This document shows positions 1-40,707 of a stretch of DNA of 40,707 nucleotides, piece after piece. Every line of letters starts with the position of its first letter. The first letter of the stretch is position 1. The translations under genes were made by a program, and so were the position numbers. The stretch comes from an uncultured Christensenella sp. GTDB taxonomy: Bacteria; Bacillota; Clostridia; Christensenellales; UBA1242. Below the pieces are notes generated by a model. That model worked only from the letters and a program-made list of their open reading frames with translations. It was not told the DNA's origin and searched no databases. The stretch covers positions 1 through 40,707 of the forward strand of contig CAYJEF010000001.1 in the NCBI GenBank assembly GCA_964369125.1, read 5' to 3'.

Positions 1-392
1 GCCATATCCACTTTTCCAGCATAATTTTGCTTAAAAAACTTCATAATAGAAGGGAGAGATTTATCATTTTGTGCCATAATTAATTTTTTGATTTCGTCTT
101 CGCCTAAGAGTTTTGGCAAGAACTTTGCAATAATATTTTTTTGTTTTTCAATGTTTTGTGCTTGCAAAGAATTGTTTGCTTTTTCATAATTTGCTTTTTC
201 CTCGTCCAGTTCCTTTAACGTTTTTTGCAAAATATTAGACATATCACTGTCGCTAAATTCTTCTTTTTTCTCGCGTTTTTTAACCGTTTCGAGCATTGCT
301 TTTGTCATTAGAACAGAATAGACCGCACGAGCATTTTGATCCTTGTCTTTTAAGGCTTGCATATTTGCTTTTTTTATTTCTTCTAAAATCAT
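1..392 (-). CDS. yqeY: GatB/YqeY domain-containing protein (partial; C-terminal end lies beyond window start)
   Basis: Absent from the ORF track because it is truncated. The reverse complement of 390-392 is ATG, preceded by GAGGTG (complement of 397-402). The frame stays open to position 1. My hand translation is MILEEIKKANMQALKDKDQNARAVYSVLMTKAMLETVKKREKKEEFSDSDMSNILQKTLKELDEEKANYEKANNSLQAQNIEKQKNIIAKFLPKLLGEDEIKKLIMAQNDKSLPSIMKFFKQNYAGKVDM. This has the length and layout of the YqeY family: an N-terminal A-x-K-x-KD motif, a central acidic helix, a (Y/F)LP-x-L-(S/G)-E-(D/E)-E-I motif and a C-terminal GK-x-D. Confidence 0.8.
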   Translation of the reverse strand, partial: MILEEIKKANMQALKDKDQNARAVYSVLMTKAMLETVKKREKKEEFSDSDMSNILQKTLKELDEEKANYEKANNSLQAQNIEKQKNIIAKFLPKLLGEDEIKKLIMAQNDKSLPSIMKFFKQNYAGKVDM

Positions 393-438
393 TTTTCACC
401 TCTTATTGCTCTATTATACTGCACTATATTTGCATAAA

Positions 439-474
439 AGTCAAATGATTTCAATTTTACAAATACATTTGACT
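439..474. promoter_or_regulatory. perfect 9-bp inverted repeat AGTCAAATG-N18-CATTTGACT overlapping the -35 box of the downstream promoter (candidate operator)
   Basis: Positions 439-447 (AGTCAAATG) are the exact reverse complement of 466-474 (CATTTGACT). The right arm contains the TTGACT -35 hexamer at 469-474. No T-run follows, so it is not a terminator. Confidence 0.35.
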
Positions 475-497
475 AAAATGTTTAAAATATATACAAT
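469..497 (+). promoter_or_regulatory. sigma-70/sigA-type promoter TTGACT-17 nt-TACAAT for the lipoprotein operon
   Basis: TTGACT lies at 469-474 and TACAAT at 492-497, separated by an exact 17-nt spacer. The SD GGGGGAG (513-519) and ATG 522 follow about 25 nt downstream of the -10. Confidence 0.55.
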
Positions 498-521
498 TTT
501 ATATTGATATAAGGGGGAGAA

Positions 522-1931
522 ATGAAAATAATCAAGAAATTTCTTGTTATTATGTGTTTAGTTCTTGTTTTACCCCTAGCATTAACCGCCTGTGGAGAGC
601 AAACTTTTGACACAACCCCTTGGATTATTTCTACAAAGACTAGTGACGACGTGGCAGAGGAAGTGGAAAGTTCTCGAGCGCGAATGATGGACGAACTAAA
701 TATTCCCGTGAAATATGTTACCACCACTACTTTTAAATTTTATGGCACACTAGATGAGAGATTTTCTAGCAAGATTGTGAGGGAGGTAACGACCGCCACA
801 TTTTCGAGTGCCGACATTCAAAATGCCACTGCCAAAATAGAGACATTGACCTATGAAAATGACGTGCTAAAAACCCGCAAAGAGGATTCATACTTGCGAT
901 ATAACGAGAATTATGGATATAAATATATAAAGCACACCACAATTGCCACGAGCGAGGACGACGCTGAAGAAGTGTTTATGGAGAGGCAAAATGTCTCAAT
1001 GAGTAGCAGGTCGTTTTACACTATGTTGGGCGAAATTATTTTTGAACCAGGCGAGAACGAGGCGGACATCGTTAGCCAAAAGGACTTTAATGGAATACAC
1101 TACTACCTTTTGACTTCTAGCACCGACAACCTTAACTTTGGCATCAAAGAAAAGTTTAGCGAGAGAAGCGATTTGTTTACCTCTCCAACGTTGTTTGCGC
1201 TGGATAACAAACTGGACGATTATGTTATGCCGTTTTCGTACACTTATGGAATAACTGCCGCAAAATACATCTCATATTTCGCAATAAACTATACCATTTC
1301 AAACAGCAACCGCACGGGAAACCACAATGAAGACAATTTCTTCGAAAAATATTTAACTGTGTCTAGCATAACAACGCTTGAGAGGTTCGGCGAGAATGTC
1401 GAGATTCCGTCAGCGCCTGAAAACAAAGACGATTACACTGTGGCAACCTTTGACAACATTGTGAAAAGCGACGAATATTACATTCAATATAGGCAAATAA
1501 CGGGCGCAAATAGTTACATTTTAACTACCACTCAAAGACGAGCCGACGGGAACGTTATGGTAAGTATTGATACGTATATCGCAAGTAATCTTAGCACTGA
1601 ATACTATTTTCTTGAATATTCTGAGGACAAAACGTTTGTTGCATATAAAATAAATAGCGAGAATGACACTTATGCGGTGGACGAGAATTTCTCGGCGCCG
1701 TTTATTGCATACAACTTTTCAAGCGAACTTGTATCGGCTACGAATGGTGTATATCAATTTGGCACGAGTGAATCGTACTATCTTTTGACCTTAAATAATG
1801 GCGAAATTTATTCCATAACAAACAGTCGTGAGGAGGACGCAGTGGTTTTGCTTATTGAGAACTTTGGCAATGGACAAGCAAACAGCGGTCTGCGTGATTT
1901 ATCGGGATTGACAGAAGAAAGCGGAGATTAA
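522..1931 (+). CDS. lipoprotein of unknown function (469 aa)
   Basis: ORF with an SD (GGGGGAG, 513-519). The N-terminus MKIIKKFLVIMCLVLVLPLALTAC is a basic n-region, a hydrophobic core and an L-T-A-C lipobox (signal peptidase II type). I recognise no domain family in the mature part. Confidence 0.75.
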   Translation: MKIIKKFLVIMCLVLVLPLALTACGEQTFDTTPWIISTKTSDDVAEEVESSRARMMDELNIPVKYVTTTTFKFYGTLDERFSSKIVREVTTATFSSADIQNATAKIETLTYENDVLKTRKEDSYLRYNENYGYKYIKHTTIATSEDDAEEVFMERQNVSMSSRSFYTMLGEIIFEPGENEADIVSQKDFNGIHYYLLTSSTDNLNFGIKEKFSERSDLFTSPTLFALDNKLDDYVMPFSYTYGITAAKYISYFAINYTISNSNRTGNHNEDNFFEKYLTVSSITTLERFGENVEIPSAPENKDDYTVATFDNIVKSDEYYIQYRQITGANSYILTTTQRRADGNVMVSIDTYIASNLSTEYYFLEYSEDKTFVAYKINSENDTYAVDENFSAPFIAYNFSSELVSATNGVYQFGTSESYYLLTLNNGEIYSITNSREEDAVVLLIENFGNGQANSGLRDLSGLTEESGD

Positions 1932-1946
1932 AATTAGGAGGAAATT

Positions 1947-2864
1947 ATGAGTAGAGAATTAACTCTCGTTATTATGGCGGGCGGACTGGGCAGTAGGTTT
2001 GGCGGATTAAAACAGGTGGAACCCATTGACGAGCACAACAATTTCATAATAGATTATTCCATATTTGACGCCATTCGCGAGGGGTTTTCTAAAGTGGTGT
2101 TTATCATTAAGCGTGAGCATTTGGAGGTTTTTAAAAAGACTATTGGCGAGCGTATCGCAAAATTTATTGCGGTCGACTACGCCTTTCAGGGTTTAAGCGA
2201 TTTTATTCCAAAAGACCTTGACATTTCTATGCGCACAAAACCTTGGGGGACGGGGCATGCTGTGCTTTGCGCAGGGGATAAGGTGCAGGGTGATTTCGCC
2301 GTTATTAACGCTGACGACTTTTATGGACGCGACGGATTTCGCGTGGCGGGACAATTTTTTAGAGATAATATGGAGGATAATATTTACGGGCTCGTGGGCT
2401 ATAAGGCGGGCAACACTCTTACTGAAAACGGCGCCGTGAAGCGCGGGGTTTGTAAGGTTTCGGGCGGGTTTTTGGAAAAGGTGGAGGAAAGCACAATAGA
2501 GAAGATTGACGGCAAAATTTATGCCACTTCACTTAGCGGTAAAGAACGCATTATCATTTCACCAGACCACCTTGTTAGCATGAATTTAATTTGCTTTAAA
2601 AACAACTATTTTGACGTCCTAAAGCGTTCGTTTGCGGAATTTTTGGCAGACAAAAACACCAACCTAAGTAAGGACGAATTTTTTGTTTTAAACCAAGTGG
2701 AATATGCAAAAAAATACTATAATGTCAAAATGAAGGTGCTTGAAACCTCGGCTGTTTGGCAGGGCGTTACATACAAAGAGGACAAAGAAGGCGTCGTTTT
2801 GTCGCTTAAAAAATTAAGAGAGCAAGGCGTTTACCCAAATAACCTTTGGGAGAAACGCGAGTGA
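1947..2864 (+). CDS. sugar-phosphate nucleotidyltransferase family protein (NTP_transferase fold)
   Basis: AGGAGG lies about 8 nt upstream of the ATG, and the gene starts 15 nt after the lipoprotein stop. The N-terminal LVIMAGGLGSRFGGLKQ is the G-x-G-x-R pyrophosphorylase loop. KPWGTGHAV and INADDFYG are typical of this fold. Substrate is not assignable from sequence alone. Confidence 0.75.
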   Translation: MSRELTLVIMAGGLGSRFGGLKQVEPIDEHNNFIIDYSIFDAIREGFSKVVFIIKREHLEVFKKTIGERIAKFIAVDYAFQGLSDFIPKDLDISMRTKPWGTGHAVLCAGDKVQGDFAVINADDFYGRDGFRVAGQFFRDNMEDNIYGLVGYKAGNTLTENGAVKRGVCKVSGGFLEKVEESTIEKIDGKIYATSLSGKERIIISPDHLVSMNLICFKNNYFDVLKRSFAEFLADKNTNLSKDEFFVLNQVEYAKKYYNVKMKVLETSAVWQGVTYKEDKEGVVLSLKKLREQGVYPNNLWEKRE

Positions 2865-3538
2865 CTGAATTTATAGAGCAGATATTTTCGAACATTTTTG
2901 GATCTAACGTTTGGCTGGCGACAATTTTAATTTCAATGGTGCCAATAATAGAACTTAAGGGCGCAATTCCTTTTTCGATGTCATTTGACGTGTGGGGGAG
3001 TAATGCTTTGACGCAGTGGGAGGCGTTTACCGCTGGAATCATTGGCACGTCGATGATTGTATTTTTGCTGGCGCTAATATATATCCCGCTAATTAAATGG
3101 CTGAAATCTACGCGAGTATTTAGGAAACTTGGGGAAAAGGTGGAGGCAAATATAAATGAGAAAAGGGGCAAGGTCGAGAGCGATATAGAACATAAAAAAC
3201 ATCGCTGTCGGGCGTTCTATCTAAAGCTGTCCGCCGTGTTTTTATTCGTTGCAATGCCATTGCCGTTTACAGGCGTGTGGACGGGCACTTGCCTAGCGAT
3301 TGCTCTTGGGTTAAACTATTGGACGGCGTGCGGGACGGTTGTCGGCGGGAATATCGTGGCGGGACTCCTTATAACGCTCCTGTCCAGTTTGTTTAAAAAT
3401 TCCACCATAATTTTGTTCTACATATTGCTTGGGCTGGCTCTTTGCCTTGTTTTATATTTGATTATTAAGGGGATTGTGAGGCGTCGTAAGGTGAAAATTC
3501 CAAATAAAATTAACACCGAAAATTTGGAAAAAAAATAA
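2846..3538 (+). CDS. small multidrug export-like (Sm_multidrug_ex / COG2426) integral membrane protein
   Basis: The ELKGAIPF and LPFTGVWTGT motifs plus 4-5 hydrophobic helices fit the family. The ORF-track start is TTG 2846. GTG 2861 (VTEFIEQ...) would give a 4-nt GTGA overlap with the upstream stop and is an equally plausible true start. Confidence 0.7.
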   Translation: MGETRVTEFIEQIFSNIFGSNVWLATILISMVPIIELKGAIPFSMSFDVWGSNALTQWEAFTAGIIGTSMIVFLLALIYIPLIKWLKSTRVFRKLGEKVEANINEKRGKVESDIEHKKHRCRAFYLKLSAVFLFVAMPLPFTGVWTGTCLAIALGLNYWTACGTVVGGNIVAGLLITLLSSLFKNSTIILFYILLGLALCLVLYLIIKGIVRRRKVKIPNKINTENLEKK

Positions 3539-3555
3539 AATATTTTCAAAATACA

Positions 3556-3584
3556 TTGATTTTAACGCAATAATCTAGTATTAT
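3556..3584 (+). promoter_or_regulatory. candidate sigA-type promoter TTGATT-17 nt-TATTAT
   Basis: TTGATT lies at 3556-3561 and TATTAT at 3579-3584, separated by a 17-nt spacer. It sits between the stop of the membrane protein gene (3538) and the hairpin at 3601. Confidence 0.4.
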
Positions 3585-3600
3585 ATTTGAAATACTAATA

Positions 3601-3625
3601 AAAGGGGACGCCCCCTTTGTTTTTT
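3601..3625 (+). terminator. intrinsic terminator-like hairpin (AAAGGGG-ACGC-CCCCTTT) followed by a T6 run
   Basis: A 7-bp stem pairs 3601-3607 with 3612-3618 around a 4-nt loop, followed by G and TTTTTT (3620-3625). It lies 63 nt after the upstream stop and only 18 nt before ATG 3644. Confidence 0.6.
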
Positions 3626-3643
3626 GTATGAAAGGGTGATAGA

Positions 3644-4918
3644 ATGAAAATTACAATTTTGGGAACGGGTTGCATTTGGACGAAGCGCGCATGTGCCAGC
3701 TATCTCATTGACGACGATATTTTGGTGGACGCCGGCGCGGGGACGATGAAGCAACTGTTTAAGAGTAGTAAAAACCTTTTGCATCACGAGAAGATTGGCA
3801 AACTTAAACTCATTCTCATAACACACTTTCACCTCGACCACTTTTTTGACCTCGTTCCGCTTATGTGGAAACTTGCGAGCGACAAATATCCAGACTTCAA
3901 AGCGACCATAATTTGCCCTCCAAACGGCGAACAAATAATCAAGAATTTATGCAGTTTGGGGTTAAGTTACAGCAGTTTTAAAAAACTAAATTTTGACGAT
4001 AATATAACGTTTTTAGACGCGTCAAAACTGGAGAATTTTAAATATCGCGACTACGAAATTTCCGCCCATAAAATGGACCACGGGGACATCGAATGTTTTG
4101 GATATATGGTGAAAACCTCTCGGGGCAAAACCGTGTCGTTTACGGGAGATAGCACTATGTGCGACAATATGAGGCATATGGTGGACACCAGCGACATCGC
4201 GTTCGTGGATATGGCGGGAACGGACATTTCAAACAAGCATTTCAACATCATCGACGGCATTTCCCTTATGCAGAAATACGAGGGTAAATGTTGCATCGTG
4301 CCTTGCCACCTGACGAGCCAAGCCCTTGACTATTGCGAGGGCAGGATAGCCCCTCCGCGAGACCTTATGGTCATTAACGTCGACAGCGACAAGCCATATG
4401 ATTTTCATCTAAAAGAGGCGGGCGACAAGAAAAAGCAAAAGTCACAAAAGTTCGCTTTCGAGACCAAAAAGTTAAAAAATCTTAAAGGCAAGATGGTCGA
4501 TTTGGCTTTGACAAAAACTTTTATCGACGAGGACATTCCAATATATTCCTTTGACGTGCGGTTGCCAAAAACGCTCGAAAATGTTGGTCAAGTGATATAT
4601 GGAGTGGTGGCAAAAACGGACGATCTTCACCGCGGTAATGTGGAGATAAATATGACAAAAGATATGGATTTTCGTTCCATAAAATACGACTGTTGCCAGC
4701 AGATAAAAAAAGTGGCGATGTTTCACAAAGCGAGCAGTTTGCAACTGACTTGCGACCCAGAGGACTTCGACACCAGACGTGTGTATGACAGCCTTGGGGC
4801 ATATTTGAAAGAAATTAAAACCATTTCGCACCGCGACGTAGAAGGCAAACGAAGCCTCGTGGAAAGGTGCATTTGGGTATGGGAGTTTAATAACAATAAT
4901 GAAAAACAACAACGTTAG
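3644..4918 (+). CDS. MBL-fold metallo-hydrolase with a C-terminal extension of about 170 aa (possibly a degenerate GNAT-like domain)
   Basis: The SD-like GGGTGA lies at 3633-3638. THFHLDHF is the HxHxDH zinc motif of the metallo-beta-lactamase fold, and later His/Asp ligands are plausible (HKMDHGD, FTGDS, PCHL). Residues from about 255 to 424 are a separate domain. The gene overlaps typA by 20 nt. Confidence 0.75.
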   Translation: MKITILGTGCIWTKRACASYLIDDDILVDAGAGTMKQLFKSSKNLLHHEKIGKLKLILITHFHLDHFFDLVPLMWKLASDKYPDFKATIICPPNGEQIIKNLCSLGLSYSSFKKLNFDDNITFLDASKLENFKYRDYEISAHKMDHGDIECFGYMVKTSRGKTVSFTGDSTMCDNMRHMVDTSDIAFVDMAGTDISNKHFNIIDGISLMQKYEGKCCIVPCHLTSQALDYCEGRIAPPRDLMVINVDSDKPYDFHLKEAGDKKKQKSQKFAFETKKLKNLKGKMVDLALTKTFIDEDIPIYSFDVRLPKTLENVGQVIYGVVAKTDDLHRGNVEINMTKDMDFRSIKYDCCQQIKKVAMFHKASSLQLTCDPEDFDTRRVYDSLGAYLKEIKTISHRDVEGKRSLVERCIWVWEFNNNNEKQQR

Positions 4919-6731
4919 AAATATAGCAATAATAGCACACGTAGACCACGGCAAGACCAGCCTTGTCAATGAAATGTTAAAACAAGGAGGCGTGTTTAGA
5001 AGCAATCAAGAAGTAGCCGACAGAGTGATGGACAGCAACGCAATTGAGCGAGAGCGTGGCATCACAATATTTAGCAAAAACGCCAGTTTGAACTATAATG
5101 GCGTGAAAATAAACGTGGTCGACACCCCGGGACACGCCGATTTTGGCGGAGAAGTGGAGCGGGTTTTAAAAATGGTGGACGGCGCGCTTCTCGTGGTCGA
5201 TGCGTTTGAGGGACCAATGCCACAAACGCGTTTTGTGCTTGAAAAAGCCTTGGCTCTTAATCTAAAAATCATTGTAGTAATAAACAAAATCGACAGAAAA
5301 GACAGCCGAATTGACGAAGTTGTCAACGAGATTTTGGAACTTCTTATGGATTTAAACGCCAGCGAAGAGCAACTCGATTGCCCAATTATCTATGCGTCGG
5401 CGCGTTTTGGCACAGCAACCCTTGACCCAAAAATTGAGAAAAAGGATATGAAAGACCTCTTTGACGCTGTAATCTCGCACATTCCTTGCCCAGACGGCGA
5501 CGAAAATAAGAGCCTTCAAATGCTCGTGTCGTCCACAGAACAAGACGACTTTTTGGGCAAACTCGCCGTAGGTAAGATAGTGCAAGGCACGCTGAAAGTG
5601 GGCGAAAATTTGGTGGTTACAAACTTCCACGACAGTGCCAAGCGAGAAAACTTTAAGACGCAAAATATATTTGAATTTTCGGGGCTAAAACGCTCCCCAA
5701 TAACTATGGGTCACGTGGGTGACATCGTGTGTATTGCGGGCGCCACAAACATTACAGTTGGGGACACTCTGTCTAGTCAAAGTGACGTGCAAACACTGCC
5801 ATTTGTGAAGATTAGCGAACCCAGCGTAGAGATGAGTTTTATTGTAAACAACAGCCCATTTGCCGGCAAAGAGGGCAAGTTTTGTACGAGTAGACAACTG
5901 CGTGATCGCCTGTTAAAAGAAGCAGTGAAAGACCTTAGTCTTCGCGTGTTTGACACCGATAATGCCGACACATTTAAAGTGATGGGACGTGGCGAAATGC
6001 ACCTGTCAATTCTTATGGAAAACTTGCGTCGCGAGGGTTATGAATTTCAAGTGAGTCAGCCAAAAGTGGTACTTAAAACCATTGACGGCAAACTCTGCGA
6101 ACCAATTGAAAAACTAGTGGTGGACGTCCCAGATGACAAGGCTGGCAACGTCATAAGCGTCCTTGGCGCGCGCAAGGCGGAACTAGTTACTATGCACAGC
6201 AATTTTGGCAGGACAAGGCTGGAATATCTCATACCTTCTCGCGGGCTGTTTGGATATAAAAGTCAGTTTATGACCGACACAAACGGCGAAGGTGTTATGA
6301 GCAGTGTGCTCGCAAAATATGACGAATATCGCGGAAGTATTAACCGTCGCAACTATGGTATGCTTGTGGCATACGAATCGGGCGATGCGGTGCAATATGG
6401 ACTCTTTTATTCCCAGCAACATGGCAAACTCTTTATAACCCCAAGCGACAAAGTGTATGGCGGAATGATCGTGGGAACCAACCCTCGCGCCGAGGACATT
6501 GTGGTGAACGTCTGCAAGACGAAACACCTTACAAACACGCGTTCTAGCGCCAGCGACGACGCTCTGAGACTAGAGCCAATTCAACGCCCAAGTTTGGAAC
6601 AATTTATTGATATGTTAGGCGAGGACGAACTATTGGAAATAACTCCAAAAAATATTCGAATGAGGAAAAAAACACTCGACCACACCATTCGAGGTAGAGA
6701 AGATTTCAGAAGAAAGAGCAAGGACGATTAA
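4899..6731 (+). CDS. typA: translational GTPase TypA/BipA
   Basis: The G1-G4 motifs are present: NIAIIAHVDHGKTSL (G1), DTPGHADFGGEVER (G3) and NKIDR (G4). The 610-aa length and the BipA-specific C-terminal domain also fit (EPIQRPSLEQFIDMLGEDELLEITPKNIRMRK). Confidence 0.95.
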   Translation: MKNNNVRNIAIIAHVDHGKTSLVNEMLKQGGVFRSNQEVADRVMDSNAIERERGITIFSKNASLNYNGVKINVVDTPGHADFGGEVERVLKMVDGALLVVDAFEGPMPQTRFVLEKALALNLKIIVVINKIDRKDSRIDEVVNEILELLMDLNASEEQLDCPIIYASARFGTATLDPKIEKKDMKDLFDAVISHIPCPDGDENKSLQMLVSSTEQDDFLGKLAVGKIVQGTLKVGENLVVTNFHDSAKRENFKTQNIFEFSGLKRSPITMGHVGDIVCIAGATNITVGDTLSSQSDVQTLPFVKISEPSVEMSFIVNNSPFAGKEGKFCTSRQLRDRLLKEAVKDLSLRVFDTDNADTFKVMGRGEMHLSILMENLRREGYEFQVSQPKVVLKTIDGKLCEPIEKLVVDVPDDKAGNVISVLGARKAELVTMHSNFGRTRLEYLIPSRGLFGYKSQFMTDTNGEGVMSSVLAKYDEYRGSINRRNYGMLVAYESGDAVQYGLFYSQQHGKLFITPSDKVYGGMIVGTNPRAEDIVVNVCKTKHLTNTRSSASDDALRLEPIQRPSLEQFIDMLGEDELLEITPKNIRMRKKTLDHTIRGREDFRRKSKDD

Positions 6732-6744
6732 GTCCTTGTTTTTT
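6719..6744 (+). terminator. rho-independent terminator overlapping the typA stop codon
   Basis: A perfect 7-bp stem pairs CAAGGAC (6719-6725) with GTCCTTG (6732-6738). The loop GATTAA contains the TAA stop. TTTTTT follows at 6739-6744. Confidence 0.8.
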
Positions 6745-6745
6745 A

Positions 6746-6776
6746 TTTACAACGTGATTTTAATAGACATTATAAT
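6746..6776 (+). promoter_or_regulatory. possible eno promoter (TTTACA ... TATAAT)
   Basis: TTTACA lies at 6746-6751 and a consensus TATAAT at 6771-6776. The 19-nt spacer is longer than optimal, hence low confidence. The SD AGGAG (6806-6810) precedes ATG 6819. Confidence 0.3.
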
Positions 6777-6797
6777 GTTAATTTTGATACACTTTGA

Positions 6798-8132
<1,335 letters not shown>

Positions 8133-8173
8133 TAAAAATTTTGCAAGTTTCTTTACAAAAATTTTATAAAAAG

Positions 8174-8198
8174 GAAGTCAAAAATGGCTTCTTTTTTT
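8174..8198 (+). terminator. probable intrinsic terminator after eno
   Basis: The stem GAAGTC (8174-8179) pairs with GGCTTC (8186-8191) with one G-U pair. The loop is AAAAAT, followed by T7 (8192-8198). Confidence 0.5.
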
Positions 8199-8489
8199 GT
8201 GTTTTTTATAAGTAATTTTTATTATCTTTAAAATAATTTTTGCACAATTATTAAAAAAGAATATTGGCAAAGTTTTACACAAAATCTATGTTTAAATGTT
8301 TACAACTAAGCGTTGTTATTTGTGGACGAAATACAGACAAATTAACATTCGGTTACTTCTTAATTTTATATCTAATTTTACAATTCTACATTCAAAACCA
8401 CTCGTTCCCGACCAATCGTTCGAGAGTTAAAATCATATGATAAATATATTATAATAATCTTTGTAAAATGCTCGTTTTTGTTTGGGTGT

Positions 8490-8517
8490 TTTACATAAAT
8501 ATGCTACTATGTATATT
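8490..8517 (+). promoter_or_regulatory. candidate promoter of the giant gene (TTTACA-16 nt-TATATT)
   Basis: TTTACA lies at 8490-8495 and TATATT at 8512-8517. This is the most promoter-like of several AT-rich matches in the 458-nt intergenic region, so confidence is low. Confidence 0.3.
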
Positions 8518-8590
8518 GAATAATTATATTATATTCTAATACTGAAAATATTTTCAACTTCTGGCGGGAATAATACTTAGGAGGAAGTCA

Positions 8591-11500
8591 ATGGGAAAGG
8601 ATAAGTTTGGCAACGAAATAGGTAAGGCAAACGCGAATACATATTTTGCAAAACCAACCAATGTCGGTGGCGTTTCTTCCTCTGCAAATTCTCAAAATCC
8701 TTCCCAGAATTTTGGGAGACCAAATACGCCAAATTCTAATCAAAATTTTACTCGTCCAAACACAACTAACTCTCAAAATTTTGCTCGTCCAAATGTGCCA
8801 AACCAAAATCAAAATTTTGCTCGTTCAAACACCTCTCAACAAGGAGTGCCAGCGCAGAGAGTTATCATTCAAAATGGGCAAAGAATTGTCGTGCCAAACA
8901 CGCCTAATCAAAACCCAAATTTTGCTCGCCCAAATAATTCAAATCAAAATTTAAACGCAAACCCAAATGCAAATTTTCAAAACTCGGGAGGCGCAAACAT
9001 TCCCCCTTCTTCTGGCGGACAACCCCCTGCAAAGACTCCAAAACCAAAACGTAAGAAAGCGATAATTTTGTCTAGCATAATTATATGTGTCTTAGCGGTC
9101 GTGGGTATAATCATCGGGGTATCCTCCACAACTCCCACGACAAAAAATACTTACACACTCACTTTGGAAGTGGAGCCTTTTGTCGTCTCAAACACTTCTC
9201 TCGTTATAGTGGAAGGAGAAGTCCCAACTCTGCCAAACATCTCAAATGTTATGTCCGCTGACGGCAGAAAAACCCTTGTCGAATTTATGGGCTGGTTTAT
9301 GGACAGTGCAAAGACTCAGGCATACACACCTTCCGCCTTGGAGGGCGATTTGACTTTGTATGCGGGCTACACTCTCGGCACCGTGACGTCCACTTTTTAT
9401 GCTGTGGATTATTACAATAAATCGGGCAGTGGCTCGTCATCTTACATTTTGCTAGGGCAGATAGAGACGACATATTACACTGGCGAAATAAATTTCCAAA
9501 ACATAAAATCGTCGCTGGAGACTTTTACGGGAAGTGTTTATCAAAACCAAAACTCCGTGCTATCCTATTCCCCGCTGACGGGCAATAGAACTGCCACCTC
9601 TGTGACTGTGGCGGACTATAGAGAATTTTTCAGTAAATACTATTATATCTATGCTTTTACCAGCAATCCAAACAATCAAGACAACAGCAGAATATATCTG
9701 GCAAATTCAAGAGTAGAAACGCCAAACAACGACACGGTGTTCCTTGTGTCCATGGAGGCAAAACCCGTTACAATAAAATTAAACTCCAACCTATCGGGGC
9801 TTTTGTCCTACCCAGCCTACACTGGCGGAACATATGACGACAAATTGACGGACGAAGTGGTCACTATAAGCAACCGAAAATATGGCGACAACTATACCAT
9901 CGAAAACTTTACAACCTATCCTTTTAATGTCCGTGTGCCAGACTATCACAACTTTGAGGGGTGGTGGCTAGTGGACCCGCAGTCGGGCAGTGGCATTACG
10001 CCAACAAGCACAAACTTCATAAGTTTTAAGAACTTAACCAATGTCTCAAAACTCCTTGACTGGAGATTTTTAAGTGGCAGAACCGAAATAACACTATATG
10101 CAAAATGGTCGGAAATTTTCGGCGACATAATTATCTACACCGACTATGAGATTGACGCGAATAACAACGTTCTAACAAAATCACAATTAGATTCCTCTGT
10201 GTCCGTTGGCGTTGCGAAATCTCTTAGCGACATTACACAAGACAAAACAAGTTACCTTTATAAAAACGGCAGTGCGCTCCTTGGCTTTAACACTAGAGCC
10301 GATGGCACAGGTGTGAAGTATGACATATACGACGAGGTCCACGGGATAAAAGGCGCGACCCTTGAACTTTTTGCCGTCTACAAACGAATTGTGGACAACG
10401 TCTATATAAAACTGCAAGACGACGAAACCGACCGCGCAACTGTAGACACGAGCGTGCTTGACGCCATACAAAACTCCATAAATTTGAACGTAGCAAGCGG
10501 TTATCTGTTTGAAGATACTGAGGAAATCTCCGTAACACTTGACATCACAAACTGGCAGATTGTAATCACAAATTTGCTGGAGGGTTCGGAATTTACGTTG
10601 CCCGCTATAACTCGTTCAAACTACACGCTCTCGTTTTATCGCTTGGGCGCTGTTACAAAAAACGTGGGGACAACATATGTTGTGTCGAATCTTGATATTC
10701 TCTCCAGTATTTCGGGCGATACTATAACCACTTTCGTCACTTTTCAATCAGTGTGGACGGGAAACCCAAAAACGCTCTCAATTTTTGCCTATCCAACAGG
10801 GGAGAGCACATATGAGACAAAGGCTTTTAACTTGACGTATGGTATGAGATTGTTGCTAAGTTACAGTAAATCTATTCAAAACAACACCACTACTCTTAAC
10901 TGTGTCTTAAAAAATGCAACAACAAACCAAACTTTGCCAAATGGCAGTTTTGAAATTAAACGCGTGGGTTATTCTTTTCTTACTTTTAGAAATGGTGGCG
11001 AAGAAGGCGACGATCTTTTTGATGCAACTTTTGACACAGCATTTGTGTTAAATGACAATGTTTTTGAAATTTTCGGCACTTGGGAAGTGTGTTCCTATAG
11101 CATTACATACAACCTTGAAGGTGGCACCTATTCCTTCCGAGACGACGGTGAAGGCGATACCGCGACATATGAGCAAGACGGGCTGGCATATCAAACGAAT
11201 GTTTTATTGCTGACTGGCGAAGAAGTGACAAAAGAAGGCTATTATTTCGACGGTTGGGGCAGAATTAGCGGGAGAGTGGACTATTCTCCAAGCAATCTAA
11301 ATGCTGTTATTGAAAATGATATGACTTTGTTCGCCGTGTGGGCGCGCATTAACAAAGCAATCGTCCATATGCACGCAGGCAAAACAGGGAGTGAAGAAAT
11401 CTCGGCAGAAAGAGACGGCAGTTTCGCCCTGCCTGCTGACATTTTCGCGGGTTATACTTTCAGCGAATTTAACACTAGCCCTGACGGCACAGGCACGAAA

Positions 11501-14500
11501 TATTTGCCGGGGAACTATAACACAACTGTCGACATCGAACTCTACGCCATTTGGTTTACCATTGTTTTTGACGACGGAGACGACGGCACAAACGGCGTGA
11601 CTGGCACAGCACCTGCTTCAAAAAAAGTCTCATATAACTATACAATCACATTGCCACAAAATCCTTTCATGTGCGACAACTTCCACAAATTCGGCGGGTG
11701 GGAGCATGACGGCAAAATATACACCTCATTCACCGCAGACAACGAATCGGGGCTGGCAATGACCAGCGAAAACGTTGGGGCAACGCTTACTTTCACAGCA
11801 GTGTGGGAGAAGAAGGGCGTGCGCGTGAGTGTTTATTTAAACGGAACAACACAGCAATCTCTCGCGTCGGAACTGGTGAATGCGAATAACACAAACACCT
11901 ACACAATCTCAAGCCAGAACAGAAACTTGCCATACATAGACGACGACCACGAGATTGAATATATAACGGACGGAGTGGACAATTTTTATCTAAACGCCAA
12001 TAGATTTGCAATTATTGTTCCTGACCCAAATCTTAATATGACTTATGATGCAGTAAACGACGAGTTTTCTTATAGAGTTTACGCAGTGTGGAAAAAATGT
12101 GTAAAATTCTACGCCAACAACGGCACTAACGATTATGAAGTCGTGCAAGTGTTATCAAATGTAACAAACTATGTCCTCCCAACTGCGTTTACATTTGAAG
12201 CACCTCACAAAACTTTTGTGTCGTGGGGGATAAGTAACACCGCTTCATATACGAGCGCTTTGGAGGCAGGCGACACCGTTGCGATAACCGCCGACACCAC
12301 TTACTATGCCGTTTGGAGAGGCAATTCTTATACCATAAACTTTGTAGACGAGAGCGGAACTAACGCCTCGTGGTCACTTGAAAACATTTTATATGGTTCC
12401 AGCAGTCTAATTAACCCAAGTGTGGGCTTCAACACGACAGAATATTATGACAGCGAAGAAAACGCCATAAAAGTACTAAAGGGGCTTATATACACATATA
12501 CAGGATCGCCTTCAAAAACCTTTAGTTTGAACTCCCAAACGCTGGAGTTTATTAGCATTGCAGACGGCGGGTTTGTGGCAGACGACGACCTCACCACCGA
12601 CAACATTGTCACAATTAGCGCCCTTTGGGAAGAGAAAACTTATCAAGTGGTCGTGAATATAAACGGCGGGAATTGGACGGATACTGAGGAACAGAAATTA
12701 TCTATGTTCCCTAACCTTATTCTTGAGAATGATTCTATGATATACACAGTCACTTATTCGCAAATTCGAAATGATAATAGCGGACTAGTTTTGGCGTATA
12801 GAGGACTAACTAAAAAGGGTCACAGATTTCTATCGTTTAGTGCAATTTCAAATAACGAAGTGACAGGTTCCGCACCGTTTATCTATAAATTCTCTGGCAC
12901 GGCTGAGGACTTTGACACTGCAAATGGCGGAATGGTTAGCGCGAATTGGACAGAAGTTTACACTCTTATATACGACGAAAACGGTGGTGACGTGGACATT
13001 ACTACCATTCACCAAGTGGACAAAACTGGCGCTAGCGTCAATTTCACTATAATTGAAAGTCCAAACACAAAGCGCCAAAACTGCGATTATGTTGGACTGT
13101 ATTTTACTAAAAATATATCAGGAATATATCCAAATGCAACGACATTCTTTAACTGGGGTGACGCGATTACAATAACGCCAGAGATAATGTCTGCTTATGG
13201 CTTCCCTGAAACGAACACAATTACTCTCTATGTTATTTGGACGGCAGATGTTACTTTTAATTTTGAGCGTAACGAATTGCCAGCGGAAAGGACTTTAAAC
13301 GTGACGGGCTACACCACGCCACAAGGAAACGTCTCGTCAAATGTCATTTCTTTCACCAAAAAATATTTCGTAGGGACGACATTAGACGCAGAAGAACTCG
13401 CGCAATATCGCTATAATCTAGACGTGGACGACTTTATGCAATCGGGTTGGAAATATGCGGGGAACATTATTGACTTGCATTTAGTGTCTAGCAGAGTTAC
13501 ATTAACTGCCGTGTGGGCTTCGCACCCAATCACTATTATTCTTTATGTGGCGGACAATAATTTAACATATGTGAAAGCCACGGAAGTTAGCGTGAACACC
13601 AGCGCAGGTTCCGTGAATGTAAACGATTTATACACCTCTGTGTTTCAAAATTTACCAAGTTTGTTTGGCTATAATTTTGTGGGCTGGAAAACAAGCGGAG
13701 ATTCTAATATAATAAAAGAGACATACGTCTCCTACTATGATTCTATTACACTTTTCCCACTGCCAACCAACACCGCGCAATTATATGCCGTGTATGACTA
13801 TAGTTTTGTGAAAGTTGTTTATGACAAAGTAAATGATAGTGCGGGATACAACAATGCAGAAAACGCCGAAGTTTACGCCAATATTCTCTACGGCTCGTCA
13901 TATCAAATTAGAAATGACATTCCATATGCGCTAAATTTCTTCTCCATTGTCGGCTGGTCGGCAAGCGCGAATATATACGACATAAATTCCGTTGTGTCGG
14001 TGACACAAGAGAACGGAGTGCAAAGGACGTTTAACTCAAGCACCGGCAGATATGACTATACTCTAAGGCTACTAGCGCAGTGGCAAAGGGACATAGCAAC
14101 TATTACCATAAATCTCGAGGGCGGGATTTTCAGCAATACTGCTGGTGGCACGCTTTCACCTTTCTATCCAATATCGGGCAATGAATATATAGAGAGTTTC
14201 AGCGGGGAGGGCACGAGCGTTGTTGTTTTATCCGTCTATATTGGGGCTCTATCAGGCAACTATGGCTTCAAACTGCCAACAAACGCATATATTTCAAAGA
14301 CTGGCTCTATGCTGAAAAACTATTACAACCTTGTGGGAGCCACCGCTTCGCCTGACACACTTGTCGCATGCGAGACAAAAACCAATATATCATATTACGC
14401 AAACTGGCTGGAAGAAATTGCTATTAGAGTTTACTCCAACACTTCAAACACCGATGAAAACTATTTTACAATCACTTCTGCAATGACAAGTAACGTGAGT

Positions 14501-17500
14501 ATAAGTGCTTCGGCAAACGATTTTAGAGTGAATAATTTGCCTATTTCTTTCACAAATGACCACTATAGAATTGCGTCACTTAACAGCAAACGCGACGGGA
14601 CAGGCATACGATATAACACCTCAAACTATACATTAAATGACGAAAATTTTAACATTACCTCTGGTGTCGCCAGCATCTATTGCCAGTGGATTGGCGTGCA
14701 AGTGACAGTCACCATTGATATGCAGGACGGTGGCGGGATTGCTACGGCTCGCACGACCACAATAAGCACAACATACGGTGCAGACATTAACTTGTTTAGT
14801 TATTACACTTCGGACATAAACAACAGGGCGGACTCAGATGTTGCGTTGGTTTTTAGCCACTATGTAGACCAAGACGGTAACATATACAACGAAAACAATA
14901 AGTTTTTCAACACAAAAAACGTCGCGGAGTTTAACTCAGAGGGTTTCACCATTCACGCCAACTGGACGAATAAAATCTTTACAGTCACATTTTACTATGA
15001 CAGTATAAACTATAAATATTCGGGAACCGACCCTTCGCTTAAAGCCGAAGAGGGCAAGAACGAAATAGAGCGCTATTACATTGCGGGCGCCACCGTGCCT
15101 CTCATCACTGGCACATACTGCGTGAATATAAACGATGTCGGCAAGACATACCCTGTGTATTATTACAGAGGCTACACCGACGAAACGGGCAAACTATACA
15201 CCGAGGCGTTCCCTATGGTCAAGCGTGACATTACGCTGACGATCGCGTGGGGGACAAGAAACTTCAAACTTGCTATAGAACCAACAGGTTCGGCGTTAGA
15301 AGAAGAATATCATTTCAGCGAAGCAACCTACGCTGGAGTCACCCTGTCCTCGCCATATTCATTAAACGAATCTGGCAAACTTATTGTTAGTAATCTGACG
15401 GTAAATTCTGCGGTAGATTTTAAGAATGTTCCGCGTGCAGTAAACACAGGGTATGATTTTGAATATCTCCTGCTTATGAATTATAGCATTGCCACACAGG
15501 AATACACGGACACCAGATTATATGGGACATCGTCCGTATTCACAATTAGTCAAGACTTGTTGACAAACTCCGACGCATTTTGGAGGATTTCTGGCGCGTC
15601 TGGGTATTTTGAAATAAATTTTGTATTAGAGTGGCAACCAATAACATACATTGTTAATTACTCGCGAGAATTGCCAAAAATCGAGAATGGCTATTCTGCG
15701 TCGGCATCTTCGTCGGTGGAAGGCGCGCAAAAATCGGATTTGTTCACATATAATTCACTTTCCACATTGCAGGGCGGTTATTTGCTCTATGGTTGGACGC
15801 AAACGGGCTGGACGACCAAGCAAATGGTAAACGAAAGGACGCAGGAAAACTGCTTCTATTTCGACGAAGAGGACGATAACGCTTTGAACAAGGAATATGT
15901 CTATAACTTATCCATTATAGGCGAAGAAATAGTAACGCTCTATGCAATTTGGGAGCAAAATTCTTTTACAATAAACTTTATTGACGACAAGGGCGAGAAT
16001 GTCGCAGTCGCAGAGTTTTTATATGATAGTGTTTTATCTCTTGAAGATTTGTTCCCAAACACTATTGTTACTAGCACTTTTGACACATACTACTATACCT
16101 TCAAAGGGTTTGATTATTTGGAAAGATTTGTGACACTAGACGAAGAAATTGTTTTTTCCACGAGTTTATTAAACAATGGGTTTATAGTCACAAGTGACCT
16201 TGACGACAATACTATTGAATTAAATTCGGTGTGGGAAGAAGTGGACTATAACTTAAGGCTGGAACTTGGCTACGGCATATATTTGTCGCGCGCAAACATT
16301 TTTAGATACAACTATGATTTAGCGACTTCCACGCACAACATCACGCACAATATTAAATATTCGCAAATAAGTTCAAATGACGGCGTTTTGTTTAGCACTT
16401 ATATGGGGCTTGACGAGTCACTGCTTGTGAAAAGTGACTTTACTTTCGCCGGTTGGTCGCTAAATTCGCAGGCGCAATCTATGAATTTCTTGGCGGGAGG
16501 CGAAGTGAAAGTTGTGCTTGAAACGCCCGAAATCACACTCGACTCTTCCGGCAATTATACGTTTATTCTATACGCAATGTGGAACGAATATCACCTTCAA
16601 ATAAACGCAAACGGTGGCACGGGCGACACGGCGCTTGGTGAAGCAACGCAAGACGGAATAAATTGGACTATAACCGAAGATTATGCCTATGCCTACACAT
16701 ACTATGGCAAAAATATTACGCTGACAAACGCGTTATACGGAATGTTTGAACGCGCGAACTACCACATTCACCTAACTAGTGTTCCACTTATTGAGGTGAC
16801 AAGCAATTTGCAGTTTGACACACCTTGGACGGGCAACGAAAGATATATAGTCCTAGACCCAACGCAAAACGGGCAAACAACCGCCACTTTTGGCGCATTT
16901 GACGAAAATGCACTTGAAACGCAATATTCGGTGGAAATTACTAGCCCCGGATATATTGCGGTTACGCAACAGAACGCCGATTATGTCTACTATTATGACT
17001 ATGCGACAATGCTTGGGCATTTCGTATTATTGGCTGACGGGCAGAGCATAACAGACAAAATCTATGTAAAACAAATCGCTAATGCCATAATGATTAAGAC
17101 TTACTTTGGCGTCAGAATTGGGATAATCAGCAATATAACTGCCACAAACGCGGGTATGACTTTCTCCGGCTGGACAGACGGCAACAATAATTTCTCCACG
17201 CGAGACATCACCGTCGGCGGACTGGATAATGAAATCACATATCTATATCCAATATGGGACACGGACTATGCTTATTTTGAACTAAACAGCGGACTGTATG
17301 GCGCAAATACTCAGATTGATTATCTTGGCTATCCAGTGACATCAGAGTTGCAAAGCGACGGCGTTACAACCAAATATTTCGTCAACTTGCCACCTGTCGT
17401 CTCAGGCGATTATGTTGGTGTTGGACCAACCAAGCAGGGGTATTATTTCCTCGGCTGGTCGGCAATATATAAAACTTACGCGGAATATGTTGCAGACACA

Positions 17501-20500
17501 AACCCAGACAAGCAAGCACCATACAATCCAGAAATCACTCCACGAGTGGAAACGGCAGGAGGGAGCATAACATTCTATGCTATCTATCAACCTAGAACTT
17601 ACACTTTTAAATTTACTAGCAAACAGAGCCCAAATGACACCTTACTAGGCGGTTATAACAGCGAAATTGTTACAATAGTCGCAAATTTTGACGATGTAAT
17701 CTACTTTCCAGTGAAAAACGACGGGACTACTAACGGCACTACTATTGGAAGATGGTCGTTCCCTAGACAATCATTCTCTCATTGGTTAATTGGCTCTAAT
17801 AATTTTAGCCAAGGGTTTAAATTCACTGTAAATGTCCAAAACTTAAACAGCATAATAGGCAATTTTGAATCTCGCTCGGAAATAGAATTTTGCTCTGTGT
17901 GGGTTGATGCGGTTGTCGTGGTGAAAGTAAAACTCGGCGCAGGAGACATCTATGACTACATCGGCGACGAGAGTAAATATGACGTGGTGTTTGACGGTCA
18001 AAACACCTATCTTGTGTCTGAAAACGAAACACTTGGGCAACAATTTATTCTGCCAACATTGACCAACTACTACACCTTTGGCAAAAGCGCAGTGAGATAC
18101 ATTGACAAAGGCGGTGCGGAAATCCCAGTGGGCGTCAGCAGTGTAACTATCTCAAGTGAAAAGTTGGAAGCGGGACTCGACGCAAAGGGTAGGTTTGTAT
18201 ATATATTAACTCTCAGGTGGGAAAACGCCGAGTGTTATATCAAAGACTACTATGGCGTCGGGACAAATATACACTACTTTTTCTCAAAATTCGATAGCGC
18301 CATAAATTTCGTGGACGCAGACACTCTTTGTGCCACCGCACCAAATTATAATATTTTCATTCTATCCAATGCCGGCAATATTTCTTTGACAAAAGGCGTT
18401 ACGATAACTTCGGCGAAAAACTTGACGATTGCGCTTGATGCCACTGTTTCTGTTTCAGTAAACATTGTCAAACACTCCACATTTATTGGAAATAATATGT
18501 TTAATATCACCAGTGGCGGGTCTCTTTCAATAACCGCCGAGGGTTCAAAGGGAACGCTTGTGATAAGCGGAGCGTTTGCGACCAGCGGAGCGCTTATAAA
18601 ACTAACAAATGCCACGCTAAATCTCGGCAAAAATGTGACGCTTATAAACAGCAAAAATAATACAGAAGGCAAAGGTGGTGCCATAAACTCCATCAACAGC
18701 ACACTTAACATTAATGGCACGAGGTTTGAAAACAACTCCGCTCAACTAACCAACACAACTTCCTCGTATGGCGGGGCTATTTACGCCGAAAACTCACAAA
18801 TAACTGTCACACAAGGTGTGTTTTTGCAAAACAAAGCCAAAAGTCCAGCAGACGCATATGGCGGAGCAATTTATGTAACGGGTGGAACATTATCCATTTT
18901 GCTGGCACACTTCAAGCAAAACTCGGCGGACTATGATATTTCGGCTTCTTCTTATGGCGGGGCAGTGTATGCACAAGGCACAGAATTTAGTTGCACAAAC
19001 GCGTCAAGCACCATAATTTACGAGCAAAATTCGGCAAAAAATGGCTCTGCAATTTATCTCAAAAACTGTACAGACGCGGTCATTTCAAATGTTCACCTGC
19101 TAGAAAACGACAGTGTTGATGGCGGGATATATCTGTATAGTTCCACACTATATCTCTCAAATTCACTTGCTACATACAACACGGCGACTCGTGGCGCTGG
19201 TCTGTTTGTAAACAATTCAAATGTGTCCGTCACTTCTTGCGAATTTTCAAACAACACTAGTGTTTGTGGCGGGGCGATATACATTGAAAATGCAACGCTT
19301 ACCTCCACTGCCACTTTGTTTAACTCAAACTCTGCTCAAGGGACAGAAGTCCAAAGCGGTGACGGCGGAGCCATTTGTGCAATCGGCAGTTCTACCCTTA
19401 TAATAACGGGAAGTGTGTTTGAATTAAACTCTGCCACATATGGTGGCGCAATCTACACTGGTGGATCGACGGTTTTAACTATAAACAAAAATAATTTGAC
19501 CAAAAGCGCCTTTATTAGCAACACGGCCACCAATTCTGGTGGTGCGTTATACCTTGACTCGTCGGCGACAACATCTAGCATATTAAACGCAAAATTCTTA
19601 GAAAACAGCGCAACAAACGCCTCGGGTTCATCTACATATGGCGGAGCAATCTCGTTTAATAATGGTGAAACCACTTTAACAAGTGTCAGGCTTGTAGGCA
19701 ACAGCGCCACAAATGGCGGGGCAATGTTTATTTCGGGCGCGAAAGTCCGCGCGACATCAGTAGACACAATATATATATGTTATACGTTGGAAGACGGCAC
19801 GGTGATAGACAAAGAAGAATATTCCACAGGCAATCTTGTCTATGAAGGAGAGGGCGAAGAGAGCAGTCCACTTGAAGTAATAATCAAAGGAAACAATTCA
19901 GAATATGGCGGTGCATACTACGTCGCTTCGTCCGGCATTTTGTTACTGCTTAGTGGTGAAATTACTTCAAACGACGCAAAATCTTTTGGTGGCGCAATCT
20001 ACAACATTGGCACAATAACGATGACTGCACCAAACTTTGCGGAAAACACCGGGAACTCCATTGTCCACAATGTCGGCATTTTGGAAATCGTGGGGAATGC
20101 GACATTTGGCAATTCACAAACAATATATATAGATCAAAGAGAAGACACTTCCTACTACTATATAACCATAAATATAAACAACTACGACAATAATGGCGAA
20201 AAAATCTATTTAATGTTTGACCTCGTCGGCTATATTCTTAATATTCCTGTGGTAAAATTTACAAACACTACTTATTTTGAAAATTATAAGAATGGCTATA
20301 AAGTTTTTGAGGTCTACGACTCGTCCATTTTCCTCATCTCGCCAAGCAGGACTTCTGCGGATTTGGTGCTTTATCACCAAAACTATAAACTATATTTTAG
20401 CGATGTAAGTAAGGACGTAAACAAAATTACACTGCCTGAACATATAACCTTTGTGTATGATGAGTCTCTTTCGCAAGAATTCGTGGACCTTGTGAACACA

Positions 20501-23500
20501 TACTCCACACAGCGCACCGACTATGTCTTTAGAGGTTGGGCGTATTATTTCACAAACGCGGACAACAAAGGCTCTAGATCTATAGCCACAAACACTGAAA
20601 TATTCGAAATTATTGCTAATCCAAACAGCAACTATCGCTATTTCGAGACTTTGCTATCAGACTTTATTATGCCACCATATGACATCTATCTTTACGCTGT
20701 GTGGGAGGCAAATATCTATGAAATTTCGTATAAATACGACACATATTTAGGCGGTTCGGGCGACAGCAGTTACACCATATTTGGTCAACCAATTACGAAT
20801 GCAAGACTAGACAATTTAAAACAAAACCTCAAATATGGCACTCCCTTTACATTCCCAGCGTCCAGCAAACTAAATTCCTATTCTATAGTAGCACAGGCAC
20901 AAATAAACGACGCAAACCCAACAGATTTTACGAGTATAAAATCTCAAGTGCAGTTTGTGAACTCCGAGCGCGACCCATATGTCTATCCAAAGCAAATAAC
21001 ATATTTTGAGAACGACCAGACCATTTCTTGCGATGTCTATTCAAATGATGGCGTTTACTATTTCTATTGCGAAAGCGTTAAATATATCTTGCGCCAAAAT
21101 TATCGTCCAGACGGATATGTCCTAAATTATTATGAGATAAACGGGAGCAGATACACAACATATGGCAAGCAGTTTGAGATAAATGAAGCGTTTAGCGCCA
21201 ATATAAGCGACAAGAAGATTGTTATAACTCTCTACTACTCGCAAATTTCGCTAAACGTAGAAGTGAATTCAAACGGCGGAGAAGGTGATTTCATTATTGC
21301 AAACAACAAAGTGGGCGACGAGTTTTTGGTGCCATACAACAAATCCGTCACGAACTATTCCTCCTCTTTTGGAGCAATCTTCACGCAGTTTATATACAGG
21401 CAAAACCATGAACTTTTGGGATTTTCTAGAACTCAAGAGGACGCAAATAATGGCATAGTGGACTTCGCTCCCGGCGAGGCGTTTATAGTCACTGAACTTT
21501 CGCAAAATTCTATGATTATCTATGCTGTGTGGGGAACCGCGGTGTGCTTTGTGAAAGACGCGATAACCTTTAATGGAATAACAAAAGACATCTATTATAT
21601 GTCTCTAGATGAGGCTCTACTAGACGTCAACAATGCTTTGTATGCTCAAATAAACTCCACTATAATAATTATCGCCCAGAATGTCACACTTTCCTCGCCA
21701 ATAACAACAATGACAAATATTACAATCCTGCCAAATATCAGGGGAGTAGAGTTGACACTTGCGGGCAATTTTAGCACTACCGAAGCGTTTAAAGTAACAA
21801 ACTCATTTACGCTCACATTTGGGCAAAACGTCCCAGGAGATACCACTACTTTGACCCTAAGCGGGACGGGGACAGCAAGGGAACGAAGCGCAATAAACGT
21901 TGCGCTAGGTGGCAAATTAGTGTTAAATCAAAATGTCATTGCTCGCGACTGGCTTATCACATCGGGTCTTGCATCAAGCTATGGCGCGTTTGCTACAATA
22001 AGCGGTGACCTTGACATTAACGGCGCAAAATTCTTTGGAAACACTGCCATAAACGGCGGGGCACTACACGTGGCAAATGGTGGCAAAGTCACCATAAATT
22101 CTGCGGTGTTTGGCGGGGCTGGCGCCGAGAAGAATTCGGCAACAAAAGGCGGGGCTATATACCTGTCTGTCGGTGGTGGAATTACCATAAATTCTTGCTC
22201 GTTCATATACAACTCTGCCACAAATGGTGGCGCAATATATGTGGCGAACAACGCAAACTATTTTAATGTTTTGTCTGCGGAGTTTTCTAGCAACACCGCT
22301 TCAAACGGTGGTGGAGCATTATTCACAGCAAATGCCATAAGCCTTGGCGAAAGTAGCAGCAGTCATATTACTTTTACCGCGAACTCCGCTCTATCCGGAG
22401 GGGCAATCTATACCGAAAACAGTTTGACCGTTGCATATAACGTGTTCTTTTCTTCAAACCAAGCCACAAATGGAGGTGCCATATATTCCACGGCGTCTTT
22501 GGACATTTTATGCGCAAAATTTGTGGGAAACATTGCGACGACAAACGGCGGTGCAATCTACATTTCGGGCGCAAATATTTTGTCAATCAGTTCTAATAAC
22601 GCTACAAGTGACATTTCTCAAACGCTTTTGTCGTCAAACGGCGCTACATTCGGCGGGGCTATATATAGTAACGGCGCAAACGCAACCATTTCAAACGTGC
22701 TTTTGTCTGGTAACTATGCCGAGACTGGCGGTGCTATTTGCGTGCAAAACGGCACAGTGACGCTGACTGCGCTTGCAGAAATCTACGCAAACGGCAAGCG
22801 TGGCGACGTTGTCGTGACTAAATATGGCGGTGGCGTGGCAACACTTGAAAATGCAACACTTATGGTTAGTGGCAAAATCAGCGGGAACTTTACTTCCATT
22901 AGCGGTGGTGGCGTGTATGCCAAAGACACTTCCAAAATAGTTTTGAAAGAAACCGCGCTAATATCTCAAAACACTTCAAGCGTGAATGGTGGCGGTGTGT
23001 ATCTTGGTGGCGGTAGCAGAATAACAATGAACGGCACCATTTCAAATAATGTTGCGACAATTTCGGGCGGTGGAATTTATCATACGTCCAGCAATGCTCA
23101 AAGCGAATTTATCTATGGTTTGATAGAAAATAATCGTGCAAACTTCGGCGGGGCACTGTATCTATCTAACCTTGAATTTGACGCCGCGGTGACCCTAAAA
23201 GGAACAATATTCTCAGGAAACACTGCAACAAACACAATGTCAAACGAAATTTATGTTCAAGACGACACAAAACTGACGATAACTTCTTCCACAATTCTTG
23301 GCAACATTTATGTCACGTCGTCATATCAGACGGAATTTGTGCAACTGGAACTGGACGTTGCGGCAGTGGTGGACAAAGTTTTTCTCACGCGATATTCCTT
23401 TATAAACGTTCTTAACGAACTGCGAGCATACATAACCGCAAACGACGAAATGAAGATTAAAATCGTGCTAGCGGACTCAGCCACTTTGTATAAAAACAAT

Positions 23501-26500
23501 GTTCTGGAAAACAAAATTCTTGTAACTTTCAGCAACAATCTTGAACTTCTCACAAAAAACAAAGACTTCTTCACCCTCGAAATCGGAAACGATGAATTTG
23601 GCTCACCAATAAAGGGCTACGCGCTTTATGCCAACGAGGACCCAAACAAGAACTGTTTGCAAGTGAAAGAAGCCGCCGACCACATCAATATAAATCCAAG
23701 TGGTGGCACGCTTATTTACACAAATCCTCTTACAGACGAGCAAACTTTCTATACCTCAACGTTTACCCTAAGTCTTAAAGAAGATAGTGAAACGACACTG
23801 AAAATCCTTGAAAATATCACGGGCGAACGCTTAGGTTACCAATTGAAATCTGGCGAATATCTATATAGGAAAGACGCGACAACCATAATAAAATACAATT
23901 CTAGCAACAACAAACCAATACTTGGAATAACCCTTGAAGCGCAGTGGGAAGAACTCGAATTCACGGTCTACACTGTCGACGCAAGCACACAAACGCAGAC
24001 GGAATATGGCAAATATAAATATTCTCAGCGTGTTACTTTAAACACCCCTTCTCTCAACCACTATCGCTTTGTAAATTGGGAAGTTGCCTATAAAAATAAC
24101 GGCGTTTTGACGCAAACGGGCATATATTTTAATTCGTCAAATTTTGCTGACGGCAAGTTTAGGTTCTCTTTGCTCTCAAGCGACAACCTTGTTCCAAATA
24201 AAGAATACACATACAATGAAATTTACGCCGAAATCATAAGTAATGATATGGAAATTTATTTTGTGCCAATCTTCGTGCCAAAAGTGGTGTATATCAAAGT
24301 CTATGCCAACACTGGAAGCATTAGGGAAATACTCTCGACGCAGACGCAAAATTATAACCCAGAAATTTACAGCGACTATATTATATACACCATAAATCAA
24401 TATCAACTCTATGTTAATTACAACGAATTTTCCTATGACTTTATGCTCGCAGACCACGCAATCGTCGGGCTATACACTGATATGGACGTAGACGGTTACA
24501 CCGAGGGCACGGACGTAATGTATAGAGACTCAAACAAAAATCCATCAATCAGCGTGTTTGGGCTTCGCGACGAGGAAGTTATCTCTCTTTATTGTTATTG
24601 GCAAGAAGTTATCGCATATATTGTGAAAGCAGGAACGCAGGAGCAGGAATATTTCGACTCTATTTACACTGCAGTTACCTCACTTTCAGACGGCGACGAA
24701 CTGGTGCTGGTGAAAAAATCCATTTCTATAAACAAACCCCTGACATTCAGCGCAAATGTAACAATTTCGTCCACCGATAATATAGTCATTTCGCGTGCCT
24801 CGGTTTTCAGCGGGAATATGCTAAACATTTCAAGCAACGTGACGTTTAGACCTGAGTTTACGATAACTATTGACGGGGTGAAGAGCCAACACACAACGGG
24901 TTATAGCGGAATTTATGTGAATAACGGGAGTACGCTAACATTAAACTCCAACGTAAAAGTAATAAATCACGGGAGCACTTCACAGGGCGCTGGCATCTAT
25001 TCCAAAGGCAGTGTCATCTTAAACGGCGCCGAGATTTCAAACAATACGTCTTCAAGACAAGGCGGTGGAATTTATTCCGTTGGAACGCTGACTATAAACG
25101 TTGGCACTAAAATCACCGGCAACACCGCAAATTTCGGCGGTGGCGTGTATATCGCCGAAGATGCTTCTAGTTTCGTTATGTTGGGCGGTCAAGTGAACGC
25201 AAACACGGCAACTCAGGGCGGTGGCATATATTTTGCCAGCAAACTCTCAGGCGTCATTTTGAGCGGAGAAATTTCAAATAACAACGTTAGTTATGTCGGC
25301 GCAAGCAACTATTATGGCGGTGGCATTTACATCGCCCTCAACAGTGGACTTCTTACCTTTGGTGACACATCTAGCAACTTTCCAACCATTTCAAGCAACA
25401 AATCCCACTATGGCGGTGGCATTTACGTCCACGGCAACGACGCCAGCAACGCTGATTATAATGTGCTTATAAACAACATTTTAATCTCGCAAAACGAGGC
25501 GACGTATGGCGGTGGCATTTGTATTGGCGACAACACCACTTCCGCCAGCAACCACACCGTGCTTATGCAGGGTGGCGAAATAATAAACAATCGCACCGCT
25601 ACATATGGCGGAGGATTATATATCGTGCGCGGAAAATTCGAAATCCGTGGTGGCGAAATCTCTGGGAACAAACTCCCTTCGGACATAACATATAGAAACA
25701 TATATATTGGCGCTCAAAATGCGACAAGCGTTGGCATCGTCAGAATATATGGTGGCACGATAGGAAGCGCGAATGACGGCGGGAAGATTTACATCGATCG
25801 CACTTTATCAAAGGCGGGACAACTGCACTTTGGCGGAATAAGTGGCACGACACTTACCATGAATGACCATATCGACCTTGTGCAGAATATGTATGTCAAT
25901 ATTTTAAGCCCACTAAATTCGGGCGTTGTCATAACCATTGAACCTCGCACCGTATTGCAAAATAATAGTGACAAATTCCTCGTCGCAGTGTTTGCAAATA
26001 ACATTGTCGCCACCGACGCAATATTCTTCATTGACGATGACGACAGTCGTTTTAGAGTATTTGGTCAAGAAATATATGTAACAAAGGCAATCTTTAGCCT
26101 CTATCTAGACCCAACTTTTGGCATAATTTCCGACAATGGGCTTGTGGGTTTTGATTATGTCATCGAGAACAACATTTGGATTGTTCAAGTCCCAAATTTG
26201 AGACCGTTAAAAGATATTCTTGATAAGATAATCGTACGCGCCACAAACCGCGACTTCATTTCGTGGCTGGTGGGTGGCACGCCAGTTGCGCTTGACGTGG
26301 AAAACGCCACTATGTCCAAAGCCGACCTTACGCTATTGTGTTCGTGGACAGACATCTATCGCACGCTGACAATAGACCTGAACCACACCAAAGGAAGCAG
26401 CGGTGAGCGCGCAGTTTTGAGCAATACATCGCCAATCTATCCTTATTACAGCCAAGCCACAAACACAGTTACCCTAAAAGTTTTTGTGGGTGGACAACTG

Positions 26501-29500
26501 ACAAAAGAGGGGCATAGCGCGCTTCTTGACCTAATCGGCAACGCACAGAGTCCATATTTAACACGAAATGGCTATCAATTTGCATCGTTTAACATTTCTC
26601 AACTAGGCACCGGCGCAAATTATGAATTGGCGGATATTTTTGAAATGCCAGATAGCGACCTTGTTTTATATGTATTGTGGGAGCCTAAAGAGTTCACTAT
26701 CGTTTACCACGCGAATAAACCTGTGGGCGCTTCGGACACGGCAACACTTATCGACCAAAGCGTAACTTGCAATTTTGACACCTTCGTAATTATTTCCTAT
26801 AGTGATATATTCTCTATAACGGGCTGGAAATTCTATAACTGGAACACATCTGCCGACGGCACAGGCACGAATTTTGCTTTTGGCACGAAATACAATTTTG
26901 CATATAACGCCAGCACAACTCTTGACTTATATGCCATTTGGACCCCAAACACATACACCATAAAATATGACGCGGGCGACAATTCTTCTCAAGTCACAAA
27001 CACTTTCAGTGACAGCACAACATATACCTATGACACACAAAGAACTTTGCCAACGGGTTCTTTCACCGCAGTTGGATATACGCAAACAGGTTGGAGTGAC
27101 GACTTTGGCAACAATTTCACATTTGGTCAAGCCGTTAGTAATCTTACGACAGAGGGAGAATTAACACTCTATGCCGTGTGGACGCCAGTCACCATAAAAG
27201 TGTTCTTCCACAGGTCAGGGGCAAGCGACGCCAGCATATACGACGTTACGTTTGCATATGCCGACACAGAACATAACACTCTGCCTCTCGTGAACACAAT
27301 TCCTGGAATAGACACCAGTTACCGTGTGTTCAAAGGTTGGAGTCGTTCCCCATACAGCGTTTGGAAGACGGCGAAAGCGACCTTCATCGACGGCGCAGAT
27401 ATTTCTTCACACTTAACCTCGGGCGACATTCATCTATACCCAATCTGGGCACCATATTCTGCCACAATTCATAGCAACACCACGGGCGAAACCTTTAGAA
27501 CCTATGAAGTGGATAGTAACGGCGAAGTGGAACTCACCTTAACGGAACTCGCGAGTAGATTTAGCAGACTAGGCTTTGAGATTGATTATTTGTCTAACAC
27601 TTCAAACCTTGCAAATTCAACCAGCACATATATGTTCACAAACGGCAGTCTCGTCATTGATTTTGCAATGCTCGGCAGTACACTCGACTTATATATTGCT
27701 TGGAAAGCAGTGACATACACGGTGGAATTTGTGGCAGGGGACATCACCCTTGATGACAAATTAGTCACCACCACGCCAGACGGCACCTCGTTTGCCTCGG
27801 TCGGCGACATTTTAAGCATCACGCTTTATGGCTCAGACGATATAGGAGACACATTCGAGGGTTGGTCGTTTGACGAGCAGTTGTCCACATTCGACGCAGA
27901 ATTGTCACAAACTTTCATGCTAACGTATGACATTCTGGAAAAAATAGCCAACTATCAAACGCTGTCAAACAACACAATCACAATATATGCGCTCTCAACC
28001 ATAACATATAAAATAACTTATGACTTAAACGCCGACGGTCACAACGTCATAAACGCCAGCACGTCGGAAATTTTGTCAAACGGCACGAATATTACAAGCG
28101 ACATTAGCATAAACGACACCGCAAACATTGTCTTTGCGGACAAAATGGGCAAAGTGTGGGAGATTGCGGACATTCAAACGAGTAATGTAAATTCCCGCTA
28201 TGCCTATTTCCTCGGCTGGGCAGAGGACGCAAGTGCGAGCGTGCCAACATACTCTCCTCTTGGGATTTCAACGGCGCGTTTTGCCAAAGACATTACGCTC
28301 TATGCCGTTTGGCAAGATTACACCAATCCATTCTATTTTAATTACACTAATTCGGCAATTACGGGACTAAGCGCTATTGGCGTCAGCAACCTCAGCGCAA
28401 ACGCCAGCATAGTTTTGCCACATCACGCGCTAACCCTCTCGGGCGGGACGCTCACCATTGGCGAAACAATAACTTCGGTAGGGTTTGCACAAAATAATGG
28501 AAACAGCAATATTATTTCGCTTGACTTCTCTCTTTCTACGGCAGTTACGACTCTTCCAGAGTTAGCCTTTGTCAACCTTTCGAATTTGACTTCTGTCACA
28601 AATTTGCCAGTAAATGTGAATATTGCAAACGGAGCGCTATCAAGCAAAAATCTTTCTGAAATTACCTTTATAGGCGCACAAAACAAATATTATTTTGACA
28701 CGGACGGCAATATGTATGTTATCGCGAGCGGTGTCGCCGAACTTCACACGGCACTGGTAAAGATTTCGCTATCGGTCGATGAATTTATTTTGAAAGGCAC
28801 TGTCAACCTATCTGGCACGAACTACACTATCTCAAAACTACAAAAATATGCGCTTTACAACACCGAATATGTGTTTATAACAATTCCAAACTCCGTCACC
28901 GAGATTGCGGGTAGCGCCTTTATGCAAACCGAGTATTTGGTCAACCTTACTGTTCCATTCGTGGGCAAAAATCAAACCGAGAACACCTCTCTTGCCTTTG
29001 TGTTTGGTGGCGCGGATAACGTGCCGTCGTCGCTTAAAAAAGTTACTGTAACAAACCAAACGGAAGTAAAAGCGGGAGCGTTTAAAGATTGCAATGACAT
29101 AACGACCGTCATTTACACAAGTGGCACAGTCACAGTTGTGAACGACGACGCCTTTAATGGTTGTGCCTCGCTTATGCTAACAGGACGAGCGGGCGAATTG
29201 AACCTTGAGTCTCTTGAAACAGTTGGTAACAACGCCTTTAACGGTTGCGTTAGTATAGAAAGTCAAATTAATCTTGCCAGTATAATTACTCTTGGCGATA
29301 ACGCTTTTAGTGGCACAAACATTCAATTTGTGGAAATTAACCGCAACGCACAAAACGTCAGCAACCTTGCCTTTGCAGGTGTCACGACGCTCACGCAAGC
29401 GCGTGTGTTTAGTTTAATCGCCTTTGACGCAGTCATCACAAACACGGGAATCTTCAAAATGCTTAGCGATAACTTCACTAGCGACCAGACAATTTTCGTT

Positions 29501-32500
29501 TCAGCCCATTTCTTCTCCATAATAAATCGCGAAGAAAACGCAGAATATTTGGAATATAATATCGTTGTCGAAGATATGATAGAAGTGTTTAACGCAAACA
29601 AGGATTTTGTGTCTAACCACGCTAGCCTTGAAAGCGCAATTCAAAGCGCACAGCGTGGCGACTATGTTGTAGTCAAATATTGTGAAATTCTAACTAGCAG
29701 TATACTGATAAACAAAGACATAACAATTTTTTCTGCATACGACCAACTTGACTCCGAGAACGAAGCCGCAAACGACTATAACAACAGAACTGTAACGCTT
29801 TCTCGCGACGCCACACTTGCTGGCAATGTGTTCCTCATAAATTCAAACAACGTGACGTTTGGCTATTCTGGCACGTTTAAAGACTACAAAGTTGTGGCAT
29901 TAAATATCGTCGGCAACAATGACGCAAACAGTTCCAGTTTCTTCTCCGTCATAGGTGGCGGTTTGACATTAAGTGGAAACGTAAATATTACAGGGAACCA
30001 AGCGAAAACGGGCTCTGTTGCATTCATTTCCGACGCTCAAGTGGTCGTGAATGGCGCAAAAATCTATGGCAACAAGGCGGTAGAAGAAGGCGCTAATCAA
30101 AACACTGGCAACGGCGGAGTGTTCTATCTTGCCACAAAATCCACTCTTGATATTATCTCTGGCGAAATTTATGACAACACTGCCACGCGTGGTGGCGTTG
30201 CATATTCAGTAGGTCACAGCATAATATCAATCAATGGTAGCAATGCGGACGCCGTGAAAATCTACGAAAACTCCGCCAAAGAGGGCGGTGTGCTTTACAT
30301 TGCTTCCACAATTCTTGACGAATCCGCCACAAACTATGTGGGAAGATCCAAAATTTATAACAACAGCCCAGAGAACTACACAAACTCGTTTGGTGGTGCG
30401 TTCACCATTGCTGGCGGTATGCTCAAAATTACTGACGGCGCAGAGGTGTATGGCAATTCGTCCGGCAACGGTGGGGCAGTCGCGGTAAAGAGTGGCATTT
30501 TAATCATCGGTTCGGCAACCATAGGCGGGAGTTCTTCCGCTCAAGCAAACTCCGCTCTTTCATACGGCACCTCGCAAGGCAACAAGGGTGGCGGTATTTA
30601 CGTGGGCGATAACGGTATTCTAAGAGTAACCGCAGGAGCACTCATTTCGAACAATCAAGCACGATTTGGTGGCAACATCTACTTTGGCGCGACTACAGGC
30701 GGATATGCTTCCATCATTTCAGGTGGCGTAATCTCTTATGGCAACAGTCTTGTGAGTCTAAGCAACAGCACAAACCACTATGGTGGAGGCATTTACGCAA
30801 CAGGCGGTGTTCTAAACATATATAATTGCACCATTTCAAACAACCTCGCGGGCTATGGCGCAGGCATCTACACCATTTCTACAACTCTCTTTGTTAATTA
30901 TGGCACGTTATTTAATGGCAACGACGCAGGTAAGGACGGAGGAGGGTTATTTGTCGCAAAATCCGCGAGCACAAAAATAATTACAATAGACGGCGCGACG
31001 TTTAGAAACAACTATGCAACCACGAATGGTGGTGCTGTGGCAGTGGTCGGCGACGAAGTCGACATTCTCTGCTCCACCATTTCAACCTATATCGGCGTCA
31101 AAAACGACGTATTATACGCTAGCGAGCGTTATAAGGGCGGGAATAATGCAGGTGTTAACGGTGGCGGACTATATATCGCAGGCGAAGGCAAAGTTAATAT
31201 CCTTGGCGCCAGCAACATTCAAAACAACCAGTCAAACACTGGCGCTGGCATATACTTCTATAATGGCGGACTTATTCTAAAAGGCGCTAACATTTCATAC
31301 AACACTGCGACCACCAGGGGTGGTGGACTTTATGTCAGCGACGGCATCGGCGACGGATACAGGAGTAATGGTGCGTTTTTAAGTGTGTTTGAAATCTACG
31401 ACAACGCGACATTCTCGTTAAACACTGCACAAGACGGAGCAGGACTATATTTAGACAACAGGCAAATAGCAATTTCCAGCGCGCGTTTCACTTCAAACAC
31501 TGCACAAAAATCAAACGAAACAAACGGCAAAGGTGGCGCAATATTTGTTAGCAGTGGCGCAGTTTTGACACTTGACGACGTTAGAATAGAGCAAAATATA
31601 TCCACAAACTCTGTTGCATATTCGGGAATATACCTAAACAGCACTTCGCCAAATGCTTTACAAATAACAAATATGCTTCATATGCAAGTGTCAAGAAGTA
31701 TTGCAACGGGCGCCGACACCTCAAACCCAATCTATCTCATATATGGCGCGACGATTATGGTCACAGACAAATTTGTTAGTGGCAGACCAATAAAAATATA
31801 TATGGAACAGGTTTTAGAGGTTAACGAACGTGTGCTTATTGCGCGATTTAATAGCAGAGATGACGCTTCTAGCGCGAAATTTACCGCCGAAGAAATCGTG
31901 TTTATGCAACAAAACGAAAACATCTACGCCGCACAAGCAACTGTGAAAGATTACACGAGCAATGTTTACTATGCTTCCATAAACGACGCCGTCTCCCAAA
32001 CTACGGCGCAAAAACTATATCTAATGCTCCTAAGAGACCAATACATTACGTCTAGTATGACTATTGAAATCCCGCAGGGTAGGGAAGTTGTCATAGTCTC
32101 GCGCCCACGCGAAGATAACGCGACACTGGGCTACAAGATTTACAGGCAGTTTGATGAGCAAGACAAAAACACAGGAACGCTCTTCAATGTTCGTGGCACC
32201 CTTACTATATATTTGGCAAACAGCGATTACAGTTCGTATAGTTCTGCCGAGTTTTATGGCGTTCCAGTCGTCATCGACGGTCAAAGTAACAATCAAACCT
32301 CAGAAATTTGCTCATCTCTTGTCCAAATCTACAAAAATGGCACTCTTAATGTAAATTCGATGGCATATCTCATAAACAACCGCGCGCAAAATGGAGGAGC
32401 AGTTTACGTAGGTGCAAACGAGACTTTAATGGCGGGCGATATTTCTGCCACATTAAACCTTAATGGTGGCAATATATTCAACAATTCTGCCGCCAAAAAC

Positions 32501-35500
32501 GCCAGCAATGTGGGCGGGAACGGCGGTGCTATTTATGTATATTATGGTCAAGTGAACCTAAACAGTGGCACGCTTGGAAAATATGACACGGCGACGTCCA
32601 GTTATTCTGGCAACACAGCAGTGGCGGGCGGTGCAGTTTATATTTCAAACGGCAATTTAACTGCTGGCGAAATGGTAATTGAAGGTAACACTGCGGACAA
32701 AGGCGGAGCAATTTACGTCCACAATCAGGGTACTGTGCAAATGACCAAAACCACTGTTAGAAACAACAACGCCACCACGGCAGGTGGAGCGCTTTGCCTC
32801 TATTCCACAGTTCAAACTTCGGGCGGTGAATATGTCCTTAGTGGCGTGACTTTCACGAATAATATTTCAGCAAACGGTGGCGCGATATACCTATATTATG
32901 GGCTTCTAGTTTTGGGCGATCACACAGGGCAAAGTTTGATAACTTCTTCGCGCTTTACATTAAACTCTGCGACGACTTATGGCGGGGCAATCACAGTTGA
33001 CGGCTATGGCATTATAAAAGCCACAAACGCAGAGTTTACAAATAACACAGCGGGAACCAGCGGTGGAGCGATATTCTTCGGGGCAAACTTTGTTAATAGG
33101 ACAAACGAAGCGGAATCGAATAGCGTTTTGTCACAGGTCCATATCGGCGGAGCAAGCGCAGGAAACACAGCAACTTCCGGCGGTGGAATCTACGTGGCAA
33201 AGGGGCAACTTATTATCAATCAAAATTCTACAGTCAGCCACAACATCGCAACATTTGGCGGAGGACTATTCGTGGGTGACGAGGGGTCTGTTGCCATAAC
33301 AAACAGCACCCTAAGATACAACTTTGCAGACAAGGGCGGGGCAATAATGTTTGCATCGCAGTCCAGCGTCAGCAGTCTCGAATTGTACGGTGTAACAATT
33401 TCAAACAACAACGCAACCGCAACAGGCGCCTCCGTTGGCGGTGGCATCTACGTCGCCGAGAACGCTCTTGGATTAATTGTCACAAACGAAATGATTTCGG
33501 GCGAAAATAGGGTGAAAACAACCATAACGAACAACACTGCAAACTCGGGCGGGGCGGGGTTGTATGTCGCTGGAGGTGAAGTGAAATTGCAAAACACGCT
33601 TGTAACTTCCAATACAACGACAAACGAAACGGGCGCAGGGCTTTTTGTCACGGGAGGCTCGGTCGTGCTCCAAGACGCCACTGTGTCTAATAACATTACA
33701 AACAGACAAGACAAAACGGGTAGCAATATTTACTTCTTTGGTGGCAACATTCGCCTATTTGGCGACAACACGATTTCAAGCACCACCTCGGGCTTTTCCG
33801 GCATAATGCTTGGCAGTATAACCACCACACTCTCTCGCTTCACACTCTCGGGCTCAATCGACAACATTATGGACAGTATATATTTGTCGTCAAACCGCAC
33901 ATATATAGTAGTCAAAGAAGACTCCAGCACGACTTCCACGGTGAAACTAACGCGCACGAACGCCACGAAAACAGTTCGCATCGAACTCTTTATGGACAAA
34001 TCGGCGTCCTTCCACCATGAGTTTGGCAACACGGTCGTTATGTTCGACAGCGCTGTGCTCGCCGAGCAAAAGACACAATATTTCTCGACGTCGCTTGAGA
34101 GTCAATTCCTTCTCAAACAAAGTAGCGACCCAAGCAACTCTTTCTGCACGGTGTTAATTCCGCAATATTTTGAGGAAATTAACACGAATGGCGTCATCGT
34201 TGGAGCATACTACACCTTGCAAGAAGCGGTAAACAAAGTAACAAACGGCAATATAATTCTAATAAACATTGCGGACAAAACAGAAGAAAACAGAGTTTAT
34301 TATGTGTCTTCCACCATTGTCACGCCAGACACGAACAAAAATATTATTATTTCCGCACGCTTAGCAAACACAAAAATTATGCGCGGAATAAATTCCGACG
34401 GCACAGATTTTGCTGGAAATATCTTTAATGTGTCCGCTAGCGACAGCGTCTATTTCGGCGTTCATTCATTGTGGAACAGTGTCTATTCAATCTATTGCAC
34501 AGAGGGTTTTGCCGACTTCACCCTTTCGTTTATTGGCGGTAAGTATTCGTCAACTGCAAGTGATAGCATAAATTCAAGCGCGCATATTCTGCAAAACTCC
34601 GGCATCTTAACGCTTGGGAAGGGCGTAGAAATTACAAACGAACACACCACGGCGAACGGTTCCGCCGTTATGTCCACAGCCGGCGCTTTAAACATAATAA
34701 ACGCCACAATCTTTAACAACTTTGCAAAAGAGGCGGAGGACAACAGCGCTAAAGGTGGTGCAATATTTGCTAGTAACACCGCAGTCGTAATCTTAAACAG
34801 CGTTCTTTACAAAAACTCCTCCGATTTAGGCGGGGCTATTTATGTGCAAAATGGAACGCTTCAAATCTCATACAGCACGATTGGAGGCACTGACAGTGTC
34901 CTTGCCACAGAAGAAACCGCGTCTGCCAACATTGCAAGAAACGGCGGAGCAATTTACTCGGCGGGTTCGACCGTGACTCTGCTCACTGGAGCACTTATCT
35001 CGCAAAACTTCGCTACATTGTGTGGCGGAGGGCTCTATCTTACGTCCTATCTATTACCAAATGGCACTTTTGCTTCATCAAAACTTATTTTGAACGATGG
35101 CGAAATTTCCTACAACTACGCCGTGAACTTTGGCGGTGGCGTCTATGTAGAGGACAACTTCACGTCAGTTCCAAGCGAAAGTGCAACCAGCGCAGAAATC
35201 GAAACATTCTTTAATTCTCGCGTAAACTTGCAACAAAACGGTGGGCAAATATCACACAACACGGCAGGAAATAACGGCGGTGGCGTGTATGCCACAAGTT
35301 TTGTGCTAAGTAATGGCACAAAAACTTTTGGTGGAACAACCATTGTGACTGTAAGTGGAGTAGAAAGAAAAGTCTATGGCGTGGCGGTGAAAATTGCCGG
35401 CGGAGCAATAAATTACAACTTTACACAGAGCGCCACAAGCATGGGCGGTGGCGTCTATCTCGACGGTGCAGAGTTTGTGATAGCAGGGGGCGAAATCAGC

Positions 35501-38500
35501 CACAACAGCGCGTCACTTTCGGGTGGCGGAATGTATTATGTGAGTTCCAGTGTAAAAATCTTTGACAATACGTTAATAATTTTGAACATCGCTGGCGCTA
35601 TGGGTGGCGGGATATATTCTGGCGCCGATTCGGTGACAAATATCGGGCTTATTGACAGCACAAACATTAGCATTTCGGGCAACAGTGTCACCGAGAGCGA
35701 TAGTTATGGCGGTGGCATCTATATGGCATATTCGTCCAAACTCACCATTCAATCCGCCACCATTTCGGGAAACAGTGTGAATGTAGTCAGCGGACTTGGC
35801 AGTGCAATCTACGTGGACAGCAGAACAGCGGGCGACTTCACAATAGGCAGTGGACTTGACTCAAACGGCAATATTACTACGCTGTCTCATAACCTTGTCA
35901 TTACGTCCACAGGCAGTGGTGCAAACAGCGTGTATCTATATAACGGCAGTCAAATTCATATCAACGCCGAATACAGATATTCCGGCACTCCAAACGAATC
36001 AATCGACATTACTTGCGCATACGTCTCCACCAATTACAATAGAGTTATAGCGTTCTTCTCGCAAGACGCGCGCCAAGCGAATATAGACGAGAGTTTGTTT
36101 GTTGGCAAAGACAAATTCGGCAGTGCCTATTGCTTCGTGTTAACCGAAACGCGCGAAGTTGTCATCAGTCAGCGCAATGTAGCACGCGTCAATAACGGCG
36201 TCGTCAGGTTCTTCACGAGCCTAGAAAGTGCCGTGTCCAATATCGACGTCGACAGTCCAGACGAAACATTCATTATCCTTTTAAACAACATTATTGTTAC
36301 AAATGCAATGACCATTTCAAATGCAAACAAAGTGACCATAAAATCTGGCGACATTTCGTCTACCTATGAAATTCTTGAGGTCGGCAGTCCATTCACAATT
36401 TCGCGCCACCAATATGATTTTGACACAAAGATTTTTGAAATATCGTCAAAATCTCTTGCGGGCTCAATGGTAAATATCGAGTTTGTAAACTTTGCAAGTG
36501 CAGGCGTCTCGTCCAGTCTCAGTCAAATTGTTGTCACAGGTGGCACCGTCAATGTCTCACAAGTAAATTTCACAAATCTCTTTGGTGGCGGATCGGCAGT
36601 TGAGGCGACGGGTGGGAGTTTGAATATTTCAGACGTCAACATCTCTTTAAGCAGTGCGGGCAATGGGCTTATTTCTGTATTAGGTTCCGCAAGTGCCACG
36701 ATAACAAATTCCACAATCACAGGCGACAGCGCAAACACGGTGACGAACGGTGCGCTATACGTAAATACCACAGGCACGGTCAATGTGGATAACACTATAA
36801 TAACGGGCATAATTGCCACGAATAACGGCGGGGCAGTTAATCTTCAAAATGGCACGCTAAACTACACAATGACCTCGTTTGACACCCCTGCAATTTATGG
36901 AAACACAGCACAAAACGGCGGTGGCATCTATATTTCAGGTGGAAACATAAACTTCACGAACATTAAAATTAGCGGAAACACGGCAGTGAATGGCGGTGGC
37001 GTCTACGTAGAGACTGGCACCATAACCATAGAAAACGCAAAAATTATGAGCAACACGGCAACAAACGGCGGTGGCGTGTTTGTGAACACTTTTGCAAGCC
37101 TTACTTTAAAAGCGGACGTAACAAACAACGAACAAGCGTCGCTTGGCGGTGGCGTTTACAGCGCGGGGGATCTCACTCTCGCGGGGACTTATATTGCTTC
37201 AAACTCTGCCGAAAGCGGTGGTGGCGTTTACATTGCGTCAGGTCAATTTACGACCTCTTTGGTGGAGGGAGTAAGCGCTCGCATCACTTCAAACACAGCC
37301 AGTAGTTTTGGTGGTGGAATATATCTAAAATCTATCGCAACTCTTGGACACTCGCTGGAAGTAACCTCAAACACGGCACTAAACGGGGGTGGTGTGTGCG
37401 TCGAAAACACGTCTGTCACAATAAACGGTGCGGTCATTTCGCAAAACTTTGCTACAGGTTCGCAAACTGGCAGTGCTGGCGGTGGCGTATATCTTCGTTC
37501 TGGGCAACTTTATCTCACTTCTGGACAAATCACAGGAAACACTGCGCTCTCCACGGACACAAGCACCGGCAGCGGCGGCGGAATATATGTAGCGTCTGGC
37601 GAATTTACGCTAAACGGCACTTACGAAATATCTGAGAACACTGCCAAATTGGGCGGAGGAATATTTCACTCCTCGGGGTCCATAAACTTTACCAGTGGCG
37701 TTATCGGCTCCGAGACAAATGTTCTAGCGACTAGTGAAAACAATTCCAACTCTGCCGATTATGGTGGCGGAATTTACGTTAGTTCGGGTATGCTAACCAT
37801 AATCGGTGGCAAAGTGCAAAACTGCTACGCGACCTATGGCGGTGGCATCTACGTTGCTGGCGGAACAATATCAATTCGCGCTGTCGAAGTATCTTATTGC
37901 TCGGCAGAAGAGGGTGGCGCAATTTATTACAACAAGGACGACGAGCAAATTGTCCTAACCGAAATAAACCTCATCAGTAACATTGCGGAAAATGGTGGCG
38001 GATTGTATGTGAACTCTACAAGTGTCATCACTTTGTATAATTCAAATGTCAGCGCAAACGAAGCGCAAGCAGGTGGCGGAGTGTTTGTTTATAAAGGCAC
38101 TTTAAAACTCGACGGACCAAACTCAATTATTGGCACCATAACTGCTTTGGGCGCAAACACAGCAGACAACGGTGGTGGCGTATATGTGGACGCTCTTGGA
38201 AAGTTACTCGTCGTGGACGGCAAAATTTCTAACAACACGGCGGACAATGGCGGTGGCGTATATGTTGCCTCAGGCGACTTTGGCACTCTTGGCAGTATTG
38301 AAATGACGCTCGGAGAAATATCCGGTAATAATGCAATAAACGGCGGTGGCATATATAGCCAAGGCAGGTTCAGGTTAATATCGGGCACTTTGACAGCGAA
38401 CAATGCCACAAACGGCGGTGGCATATACTTCGCAGGCGGTGTGACAGAAGAAATATCAAACATCGAAATATTCTTGAACAATGCTACAAACGGTGGCGGT

Positions 38501-40579: not shown

Positions 40580-40621
40580 AAAATAGTTTTAAAAAGGCAC
40601 CAATTGTGATAATATAAACAT

Positions 40622-40707
40622 ATGGAAGAAAATCTAATTGATAAACTAATCGGCGCGTTTATGTCTCTGCCGGGCGTTGGGTTCAAGACAGCCCAGCGCT
40701 ATGCTTA
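40622..40707 (+). CDS. recR: recombination protein RecR (5' end only; continues beyond window)
   Basis: Absent from the ORF track because it is truncated. ATG 40622 is the first possible start, since an in-frame TAA lies at 40610-40612. The translation MEENLIDKLIGAFMSLPGVGFKTAQRYA matches the conserved RecR N-terminus (I-x-x-L-I-x-x-F-x-x-LPG(I/V)G-x-K-(T/S)-A-x-R-x-A helix-hairpin-helix). No SD is visible upstream. Confidence 0.8.
   Translation, partial: MEENLIDKLIGAFMSLPGVGFKTAQRYA

Follow-up and report, generated by a model that had tools for sequence, protein, structure and literature searches.

On sequence evidence, positions 8591–40579 of the 40,707-nt stretch of DNA analysed here (the window) are a real, uninterrupted and probably chromosomal gene of a Clostridia bacterium, probably gut-type, and its 10,662-aa product is probably a 1.1-MDa type II (N-in, C-out) membrane-anchored extracellular fibre, acting as an adhesin or a spacing fibre. 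The product carries recognizable domain families and a single transmembrane (TM) helix in an architecture conserved among relatives; from the sequence we infer how it is oriented in the membrane, how it is exported, what shape the fibre takes and that it serves in adhesion. Correctness of the assembly is supported indirectly by collinear orthologues.

The initial annotation had taken the span for a genuine gene and not a chance open frame, a reading borne out by the open run, the uniform codon usage and the collinear relatives. Direct reading confirmed the AGGAGG-N6-ATG start and the 10,662 sense codons that follow (Table 1), which end in TAA at 40577–40579. From the base composition of the ORF (43.8% GC), a stop is expected once per 17.3 codons, so the observed run is not a matter of chance, and the ORF listing held no other ORF longer than 610 aa in the whole window. 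The two other + strand frames of the span both had longest stop-to-stop runs of 110, and the three − strand frames had 142, 137 and 91, of which the first two slightly exceed the ceiling of 130 aa originally given. A codon-usage log-likelihood model trained on five upstream genes favoured the frame of the giant ORF in 70 of 70 windows of 900 nt (smallest margin 63); codon usage in each of these was like that of the neighbouring housekeeping genes, and GC was even along the gene (0.38–0.47 per 2 kb). A start motif, M[GE][KR]DKFG, is conserved in the giant protein and its relatives. The gene follows enolase after an AT-rich spacer of 458 nt and ends 42 nt before recR, with no terminator-like site between it and recR in the terminator scan. 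This position between enolase and recR, a core-genome site, recurs in several relatives. There were no tRNA genes (tRNA scan) or T1SS genes in the window, and Pfam and NCBIfam searches returned no enzyme, toxin or secretion-system domains in the giant protein or the neighbouring genes.

Table 1. Features of the giant gene and its flanks, in window coordinates.
Feature	Residues (aa)	Position (nt)	Strand	Basis and remarks
Terminator-like hairpin of enolase		8168–8197		Consensus scan only
Two sigma-70-like promoter candidates		8427–8455 and 8490–8517	+	Consensus scan only, no evidence of function
Shine-Dalgarno AGGAGG		8579..8584	+	Read from sequence; 6 nt ahead of ATG at 8591
Giant ORF	1–10662	8591..40579	+	10,662 codons + TAA, ATG start; codon statistics, collinear homologues
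N/Q/P-rich low-complexity tail	1–156	8591..9058	+	Translation, DNA repeat family D12
TM helix, AIILSSIIICVLAVVGIIIGV	157–178	9059..9124	+	Kyte-Doolittle scan
Stalk of divergent InlB-B-repeat/Flg_new-like units	179–3210	9125..18220	+	Pfam, self-HMM, hhalign, 2y5p
Beta-helix block 1	~3220–3810	18248..20020	+	Self-BLAST, Chlam_PMP, POMP_repeat, rung HMM; boundaries approximate
Spacer	3811–4399	20021..21787	+	Flg_new-like units aa 3955–4039 and 4249–4315, plus unannotated sequence
Beta-helix block 2	~4400–4900	21788..23290	+	Chlam_PMP, self-BLAST, POMP_repeat, rung HMM
Spacer	4901–5339	23291..24607	+	One Flg_new-like unit, aa 5264–5338
Beta-helix block 3	~5340–5700	24608..25690	+	Self-BLAST, POMP_repeat, rung HMM
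Second Flg_new array	5701–6580	25691..28330	+	Six units within aa 5974–6575
BspA-type LRR_5 block	6581–7000	28331..29590	+	Pfam; three stretches, best aa 6746–6861
Beta-helix blocks 4 and 5	~7001–8400	29591..33790	+	Self-BLAST, POMP_repeat, rung HMM
Isolated weak Flg_new-like unit	8561–8629	34271..34477	+	Self-HMM, E=2.6e-4
Beta-helix block 6	~8630–9050	34478..35740	+	Pfam, self-BLAST, rung HMM
Unannotated segment	9051–9300	35741..36490	+	Without Pfam match, without PDB sequence match
Long terminal beta-helix	~9301–10480	36491..40030	+	Rung HMM, AF2 model, Foldseek
W/Y-rich orphan C-terminal region (distal tip)	10481–10662	40031..40576	+	Without Pfam match
recR start (context, outside the giant protein)		40622..40707	+	Translation matches RecR of L003

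A locus of this size could also be a chimeric or repeat-collapsed join of shorter surface-protein genes, or a split or pseudogenized one, which we consider very unlikely. Repeats inside the gene are only 30–62 nt long and 60–87% identical, the internal repeat comparison found none that were long or near-identical, and the highest internal protein identity in a self-comparison was 47%; repeat collapse during assembly thus lacks the sequences that usually cause it. The uniform composition and codon usage argue the same way, as do the relatives: the available DNA of L004 is open for 6,396 codons without an N, and L027 and L003 together are collinear with aa 153–10627, so that domain order is kept in independent assemblies at 27–51% identity. 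What speaks for a broken locus is that three relatives are interrupted, namely L001 and L027 by one frameshift each and L003 by an in-frame stop (nt 5–7, 26 codons ahead of its called start), which lies at the very edge of the contig. Homology nevertheless runs straight across the frameshifts of L001 and L027. We rejected natural splitting as the default reading of these two, since homology crosses each break and the assemblies are error-prone; the alternative, close relatives with the region divided among several shorter genes, found no convincing support, two assemblies being split by a single frameshift each. The interruptions may be sequencing errors, or the gene may sometimes be split or decaying.

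Between them, relatives from independent assemblies are collinear with nearly the entire chain. L004 is 50.8% identical over aa 1–6377, where its available DNA ends, and L002 is 49.8% identical over aa 1–6109 and resumes at aa 6201–6428 past a 100-N gap, both with enolase upstream. L027 is collinear over aa 153–9616 at 32% identity, and L003 (protein P0004) covers aa 8034–10627 at 27% identity, with recR downstream as in the window. Against L002, identity was even along the chain (42–67% per 250 aa) and only 8 indels of at least 8 aa occurred over 6,100 aa. A search of a 90%-clustered protein database with an N-terminal query yielded one match only, the fragment P0001, yet L002 and L004 encode orthologues; the giants themselves are largely missing from that database, so the low count is not evidence of rarity. 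Metagenomes contain collinear relatives and even larger Flg_new arrays, 680 homologues carry PF13229, PF02415 or PF05048, and proteins combining Flg_new with Beta_helix or with LRR_5 are common among the homologues.

The N-terminal tail contains NQNF(A/T)RPN-type repeats, ends in KTPKPKRKK, and shares many invariant columns with P0001; a like tail is present in P0128 and P0130. A KKPKPKRKK stretch precedes the single TM helix, which is the sole strongly hydrophobic segment of the protein (Kyte-Doolittle 3.17 vs 1.95 for the next best) and is conserved in P0001, P0122, P0128 and P0130, the tail and TM segment together being conserved in P0128, P0130 and P0122. The positive-inside rule points to a predicted cytoplasmic location for the tail. 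There was no LP.T[GAS] motif anywhere in the giant protein and no C-terminal hydrophobic segment, and the N-terminal signal anchor originally proposed survives as a single predicted TM helix without LPXTG.

Beyond the membrane, three named families (PF09479, PF02415 and PF13306) were recovered above their Pfam gathering scores, as had been anticipated, in a search of the giant protein as 1,000-aa pieces. Flg_new (PF09479) scored 53.4 bits (E=2.8e-14) in aa 1–1000 and 27.9 bits in aa 1001–2000, both above the cutoff of 27 bits. Pfam by itself detects a handful of units; a converged self-trained HMM found 25, to which two weak Pfam matches and, by hhalign profile-profile comparison, two good and about six weak units were added. 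This gives ~27 solid Flg_new-like units and up to 35 with weak ones, short of the ~42 first estimated. They are highly divergent (mean pairwise identity ~16%), with 9 of 30 matching Pfam Flg_new individually at E ≤0.1, but a 30-unit profile matched the InlB B-repeat structure 2y5p_A (positions 5–77 / 7–71, E=3e-6), the match spanning the full unit length. About 17 solid units, plus weaker ones, lie in the stalk, where aa 597–771, 1552–1670, 2127–2379, 2666–2827 and 3000–3210 carry no annotation. A PDB sequence search with the 3,032-aa stalk returned no matches, and AF2 gave no usable model of aa 179–1175 from a 2-sequence alignment (pLDDT 29.6).

The remainder of the chain holds about seven PMP-type beta-helix blocks, interspersed with Flg_new units and one LRR_5 block, with a short break between blocks 4 and 5 near aa 7700–7800. 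Chlam_PMP (PF02415) scored 58.5, 66.8 and 51.2 bits (cutoff 20.6), and the NCBIfam POMP_repeat (TIGR01376) up to 69 bits (cutoff 15). The protein contains 106 GGA(I/L/V) motifs at a modal spacing of 25–27 aa, and about 102–108 rungs at the same spacing were detectable, close to the ~120 of the initial annotation; 38 of them lie in the terminal helix (aa 9409–10471, rung HMM). An AF2 model of aa 9763–10662, built from a 21-sequence alignment (mean pLDDT 79, pTM 0.79), was confident and all-beta to about aa 10472, with pLDDT >90 in most 10-residue blocks of aa 9763–10472. The top Foldseek matches of this model, which include adhesins, polysaccharide lyases and tailspikes, were all right-handed beta-helix proteins and all weak (best E=0.025, TM ≤0.3). 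The homologues carry PF13229 and PF05048, but on the giant protein itself PF13229 remained above E 0.01.

The protein could instead be a platform for degrading or modifying polysaccharides, with catalytic (lyase, glycosidase or epimerase-like) helices acting on mucin, plant or microbial glycans, and Flg_new and LRR domains serving for positioning only. We regard this as quite improbable. The best Foldseek matches do include PL6 alginate/chondroitin lyases, GH87, GH136, GH110 and phage tailspike depolymerases, but these fold matches are insignificant (E ≥0.025, TM ≤0.3) and mirror a beta-helix fold that is generic. PF05048 (NosD) or PF13229 (Beta_helix), both also known in enzymes, is present in some homologues. 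The sequence signature of the giant protein is the GGA(I/V)Y / NxA PMP-POMP repeat, as typically seen in passenger or adhesin helices without catalysis; none of the pieces searched matched a CAZy-type Pfam family, and no carbohydrate-utilization genes adjoin the giant gene.

The LRR_5 block (PF13306) scored 76.3 and 81.5 bits (E=2.6e-21 and 6.2e-23; cutoff 27.7). LRR_5 of the BspA type and the InlB-type repeats are both classic modules of ligand binding or adhesion, which weighs against a purely structural coat or spacer (S-layer-like, glycocalyx-like or for cell-cell spacing) in which length and rigidity, not ligand binding, would be selected. The giant protein is also only ~50% identical to its relatives, compared with 83–85% for BipA and enolase, as expected of an interaction surface under diversifying pressure; it is single copy per locus and has no known self-assembly domain. 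The domain-by-domain collinearity with very few indels at 25–50% identity does imply constrained length and architecture, a pattern unlike that of adhesins with fast-varying repeat number, and the recurrent core-genome site between enolase and recR and a weak Foldseek match to the RsaA S-layer protein lean the same way. Overall, we judge a coat or spacer without ligand binding to be improbable.

Repeat families had been described as running coherently from start to end; the families themselves were recovered, but about half of the giant protein has no Pfam or NCBIfam match. Scanned against Pfam at permissive E-values, 18 gaps and spacers that lack annotation produced two weak Flg_new matches plus noise, and a PDB sequence search with the C-terminal 1,613 aa returned no matches. 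AF2 confidence is low over the distal tip (aa 10481–10662), and the C-terminal 223 aa had no homologues among 5.8 billion proteins. An orphan, fast-evolving C terminus of ~180 aa at the end of a long, beta-helical filament is typical of variable toxin tips, raising the prospect of contact-dependent effector delivery as by CdiA, MafB or polymorphic toxins. Such a role appears extremely improbable, however: nothing resembling a toxin, a pretoxin (PT-VENN, PT-TG) or an immunity element was seen, recR lies so close downstream that no immunity gene sits next to the giant gene, and an N-terminal TM anchor offers no mechanism of release. Moreover, the C-terminal region weakly matches the C terminus of the positional orthologue P0004 and so is weakly conserved, not swapped.

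A membrane-anchored adhesin or spacing fibre is thus our preferred reading, and its assembly can be outlined for a monoderm envelope, which the taxonomy of the nearest relative leads us to assume. The 156-aa tail would remain in the cytoplasm while the TM helix, a predicted uncleaved signal anchor, guides the growing polypeptide into the general Sec/SRP pathway, and some 10,480 residues would be exported co-translationally by threading. The proximal ~3,000 aa, made up of small InlB-B-repeat domains, could then form a beads-on-a-string stalk through and past the wall. The distal ~7,400 aa would present rigid PMP-type right-handed beta-helix rods with Flg_new hinges between them, bearing the one BspA-type LRR module and the orphan tip domain, and these surfaces may bind host glycoproteins, mucus or other microbial cells, making the giant protein a very long adhesin or spacing fibre. 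Extended, it might measure roughly 150–250 nm. In gut methanogens, parallel beta-helix repeat proteins are termed 'adhesin-like proteins', and List-Bact and LRR proteins are considered adhesion factors (PMC7883539).

The giant gene does not overturn current views; it extends the known giant adhesin-like surface proteins of Clostridia by one well-defined member and, probably, by a family that can be delimited. Its domain-order conservation at 25–50% identity is unusual for repeat adhesins and hints that length or position matters. Tentatively, it may be the first complete representative of an undescribed, vertically inherited family of surface proteins of at least 10,000 aa in a Christensenellales-like lineage, a fixed-length 'molecular ruler' or multi-ligand fibre. 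Such a family might be marked by the N/Q/P-rich tail, the single N-terminal signal anchor, a non-homogenized InlB-type stalk of ~3,000 aa and a fixed series of PMP rods; because domain order and total length stay nearly indel-free from 50% down to ~25% identity, its members would be length-calibrated, position-specific fibres, as opposed to expandable repeat adhesins, and their conserved cytoplasmic tail would connect the fibre with an intracellular component. Bacterial proteins of more than 10,000 residues are rare and assemblies usually fragment their genes, so a complete gene whose start and stop are clear and whose neighbours are known provides a useful reference for annotating its numerous truncated relatives, in metagenomes from the gut and elsewhere. 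If it is expressed as one chain, how a monoderm cell exports ~10,500 residues via Sec from an N-terminal anchor, and what the fibre's ligand is, become concrete questions.

Among known systems, the giant protein departs from sortase-anchored (LPXTG) adhesins and from type V autotransporters, which have a C-terminal barrel and a cleavable N-terminal signal peptide; its sole hydrophobic segment is at aa 157–178, and no autotransporter family matched any piece. It resembles chlamydial Pmps in the GGA(I/L/V) / NxA signature above cutoff (PF02415, TIGR01376), in the prediction of a right-handed beta-helix and in its probable role as a surface adhesin. Those are type V autotransporters of ~90–190 kDa from a diderm, however, and combine an N-terminal signal peptide with a beta-barrel at the C terminus, whereas the giant protein has an N-terminal TM anchor and no barrel, belongs to a Bacillota lineage and is 6–10 times larger. 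With Fusobacterium nucleatum Fap2 (type Va, PDB 9qe7), an adhesin in which 2,905 residues of beta-helix make a rod of 47 nm (PMC12397386), it would share the use of a very long beta-helical rod to hold binding sites at a distance from the cell. However, Fap2 (3,786 aa) is one continuous helix with a C-terminal barrel in the outer membrane, compared with ~7 helices with hinge domains between them and an N-terminal inner-membrane anchor here; Fap2 was among the Foldseek matches, at an insignificant E=3.4. Listeria InlB has one B-repeat against ~27–35 very divergent units in the giant protein. BspA-type LRR proteins (Tannerella forsythia BspA and the BspA-like proteins of Trichomonas and Entamoeba), which are surface-exposed binding modules, share the LRR_5 block, but here it makes up ~4% of the chain, flanked in mid-chain by a Flg_new array on one side and a beta-helix on the other, and is not the dominant module.

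Staphylococcal Ebh/Embp are similar in size (~10,000 aa), and like the giant protein they have one TM anchor, a monoderm host and a repetitive rod that stands out from the cell. Their arrays are alpha-helical FIVAR/GA modules, their signal peptide is of the YSIRK type and their TM anchor is C-terminal, whereas the giant protein is all-beta and anchored at its N terminus; families of the Ebh/Embp (FIVAR/GA), RTX-BIg (LapA/SiiE) and Bap kinds gave no Pfam match at E ≤0.01 in any 1,000-aa piece. The Giant1–5 proteins of Apilactobacillus kunkeei (3,000–8,000 aa, a five-gene cluster, with an N-terminal beta-solenoid related to serine-rich-repeat adhesins; PMC12863079) are likewise very large extracellular Bacillota proteins with beta-solenoid domains and elongated predicted shapes, without a detected sequence relationship to the giant protein. 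Giants of the Omnitrophota type have numerous TM regions, a divergent SecA DEAD helicase domain and at least 30,000 aa (West-Roberts 2023), in contrast to one TM helix, no SecA match and 10,662 aa here. The same study mentions Clostridia genes of 10,000–30,000 aa from mammalian gut metagenomes that combine Listeria-Bacteroides repeats with LRRs and ShdA-like domains (West-Roberts 2023, bioRxiv 10.1101/2023.11.21.568195), and with these, and with the collinear relatives, the initial view that the composition falls outside known kinds of giant adhesin finds no support. That short description does not include the architecture of N/Q-rich tail, TM helix, ~3,000-aa stalk and serial PMP beta-helices, nor the enolase/recR locus or a collinear family. 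Compared by description only, the giant protein and these Clostridia genes share the class of organism, the size range, the Listeria-Bacteroides (Flg_new) and leucine-rich repeats, autotransporter-adhesin-like (ShdA-type) beta-helical segments and a presumed role in adhesion, and at 10,662 aa the giant protein falls within the 'large' protein definition of that study (>10,000 aa; Clostridia; Listeria-Bacteroides repeats and LRRs).

The initial annotation had proposed a giant surface-protein gene at this locus, and we confirmed that observation overall: the gene is real, and its position, strand, ATG start and number of codons are exactly as first described (see table). The interpretation attached to it stood only in part, as its count of about 42 Flg_new domains and its claim of an unprecedented composition both required revision. 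GC content is even along the gene (43.8%), and from base composition a stop is expected every 17.3 codons. The longest stop-to-stop runs in the other five frames were 110, 110, 142, 137 and 91 codons; these frames are therefore broken, as previously described, with the 130-aa ceiling set slightly too low because two runs reach 142 and 137 codons. A likelihood score for codon usage, trained on the five upstream genes, preferred the frame of the giant ORF in 70 of 70 sliding 900-nt windows (minimum margin of 63 log units). Within the gene, DNA repeats span no more than 30-62 nt and share 60-87% identity; at the protein level, no internal match exceeds 47% identity. Repeats this short and diverged would leave no substrate for repeat-collapse misassembly.

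Features of the giant gene, its product and the surrounding window
Feature	Position	Strand	Remarks
Partial ORF running off the window start (MILEEIKKANMQALKDKDQNARAVYSVL...)	1-392	-	putative GatB/YqeY-domain protein, by resemblance
Lipoprotein-like ORF, 469 aa	522-1931	+	signal …LALTAC; no Pfam match
Nucleotidyl transferase	upstream of giant gene	+	
Small multidrug-export family (Sm_multidrug_ex) ORF	2846-3538	+	TTG start
Metallo-beta-lactamase-fold protein	upstream of giant gene	+	
BipA/TypA	4899-6731	+	
Enolase	6819-8132	+	
Shine-Dalgarno AGGAGG	8579-8584	+	six bases ahead of ATG
Giant ORF	8591-40579	+	ATG start, 10,662 codons, TAA stop
N/Q/P-rich low-complexity tail	8591-9058, aa 1-156	+	NQNF(A/T)RPN-like repeats, KTPKPKRKK end
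Hydrophobic segment (TM helix)	aa 157-178	+	sole strongly hydrophobic segment of the protein
Stalk	aa 179-3210	+	'...F.GW...LYA.W' pattern at intervals of roughly 70-110 aa
Beta-helix blocks 1-3	about aa 3220-3810, 4400-4900, 5340-5700	+	self-BLAST, motif, rung HMM
Flg_new units between beta-helix blocks	aa 3955-4039, 4249-4315, 5264-5338	+	self-trained HMM
Flg_new units (n = 6)	between aa 5974 and 6575	+	self-trained HMM
BspA-type LRR_5 block	aa 6581-7000	+	76-81 bits
Beta-helix blocks 4-7	about aa 7000-7700, 7800-8400, 8630-9050, 9300-10480	+	self-BLAST, motif, rung HMM
Single Flg_new unit	aa 8561-8629	+	self-trained HMM
W/Y-rich C-terminal region, distal tip	40031-40576, aa 10481-10662	+	no family match
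recR start	within 40580-40707	+	42 nt past giant gene stop

When the N-terminal 3,200 aa were compared with a 90%-clustered protein database, one fragment was matched (P0001, 47% identity), located on a 10.7-kb Logan contig (L001) that begins inside enolase. Scanning nucleotide collections told us more about relatives. Giant ORFs seem to be under-represented in the 5.8-billion-protein collection, so match counts would understate how common they are. One locus, on a contig from an uncultured Christensenella sp. MAG (L002, CAYIZE010000002.1, 49.5 kb, GC 36%), carries the same six genes upstream, with BipA and enolase 83% identical to those of the window. Collinearity extends over aa 1-6109 (49.8% identity), and after a 100-N gap homology is found again at aa 6201-6428, the end of the compared DNA; we counted eight indels of at least 8 aa in 6,100 aa, and identity was even (42-67% per 250 aa). 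A 134-kb JGI contig (L004, Ga0247842_10000204, GC 40%) shows the same synteny and is open for at least 6,396 codons from the ATG to the end of the compared DNA, collinear with aa 1-6377 (50.8%). The orthologues on these two contigs exceed 6,000 aa, and searches of the 5.8-billion-protein collection returned only fragments of at most 3,132 aa for this family.

A word-index-free HMMER search of aa 179-1378 against 1.84 billion representatives recovered 56 clusters at E <=1e-30, about ten of them collinear across the entire query. Among them, the 6,502-aa P0122 (named 'predicted outer membrane repeat protein' by JGI) gave one HSP that covers aa 153-6296 at 31.8% identity. On its 218-kb contig (L027, Ga0455827_0030), a 4,683-aa gene lies 85 nt further on, and tblastn joins the two into a continuous stretch of homology that changes frame once (nt 29404-29460) and follows the order of the window protein as far as aa 9616, where the compared DNA ends. 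Two more distant proteins (P0128 and P0130, ~26% identity) share the N/Q/P-rich tail, TM helix, stalk and first beta-helix before their contigs end. At the distal end, a 2,724-aa beta-helix ORF (P0004, on contig L003) matches aa 8034-10627 collinearly at 27% identity, with recR coming after it. Overall, aa 1-10627 are covered in the same order by independent assemblies at 27-51% identity. In three relatives the frame is interrupted once: by the frame change in L027, an in-frame stop at the contig edge of L003 (nt 5-7), and a frameshift at which the P0001 gene call stops (L001 nt ~10323-10386), with homology resuming in another frame to the contig end. Such breaks could reflect decay or splitting of the gene. 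Because homology runs across both frameshifts, these are probably assembly errors instead.

The giant gene lies in an ordinary chromosomal housekeeping neighbourhood, and among the window genes we found no dedicated secretion system, sortase, glycosyltransferase or immunity gene. L002 and L004 both carry the lipoprotein-like ORF in the equivalent position (51-53% identity). The last 19 nt of the nucleotidyl-transferase gene overlap the start of the Sm_multidrug_ex ORF; this arrangement is matched, also with a TTG start, in L002. A terminator-like hairpin follows enolase, and the 458-nt spacer between enolase and the giant gene contains two candidate promoter-like sites. No terminator-like site or hairpin was detected between the giant gene stop and recR, and L003 has these two genes in the same order. 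Thus recR could share a transcript with the 32-kb giant gene or use an unrecognised internal promoter.

The N-terminal tail, predicted to be cytoplasmic, contains repeats that constitute a DNA repeat family (D12). P0001 has it at the same position with part of the sequence conserved, and P0128 and P0130 have a tail of the same kind. The Lys-rich stretch preceding the single TM helix indicates a predicted N-in, C-out topology. A cleaved signal peptide is the alternative to a membrane anchor here; an uncleaved signal anchor is favoured, because the hydrophobic segment starts 156 residues into the protein and the tail before it is conserved among relatives. No LPXTG motif occurs in the giant protein.

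In the stalk, Pfam Flg_new (PF09479, the Listeria-Bacteroides repeat, with the InlB B-repeat fold) was significant only around aa 836-1052, with two further weak matches. A self-trained HMM iterated with orthologues converged on 25 Flg_new-like units in the whole protein, and profile-profile comparison using orthologue-based gap profiles added two good units (92-95% probability) and ~6 weak ones. Taken together with the weak Pfam matches, this gives about 27-35 units in place of the roughly 42 proposed initially. A profile built from 30 units matched the complete length of the solved InlB B-repeat structure 2y5p (E=3e-6), and Pfam Flg_new recognised 9 of these units individually; the units are therefore very divergent members of this family. 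AF2 prediction of the stalk from a two-sequence alignment gave no usable model (pLDDT 29.6).

Across the beta-helix blocks, a GG[AG][ILV] motif is present in 106 copies at a modal spacing of 25-27 aa, a rung HMM detected 102-108 rungs, and both Pfam Chlam_PMP (PF02415) and NCBIfam POMP_repeat exceeded their cutoffs. No family match was found for aa 9051-9300. The W/Y-rich C-terminus had no homologue in the 5.8-billion-protein collection, and weakly matched the C-terminus of the positional orthologue P0004. An AF2 model of aa 9763-10662, built on a 21-sequence alignment (mean pLDDT 79, pTM 0.79), was confidently all-beta to ~aa 10472, with a low-confidence tip. Foldseek comparison of this model with the PDB returned nothing at E <=0.001. 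The leading matches were all right-handed beta-helices (PL6 lyases, Ag43, Rhombotarget A, SepA, HK620 tailspike and Fap2) and none was significant, so the modelled fold class is consistent with a beta-helix. Matches at this level would imply no specific enzyme or adhesin relationship.

Export would presumably follow the general SRP/Sec route during translation, since dedicated secretion genes are absent nearby. The proximal Flg_new array could then act as a flexible stalk, and the distal beta-helix rods, with Flg_new units as hinges, would bear the LRR block and orphan tip and offer binding surfaces. As a rough estimate, 102 detectable rungs at 0.48 nm each amount to about 49 nm, or to about 75-80 nm if the whole ~4,500-aa beta-helix territory folds as helix, at the approximately 28 aa per rung of the last block; with the ~27-35 small domains added, the extended molecule could measure roughly 150-250 nm. 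For comparison, the Fap2 helix spans 47 nm with 2,905 residues (PMC12397386). A function as adhesin or spacer is suggested by the roles of these families elsewhere: in gut archaea, adhesion factors are taken to include beta-helix 'adhesin-like proteins' as well as List-Bact and LRR proteins (PMC7883539), and Fap2 and Ag43 are adhesins. The giant protein also changes much faster in sequence (~50% identity) than the genes around it (83-85%). That the protein belongs to a length-constrained, vertically inherited family of giant fibres with a conserved cytoplasmic tail is a tentative proposal, and on balance a doubtful one.

Unlike autotransporter Pmp proteins, the window protein is without a beta-barrel and is anchored at its N-terminus. 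The defining features of LPXTG proteins and of the Ebh/Embp, RTX-BIg and Bap classes were not found in it, nor were the many TM regions and SecA domain of the Omnitrophota giants. The initial view that its composition falls outside known kinds was nevertheless overstated, given three lines of evidence. West-Roberts et al. (2023), who term proteins of at least 10,000 aa 'large', report Listeria-Bacteroides repeats, LRRs and ShdA-like adhesin domains in 10,000-30,000-aa Clostridia genes recovered from metagenomes of the mammalian gut (bioRxiv 10.1101/2023.11.21.568195). Combinations of Flg_new with Beta_helix or LRR_5 recur among homologues, for example in an 'InlB B-repeat-containing protein' from a Clostridia MAG. 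Finally, distant metagenomic relatives of the stalk have frames running off both ends of the examined DNA, with at least 10,128 (L026, ULSO01056144.1), 8,814 (L006) and 8,551 (L021, OIEN01000005.1) codons, composed purely of Flg_new-like units (37-42 detected). A further contig (L013) has an open frame of at least 6,827 codons with Flg_new-like units only (22-42 units detected across the four contigs). No PMP motif was found in the examined frames of these four, which seem to form a distinct kind of giant, larger still. The window protein is thus a complete example of a kind of giant already mentioned, and it probably represents a definable, undescribed family characterised by the tail, TM helix, conserved stalk and serial beta-helices.

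Follow-up and report, generated by a model that had tools for sequence, protein, structure and literature searches.

A basic N/Q/P-rich head and a transmembrane-length helix as the probable N-terminal tether of a giant repeat protein in Christensenellales-like Clostridia

N-terminal signal anchors are a recognised class among the surface proteins of monoderm bacteria (PMC2375117, PMC3415414); in secretomics, an operational rule places the transmembrane domain of such proteins within the first 100 residues (PMC3415414). In Methanobrevibacter smithii and in Methanosphaera stadtmanae, both gut methanogens, adhesin-like proteins (ALPs) combine an N-terminal transmembrane helix with a right-handed beta-helix and occasionally carry Chlam_PMP repeats (PMC11532034). 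In gut Clostridia, giant proteins of 10,000-30,000 aa have been noted that contain Listeria-Bacteroides repeats and LRRs (West-Roberts et al., bioRxiv 10.1101/2023.11.21.568195). The export and retention of bacterial surface proteins of >10,000 residues are largely unexplored; surveys of giant proteins list domains and barely treat targeting or anchoring, and the layout of head and anchor described here is absent from them (10.1101/2023.11.21.568195, PMC11573180).

The window, as we call the whole 40,707-nt stretch of DNA that was analysed, contains at 8591..40579 (+) one continuous ORF that encodes a protein of 10,662 aa, with the features listed in Table 1. Positions 8591-9133 probably encode the part that tethers a giant, clade-specific fibrillar adhesin of uncultured Christensenellales-like Clostridia to the membrane by its N-terminus. 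Among genomes, the closest is a MAG that bears the label Christensenella sp., with 84% identity in enolase and synteny over 6 genes; from the MAG label and the enolase similarity alone, we infer that the host is a monoderm. The upstream neighbour genes within the window are those for NTP-transferase, exporter, MBL, BipA and enolase, and the downstream side lies beyond the window. The giant gene, which lies downstream of the enolase terminator (8168-8197), appears to be transcribed as a separate unit. When its upstream region is aligned with those of two syntenic orthologues (L001 and L081), the promoter-like block is conserved. An Rfam scan of the whole window returned no family.

Table 1. Positions of the features of the giant gene and its upstream region, numbered from the first letter of the window.
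Feature	Position	Strand	Evidence
Promoter-like site TTTACA-16-TATATT	8490..8517	+	Scan; AT-rich intergenic region
Shine-Dalgarno AGGAGG (perfect)	8579..8584	+	6 nt 5' of ATG 8591
Head, aa 1-156, basic, N/Q/P-rich, predicted disordered	8591..9058	+	Composition; AF2; net charge +15
Single membrane-spanning segment AIILSSIIICVLAVVGIIIGV(SSTT), aa 157-177/181	9059..9133	+	Kyte-Doolittle peak; AF2 helix; family conservation
Membrane-proximal ectodomain, aa ~187-400	9149..9790	+	AF2 pLDDT >90; Foldseek; family alignment
Flg_new (Listeria-Bacteroides repeat), aa 836-915	11096..11335	+	Pfam, E=2.9e-20
Interspersed GG[AGS][ILV]/FxxN PMP-type right-handed beta-helix repeat blocks	18341..40100	+	Pfam Chlam_PMP; NCBIfam POMP_repeat; motif density
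BspA-type leucine-rich repeat block (LRR_5), aa ~6746-6861	28826..29173	+	E=2.8e-19
Orphan C-terminal tail, ~110 aa, W/Y/K-rich (7 W, 3 C)	40238..40576	+	Composition; no homologues

The family considered here comprises 15 sequences, namely the window protein, L001 and L081, together with 12 other metagenomic relatives, each distinct; every relative is a fragment at a contig end, and the only C-terminus is that of the window protein. Because the same layout of head, transmembrane helix and ectodomain recurs in all 15 sequences, we regard the feature as non-random. In L001 and L081, as well as in the more distant L082/P0013, this layout is found directly downstream of enolase. Family heads are rich in N, Q, P and G, basic in most cases and very variable in sequence and length (47-319 aa); the linker between the hydrophobic span and an InlB-B-repeat-like domain is 3-6 aa long across the family. 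A homologue search with aa 1-400 and a scan of genome contigs (GTDB representatives) with the same residues identified no relative. A homologue search with the family profile gave no match, though the collection does contain family members; low-complexity words probably swamped candidate selection.

A preliminary description of this DNA reported an N/Q/P-rich head of 156 aa that ends in KTPKPKRKK and is followed by a 21-aa helix; composition (34 N, 19 P, 15 Q, 13 S and 12 G in aa 1-156) and hydropathy agree with this, and the K/R cluster occupies aa 148-156. The description also counted five QNF[AGT]R[PS]N units, of which four are exact matches (aa 39, 51, 62 and 74), whereas the fifth (PNFARPN, aa 109) requires tolerance of a Q-to-P change. 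On the DNA, TRF identified a 36-nt period in 3.1 copies at 8720-8829. A conserved hairpin-like motif, QRVIIQNGQRIVVPN, occurs at aa 89-103 of the head; the short hairpin-like motif RVIIQNGQRIVV is conserved across the three closest orthologues, and the hairpin in the closest orthologues can be written RVIIQNG[QK]RI[IV]V. With a 13-sequence family alignment (without the L081 row) as input, AF2 assigned the head a pLDDT of <50 and modelled it as disordered, as the description had supposed.

Across the family heads, the motif [NQG][GFNQ]xRP was observed 36 times, compared with 2.5 expected and a maximum of 9 in 2,000 shuffles, with counts inflated within a sequence by tandem duplication. Each motif-bearing head, distant ones included, has one to eight copies of QN[G/F]xRP; the motif is missing from three of the 14 heads (P0006, P0009 and P0012). 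In 11 of the 14 heads the net charge lies between +12 and +21, and in P0003, P0006 and P0012 between +2 and +8; the ectodomain is acidic. Under the Michelitsch-Weissman criterion, a Q/N-rich (prion-like) domain has ≥30 N+Q per 80 residues. The head of the window protein reaches 34, and 8 of 14 family heads reach ≥30; by this measure the head is Q/N-rich (prion-like), purely as a compositional label. Matches of the head and transmembrane segment to ETRAMP, PRK13481 glycosyltransferase and PknB covered only the K-rich/transmembrane stretch and were far under cut-offs, and we rejected them as generic juxtamembrane similarity.

Based on Kyte-Doolittle analysis (19-residue), the helix at aa 157-177 has a peak of 3.17, with an uncharged span up to aa 181, and the next best value in the protein is 1.95; the segment with that value (aa 5796-5815) holds NN and D, lies within the beta-helix region, and was rejected as a second transmembrane segment. 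AF2 placed a helix at aa 158-179. There are six K/R in the 15 aa preceding the helix and one following it, and this positive-inside bias is present in 15/15 family sequences (5-9 before the span, 1-3 after). The hydrophobic span is 21-25 aa long in 14 of the 15 sequences and 30-32 aa in P0009, and its family mean is 24.6 aa, as against 18.8 +/- 3.9 in 35 canonical signal/lipoprotein peptides of related Flg_new proteins (Mann-Whitney p=1.4e-5). Because the span is longer than the cleavable signal peptides of Flg_new relatives, the best reading is N-in/C-out type II anchoring, with the helix as a predicted uncleaved signal anchor. The single helix and the bias shared by all relatives point the same way, in line with the type II-like anchor proposed in the preliminary description. 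In the window protein the helix starts at aa 157, outside the rule of ~100 residues, a cut-off that is operational and not a mechanistic requirement; across the family it starts at aa 48-320.

String searches for LP.TG, LP.[TSA][GAN] and NP.TG found no match anywhere in the 10,662 aa, and neither GG.G.D strings nor RTX models were found in the whole protein (string search, Pfam, NCBIfam); hydropathy revealed no C-terminal hydrophobic segment. Over the whole protein, Pfam and NCBIfam matched only Flg_new, Chlam_PMP/POMP_repeat and LRR_5. Pfam, run in three pieces covering all 10,662 aa, and NCBIfam identified no autotransporter (PF03797), LPXTG, PEP-CTERM or T9SS model, and no Pfam family was found in the last 3,662 aa at E<=0.01. 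The absence of LPxTG, GGxGxD, a C-terminal hydrophobic anchor and a barrel, noted in the preliminary description, was thus reproduced, also in the scan of the whole protein with models of sorting signals that it had suggested. Because no LPXTG, RTX, barrel or CTD model was found, there is no detectable device that would keep the protein on the cell without the helix.

Several known classes were considered and rejected. Type Va autotransporters/chlamydial Pmps share with the window protein the GGA[ILV]/FxxN passenger repeats; PF03797 is absent, and the hydrophobic segment begins at aa 157. The sortase-anchored LPXTG class was rejected in the absence of the motif, a hydrophobic C-terminus and an NCBIfam sorting model, and the RTX/T1SS giant adhesins (LapA, SiiE type) in the absence of GGxGxD and RTX models. 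The protein contains 9.9% Ser without SRR blocks; with no leader motif and no upstream secA2/secY2, we also rejected a serine-rich-repeat adhesin of the accessory Sec pathway. The preliminary description called PMP repeats classical passengers of barrel-anchored autotransporters and placed Flg_new domains classically in LPXTG- or GW-anchored internalins. A premise that the repeats imply such anchors finds no support among 50 ordinary Flg_new relatives: none has LPXTG, ~35 have short signal/lipoprotein peptides, and about a dozen have C-terminal transmembrane helices.

In the membrane-proximal ectodomain, a Flg_new/InlB B-repeat-like beta-grasp domain is followed by a second alpha/beta domain. 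Foldseek aligned the first of these with the InlB B-repeat 2y5p (TM 0.76); the Flg_new match in this region is weak, and the family signature reads Y.V.FVTGPF ... LVEFTGWY.D ... TLYAGY. Based on a motif map, the Flg_new match at aa 836-915 sits inside a stalk of ~3,000 aa made of related W-containing modules. The PMP-type blocks (Chlam_PMP E=1.4e-18, Pfam; POMP_repeat E=1.7e-14, NCBIfam), mapped per 250 aa, occur at ~aa 3250-3750, 4500-5000, 5500-5750 and 7250-10500 and are densest toward the C-terminus. The C-terminal tail has a hydrophobicity below transmembrane grade and no known sorting signal; with the C-terminal 190 aa, we found no homologue and no Pfam or NCBIfam family, only noise at E<=1, and single-sequence AF2 of the last 330 aa was uninformative (mean pLDDT 42.8). 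Conceivably, this W/K-rich tail binds the wall as a module of an unrecognised type, in which case the argument for the helix as the only anchor falls.

Cleavage by SPase I is possible because small residues occupy the -3/-1 positions after the helix and a conserved Gly lies near the end of the span. Taken literally, the statement in the preliminary description that no A-x-A follows the helix holds, but the window protein has GVS↓S and VSS↓T, which fit the -3/-1 rule, as do SIS↓N, SSA↓K and GIS↓K in relatives; the conserved Gly, ~5 residues ahead of the span end, resembles a signal-peptide c-region. Head and hydrophobic segment might then be one very long signal peptide, cut after a conserved G-x-x-[S/A/G], and the protein would be released or held non-covalently at the wall, for example via its orphan aromatic/basic tail. 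Long leaders are known on large adhesins, among them the ~90-aa leaders of SRRP/aSec, ESPR of autotransporters, and YSIRK. The LocateP authors remark that it is notoriously difficult to predict what becomes of such proteins (PMC2375117). We nevertheless consider a cleaved leader unlikely here: the span is of transmembrane length and significantly exceeds the real signal peptides of related proteins, and the candidate cleavage sites are not conserved, with a Pro in position +1, or bulky residues in -1/-3, in several relatives (IMMS↓TP in L001 and L081, LLS↓PP in P0011, FVA↓PH in P0013). Moreover, aa 1-156 contain no KxYKxGKxW or YSIRK-like motif, secA2/secY2 were not found among the six upstream genes, and a leader with a head of up to 319 aa would be extraordinary.

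The bitopic N-in layout, the hairpin-like motif of the three closest orthologues and the recurrence of an RP-containing motif in the heads would also suit a signalling or regulated-release module, in which the helix anchors the protein and the head is an effector, freed by an intramembrane protease when the fibre is pulled or bound, that acts in the cytoplasm (compare the anti-sigma RsgI-type bitopic sensors); basic heads could bind nucleic acid. Such a module is very improbable: Pfam and NCBIfam identified no anti-sigma, DNA-binding or other folded domain in the head, which AF2 models as disordered, head length and sequence vary greatly, and the giant gene has neither a sigma factor gene nor a protease gene beside it within the window. 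Low-complexity repeats can yield spurious ORF extensions, and the head contains three in-frame GTG codons; a true start farther downstream would turn the hydrophobic segment into an ordinary signal peptide and the head into an untranslated leader. This explanation is scarcely credible, as no other in-frame ATG, GTG or TTG ahead of the helix has a usable Shine-Dalgarno sequence, and the nearest, the GTG at aa 101, still leaves 55 aa before the helix. In contrast, ATG 8591 has a perfect AGGAGG, and a GGAGGAA block also occurs 5' of the start in L001, L081 and L082. The N-terminal M-x-x-DKFG is kept in L001 and L081, and the reading frame and head are kept in these two and the 12 metagenomic relatives despite differing repeat units and lengths. 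A downstream start codon was therefore rejected.

The preferred reading is an uncleaved N-terminal signal anchor. That the helix escapes cleavage, that export uses the Sec route and what the head does are inferred, and the proposed steps follow general Sec biology. The basic, disordered N/Q/P-rich head (~156 aa) would be made first by the ribosome and would remain in the cytoplasm. The K/R cluster and the hydrophobic helix of ~24 residues would then serve as a type II signal anchor (N-in/C-out) that engages SRP/SecYEG, possibly with YidC, and the acidic ectodomain of ~10,480 aa would be threaded out co-translationally; the helix would exit via the lateral gate and keep the fibre in the membrane. 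From the membrane outward, the Flg_new-type stalk is predicted to come first, then the PMP-type beta-helix blocks and the LRR block, with the C-terminus forming the far tip. The head may enforce the N-in orientation, hug the anionic inner leaflet, and/or bind a cytoplasmic partner.

It is a rather improbable, speculative proposal that the head is a family-specific functional cytoplasmic module and not a passive spacer, with its QN[G/F]xRP motifs (and the hairpin in the closest orthologues) docking a cytoplasmic partner without which the co-translational export of a >10,000-aa fibre, a process of minutes, would not be started, sustained or localised. The partner would be a targeting factor, a translocation factor or a positional landmark. 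The preliminary description had mentioned a docking site as speculation, and the family-wide recurrence of QN[G/F]xRP lends this idea some support. If the head does dock a partner, it would be a cis-acting device, not described before, for the export/anchoring of giant surface proteins; if it is a mere spacer, the protein would be an ordinary N-anchored adhesin, unusual only in size.

The case offers a concrete conserved module (head, K/R cluster and transmembrane-length helix) in a giant gene that uncultured gut-type Clostridia inherit vertically, and it makes three questions testable: whether an uncleaved signal anchor is sufficient for export and holding, whether a basic disordered tail fixes orientation or recruits machinery, and whether QN[G/F]xRP is a binding site. 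PMP and Flg_new repeats need not mean anchoring by an autotransporter or a sortase, a point that counts when localisation is called automatically in metagenomes.

N-terminal anchoring itself is already known, and the new element is the long head with its recurring short motif. The phrase "inverted anchoring logic" in the preliminary description is thus too strong, given the recognised monoderm class and the N-anchored beta-helix ALPs of gut methanogens (PMC2375117, PMC3415414, PMC11532034). Chlamydial Pmps (type Va; PMC10715098) share the GGA[ILV]/FxxN beta-helix repeats (Chlam_PMP and POMP_repeat matches); however, the window protein has no C-terminal beta-barrel (PF03797), no Pmp middle region was detected, the host belongs to the Clostridia and not to the diderm chlamydiae, and the predicted anchor lies at the other end of the protein. 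Listeria InlB B-repeat/Flg_new proteins resemble it in the membrane-proximal beta-grasp fold and in clear Flg_new Pfam matches, whereas here there are no GW modules, LPXTG or N-terminal internalin LRR cap, and the domain is a stalk element right after the transmembrane helix. The giants surveyed by West-Roberts et al. are alike in size class, habitat type, Flg_new and LRR domains and presumed adhesion role; the survey describes no N-terminal head or anchor, and its detailed Oscillospiraceae RCC1 giants are without transmembrane anchors.

Extended signal peptides likewise place a long N-terminal extension before the hydrophobic export signal of a very large adhesin, but here the defining motifs are missing, no accessory Sec genes were seen, the span is of transmembrane length, and the low-complexity extension reaches 319 aa. 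Based on a comparison of architecture only, ALPs (PMC11532034) follow the same anchoring logic: they are large N/T-rich repeat proteins of gut organisms with a single N-terminal transmembrane helix after K/R/N and an outward beta-helix and Ig-like stalk. They differ in being archaeal, without detectable homology and far shorter; a long disordered head has not been reported for them, and their stalk domains are archaeal Big domains in place of Flg_new/B-repeat. N-anchored monoderm proteins (PMC2375117, PMC3415414) have the same single N-proximal helix and lack of LPXTG, lipobox and wall-binding domain, and they share the Nin-Cout topology and Sec-type export of a C-terminal ectodomain that are predicted here. 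Whereas their usual members have a cytoplasmic tail of only a few residues and an ectodomain of hundreds, the protein described here has a basic, N/Q/P-rich, motif-bearing tail of 156 aa (47-319 aa in the family) and an ectodomain of ~10,480 aa.

The interval 8591-9121 corresponds exactly to residues 1-177 of the giant protein, and the N-terminal feature reported for it in the preliminary description is real and correctly described apart from two small corrections. Residue counts (34 N, 19 P, 15 Q, 13 S and 12 G) bear out a low-complexity, N/Q/P-rich head at aa 1-156, the DNA of which has a 36-nt period repeated over 3.1 copies. The five QNF[AGT]R[PS]N units claimed for this head become four exact units (aa 39, 51, 62 and 74) plus an inexact PNFARPN at aa 109. 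As described, KTPKPKRKK (aa 148-156) directly precedes a hydrophobic helix, AIILSSIIICVLAVVGIIIGV, with a 19-residue Kyte-Doolittle peak of 3.17; the second-highest peak in the whole protein (1.95) belongs to a segment that contains NN and D and lies in a beta-helix region. The head carries a net charge of +15, whereas the ectodomain, in which T, G, S and N each account for 10% of residues, contains 538 K+R versus 915 D+E, resulting in a marked charge asymmetry across the membrane helix.

AlphaFold2, run on a 13-sequence family alignment, agreed with the description of the head as disordered (pLDDT <50 for aa 1-156), except for a weak beta-hairpin at aa 91-100 (RVIIQNGQRIVV) that is conserved in the syntenic orthologue loci L001 and L081. 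AlphaFold2 also predicted a helix at residues 158-179 and assigned pLDDT >90 to aa ~187-400. The head's only hydrophobic, beta-hairpin-like element, QRVIIQNGQRIVVPN, is nearly identical to QRVIIQNGKRIIVPN in L001 and QRVIIQNGKRIVVSN in L081, whereas more distant relatives lack a recognisable counterpart.

Features of the giant gene, its product and the flanking DNA
Feature	Position	Strand	Remarks
469-aa ORF	522-1931	+	textbook lipoprotein signal (MKIIKKFLVIMCLVLVLPLALTAC↓G)
Enolase terminator	8168-8197		followed by ~390-nt AT-rich spacer with promoter-like sites
First conserved intergenic block	8407-8432		non-coding; conserved in L001 and L081
Second conserved intergenic block	8482-8517		non-coding; conserved in L001 and L081
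Giant ORF	8591..40579	+	uninterrupted, 10,662 aa
Alternative-frame ORF	8646-8954	+	102 aa, TTG start, overlaps head
QRVIIQNGQRIVVPN element	8855-8899 (aa 89-103)		in head
W-containing modular stalk	~3,000 aa in length		after membrane-proximal B-repeat-like domains; Flg_new clear at aa 836-915
GG[AGS][ILV]/FxxN beta-helix repeat blocks	aa ~3250-3750, 4500-5000, 5500-5750, 7250-10500		motif map
BspA-type LRR_5 block	aa ~6746-6861		Pfam
C-terminal tail	~40238-40576 (aa ~10550-10662)		last ~110 aa; W/Y/K-rich, K/R-rich, 7 Trp, 3 Cys; unlike rest of protein

The giant ORF is preceded by a housekeeping run of genes (nucleotidyl-transferase, small exporter, MBL-fold protein, BipA and enolase). A perfect AGGAGG lies 6 nt 5' of the ATG at 8591, and in-frame start codons between this ATG and the hydrophobic segment are limited to three GTGs (aa 69, 86 and 101), none with a Shine-Dalgarno site. 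The first conserved block 5' of the gene reads CCCGACCA(A/G)TCGTTCG..GT.AAAA and includes a CGAC..GTCG-like dyad; the second, TTTGGG...AAATATGCTAyTATrTAT, overlaps a promoter-like site at 8490-8517. Within L082, the locus carrying the more distant orthologue P0013, CGGTCGAAAAGT is present twice upstream. Rfam returned no match over the conserved blocks, which may represent a putative operator controlling the giant gene. The 102-aa ORF is most likely a by-product of low-complexity repeat DNA and no gene.

Word-indexed searches that used the first 400 aa as query identified no relatives. Using enolase as a handle, we recovered L001 from a MAG labelled ‘uncultured Christensenella sp.’ (enolase 84% identical); it shares the six upstream genes, and directly after enolase an open frame runs off the end of the locus. 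A metagenome scan with a two-sequence alignment then identified L081, which is syntenic and on a 134-kb contig. When aa 1-420 were used as query for an exhaustive HMMER search against 1.84 billion representatives, 13 true relatives were identified (given as P0001-P0013 excluding P0010), all singleton clusters apart from one with two members, from ENA/Logan assemblies and all cut by contig ends; P0001 is nearly identical to L001 and represents a strain variant of it, which leaves 12 relatives not already represented by the loci. Another 50 matches were ordinary Flg_new proteins that aligned only at aa ~220-280. P0013 (4,150 aa; L082 2157-24609) lies immediately 3' of enolase. Behind it, on the same contig with ~3x coverage, come overlapping ORFs of 1,980 aa and >3,215 aa. 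All of these are almost certainly parts of a single giant gene that sequencing frameshifts have split; it covers at least 9,300 aa and shows faint similarity to Chlam_PMP, a reminder that public assemblies systematically fragment this family. Seen with these relatives, the giant gene is vertically inherited and clade-specific, and neither an isolated oddity nor an assembly artefact.

All 15 family sequences share one layout. Each has a low-complexity head (47-319 aa) enriched in N, Q, P, G and R. The 15 residues that precede the hydrophobic span contain 5-9 K/R, compared with 1-3 following it. The span itself is uncharged and 21-25 aa long (30-32 in one member), and only 3-6 residues link it to a well-conserved domain (Y.V.FVTGPF ... 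LVEFTGWY.D ... TLYAGY). On balance, we favor the hydrophobic segment being an uncleaved signal anchor, although an extended leader that is cleaved off retains a small share of the probability. The A-x-A string is absent, as had been claimed, but a possible signal-peptidase site remains in the window protein (GVS↓S, VSS↓T), similar sites occur in several relatives (SIS↓N, SSA↓K or GIS↓K), and a conserved Gly lies ~5 residues upstream of where the span ends; the LocateP authors also noted that the fate of such cases is hard to call (PMC2375117). Against cleavage, putative -3/-1 sites are not conserved (IMMS↓TP in L001 and L081, LLS↓PP in P0011, FVA↓PH in P0013), and the family spans are narrowly distributed around TM length, averaging 24.6 aa in length and 18.6 strongly hydrophobic residues, whereas 35 canonical signal or lipoprotein peptides of related Flg_new proteins from the HMMER search averaged 18.8 +/- 3.9 aa with 14.9 (Mann-Whitney p=1.4e-5 for length and 3.8e-5 for strongly hydrophobic residues), a conservative comparison because the signal-peptide spans include the c-region. 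The 469-aa ORF has no Pfam or NCBIfam family, and 463-aa ORFs occupy the equivalent syntenic position in L001 and L081; its lipoprotein signal indicates that ordinary short signal peptides are also in use in the host organism.

Apart from the helix, no retention device was detected anywhere in the giant protein, a further point in favor of the anchor. Consistent with the preliminary description, neither LPxTG, LPxTG-like variants nor GGxGxD occurs across the whole protein, and there is no hydrophobic stretch at the C-terminus. The proposed check with sorting-signal models yielded no match: NCBIfam, including its LPXTG, PEP-CTERM and T9SS models, returned only POMP_repeat, and Pfam only Flg_new, Chlam_PMP and LRR_5. 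Membership in the autotransporter, LPXTG, RTX/T1SS and SRRP/aSec classes was rejected, each failing on the defining features tested. The N-terminal feature most likely tethers a clade-specific giant adhesin to the membrane in a type II-like manner. Foldseek matched the first ectodomain domain to the InlB B-repeat (TM 0.76-0.77, normalised to the 72-73-residue target). For the C-terminal tail, searches of two large protein collections gave no homologues, Pfam and NCBIfam gave no family, and the single-sequence AF2 model (pLDDT ~30) is uninformative; this tail could be a tip/cap domain or an unrecognised wall-binding module.

The head has no family in Pfam or NCBIfam; weak ETRAMP, PRK13481 and PknB matches were dismissed as confined to the K-rich/TM stretch. 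Its repeat units vary (QNFARPN in the window, NGQRPLGQN in L001, few repeats in L081), and a short motif recurs in distant heads: QNFARP and QNFSRP in the window; QNFARP, QNFSRP and NGVRP in P0013; GNFSRP in P0007; QNGVRP/QNGARP in P0005 and P0011; and NGQRP in L001 and P0003. The pattern [NQG][GFNQ]xRP occurs 36 times in 14 heads against an expectation of 2.5 under composition-preserving shuffling (no more than 9 in any of 2,000 shuffles), with within-sequence counts inflated by tandem duplication, and it is absent from three of the 14; preferences around RP are Q-N-[G/F]-[A/V]-R-P-[N/V]-Q. Net charge is +12 to +21 in 11 of 14 heads (+2 to +8 in the other three), and eight of 14 reach at least 30 N+Q per 80-residue window. 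The near-identical strains L001 and P0001 differ at 6/179 head positions and 50/2,928 ectodomain positions; therefore, the head evolves somewhat faster than the ectodomain. Such a long, hydrophilic, polycationic tail would keep the N-terminus locked in the cytoplasm and may rest on the anionic inner leaflet, and the conserved motif may leave room for a specific partner.

The contrast drawn earlier, in which PMP repeats imply autotransporters and Flg_new implies LPXTG/GW anchoring, is too narrow: none of the 50 ordinary Flg_new proteins has an LPXTG ending, the majority have a short signal peptide or lipoprotein peptide at the N-terminus, and ~12 have a C-terminal TM helix. N-terminally anchored proteins with an uncleaved signal peptide (Nin-Cout) are a standard monoderm surface category (PMC2375117, PMC3415414). 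The giant protein has its anchoring logic in common with adhesin-like proteins of Methanosphaera and Methanobrevibacter, which are large and N/T-rich, with one N-terminal TM helix after K/R/N and outward right-handed beta-helix domains (a few of them scoring as Chlam_PMP) plus Ig-like repeats (PMC11532034). Because the principle of N-terminal anchoring is known, the proposed “inverted logic” is no surprise by itself. Earlier work also noted gut Clostridia giants, 10,000-30,000 aa long, that carry Listeria-Bacteroides repeats and LRRs, their N-termini not being described (10.1101/2023.11.21.568195). The literature, as far as searched, contains no description of a long, basic, Q/N/P-rich cytoplasmic head before a giant-adhesin anchor, and no such head occurs in the 50 ordinary Flg_new proteins. 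As far as our searches reached, what is new relative to these known systems is the extended head with its family-conserved short motif, together with the size of the exported domain.

What the first reader, a model, noticed from the sequence alone, without database searches (positions are those of the whole stretch)
18233..40294. Seven paralogous beta-helix modules with a shared N-cap/C-cap grammar; composite [Flg_new array + beta-helix] units appear to have been duplicated as blocks
Each glycine-motif region is a complete module, not merely a run of repeats.

Shared N-cap. All seven modules start with the same cap of about 50 aa:
- hydrophobic-x-[VI]-[KN]-...-[YF]-[YF]-x-[ST]-[LIF]-x-x-A-[VIL]-...-short beta strands-...-[IV]-T-I-x-S
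- M1 (18233): CYIKDY..HYFFSKFDSAINFV
- M2 (about 21545): CFVKDA..IYYMSLDEALLDV
- M3 (about 24611): AYIVKAG..EYFDSIYTAVTSL
- M4 (about 29576): IEVFNANKDFVSNHASLESAIQSA
- M5 (about 31940): TVKDYTSNVYYASINDAVSQT
- M6 (about 34175): EINTNG..AYYTLQEAVNKV
- M7 (about 36185): ARVNNGVVRFFTSLESAVSNI

Shared C-cap. All modules end in a related non-glycine region of the form ...I-x-I-...-V-x-x-F-...-F-x-L.

Conserved junctions. For modules 1-3 the boundary with the preceding Flg_new array is itself conserved:
- ..LRWENAECYIKD
- ..YAVWGTAVCFVKD
- ..YCYWQEVIAYIVK

This suggests that array-plus-helix units were duplicated together. Modules 4-7 are instead fused head to tail over about 10.7 kb with no spacer.

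The N-cap resembles the generic cap of pectate-lyase-like right-handed beta-helices. Seven complete capped helices concatenated in one polypeptide is unusual.
Basis: partly seen in the sequence, partly recalled or inferred. Interest (0 to 1): 0.8.

Follow-up and report, generated by a model that had tools for sequence, protein, structure and literature searches.

The report
Giant surface protein, seven beta-helix modules
One 10,662-residue, membrane-anchored surface protein of a Christensenellales-like gut-type Clostridia bacterium carries seven separate Pmp-type beta-helix rods, each with the same N-terminal cap; this layout is real and conserved in relatives, but it is a common design in this protein family, not an oddity.

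Summary
The region lies in a single ORF (8591-40579, 10,662 aa). It has an Asn/Gln-rich N-terminus, one TM helix, Flg_new arrays, a BspA-type LRR block and seven clusters of GGxIY/[F,I]xxN rungs (Chlam_PMP/TIGR01376).

- **Seven modules:** confirmed at the stated coordinates.
- **Shared N-cap:** confirmed. Leave-one-out HMMs recover it 7/7. An HMM built only from foreign single-module proteins ranks six of the seven caps as its top hits. hhalign links six caps at >=90%. AlphaFold2 gives a confident strand-helix-strand cap starting exactly at the predicted boundary for M3 and M5.
- **Shared C-cap:** not demonstrated. Leave-one-out fails, hhalign reaches at most 22%, and pLDDT is below 50.
- **Block duplication of [Flg_new array + helix]:** not supported. 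The Flg_new units ahead of each module are not each other's closest relatives, and there are no DNA-level repeats.
- **"Unusual":** not supported. 97 of the 149 best database relatives have at least two helix clusters (maximum nine), and two have seven caps head to tail.
- **Orthologues:** fragments at 26-57% identity, with conserved synteny in two Christensenellales-type MAGs, keep the same module order and similar rung counts.

Verdict: a new member of a known kind, most likely an adhesin-like surface fibre. Interest is modest.

The parts
8591..40579 (+). Single giant ORF, 10,662 aa. AGGAGG lies 8 nt upstream of the ATG, and a terminator-like hairpin follows enolase at 8168-8197.
8591..9055 (+). 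N-terminal Asn/Gln/Pro-rich low-complexity segment (aa 1-155), inferred to be cytoplasmic. It ends in KPKRKK.
   Evidence: DNA repeats 8702-8937
9059..9124 (+). The protein's only transmembrane helix (aa 157-178), read as a signal-anchor.
   Evidence: Kyte-Doolittle scan
9158..18226 (+). First array of Flg_new / InlB-B-repeat-like units (aa ~190-3212); many units are divergent.
   Evidence: Pfam PF09479; in-house unit HMM
18233..20410 (+). Module M1 (aa 3215-3940). N-cap 18233-18610. 12 GGA-type rungs (motifs at aa 3362-3800). Non-glycine C-region.
   Evidence: orthologous cap in L001/L002
20411..21532 (+). Flg_new spacer array 2 (aa 3941-4314).
21545..23695 (+). Module M2 (aa 4319-5035). N-cap plus 15 rungs with motifs at aa 4489-4853.
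23696..24601 (+). Flg_new spacer array 3 (aa 5036-5337).
24611..26125 (+). Module M3 (aa 5341-5845). AlphaFold2 is confident for aa 5337 to ~5735. Cap = strands 5342-45 and 5352-55, then helix 5358-63. The C-region 5745-5845 is unresolved.
26126..28360 (+). Flg_new array 4 (aa 5846-6590), including four very regular units at aa 5921-6286.
28361..29569 (+). BspA-type leucine-rich repeat block (LRR_5). Best Pfam stretch is aa 6746-6861.
29576..31939 (+). Module M4 (aa 6996-7783). The cap follows the LRR block. 15 rungs.
31940..34174 (+). Module M5 (aa 7784-8528). AlphaFold2 is confident for aa ~7789-8410. Cap = strand 7792-94, then helix 7797-7803.
34175..36184 (+). Module M6 (aa 8529-9198). 11 rungs. 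Its cap has the weakest sequence support.
   Evidence: M4-M6 90.8%; missed
36185..40294 (+). Module M7 (aa 9199-10568). One cap, then about 38 GGG-type rungs with no internal cap.
40295..40576 (+). Trp/Tyr-rich C-terminal tail (aa 10569-10662). No LPXTG motif and no TM helix.

Best explanation
The interval is the distal two thirds of one giant cell-surface protein of a Christensenellales-related Clostridia bacterium.

**Export and anchoring (inferred).** The protein is exported by Sec. It stays tethered by a single N-terminal signal-anchor helix, with the Asn/Gln-rich head in the cytoplasm. About 10,480 residues are therefore displayed outside the cell.

**Extracellular architecture (shown).** The exposed part alternates two kinds of element:
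- flexible chains of small Flg_new (InlB-B-repeat) domains, plus one BspA-type LRR block;
- seven rigid right-handed beta-helix rods of the Pmp type.

In each rod, every ~25-30-residue rung buries a [F/I]xxN motif against a GG[A/G][I/V]Y motif. Each rod is a self-contained folding unit that opens with a homologous ~100-residue cap (strand, short helix, strands) sealing the N-terminal end. Each rod then runs out through a few glycine-free rungs into a module-specific C-terminal region.

**Origin (inferred).** The seven modules are ancient paralogues or recombined members of a widespread capped-helix domain family. Rungs expanded within modules. The number and order of modules, and roughly their rung counts, were fixed before the divergence of relatives that are now only 26-31% identical.

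**Function (inferred, not shown).** The protein most likely acts as a long adhesin or spacer fibre. It would present variable loops on the helix faces, together with the LRR block, to ligands on host, food-particle or partner-microbe surfaces.
For: **Architecture**
- One ORF with a Shine-Dalgarno sequence and an upstream terminator.
- A single TM helix at aa 157-178 preceded by KPKRKK, and no other hydrophobic segment of comparable strength.
- Pfam Flg_new, Chlam_PMP and LRR_5, and NCBIfam TIGR01376.
- Seven motif clusters with 25-35-aa spacing; 107 of 126 GG motifs have a [FILVMY]xxN within 16 residues upstream, mostly at 8-9.

**Fold**
- AlphaFold2 gives long, confident all-beta solenoids for M5 and M3.
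- All Foldseek PDB matches are right-handed beta-helices: Ag43, rhombotarget A, PfbA, PL6 lyases, AlgG and tailspikes.
- Paired FxxN/GGA motifs are described as buried rung-forming elements, also outside Chlamydia, in PMC10715098.

**Caps**
-.

**Reality and age of the gene**
- Conserved synteny (small-MDR-export protein, MBL, typA at 79.5% identity, enolase at 73%), followed by a colinear giant ORF in two MAGs.
- Colinear orthologue fragments P0122 (57.5%), P0125 (31%), P0131 (30%) and P0123 (26.5%) have the same module order and similar GG counts: 12 / 15-16 / 6-8 / 14-16 / 12-14 / 8-11 / 38.
- Every region is 51-67% identical to P0122, the C-regions included, so none is a junk linker.
- No long DNA repeats, which argues against misassembly.

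**Context**
- Clostridia proteins of 10-30 kaa with Listeria-Bacteroides repeats and LRRs, interpreted as adhesion proteins, are noted in bioRxiv 10.1101/2023.11.21.568195.
Against: - Function is purely inferred. No ligand, expression or localisation data exist.
- The Foldseek matches are weak (best E = 0.0036-0.011, none at or below 0.001) and include many polysaccharide lyases and tailspikes, so an enzymatic role for some modules is not excluded.
- The C-terminal regions and all inter-module junctions were predicted with pLDDT below 50. It is therefore unknown whether the helices are independently capped at the C-end or stack on the next cap.
- The M5 and M6 caps have weaker sequence support than the others.
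- No cell-wall anchoring motif was found, and the role of the Trp-rich tail is unknown.
- Organism assignment rests on 73-80% identity of two housekeeping proteins to MAGs labelled Christensenellales or Clostridia.
Confidence: 0.72

Rival explanations
1. Some or all of the beta-helix modules are carbohydrate-active enzymes (lyase, epimerase or depolymerase, as in PL6 lyases, AlgG or phage tailspikes). On this reading the giant protein is a multi-catalytic glycan-processing fibre, not a passive adhesin.
For: - Foldseek lists PL6 alginate lyases, AlgG/AlgE4 epimerases, polygalacturonases and tailspike depolymerases among the best PDB matches.
- Several sequence homologues carry Pfam Beta_helix or NosD annotations.
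Against: - All those matches are generic, with E >= 0.0036 and TM-scores of 0.1-0.4.
- No CAZy-type Pfam or NCBIfam family is hit. The only helix families found are Chlam_PMP and TIGR01376.
- No PDB sequence relative was found.
- The rungs are the highly regular Pmp type, in which the conserved motifs are buried structural elements (PMC10715098).
- Non-catalytic adhesins (Ag43, PfbA, rhombotarget A) match equally well.
Confidence: 0.12
2. The three upstream units arose: tandem duplication of a composite [Flg_new array + capped helix] block. Later divergence erased the similarity of the arrays.
For: - The M1 and M2 caps start with the same W-x-x-A-x-C-[YF]-[IV] junction, and this motif is kept in their orthologues.
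- The M1-M2-M3 caps are mutually similar (hhalign 81-96%; SW z 4.7-7.5).
- The last units before M1 and M2 are in the top ~3% of window comparisons.
Against: - With orthologue-enriched profiles, the pre-module units rank only 4th-24th of 24 against each other.
- The 300-aa upstream arrays show no in-register colinear match. M1-M2 gives z=1.1 and M2-M3 z=0.4. M1-M3 gives z=4.8 but is out of register.
- The M4 cap, preceded by LRR, is as close to M2/M3 as they are to each other.
- M3's rungs are GGG-type and closest to M7.
- The junction motif is largely the generic Flg_new terminus plus the first strand of the cap.
Confidence: 0.15
3. M4-M7 are not four independent domains. They form one quasi-continuous rod in which each 'C-region' and the following 'cap' are merely irregular rungs or a kink.
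For: - There is no spacer between these modules.
- Beta strands continue about 60 residues past the last GG motif in both models.
- The junction regions are conserved in orthologues at the same level as the rest of the protein.
Against: - The M5 cap contains an alpha-helix and has the same strand-helix-strand layout as the M3 cap and as the N-termini of single-module proteins, which follow a signal peptide.
- AlphaFold2 confidence rises abruptly at the cap start, although the thin alignment over the flanks contributes to this.
- The external-cap HMM recognises the M5 and M7 caps.
Confidence: 0.2

Closest known systems
Chlamydial polymorphic membrane proteins (Pmp; Pfam PF02415 Chlam_PMP repeat, TIGR01376 POMP_repeat)
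   Same: - Repeated, paired FxxN-like and GGA(I/L/V)-like tetrapeptides with a period of ~25-30 residues.
- Predicted to form regular right-handed beta-helix rungs with the motifs buried.
- Pfam and NCBIfam hits above cut-off (PMC10715098).
   Different: - No autotransporter beta-barrel and no Pmp middle domain.
- A monoderm-type N-terminal membrane anchor.
- Seven helices in one chain, interleaved with Flg_new and LRR domains.
- Many rungs use GGG[IV]Y and [I/V]xxN in place of GGA/FxxN.
- It shares the repeat, not the protein family.
Non-chlamydial single-module 'predicted outer membrane repeat' / InlB B-repeat-containing proteins of Clostridia, Treponema, Bacteroidales and methanogenic archaea
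   Same: - The same domain unit: signal peptide, then the same N-cap (V.n..eL..AI..a..g..v.I.L..dItL...ltI...k.itL.s), then Pmp-type rungs.
- Often combined with Flg_new repeats.
- 28-36% identity to M3.
   Different: - They have one module and are 400-900 aa long.
- The cap follows a signal peptide, not another domain.
- They share no similarity with the C-regions of the window's modules.
Multi-module relatives in metagenomes (e.g. P0156 and P0189 with seven caps; P0132 and P0137 with 8-9 helix clusters), and the orthologue fragments P0122, P0123, P0125 and P0131
   Same: - Several capped Pmp-type helices in one polypeptide, head to tail or separated by other domains.
- The orthologues have the same order M1...M7 and similar rung counts.
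   Different: - The non-orthologous proteins are shorter (2.7-4.5 kaa) and have short modules of about 300-400 aa.
- None is characterised or named beyond 'hypothetical', 'leucine-rich repeat protein' or 'predicted outer membrane repeat protein'.
Large (10-30 kaa) Clostridia gut proteins with Listeria-Bacteroides repeats and LRRs, noted by West-Roberts et al. (bioRxiv 10.1101/2023.11.21.568195)
   Same: The same size class, taxon and domain vocabulary, with adhesion as the proposed role.
   Different: That survey does not describe capped Pmp-type helix modules or this gene family specifically.
Solved beta-helix adhesins and surface proteins: E. coli antigen 43 (7ko9), S. pneumoniae PfbA (4mr0), rhombotarget A (9cdv)
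   Same: A right-handed parallel beta-helix fold. These are among the best Foldseek matches.
   Different: - The matches are weak (E ~0.01-0.1, TM 0.1-0.36).
- There is no sequence relationship.
- Anchoring and secretion differ.

Membership tests
Pmp-type beta-helix repeat (Pfam PF02415 / TIGR01376) | Hits to the repeat models above the curated cut-off | tested here: met
   - PF02415: 77.8 bits against a cut-off of 20.6, for aa 3150-7050.
- TIGR01376: 28.7 and 16.5 bits against a cut-off of 15, for M5 and M3.
- Caveat: Pfam returned nothing for aa 6950-10662, and NCBIfam nothing for M7, despite dozens of motifs.
Pmp-type beta-helix repeat (Pfam PF02415 / TIGR01376) | Paired FxxN-like and GGA(I/L/V)-like motifs recurring once per ~25-30-residue rung | tested here: met
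   - 126 GG-type motifs in the modules versus 1 outside.
- 107 have a [FILVMY]xxN within 16 residues upstream, mostly at 8-9.
- Spacing is mostly 24-35 aa.
Pmp-type beta-helix repeat (Pfam PF02415 / TIGR01376) | Predicted right-handed beta-helix formed by the repeats | tested here: met
   - AlphaFold2 pLDDT is 80-98 over aa 7789-8410 and 5337-5735, and these stretches are all-beta.
- Foldseek hits are exclusively right-handed beta-helices.
Chlamydial Pmp autotransporter family (type V secretion) | C-terminal autotransporter beta-barrel and Pmp middle domain | tested here: not met
   - The Pfam scan of the whole protein shows no autotransporter or ChlamPMP_M domain.
- The protein ends in a 94-aa Trp-rich tail.
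- The anchor is an N-terminal TM helix.
Pectate-lyase-like right-handed beta-helix superfamily (generic N-terminal cap) | N-terminal capping element (amphipathic helix or strand-helix) closing the helix end | tested here: met
   - DSSP on the models gives strand, 6-7-residue helix, then strands at the very start of the confident domain in M3 and M5.
- No Pfam family covers the cap.
- 3D packing of the cap could not be inspected.
Pectate-lyase-like right-handed beta-helix superfamily (enzymes) | Catalytic residues or membership of a CAZy lyase or hydrolase family | tested here: not met
   - No such Pfam or NCBIfam hit.
- No PDB sequence hit.
- Structural matches are only generic.
Flg_new / Listeria-Bacteroides repeat (PF09479, TIGR02543) | Hit to the model, with repeated ~70-100-aa units ending in [LIV][YF]AxW | tested here: met
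   - PF09479: 73.1 bits against a cut-off of 27.
- More than 20 units were recovered by an in-house iterative HMM.
BspA-type LRR (PF13306 LRR_5) | Hit above cut-off | tested here: met
   64.9 bits against a cut-off of 27.7; best stretch is aa 6746-6861.
LPXTG sortase-anchored Gram-positive adhesins (MSCRAMM-like) | C-terminal LPXTG motif, hydrophobic segment and a positively charged tail | tested here: not met
   No LPXTG motif or hydrophobic segment in the C-terminal tail (read); the single strong hydrophobic segment is N-terminal.
   - Leave-one-out HMMs fail in two designs.
- hhalign reaches at most 22.4%. This is above the 2.2% control but not significant.

The most novel reading that the evidence does not exclude
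The number, order and approximate rung count of the seven helices, and the gene's position downstream of enolase, are conserved across relatives that have diverged to 26-31% identity. This could mean the protein is a length-calibrated, multi-ligand surface fibre that is a lineage-defining organelle of Christensenellales-like bacteria. One possible role is co-aggregation with partner microbes such as methanogens, whose own surface proteins carry the same capped module. In that reading the lineage-specific C-regions would be inter-module hinges or docking elements of a new type.
Probability: 0.1. Interest if true: 0.6.

Novelty: new member of a known kind. Interest (0 to 1): 0.3.

Why it matters
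The finding gives a clean domain grammar for an uncharacterised but widespread surface-protein family: cap, then Pmp-type rungs, then a variable C-region.

It shows that the cap is a reliable marker of module starts, and no Pfam model currently covers it. Standard annotation misses a third of this protein: a Pfam scan returned nothing for M4-M7.

It also documents a roughly 10-11 kaa surface protein with a conserved architecture in a gut-associated Clostridia lineage. That helps anyone studying adhesion or aggregation in Christensenellales, or annotating giant genes.

It does not reveal a new mechanism.

Tried and rejected
- **Pairwise BLAST with composition correction.** Only marginal cap similarities (E 4e-4 to 0.04), so I moved to profile tests.
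- **C-cap tests.** Tried in two window definitions, against external homologues, and with orthologue-enriched profile-profile comparison. All were negative or weak.
- **Junction construct for AlphaFold2 (alignment A2).** Abandoned because MAFFT aligned rungs across the junction and left the caps covered by only 9-20 rows. The second job went to M3 with its flanks.
- **First AlphaFold2 job.** Left both junctions at pLDDT below 50.
- **PDB sequence search with M3.** Nothing.
- **Pfam scan of the seven caps.** No family found.
- **Exact look-up of the enolase.** Not on record.
- **Two metagenome-contig scans** (M4/M5 junction; M1 junction alignment). No relatives found.
- **Word-indexed homologue search with the N-terminal region.** Only one fragment found.
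- **Iterative Flg_new HMM.** It drifted into M2 (unit 4612-4728); that unit was discarded.
- **Search for a super-period inside M7.** No clear period found.
- **Misassembly or recent duplication.** Rejected because DNA repeats are limited to the ~50-nt motif at 60-78% identity.
Full report
**1. What is there**

The finding's interval (18233-40294) lies wholly inside one open reading frame, 8591-40579 on the + strand, encoding 10,662 aa.

- **Gene signals.** The ORF has an AGGAGG Shine-Dalgarno sequence 8 nt before the ATG and promoter-like hexamers upstream. A terminator-like hairpin follows the preceding enolase gene.
- **Upstream genes.** These are a nucleotidyl-transferase, a small-multidrug-export protein, an MBL-fold protein, typA/bipA and enolase.
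- **N-terminus.** The protein starts with 155 residues rich in Asn, Pro and Gln. Then comes KPKRKK and the only strong hydrophobic segment in the protein, aa 157-178. I read this as a signal-anchor that leaves about 10,480 residues outside the cell. This topology is inferred.
- **Domain families.** Pfam and NCBIfam detect Flg_new (PF09479), Chlam_PMP (PF02415), TIGR01376 and one BspA-type LRR_5 block.

**2. The seven modules**

GG[AG][ILV]-type motifs occur 126 times inside the seven proposed modules and once in the remaining 5,047 aa. They form exactly seven clusters, with spacing mostly 24-35 residues. In 107 of 126 cases a [FILVMY]xxN lies within 16 residues upstream, mostly at 8-9.

This is the paired FxxN/GGA rung signature described for Pmp-type beta-helices, including non-chlamydial ones (PMC10715098).

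A self dot-plot shows all seven cores cross-matching.

**3. The N-cap**

Simple pairwise statistics are only partly convincing: Smith-Waterman z reaches 7.5 for some pairs and about 0 for others, and BLAST E-values are marginal. Profile tests are clear.

| Test | Result |
|---|---|
| Leave-one-out HMM from six caps | Omitted cap is the best hit in the whole 10,662-aa protein in 7/7 cases, above 21 decoy giants (4.5-11 bits) |
| HMM from the N-termini of nine external single-module homologues only | Six best hits are the caps of M7 (23 bits), M5, M2, M3, M4 and M1, all above the best decoy; M6 is missed |
| hhalign with orthologue-enriched profiles | Links M1, M2, M3, M4, M6 and M7 at 90-99% probability; M5 reaches 32%; cap-versus-C-region controls reach at most 2.2% |
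| Position of the motif in single-module homologues | It follows the signal peptide directly |
| AlphaFold2 | Confident from aa 5337 (pLDDT 85-98), with strands 5342-45 and 5352-55 then helix 5358-63 in M3; equivalent strand 7792-94 and helix 7797-7803 in M5 |

Foldseek against the PDB returns only right-handed parallel beta-helices, although weakly (best E 0.0036-0.011). No Pfam model covers the cap.

**4. The C-cap**

All modules do end in a glycine-free stretch. In both models the strands continue for roughly 60 residues past the last GG motif, and confidence then collapses.

- Homology among the seven C-regions is not demonstrable. Leave-one-out fails with two different window definitions.
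- External homologues share nothing beyond the last rungs.
- hhalign peaks at 22% (M3-M4), then 17% (M2-M3) and 7-8% (M2-M6, M4-M6).
- The C-regions are nonetheless conserved between orthologues: 54-58% identity to P0122, like the rest of the protein.

They are therefore structured but largely module-specific. At most, M2, M3, M4 and M6 share a faint resemblance.

**5. Block duplication**

- **Junction.** The motif (..W-x2-4-[AC]-[YF]-[IV]..) is conserved within each module across orthologues, and M1 and M2 share W-x-x-A-x-C-[YF]. However, it consists of the generic Flg_new terminus plus the first strand of the cap.
- **Pre-module Flg_new units.** The units preceding M1, M2 and M3 are not each other's nearest relatives. 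They rank 4th-24th of 24 with orthologue-enriched profiles. In window-based tests only pre-M1/pre-M2 reach the top 3%.
- **Upstream arrays.** They are not colinear.
- **Rung types.** They cut across the proposed grouping: M1, M2 and M5 are GGA-type, while M3, M4, M6 and M7 are GGG-type. Rungs are more alike within a module than between modules.
- **M4 cap.** It follows the LRR block but is as close to the M2/M3 caps as they are to each other.
- **External relatives.** Some caps (M4, M3) match external proteins as well as or better than paralogues.
- **DNA level.** Only the ~50-nt motif repeats, at 60-78% identity.

Any duplications are therefore ancient, and their unit cannot be shown to include the arrays. 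Clear colinear multi-unit duplications do exist inside the Flg_new arrays, for example aa ~800-1100 versus ~5900-6200.

**6. Relatives**

- **Syntenic MAGs.** A genome scan found two MAGs, an uncultured Clostridia bacterium and a Christensenellales bacterium, with the same gene order. typA is 79.5% identical and enolase 73%. Both have a giant ORF that is colinear with ours over aa 154-3890 at 25.5% identity before the fetched locus ends.
- **First helix in those MAGs.** It has the cap and the KWVEAECY junction, and is the reciprocal best match of M1.
- **Exhaustive search with M3.** It found 14,494 proteins at E <= 1e-3. Among them are colinear orthologue fragments:

| Fragment | Identity | Giant residues covered |
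|---|---|---|
| P0122 | 57.5% | 5390-7772 |
| P0125 | 31% | 156-6296 |
| P0131 | 30% | 3798-7410 |
| P0123 | 26.5% | 5157-10488 |

- **Conserved layout.** Together the fragments show the same order, M1-M2-M3-[Flg_new, LRR]-M4-M5-M6-M7. GG-motif counts (orthologues / this window):

| Module | Orthologue(s) | This window |
|---|---|---|
| M1 | 12 | 12 |
| M2 | 15-16 | 15 |
| M3 | 6-8 | 8 |
| M4 | 14-16 | 15 |
| M5 | 12 | 14 |
| M6 | 8 | 11 |
| M7 | 38 | 38 |

- **Implication.** The architecture is old and maintained. This also rules out an assembly artefact.

**7. How unusual**

Of the 149 best representatives, 97 have at least two helix clusters, 37 have at least four, and the maximum is nine. 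P0156 (2,830 aa) and P0189 (2,686 aa) each carry seven strong cap hits (15-50 bits) head to tail.

The ranking favours long repetitive proteins, so these are not population frequencies. They do show that concatenated capped helices are a recurrent design.

Large Clostridia gut proteins of 10-30 kaa with Listeria-Bacteroides repeats and LRRs have already been noted and interpreted as adhesion proteins (bioRxiv 10.1101/2023.11.21.568195).

**8. Mechanism and verdict**

- **Shown:** the domain grammar, the cap homology, the beta-helix prediction, and the conservation of architecture.
- **Inferred:** Sec export with an N-terminal anchor; rods alternating with flexible Flg_new chains to form a fibre; an adhesive function through helix-face loops and the LRR block.
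- **Length estimate:** from my own arithmetic, about 170 rungs x 0.48 nm gives roughly 80 nm of helix, plus the Flg_new chains. This is an estimate, not a result.
- **Not excluded:** enzymatic activity of some modules, or end-to-end stacking of M4-M7 into one rod.

The protein shares the Pmp repeat but fails the defining features of chlamydial Pmp autotransporters (no barrel, no middle domain). It also fails those of LPXTG adhesins.

Overall it is a new member of a known kind.

Noticed in passing
window 29438-40576 (aa 6950-10662): A Pfam scan of this 3,713-aa piece returned no family at E<=0.01, although it holds about 78 Pmp-type motifs. NCBIfam likewise found nothing for M7. Automated annotation would therefore leave M4-M7 blank, probably because of HMMER's bias and composition filters on a 19-residue repeat model.
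   Followed up: partly
window 8591-9055 (aa 1-155); DNA repeats at 8702-8937: The N-terminal, presumably cytoplasmic head is Asn/Gln/Pro-rich, with three imperfect copies of a ~62-nt unit encoding ..NQNF[AT]RPN... The L001 orthologue has a similar low-complexity head before its TM helix.
   Followed up: no
window 40295-40576 (aa 10569-10662): A Trp/Tyr-rich C-terminal tail with no LPXTG motif and no TM helix. It is weakly similar (SW z=4.7, motif YVN.Y..YLQ.W) to P0123 aa 5860-5909. P0123 continues about 230 aa further and ends with a hydrophobic, Gly/Ala/Val-rich segment that this protein lacks.
   Followed up: partly
window 28361-29569 (aa ~6591-6993): One BspA-type LRR_5 block sits immediately upstream of M4. 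It is conserved in orthologues (56% identity to P0122; P0131 is annotated 'leucine-rich repeat protein').
   Followed up: partly
window ~10990-11890 versus ~26290-27190 (aa ~800-1100 versus ~5900-6200); also aa ~2300-2600 versus ~6100-6400: Colinear multi-unit similarity between distant parts of the Flg_new arrays (50-70 bits per window). This suggests that blocks of several Flg_new units were duplicated, independently of the helix modules.
   Followed up: partly
P0125 (orthologue, 6,502 aa, on a 218-kb JGI contig): Its ORF ends at a position equivalent to about aa 6330 of this protein, inside the Flg_new array before the LRR block, even though the contig is long. This is either a real split of the giant gene into two ORFs in that organism, or a frameshift or sequencing error.
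   Followed up: no
window 1947-8132; L001 and L002 1-7900: The gene order small-MDR-export protein, MBL-fold protein, typA/bipA, enolase, giant gene is conserved in two MAGs labelled Clostridia/Christensenellales. typA is 79.5% identical and enolase 73%, whereas the giant protein is only about 25% identical, so the surface protein evolves much faster than its neighbours.
   Followed up: yes
window 2846-2864 and 4899-4918: Short overlaps between consecutive upstream ORFs. The 230-aa ORF is called with a TTG start that overlaps the preceding gene by 19 nt, and typA overlaps the MBL gene by 20 nt. This suggests translational coupling or mis-called starts.
   Followed up: no
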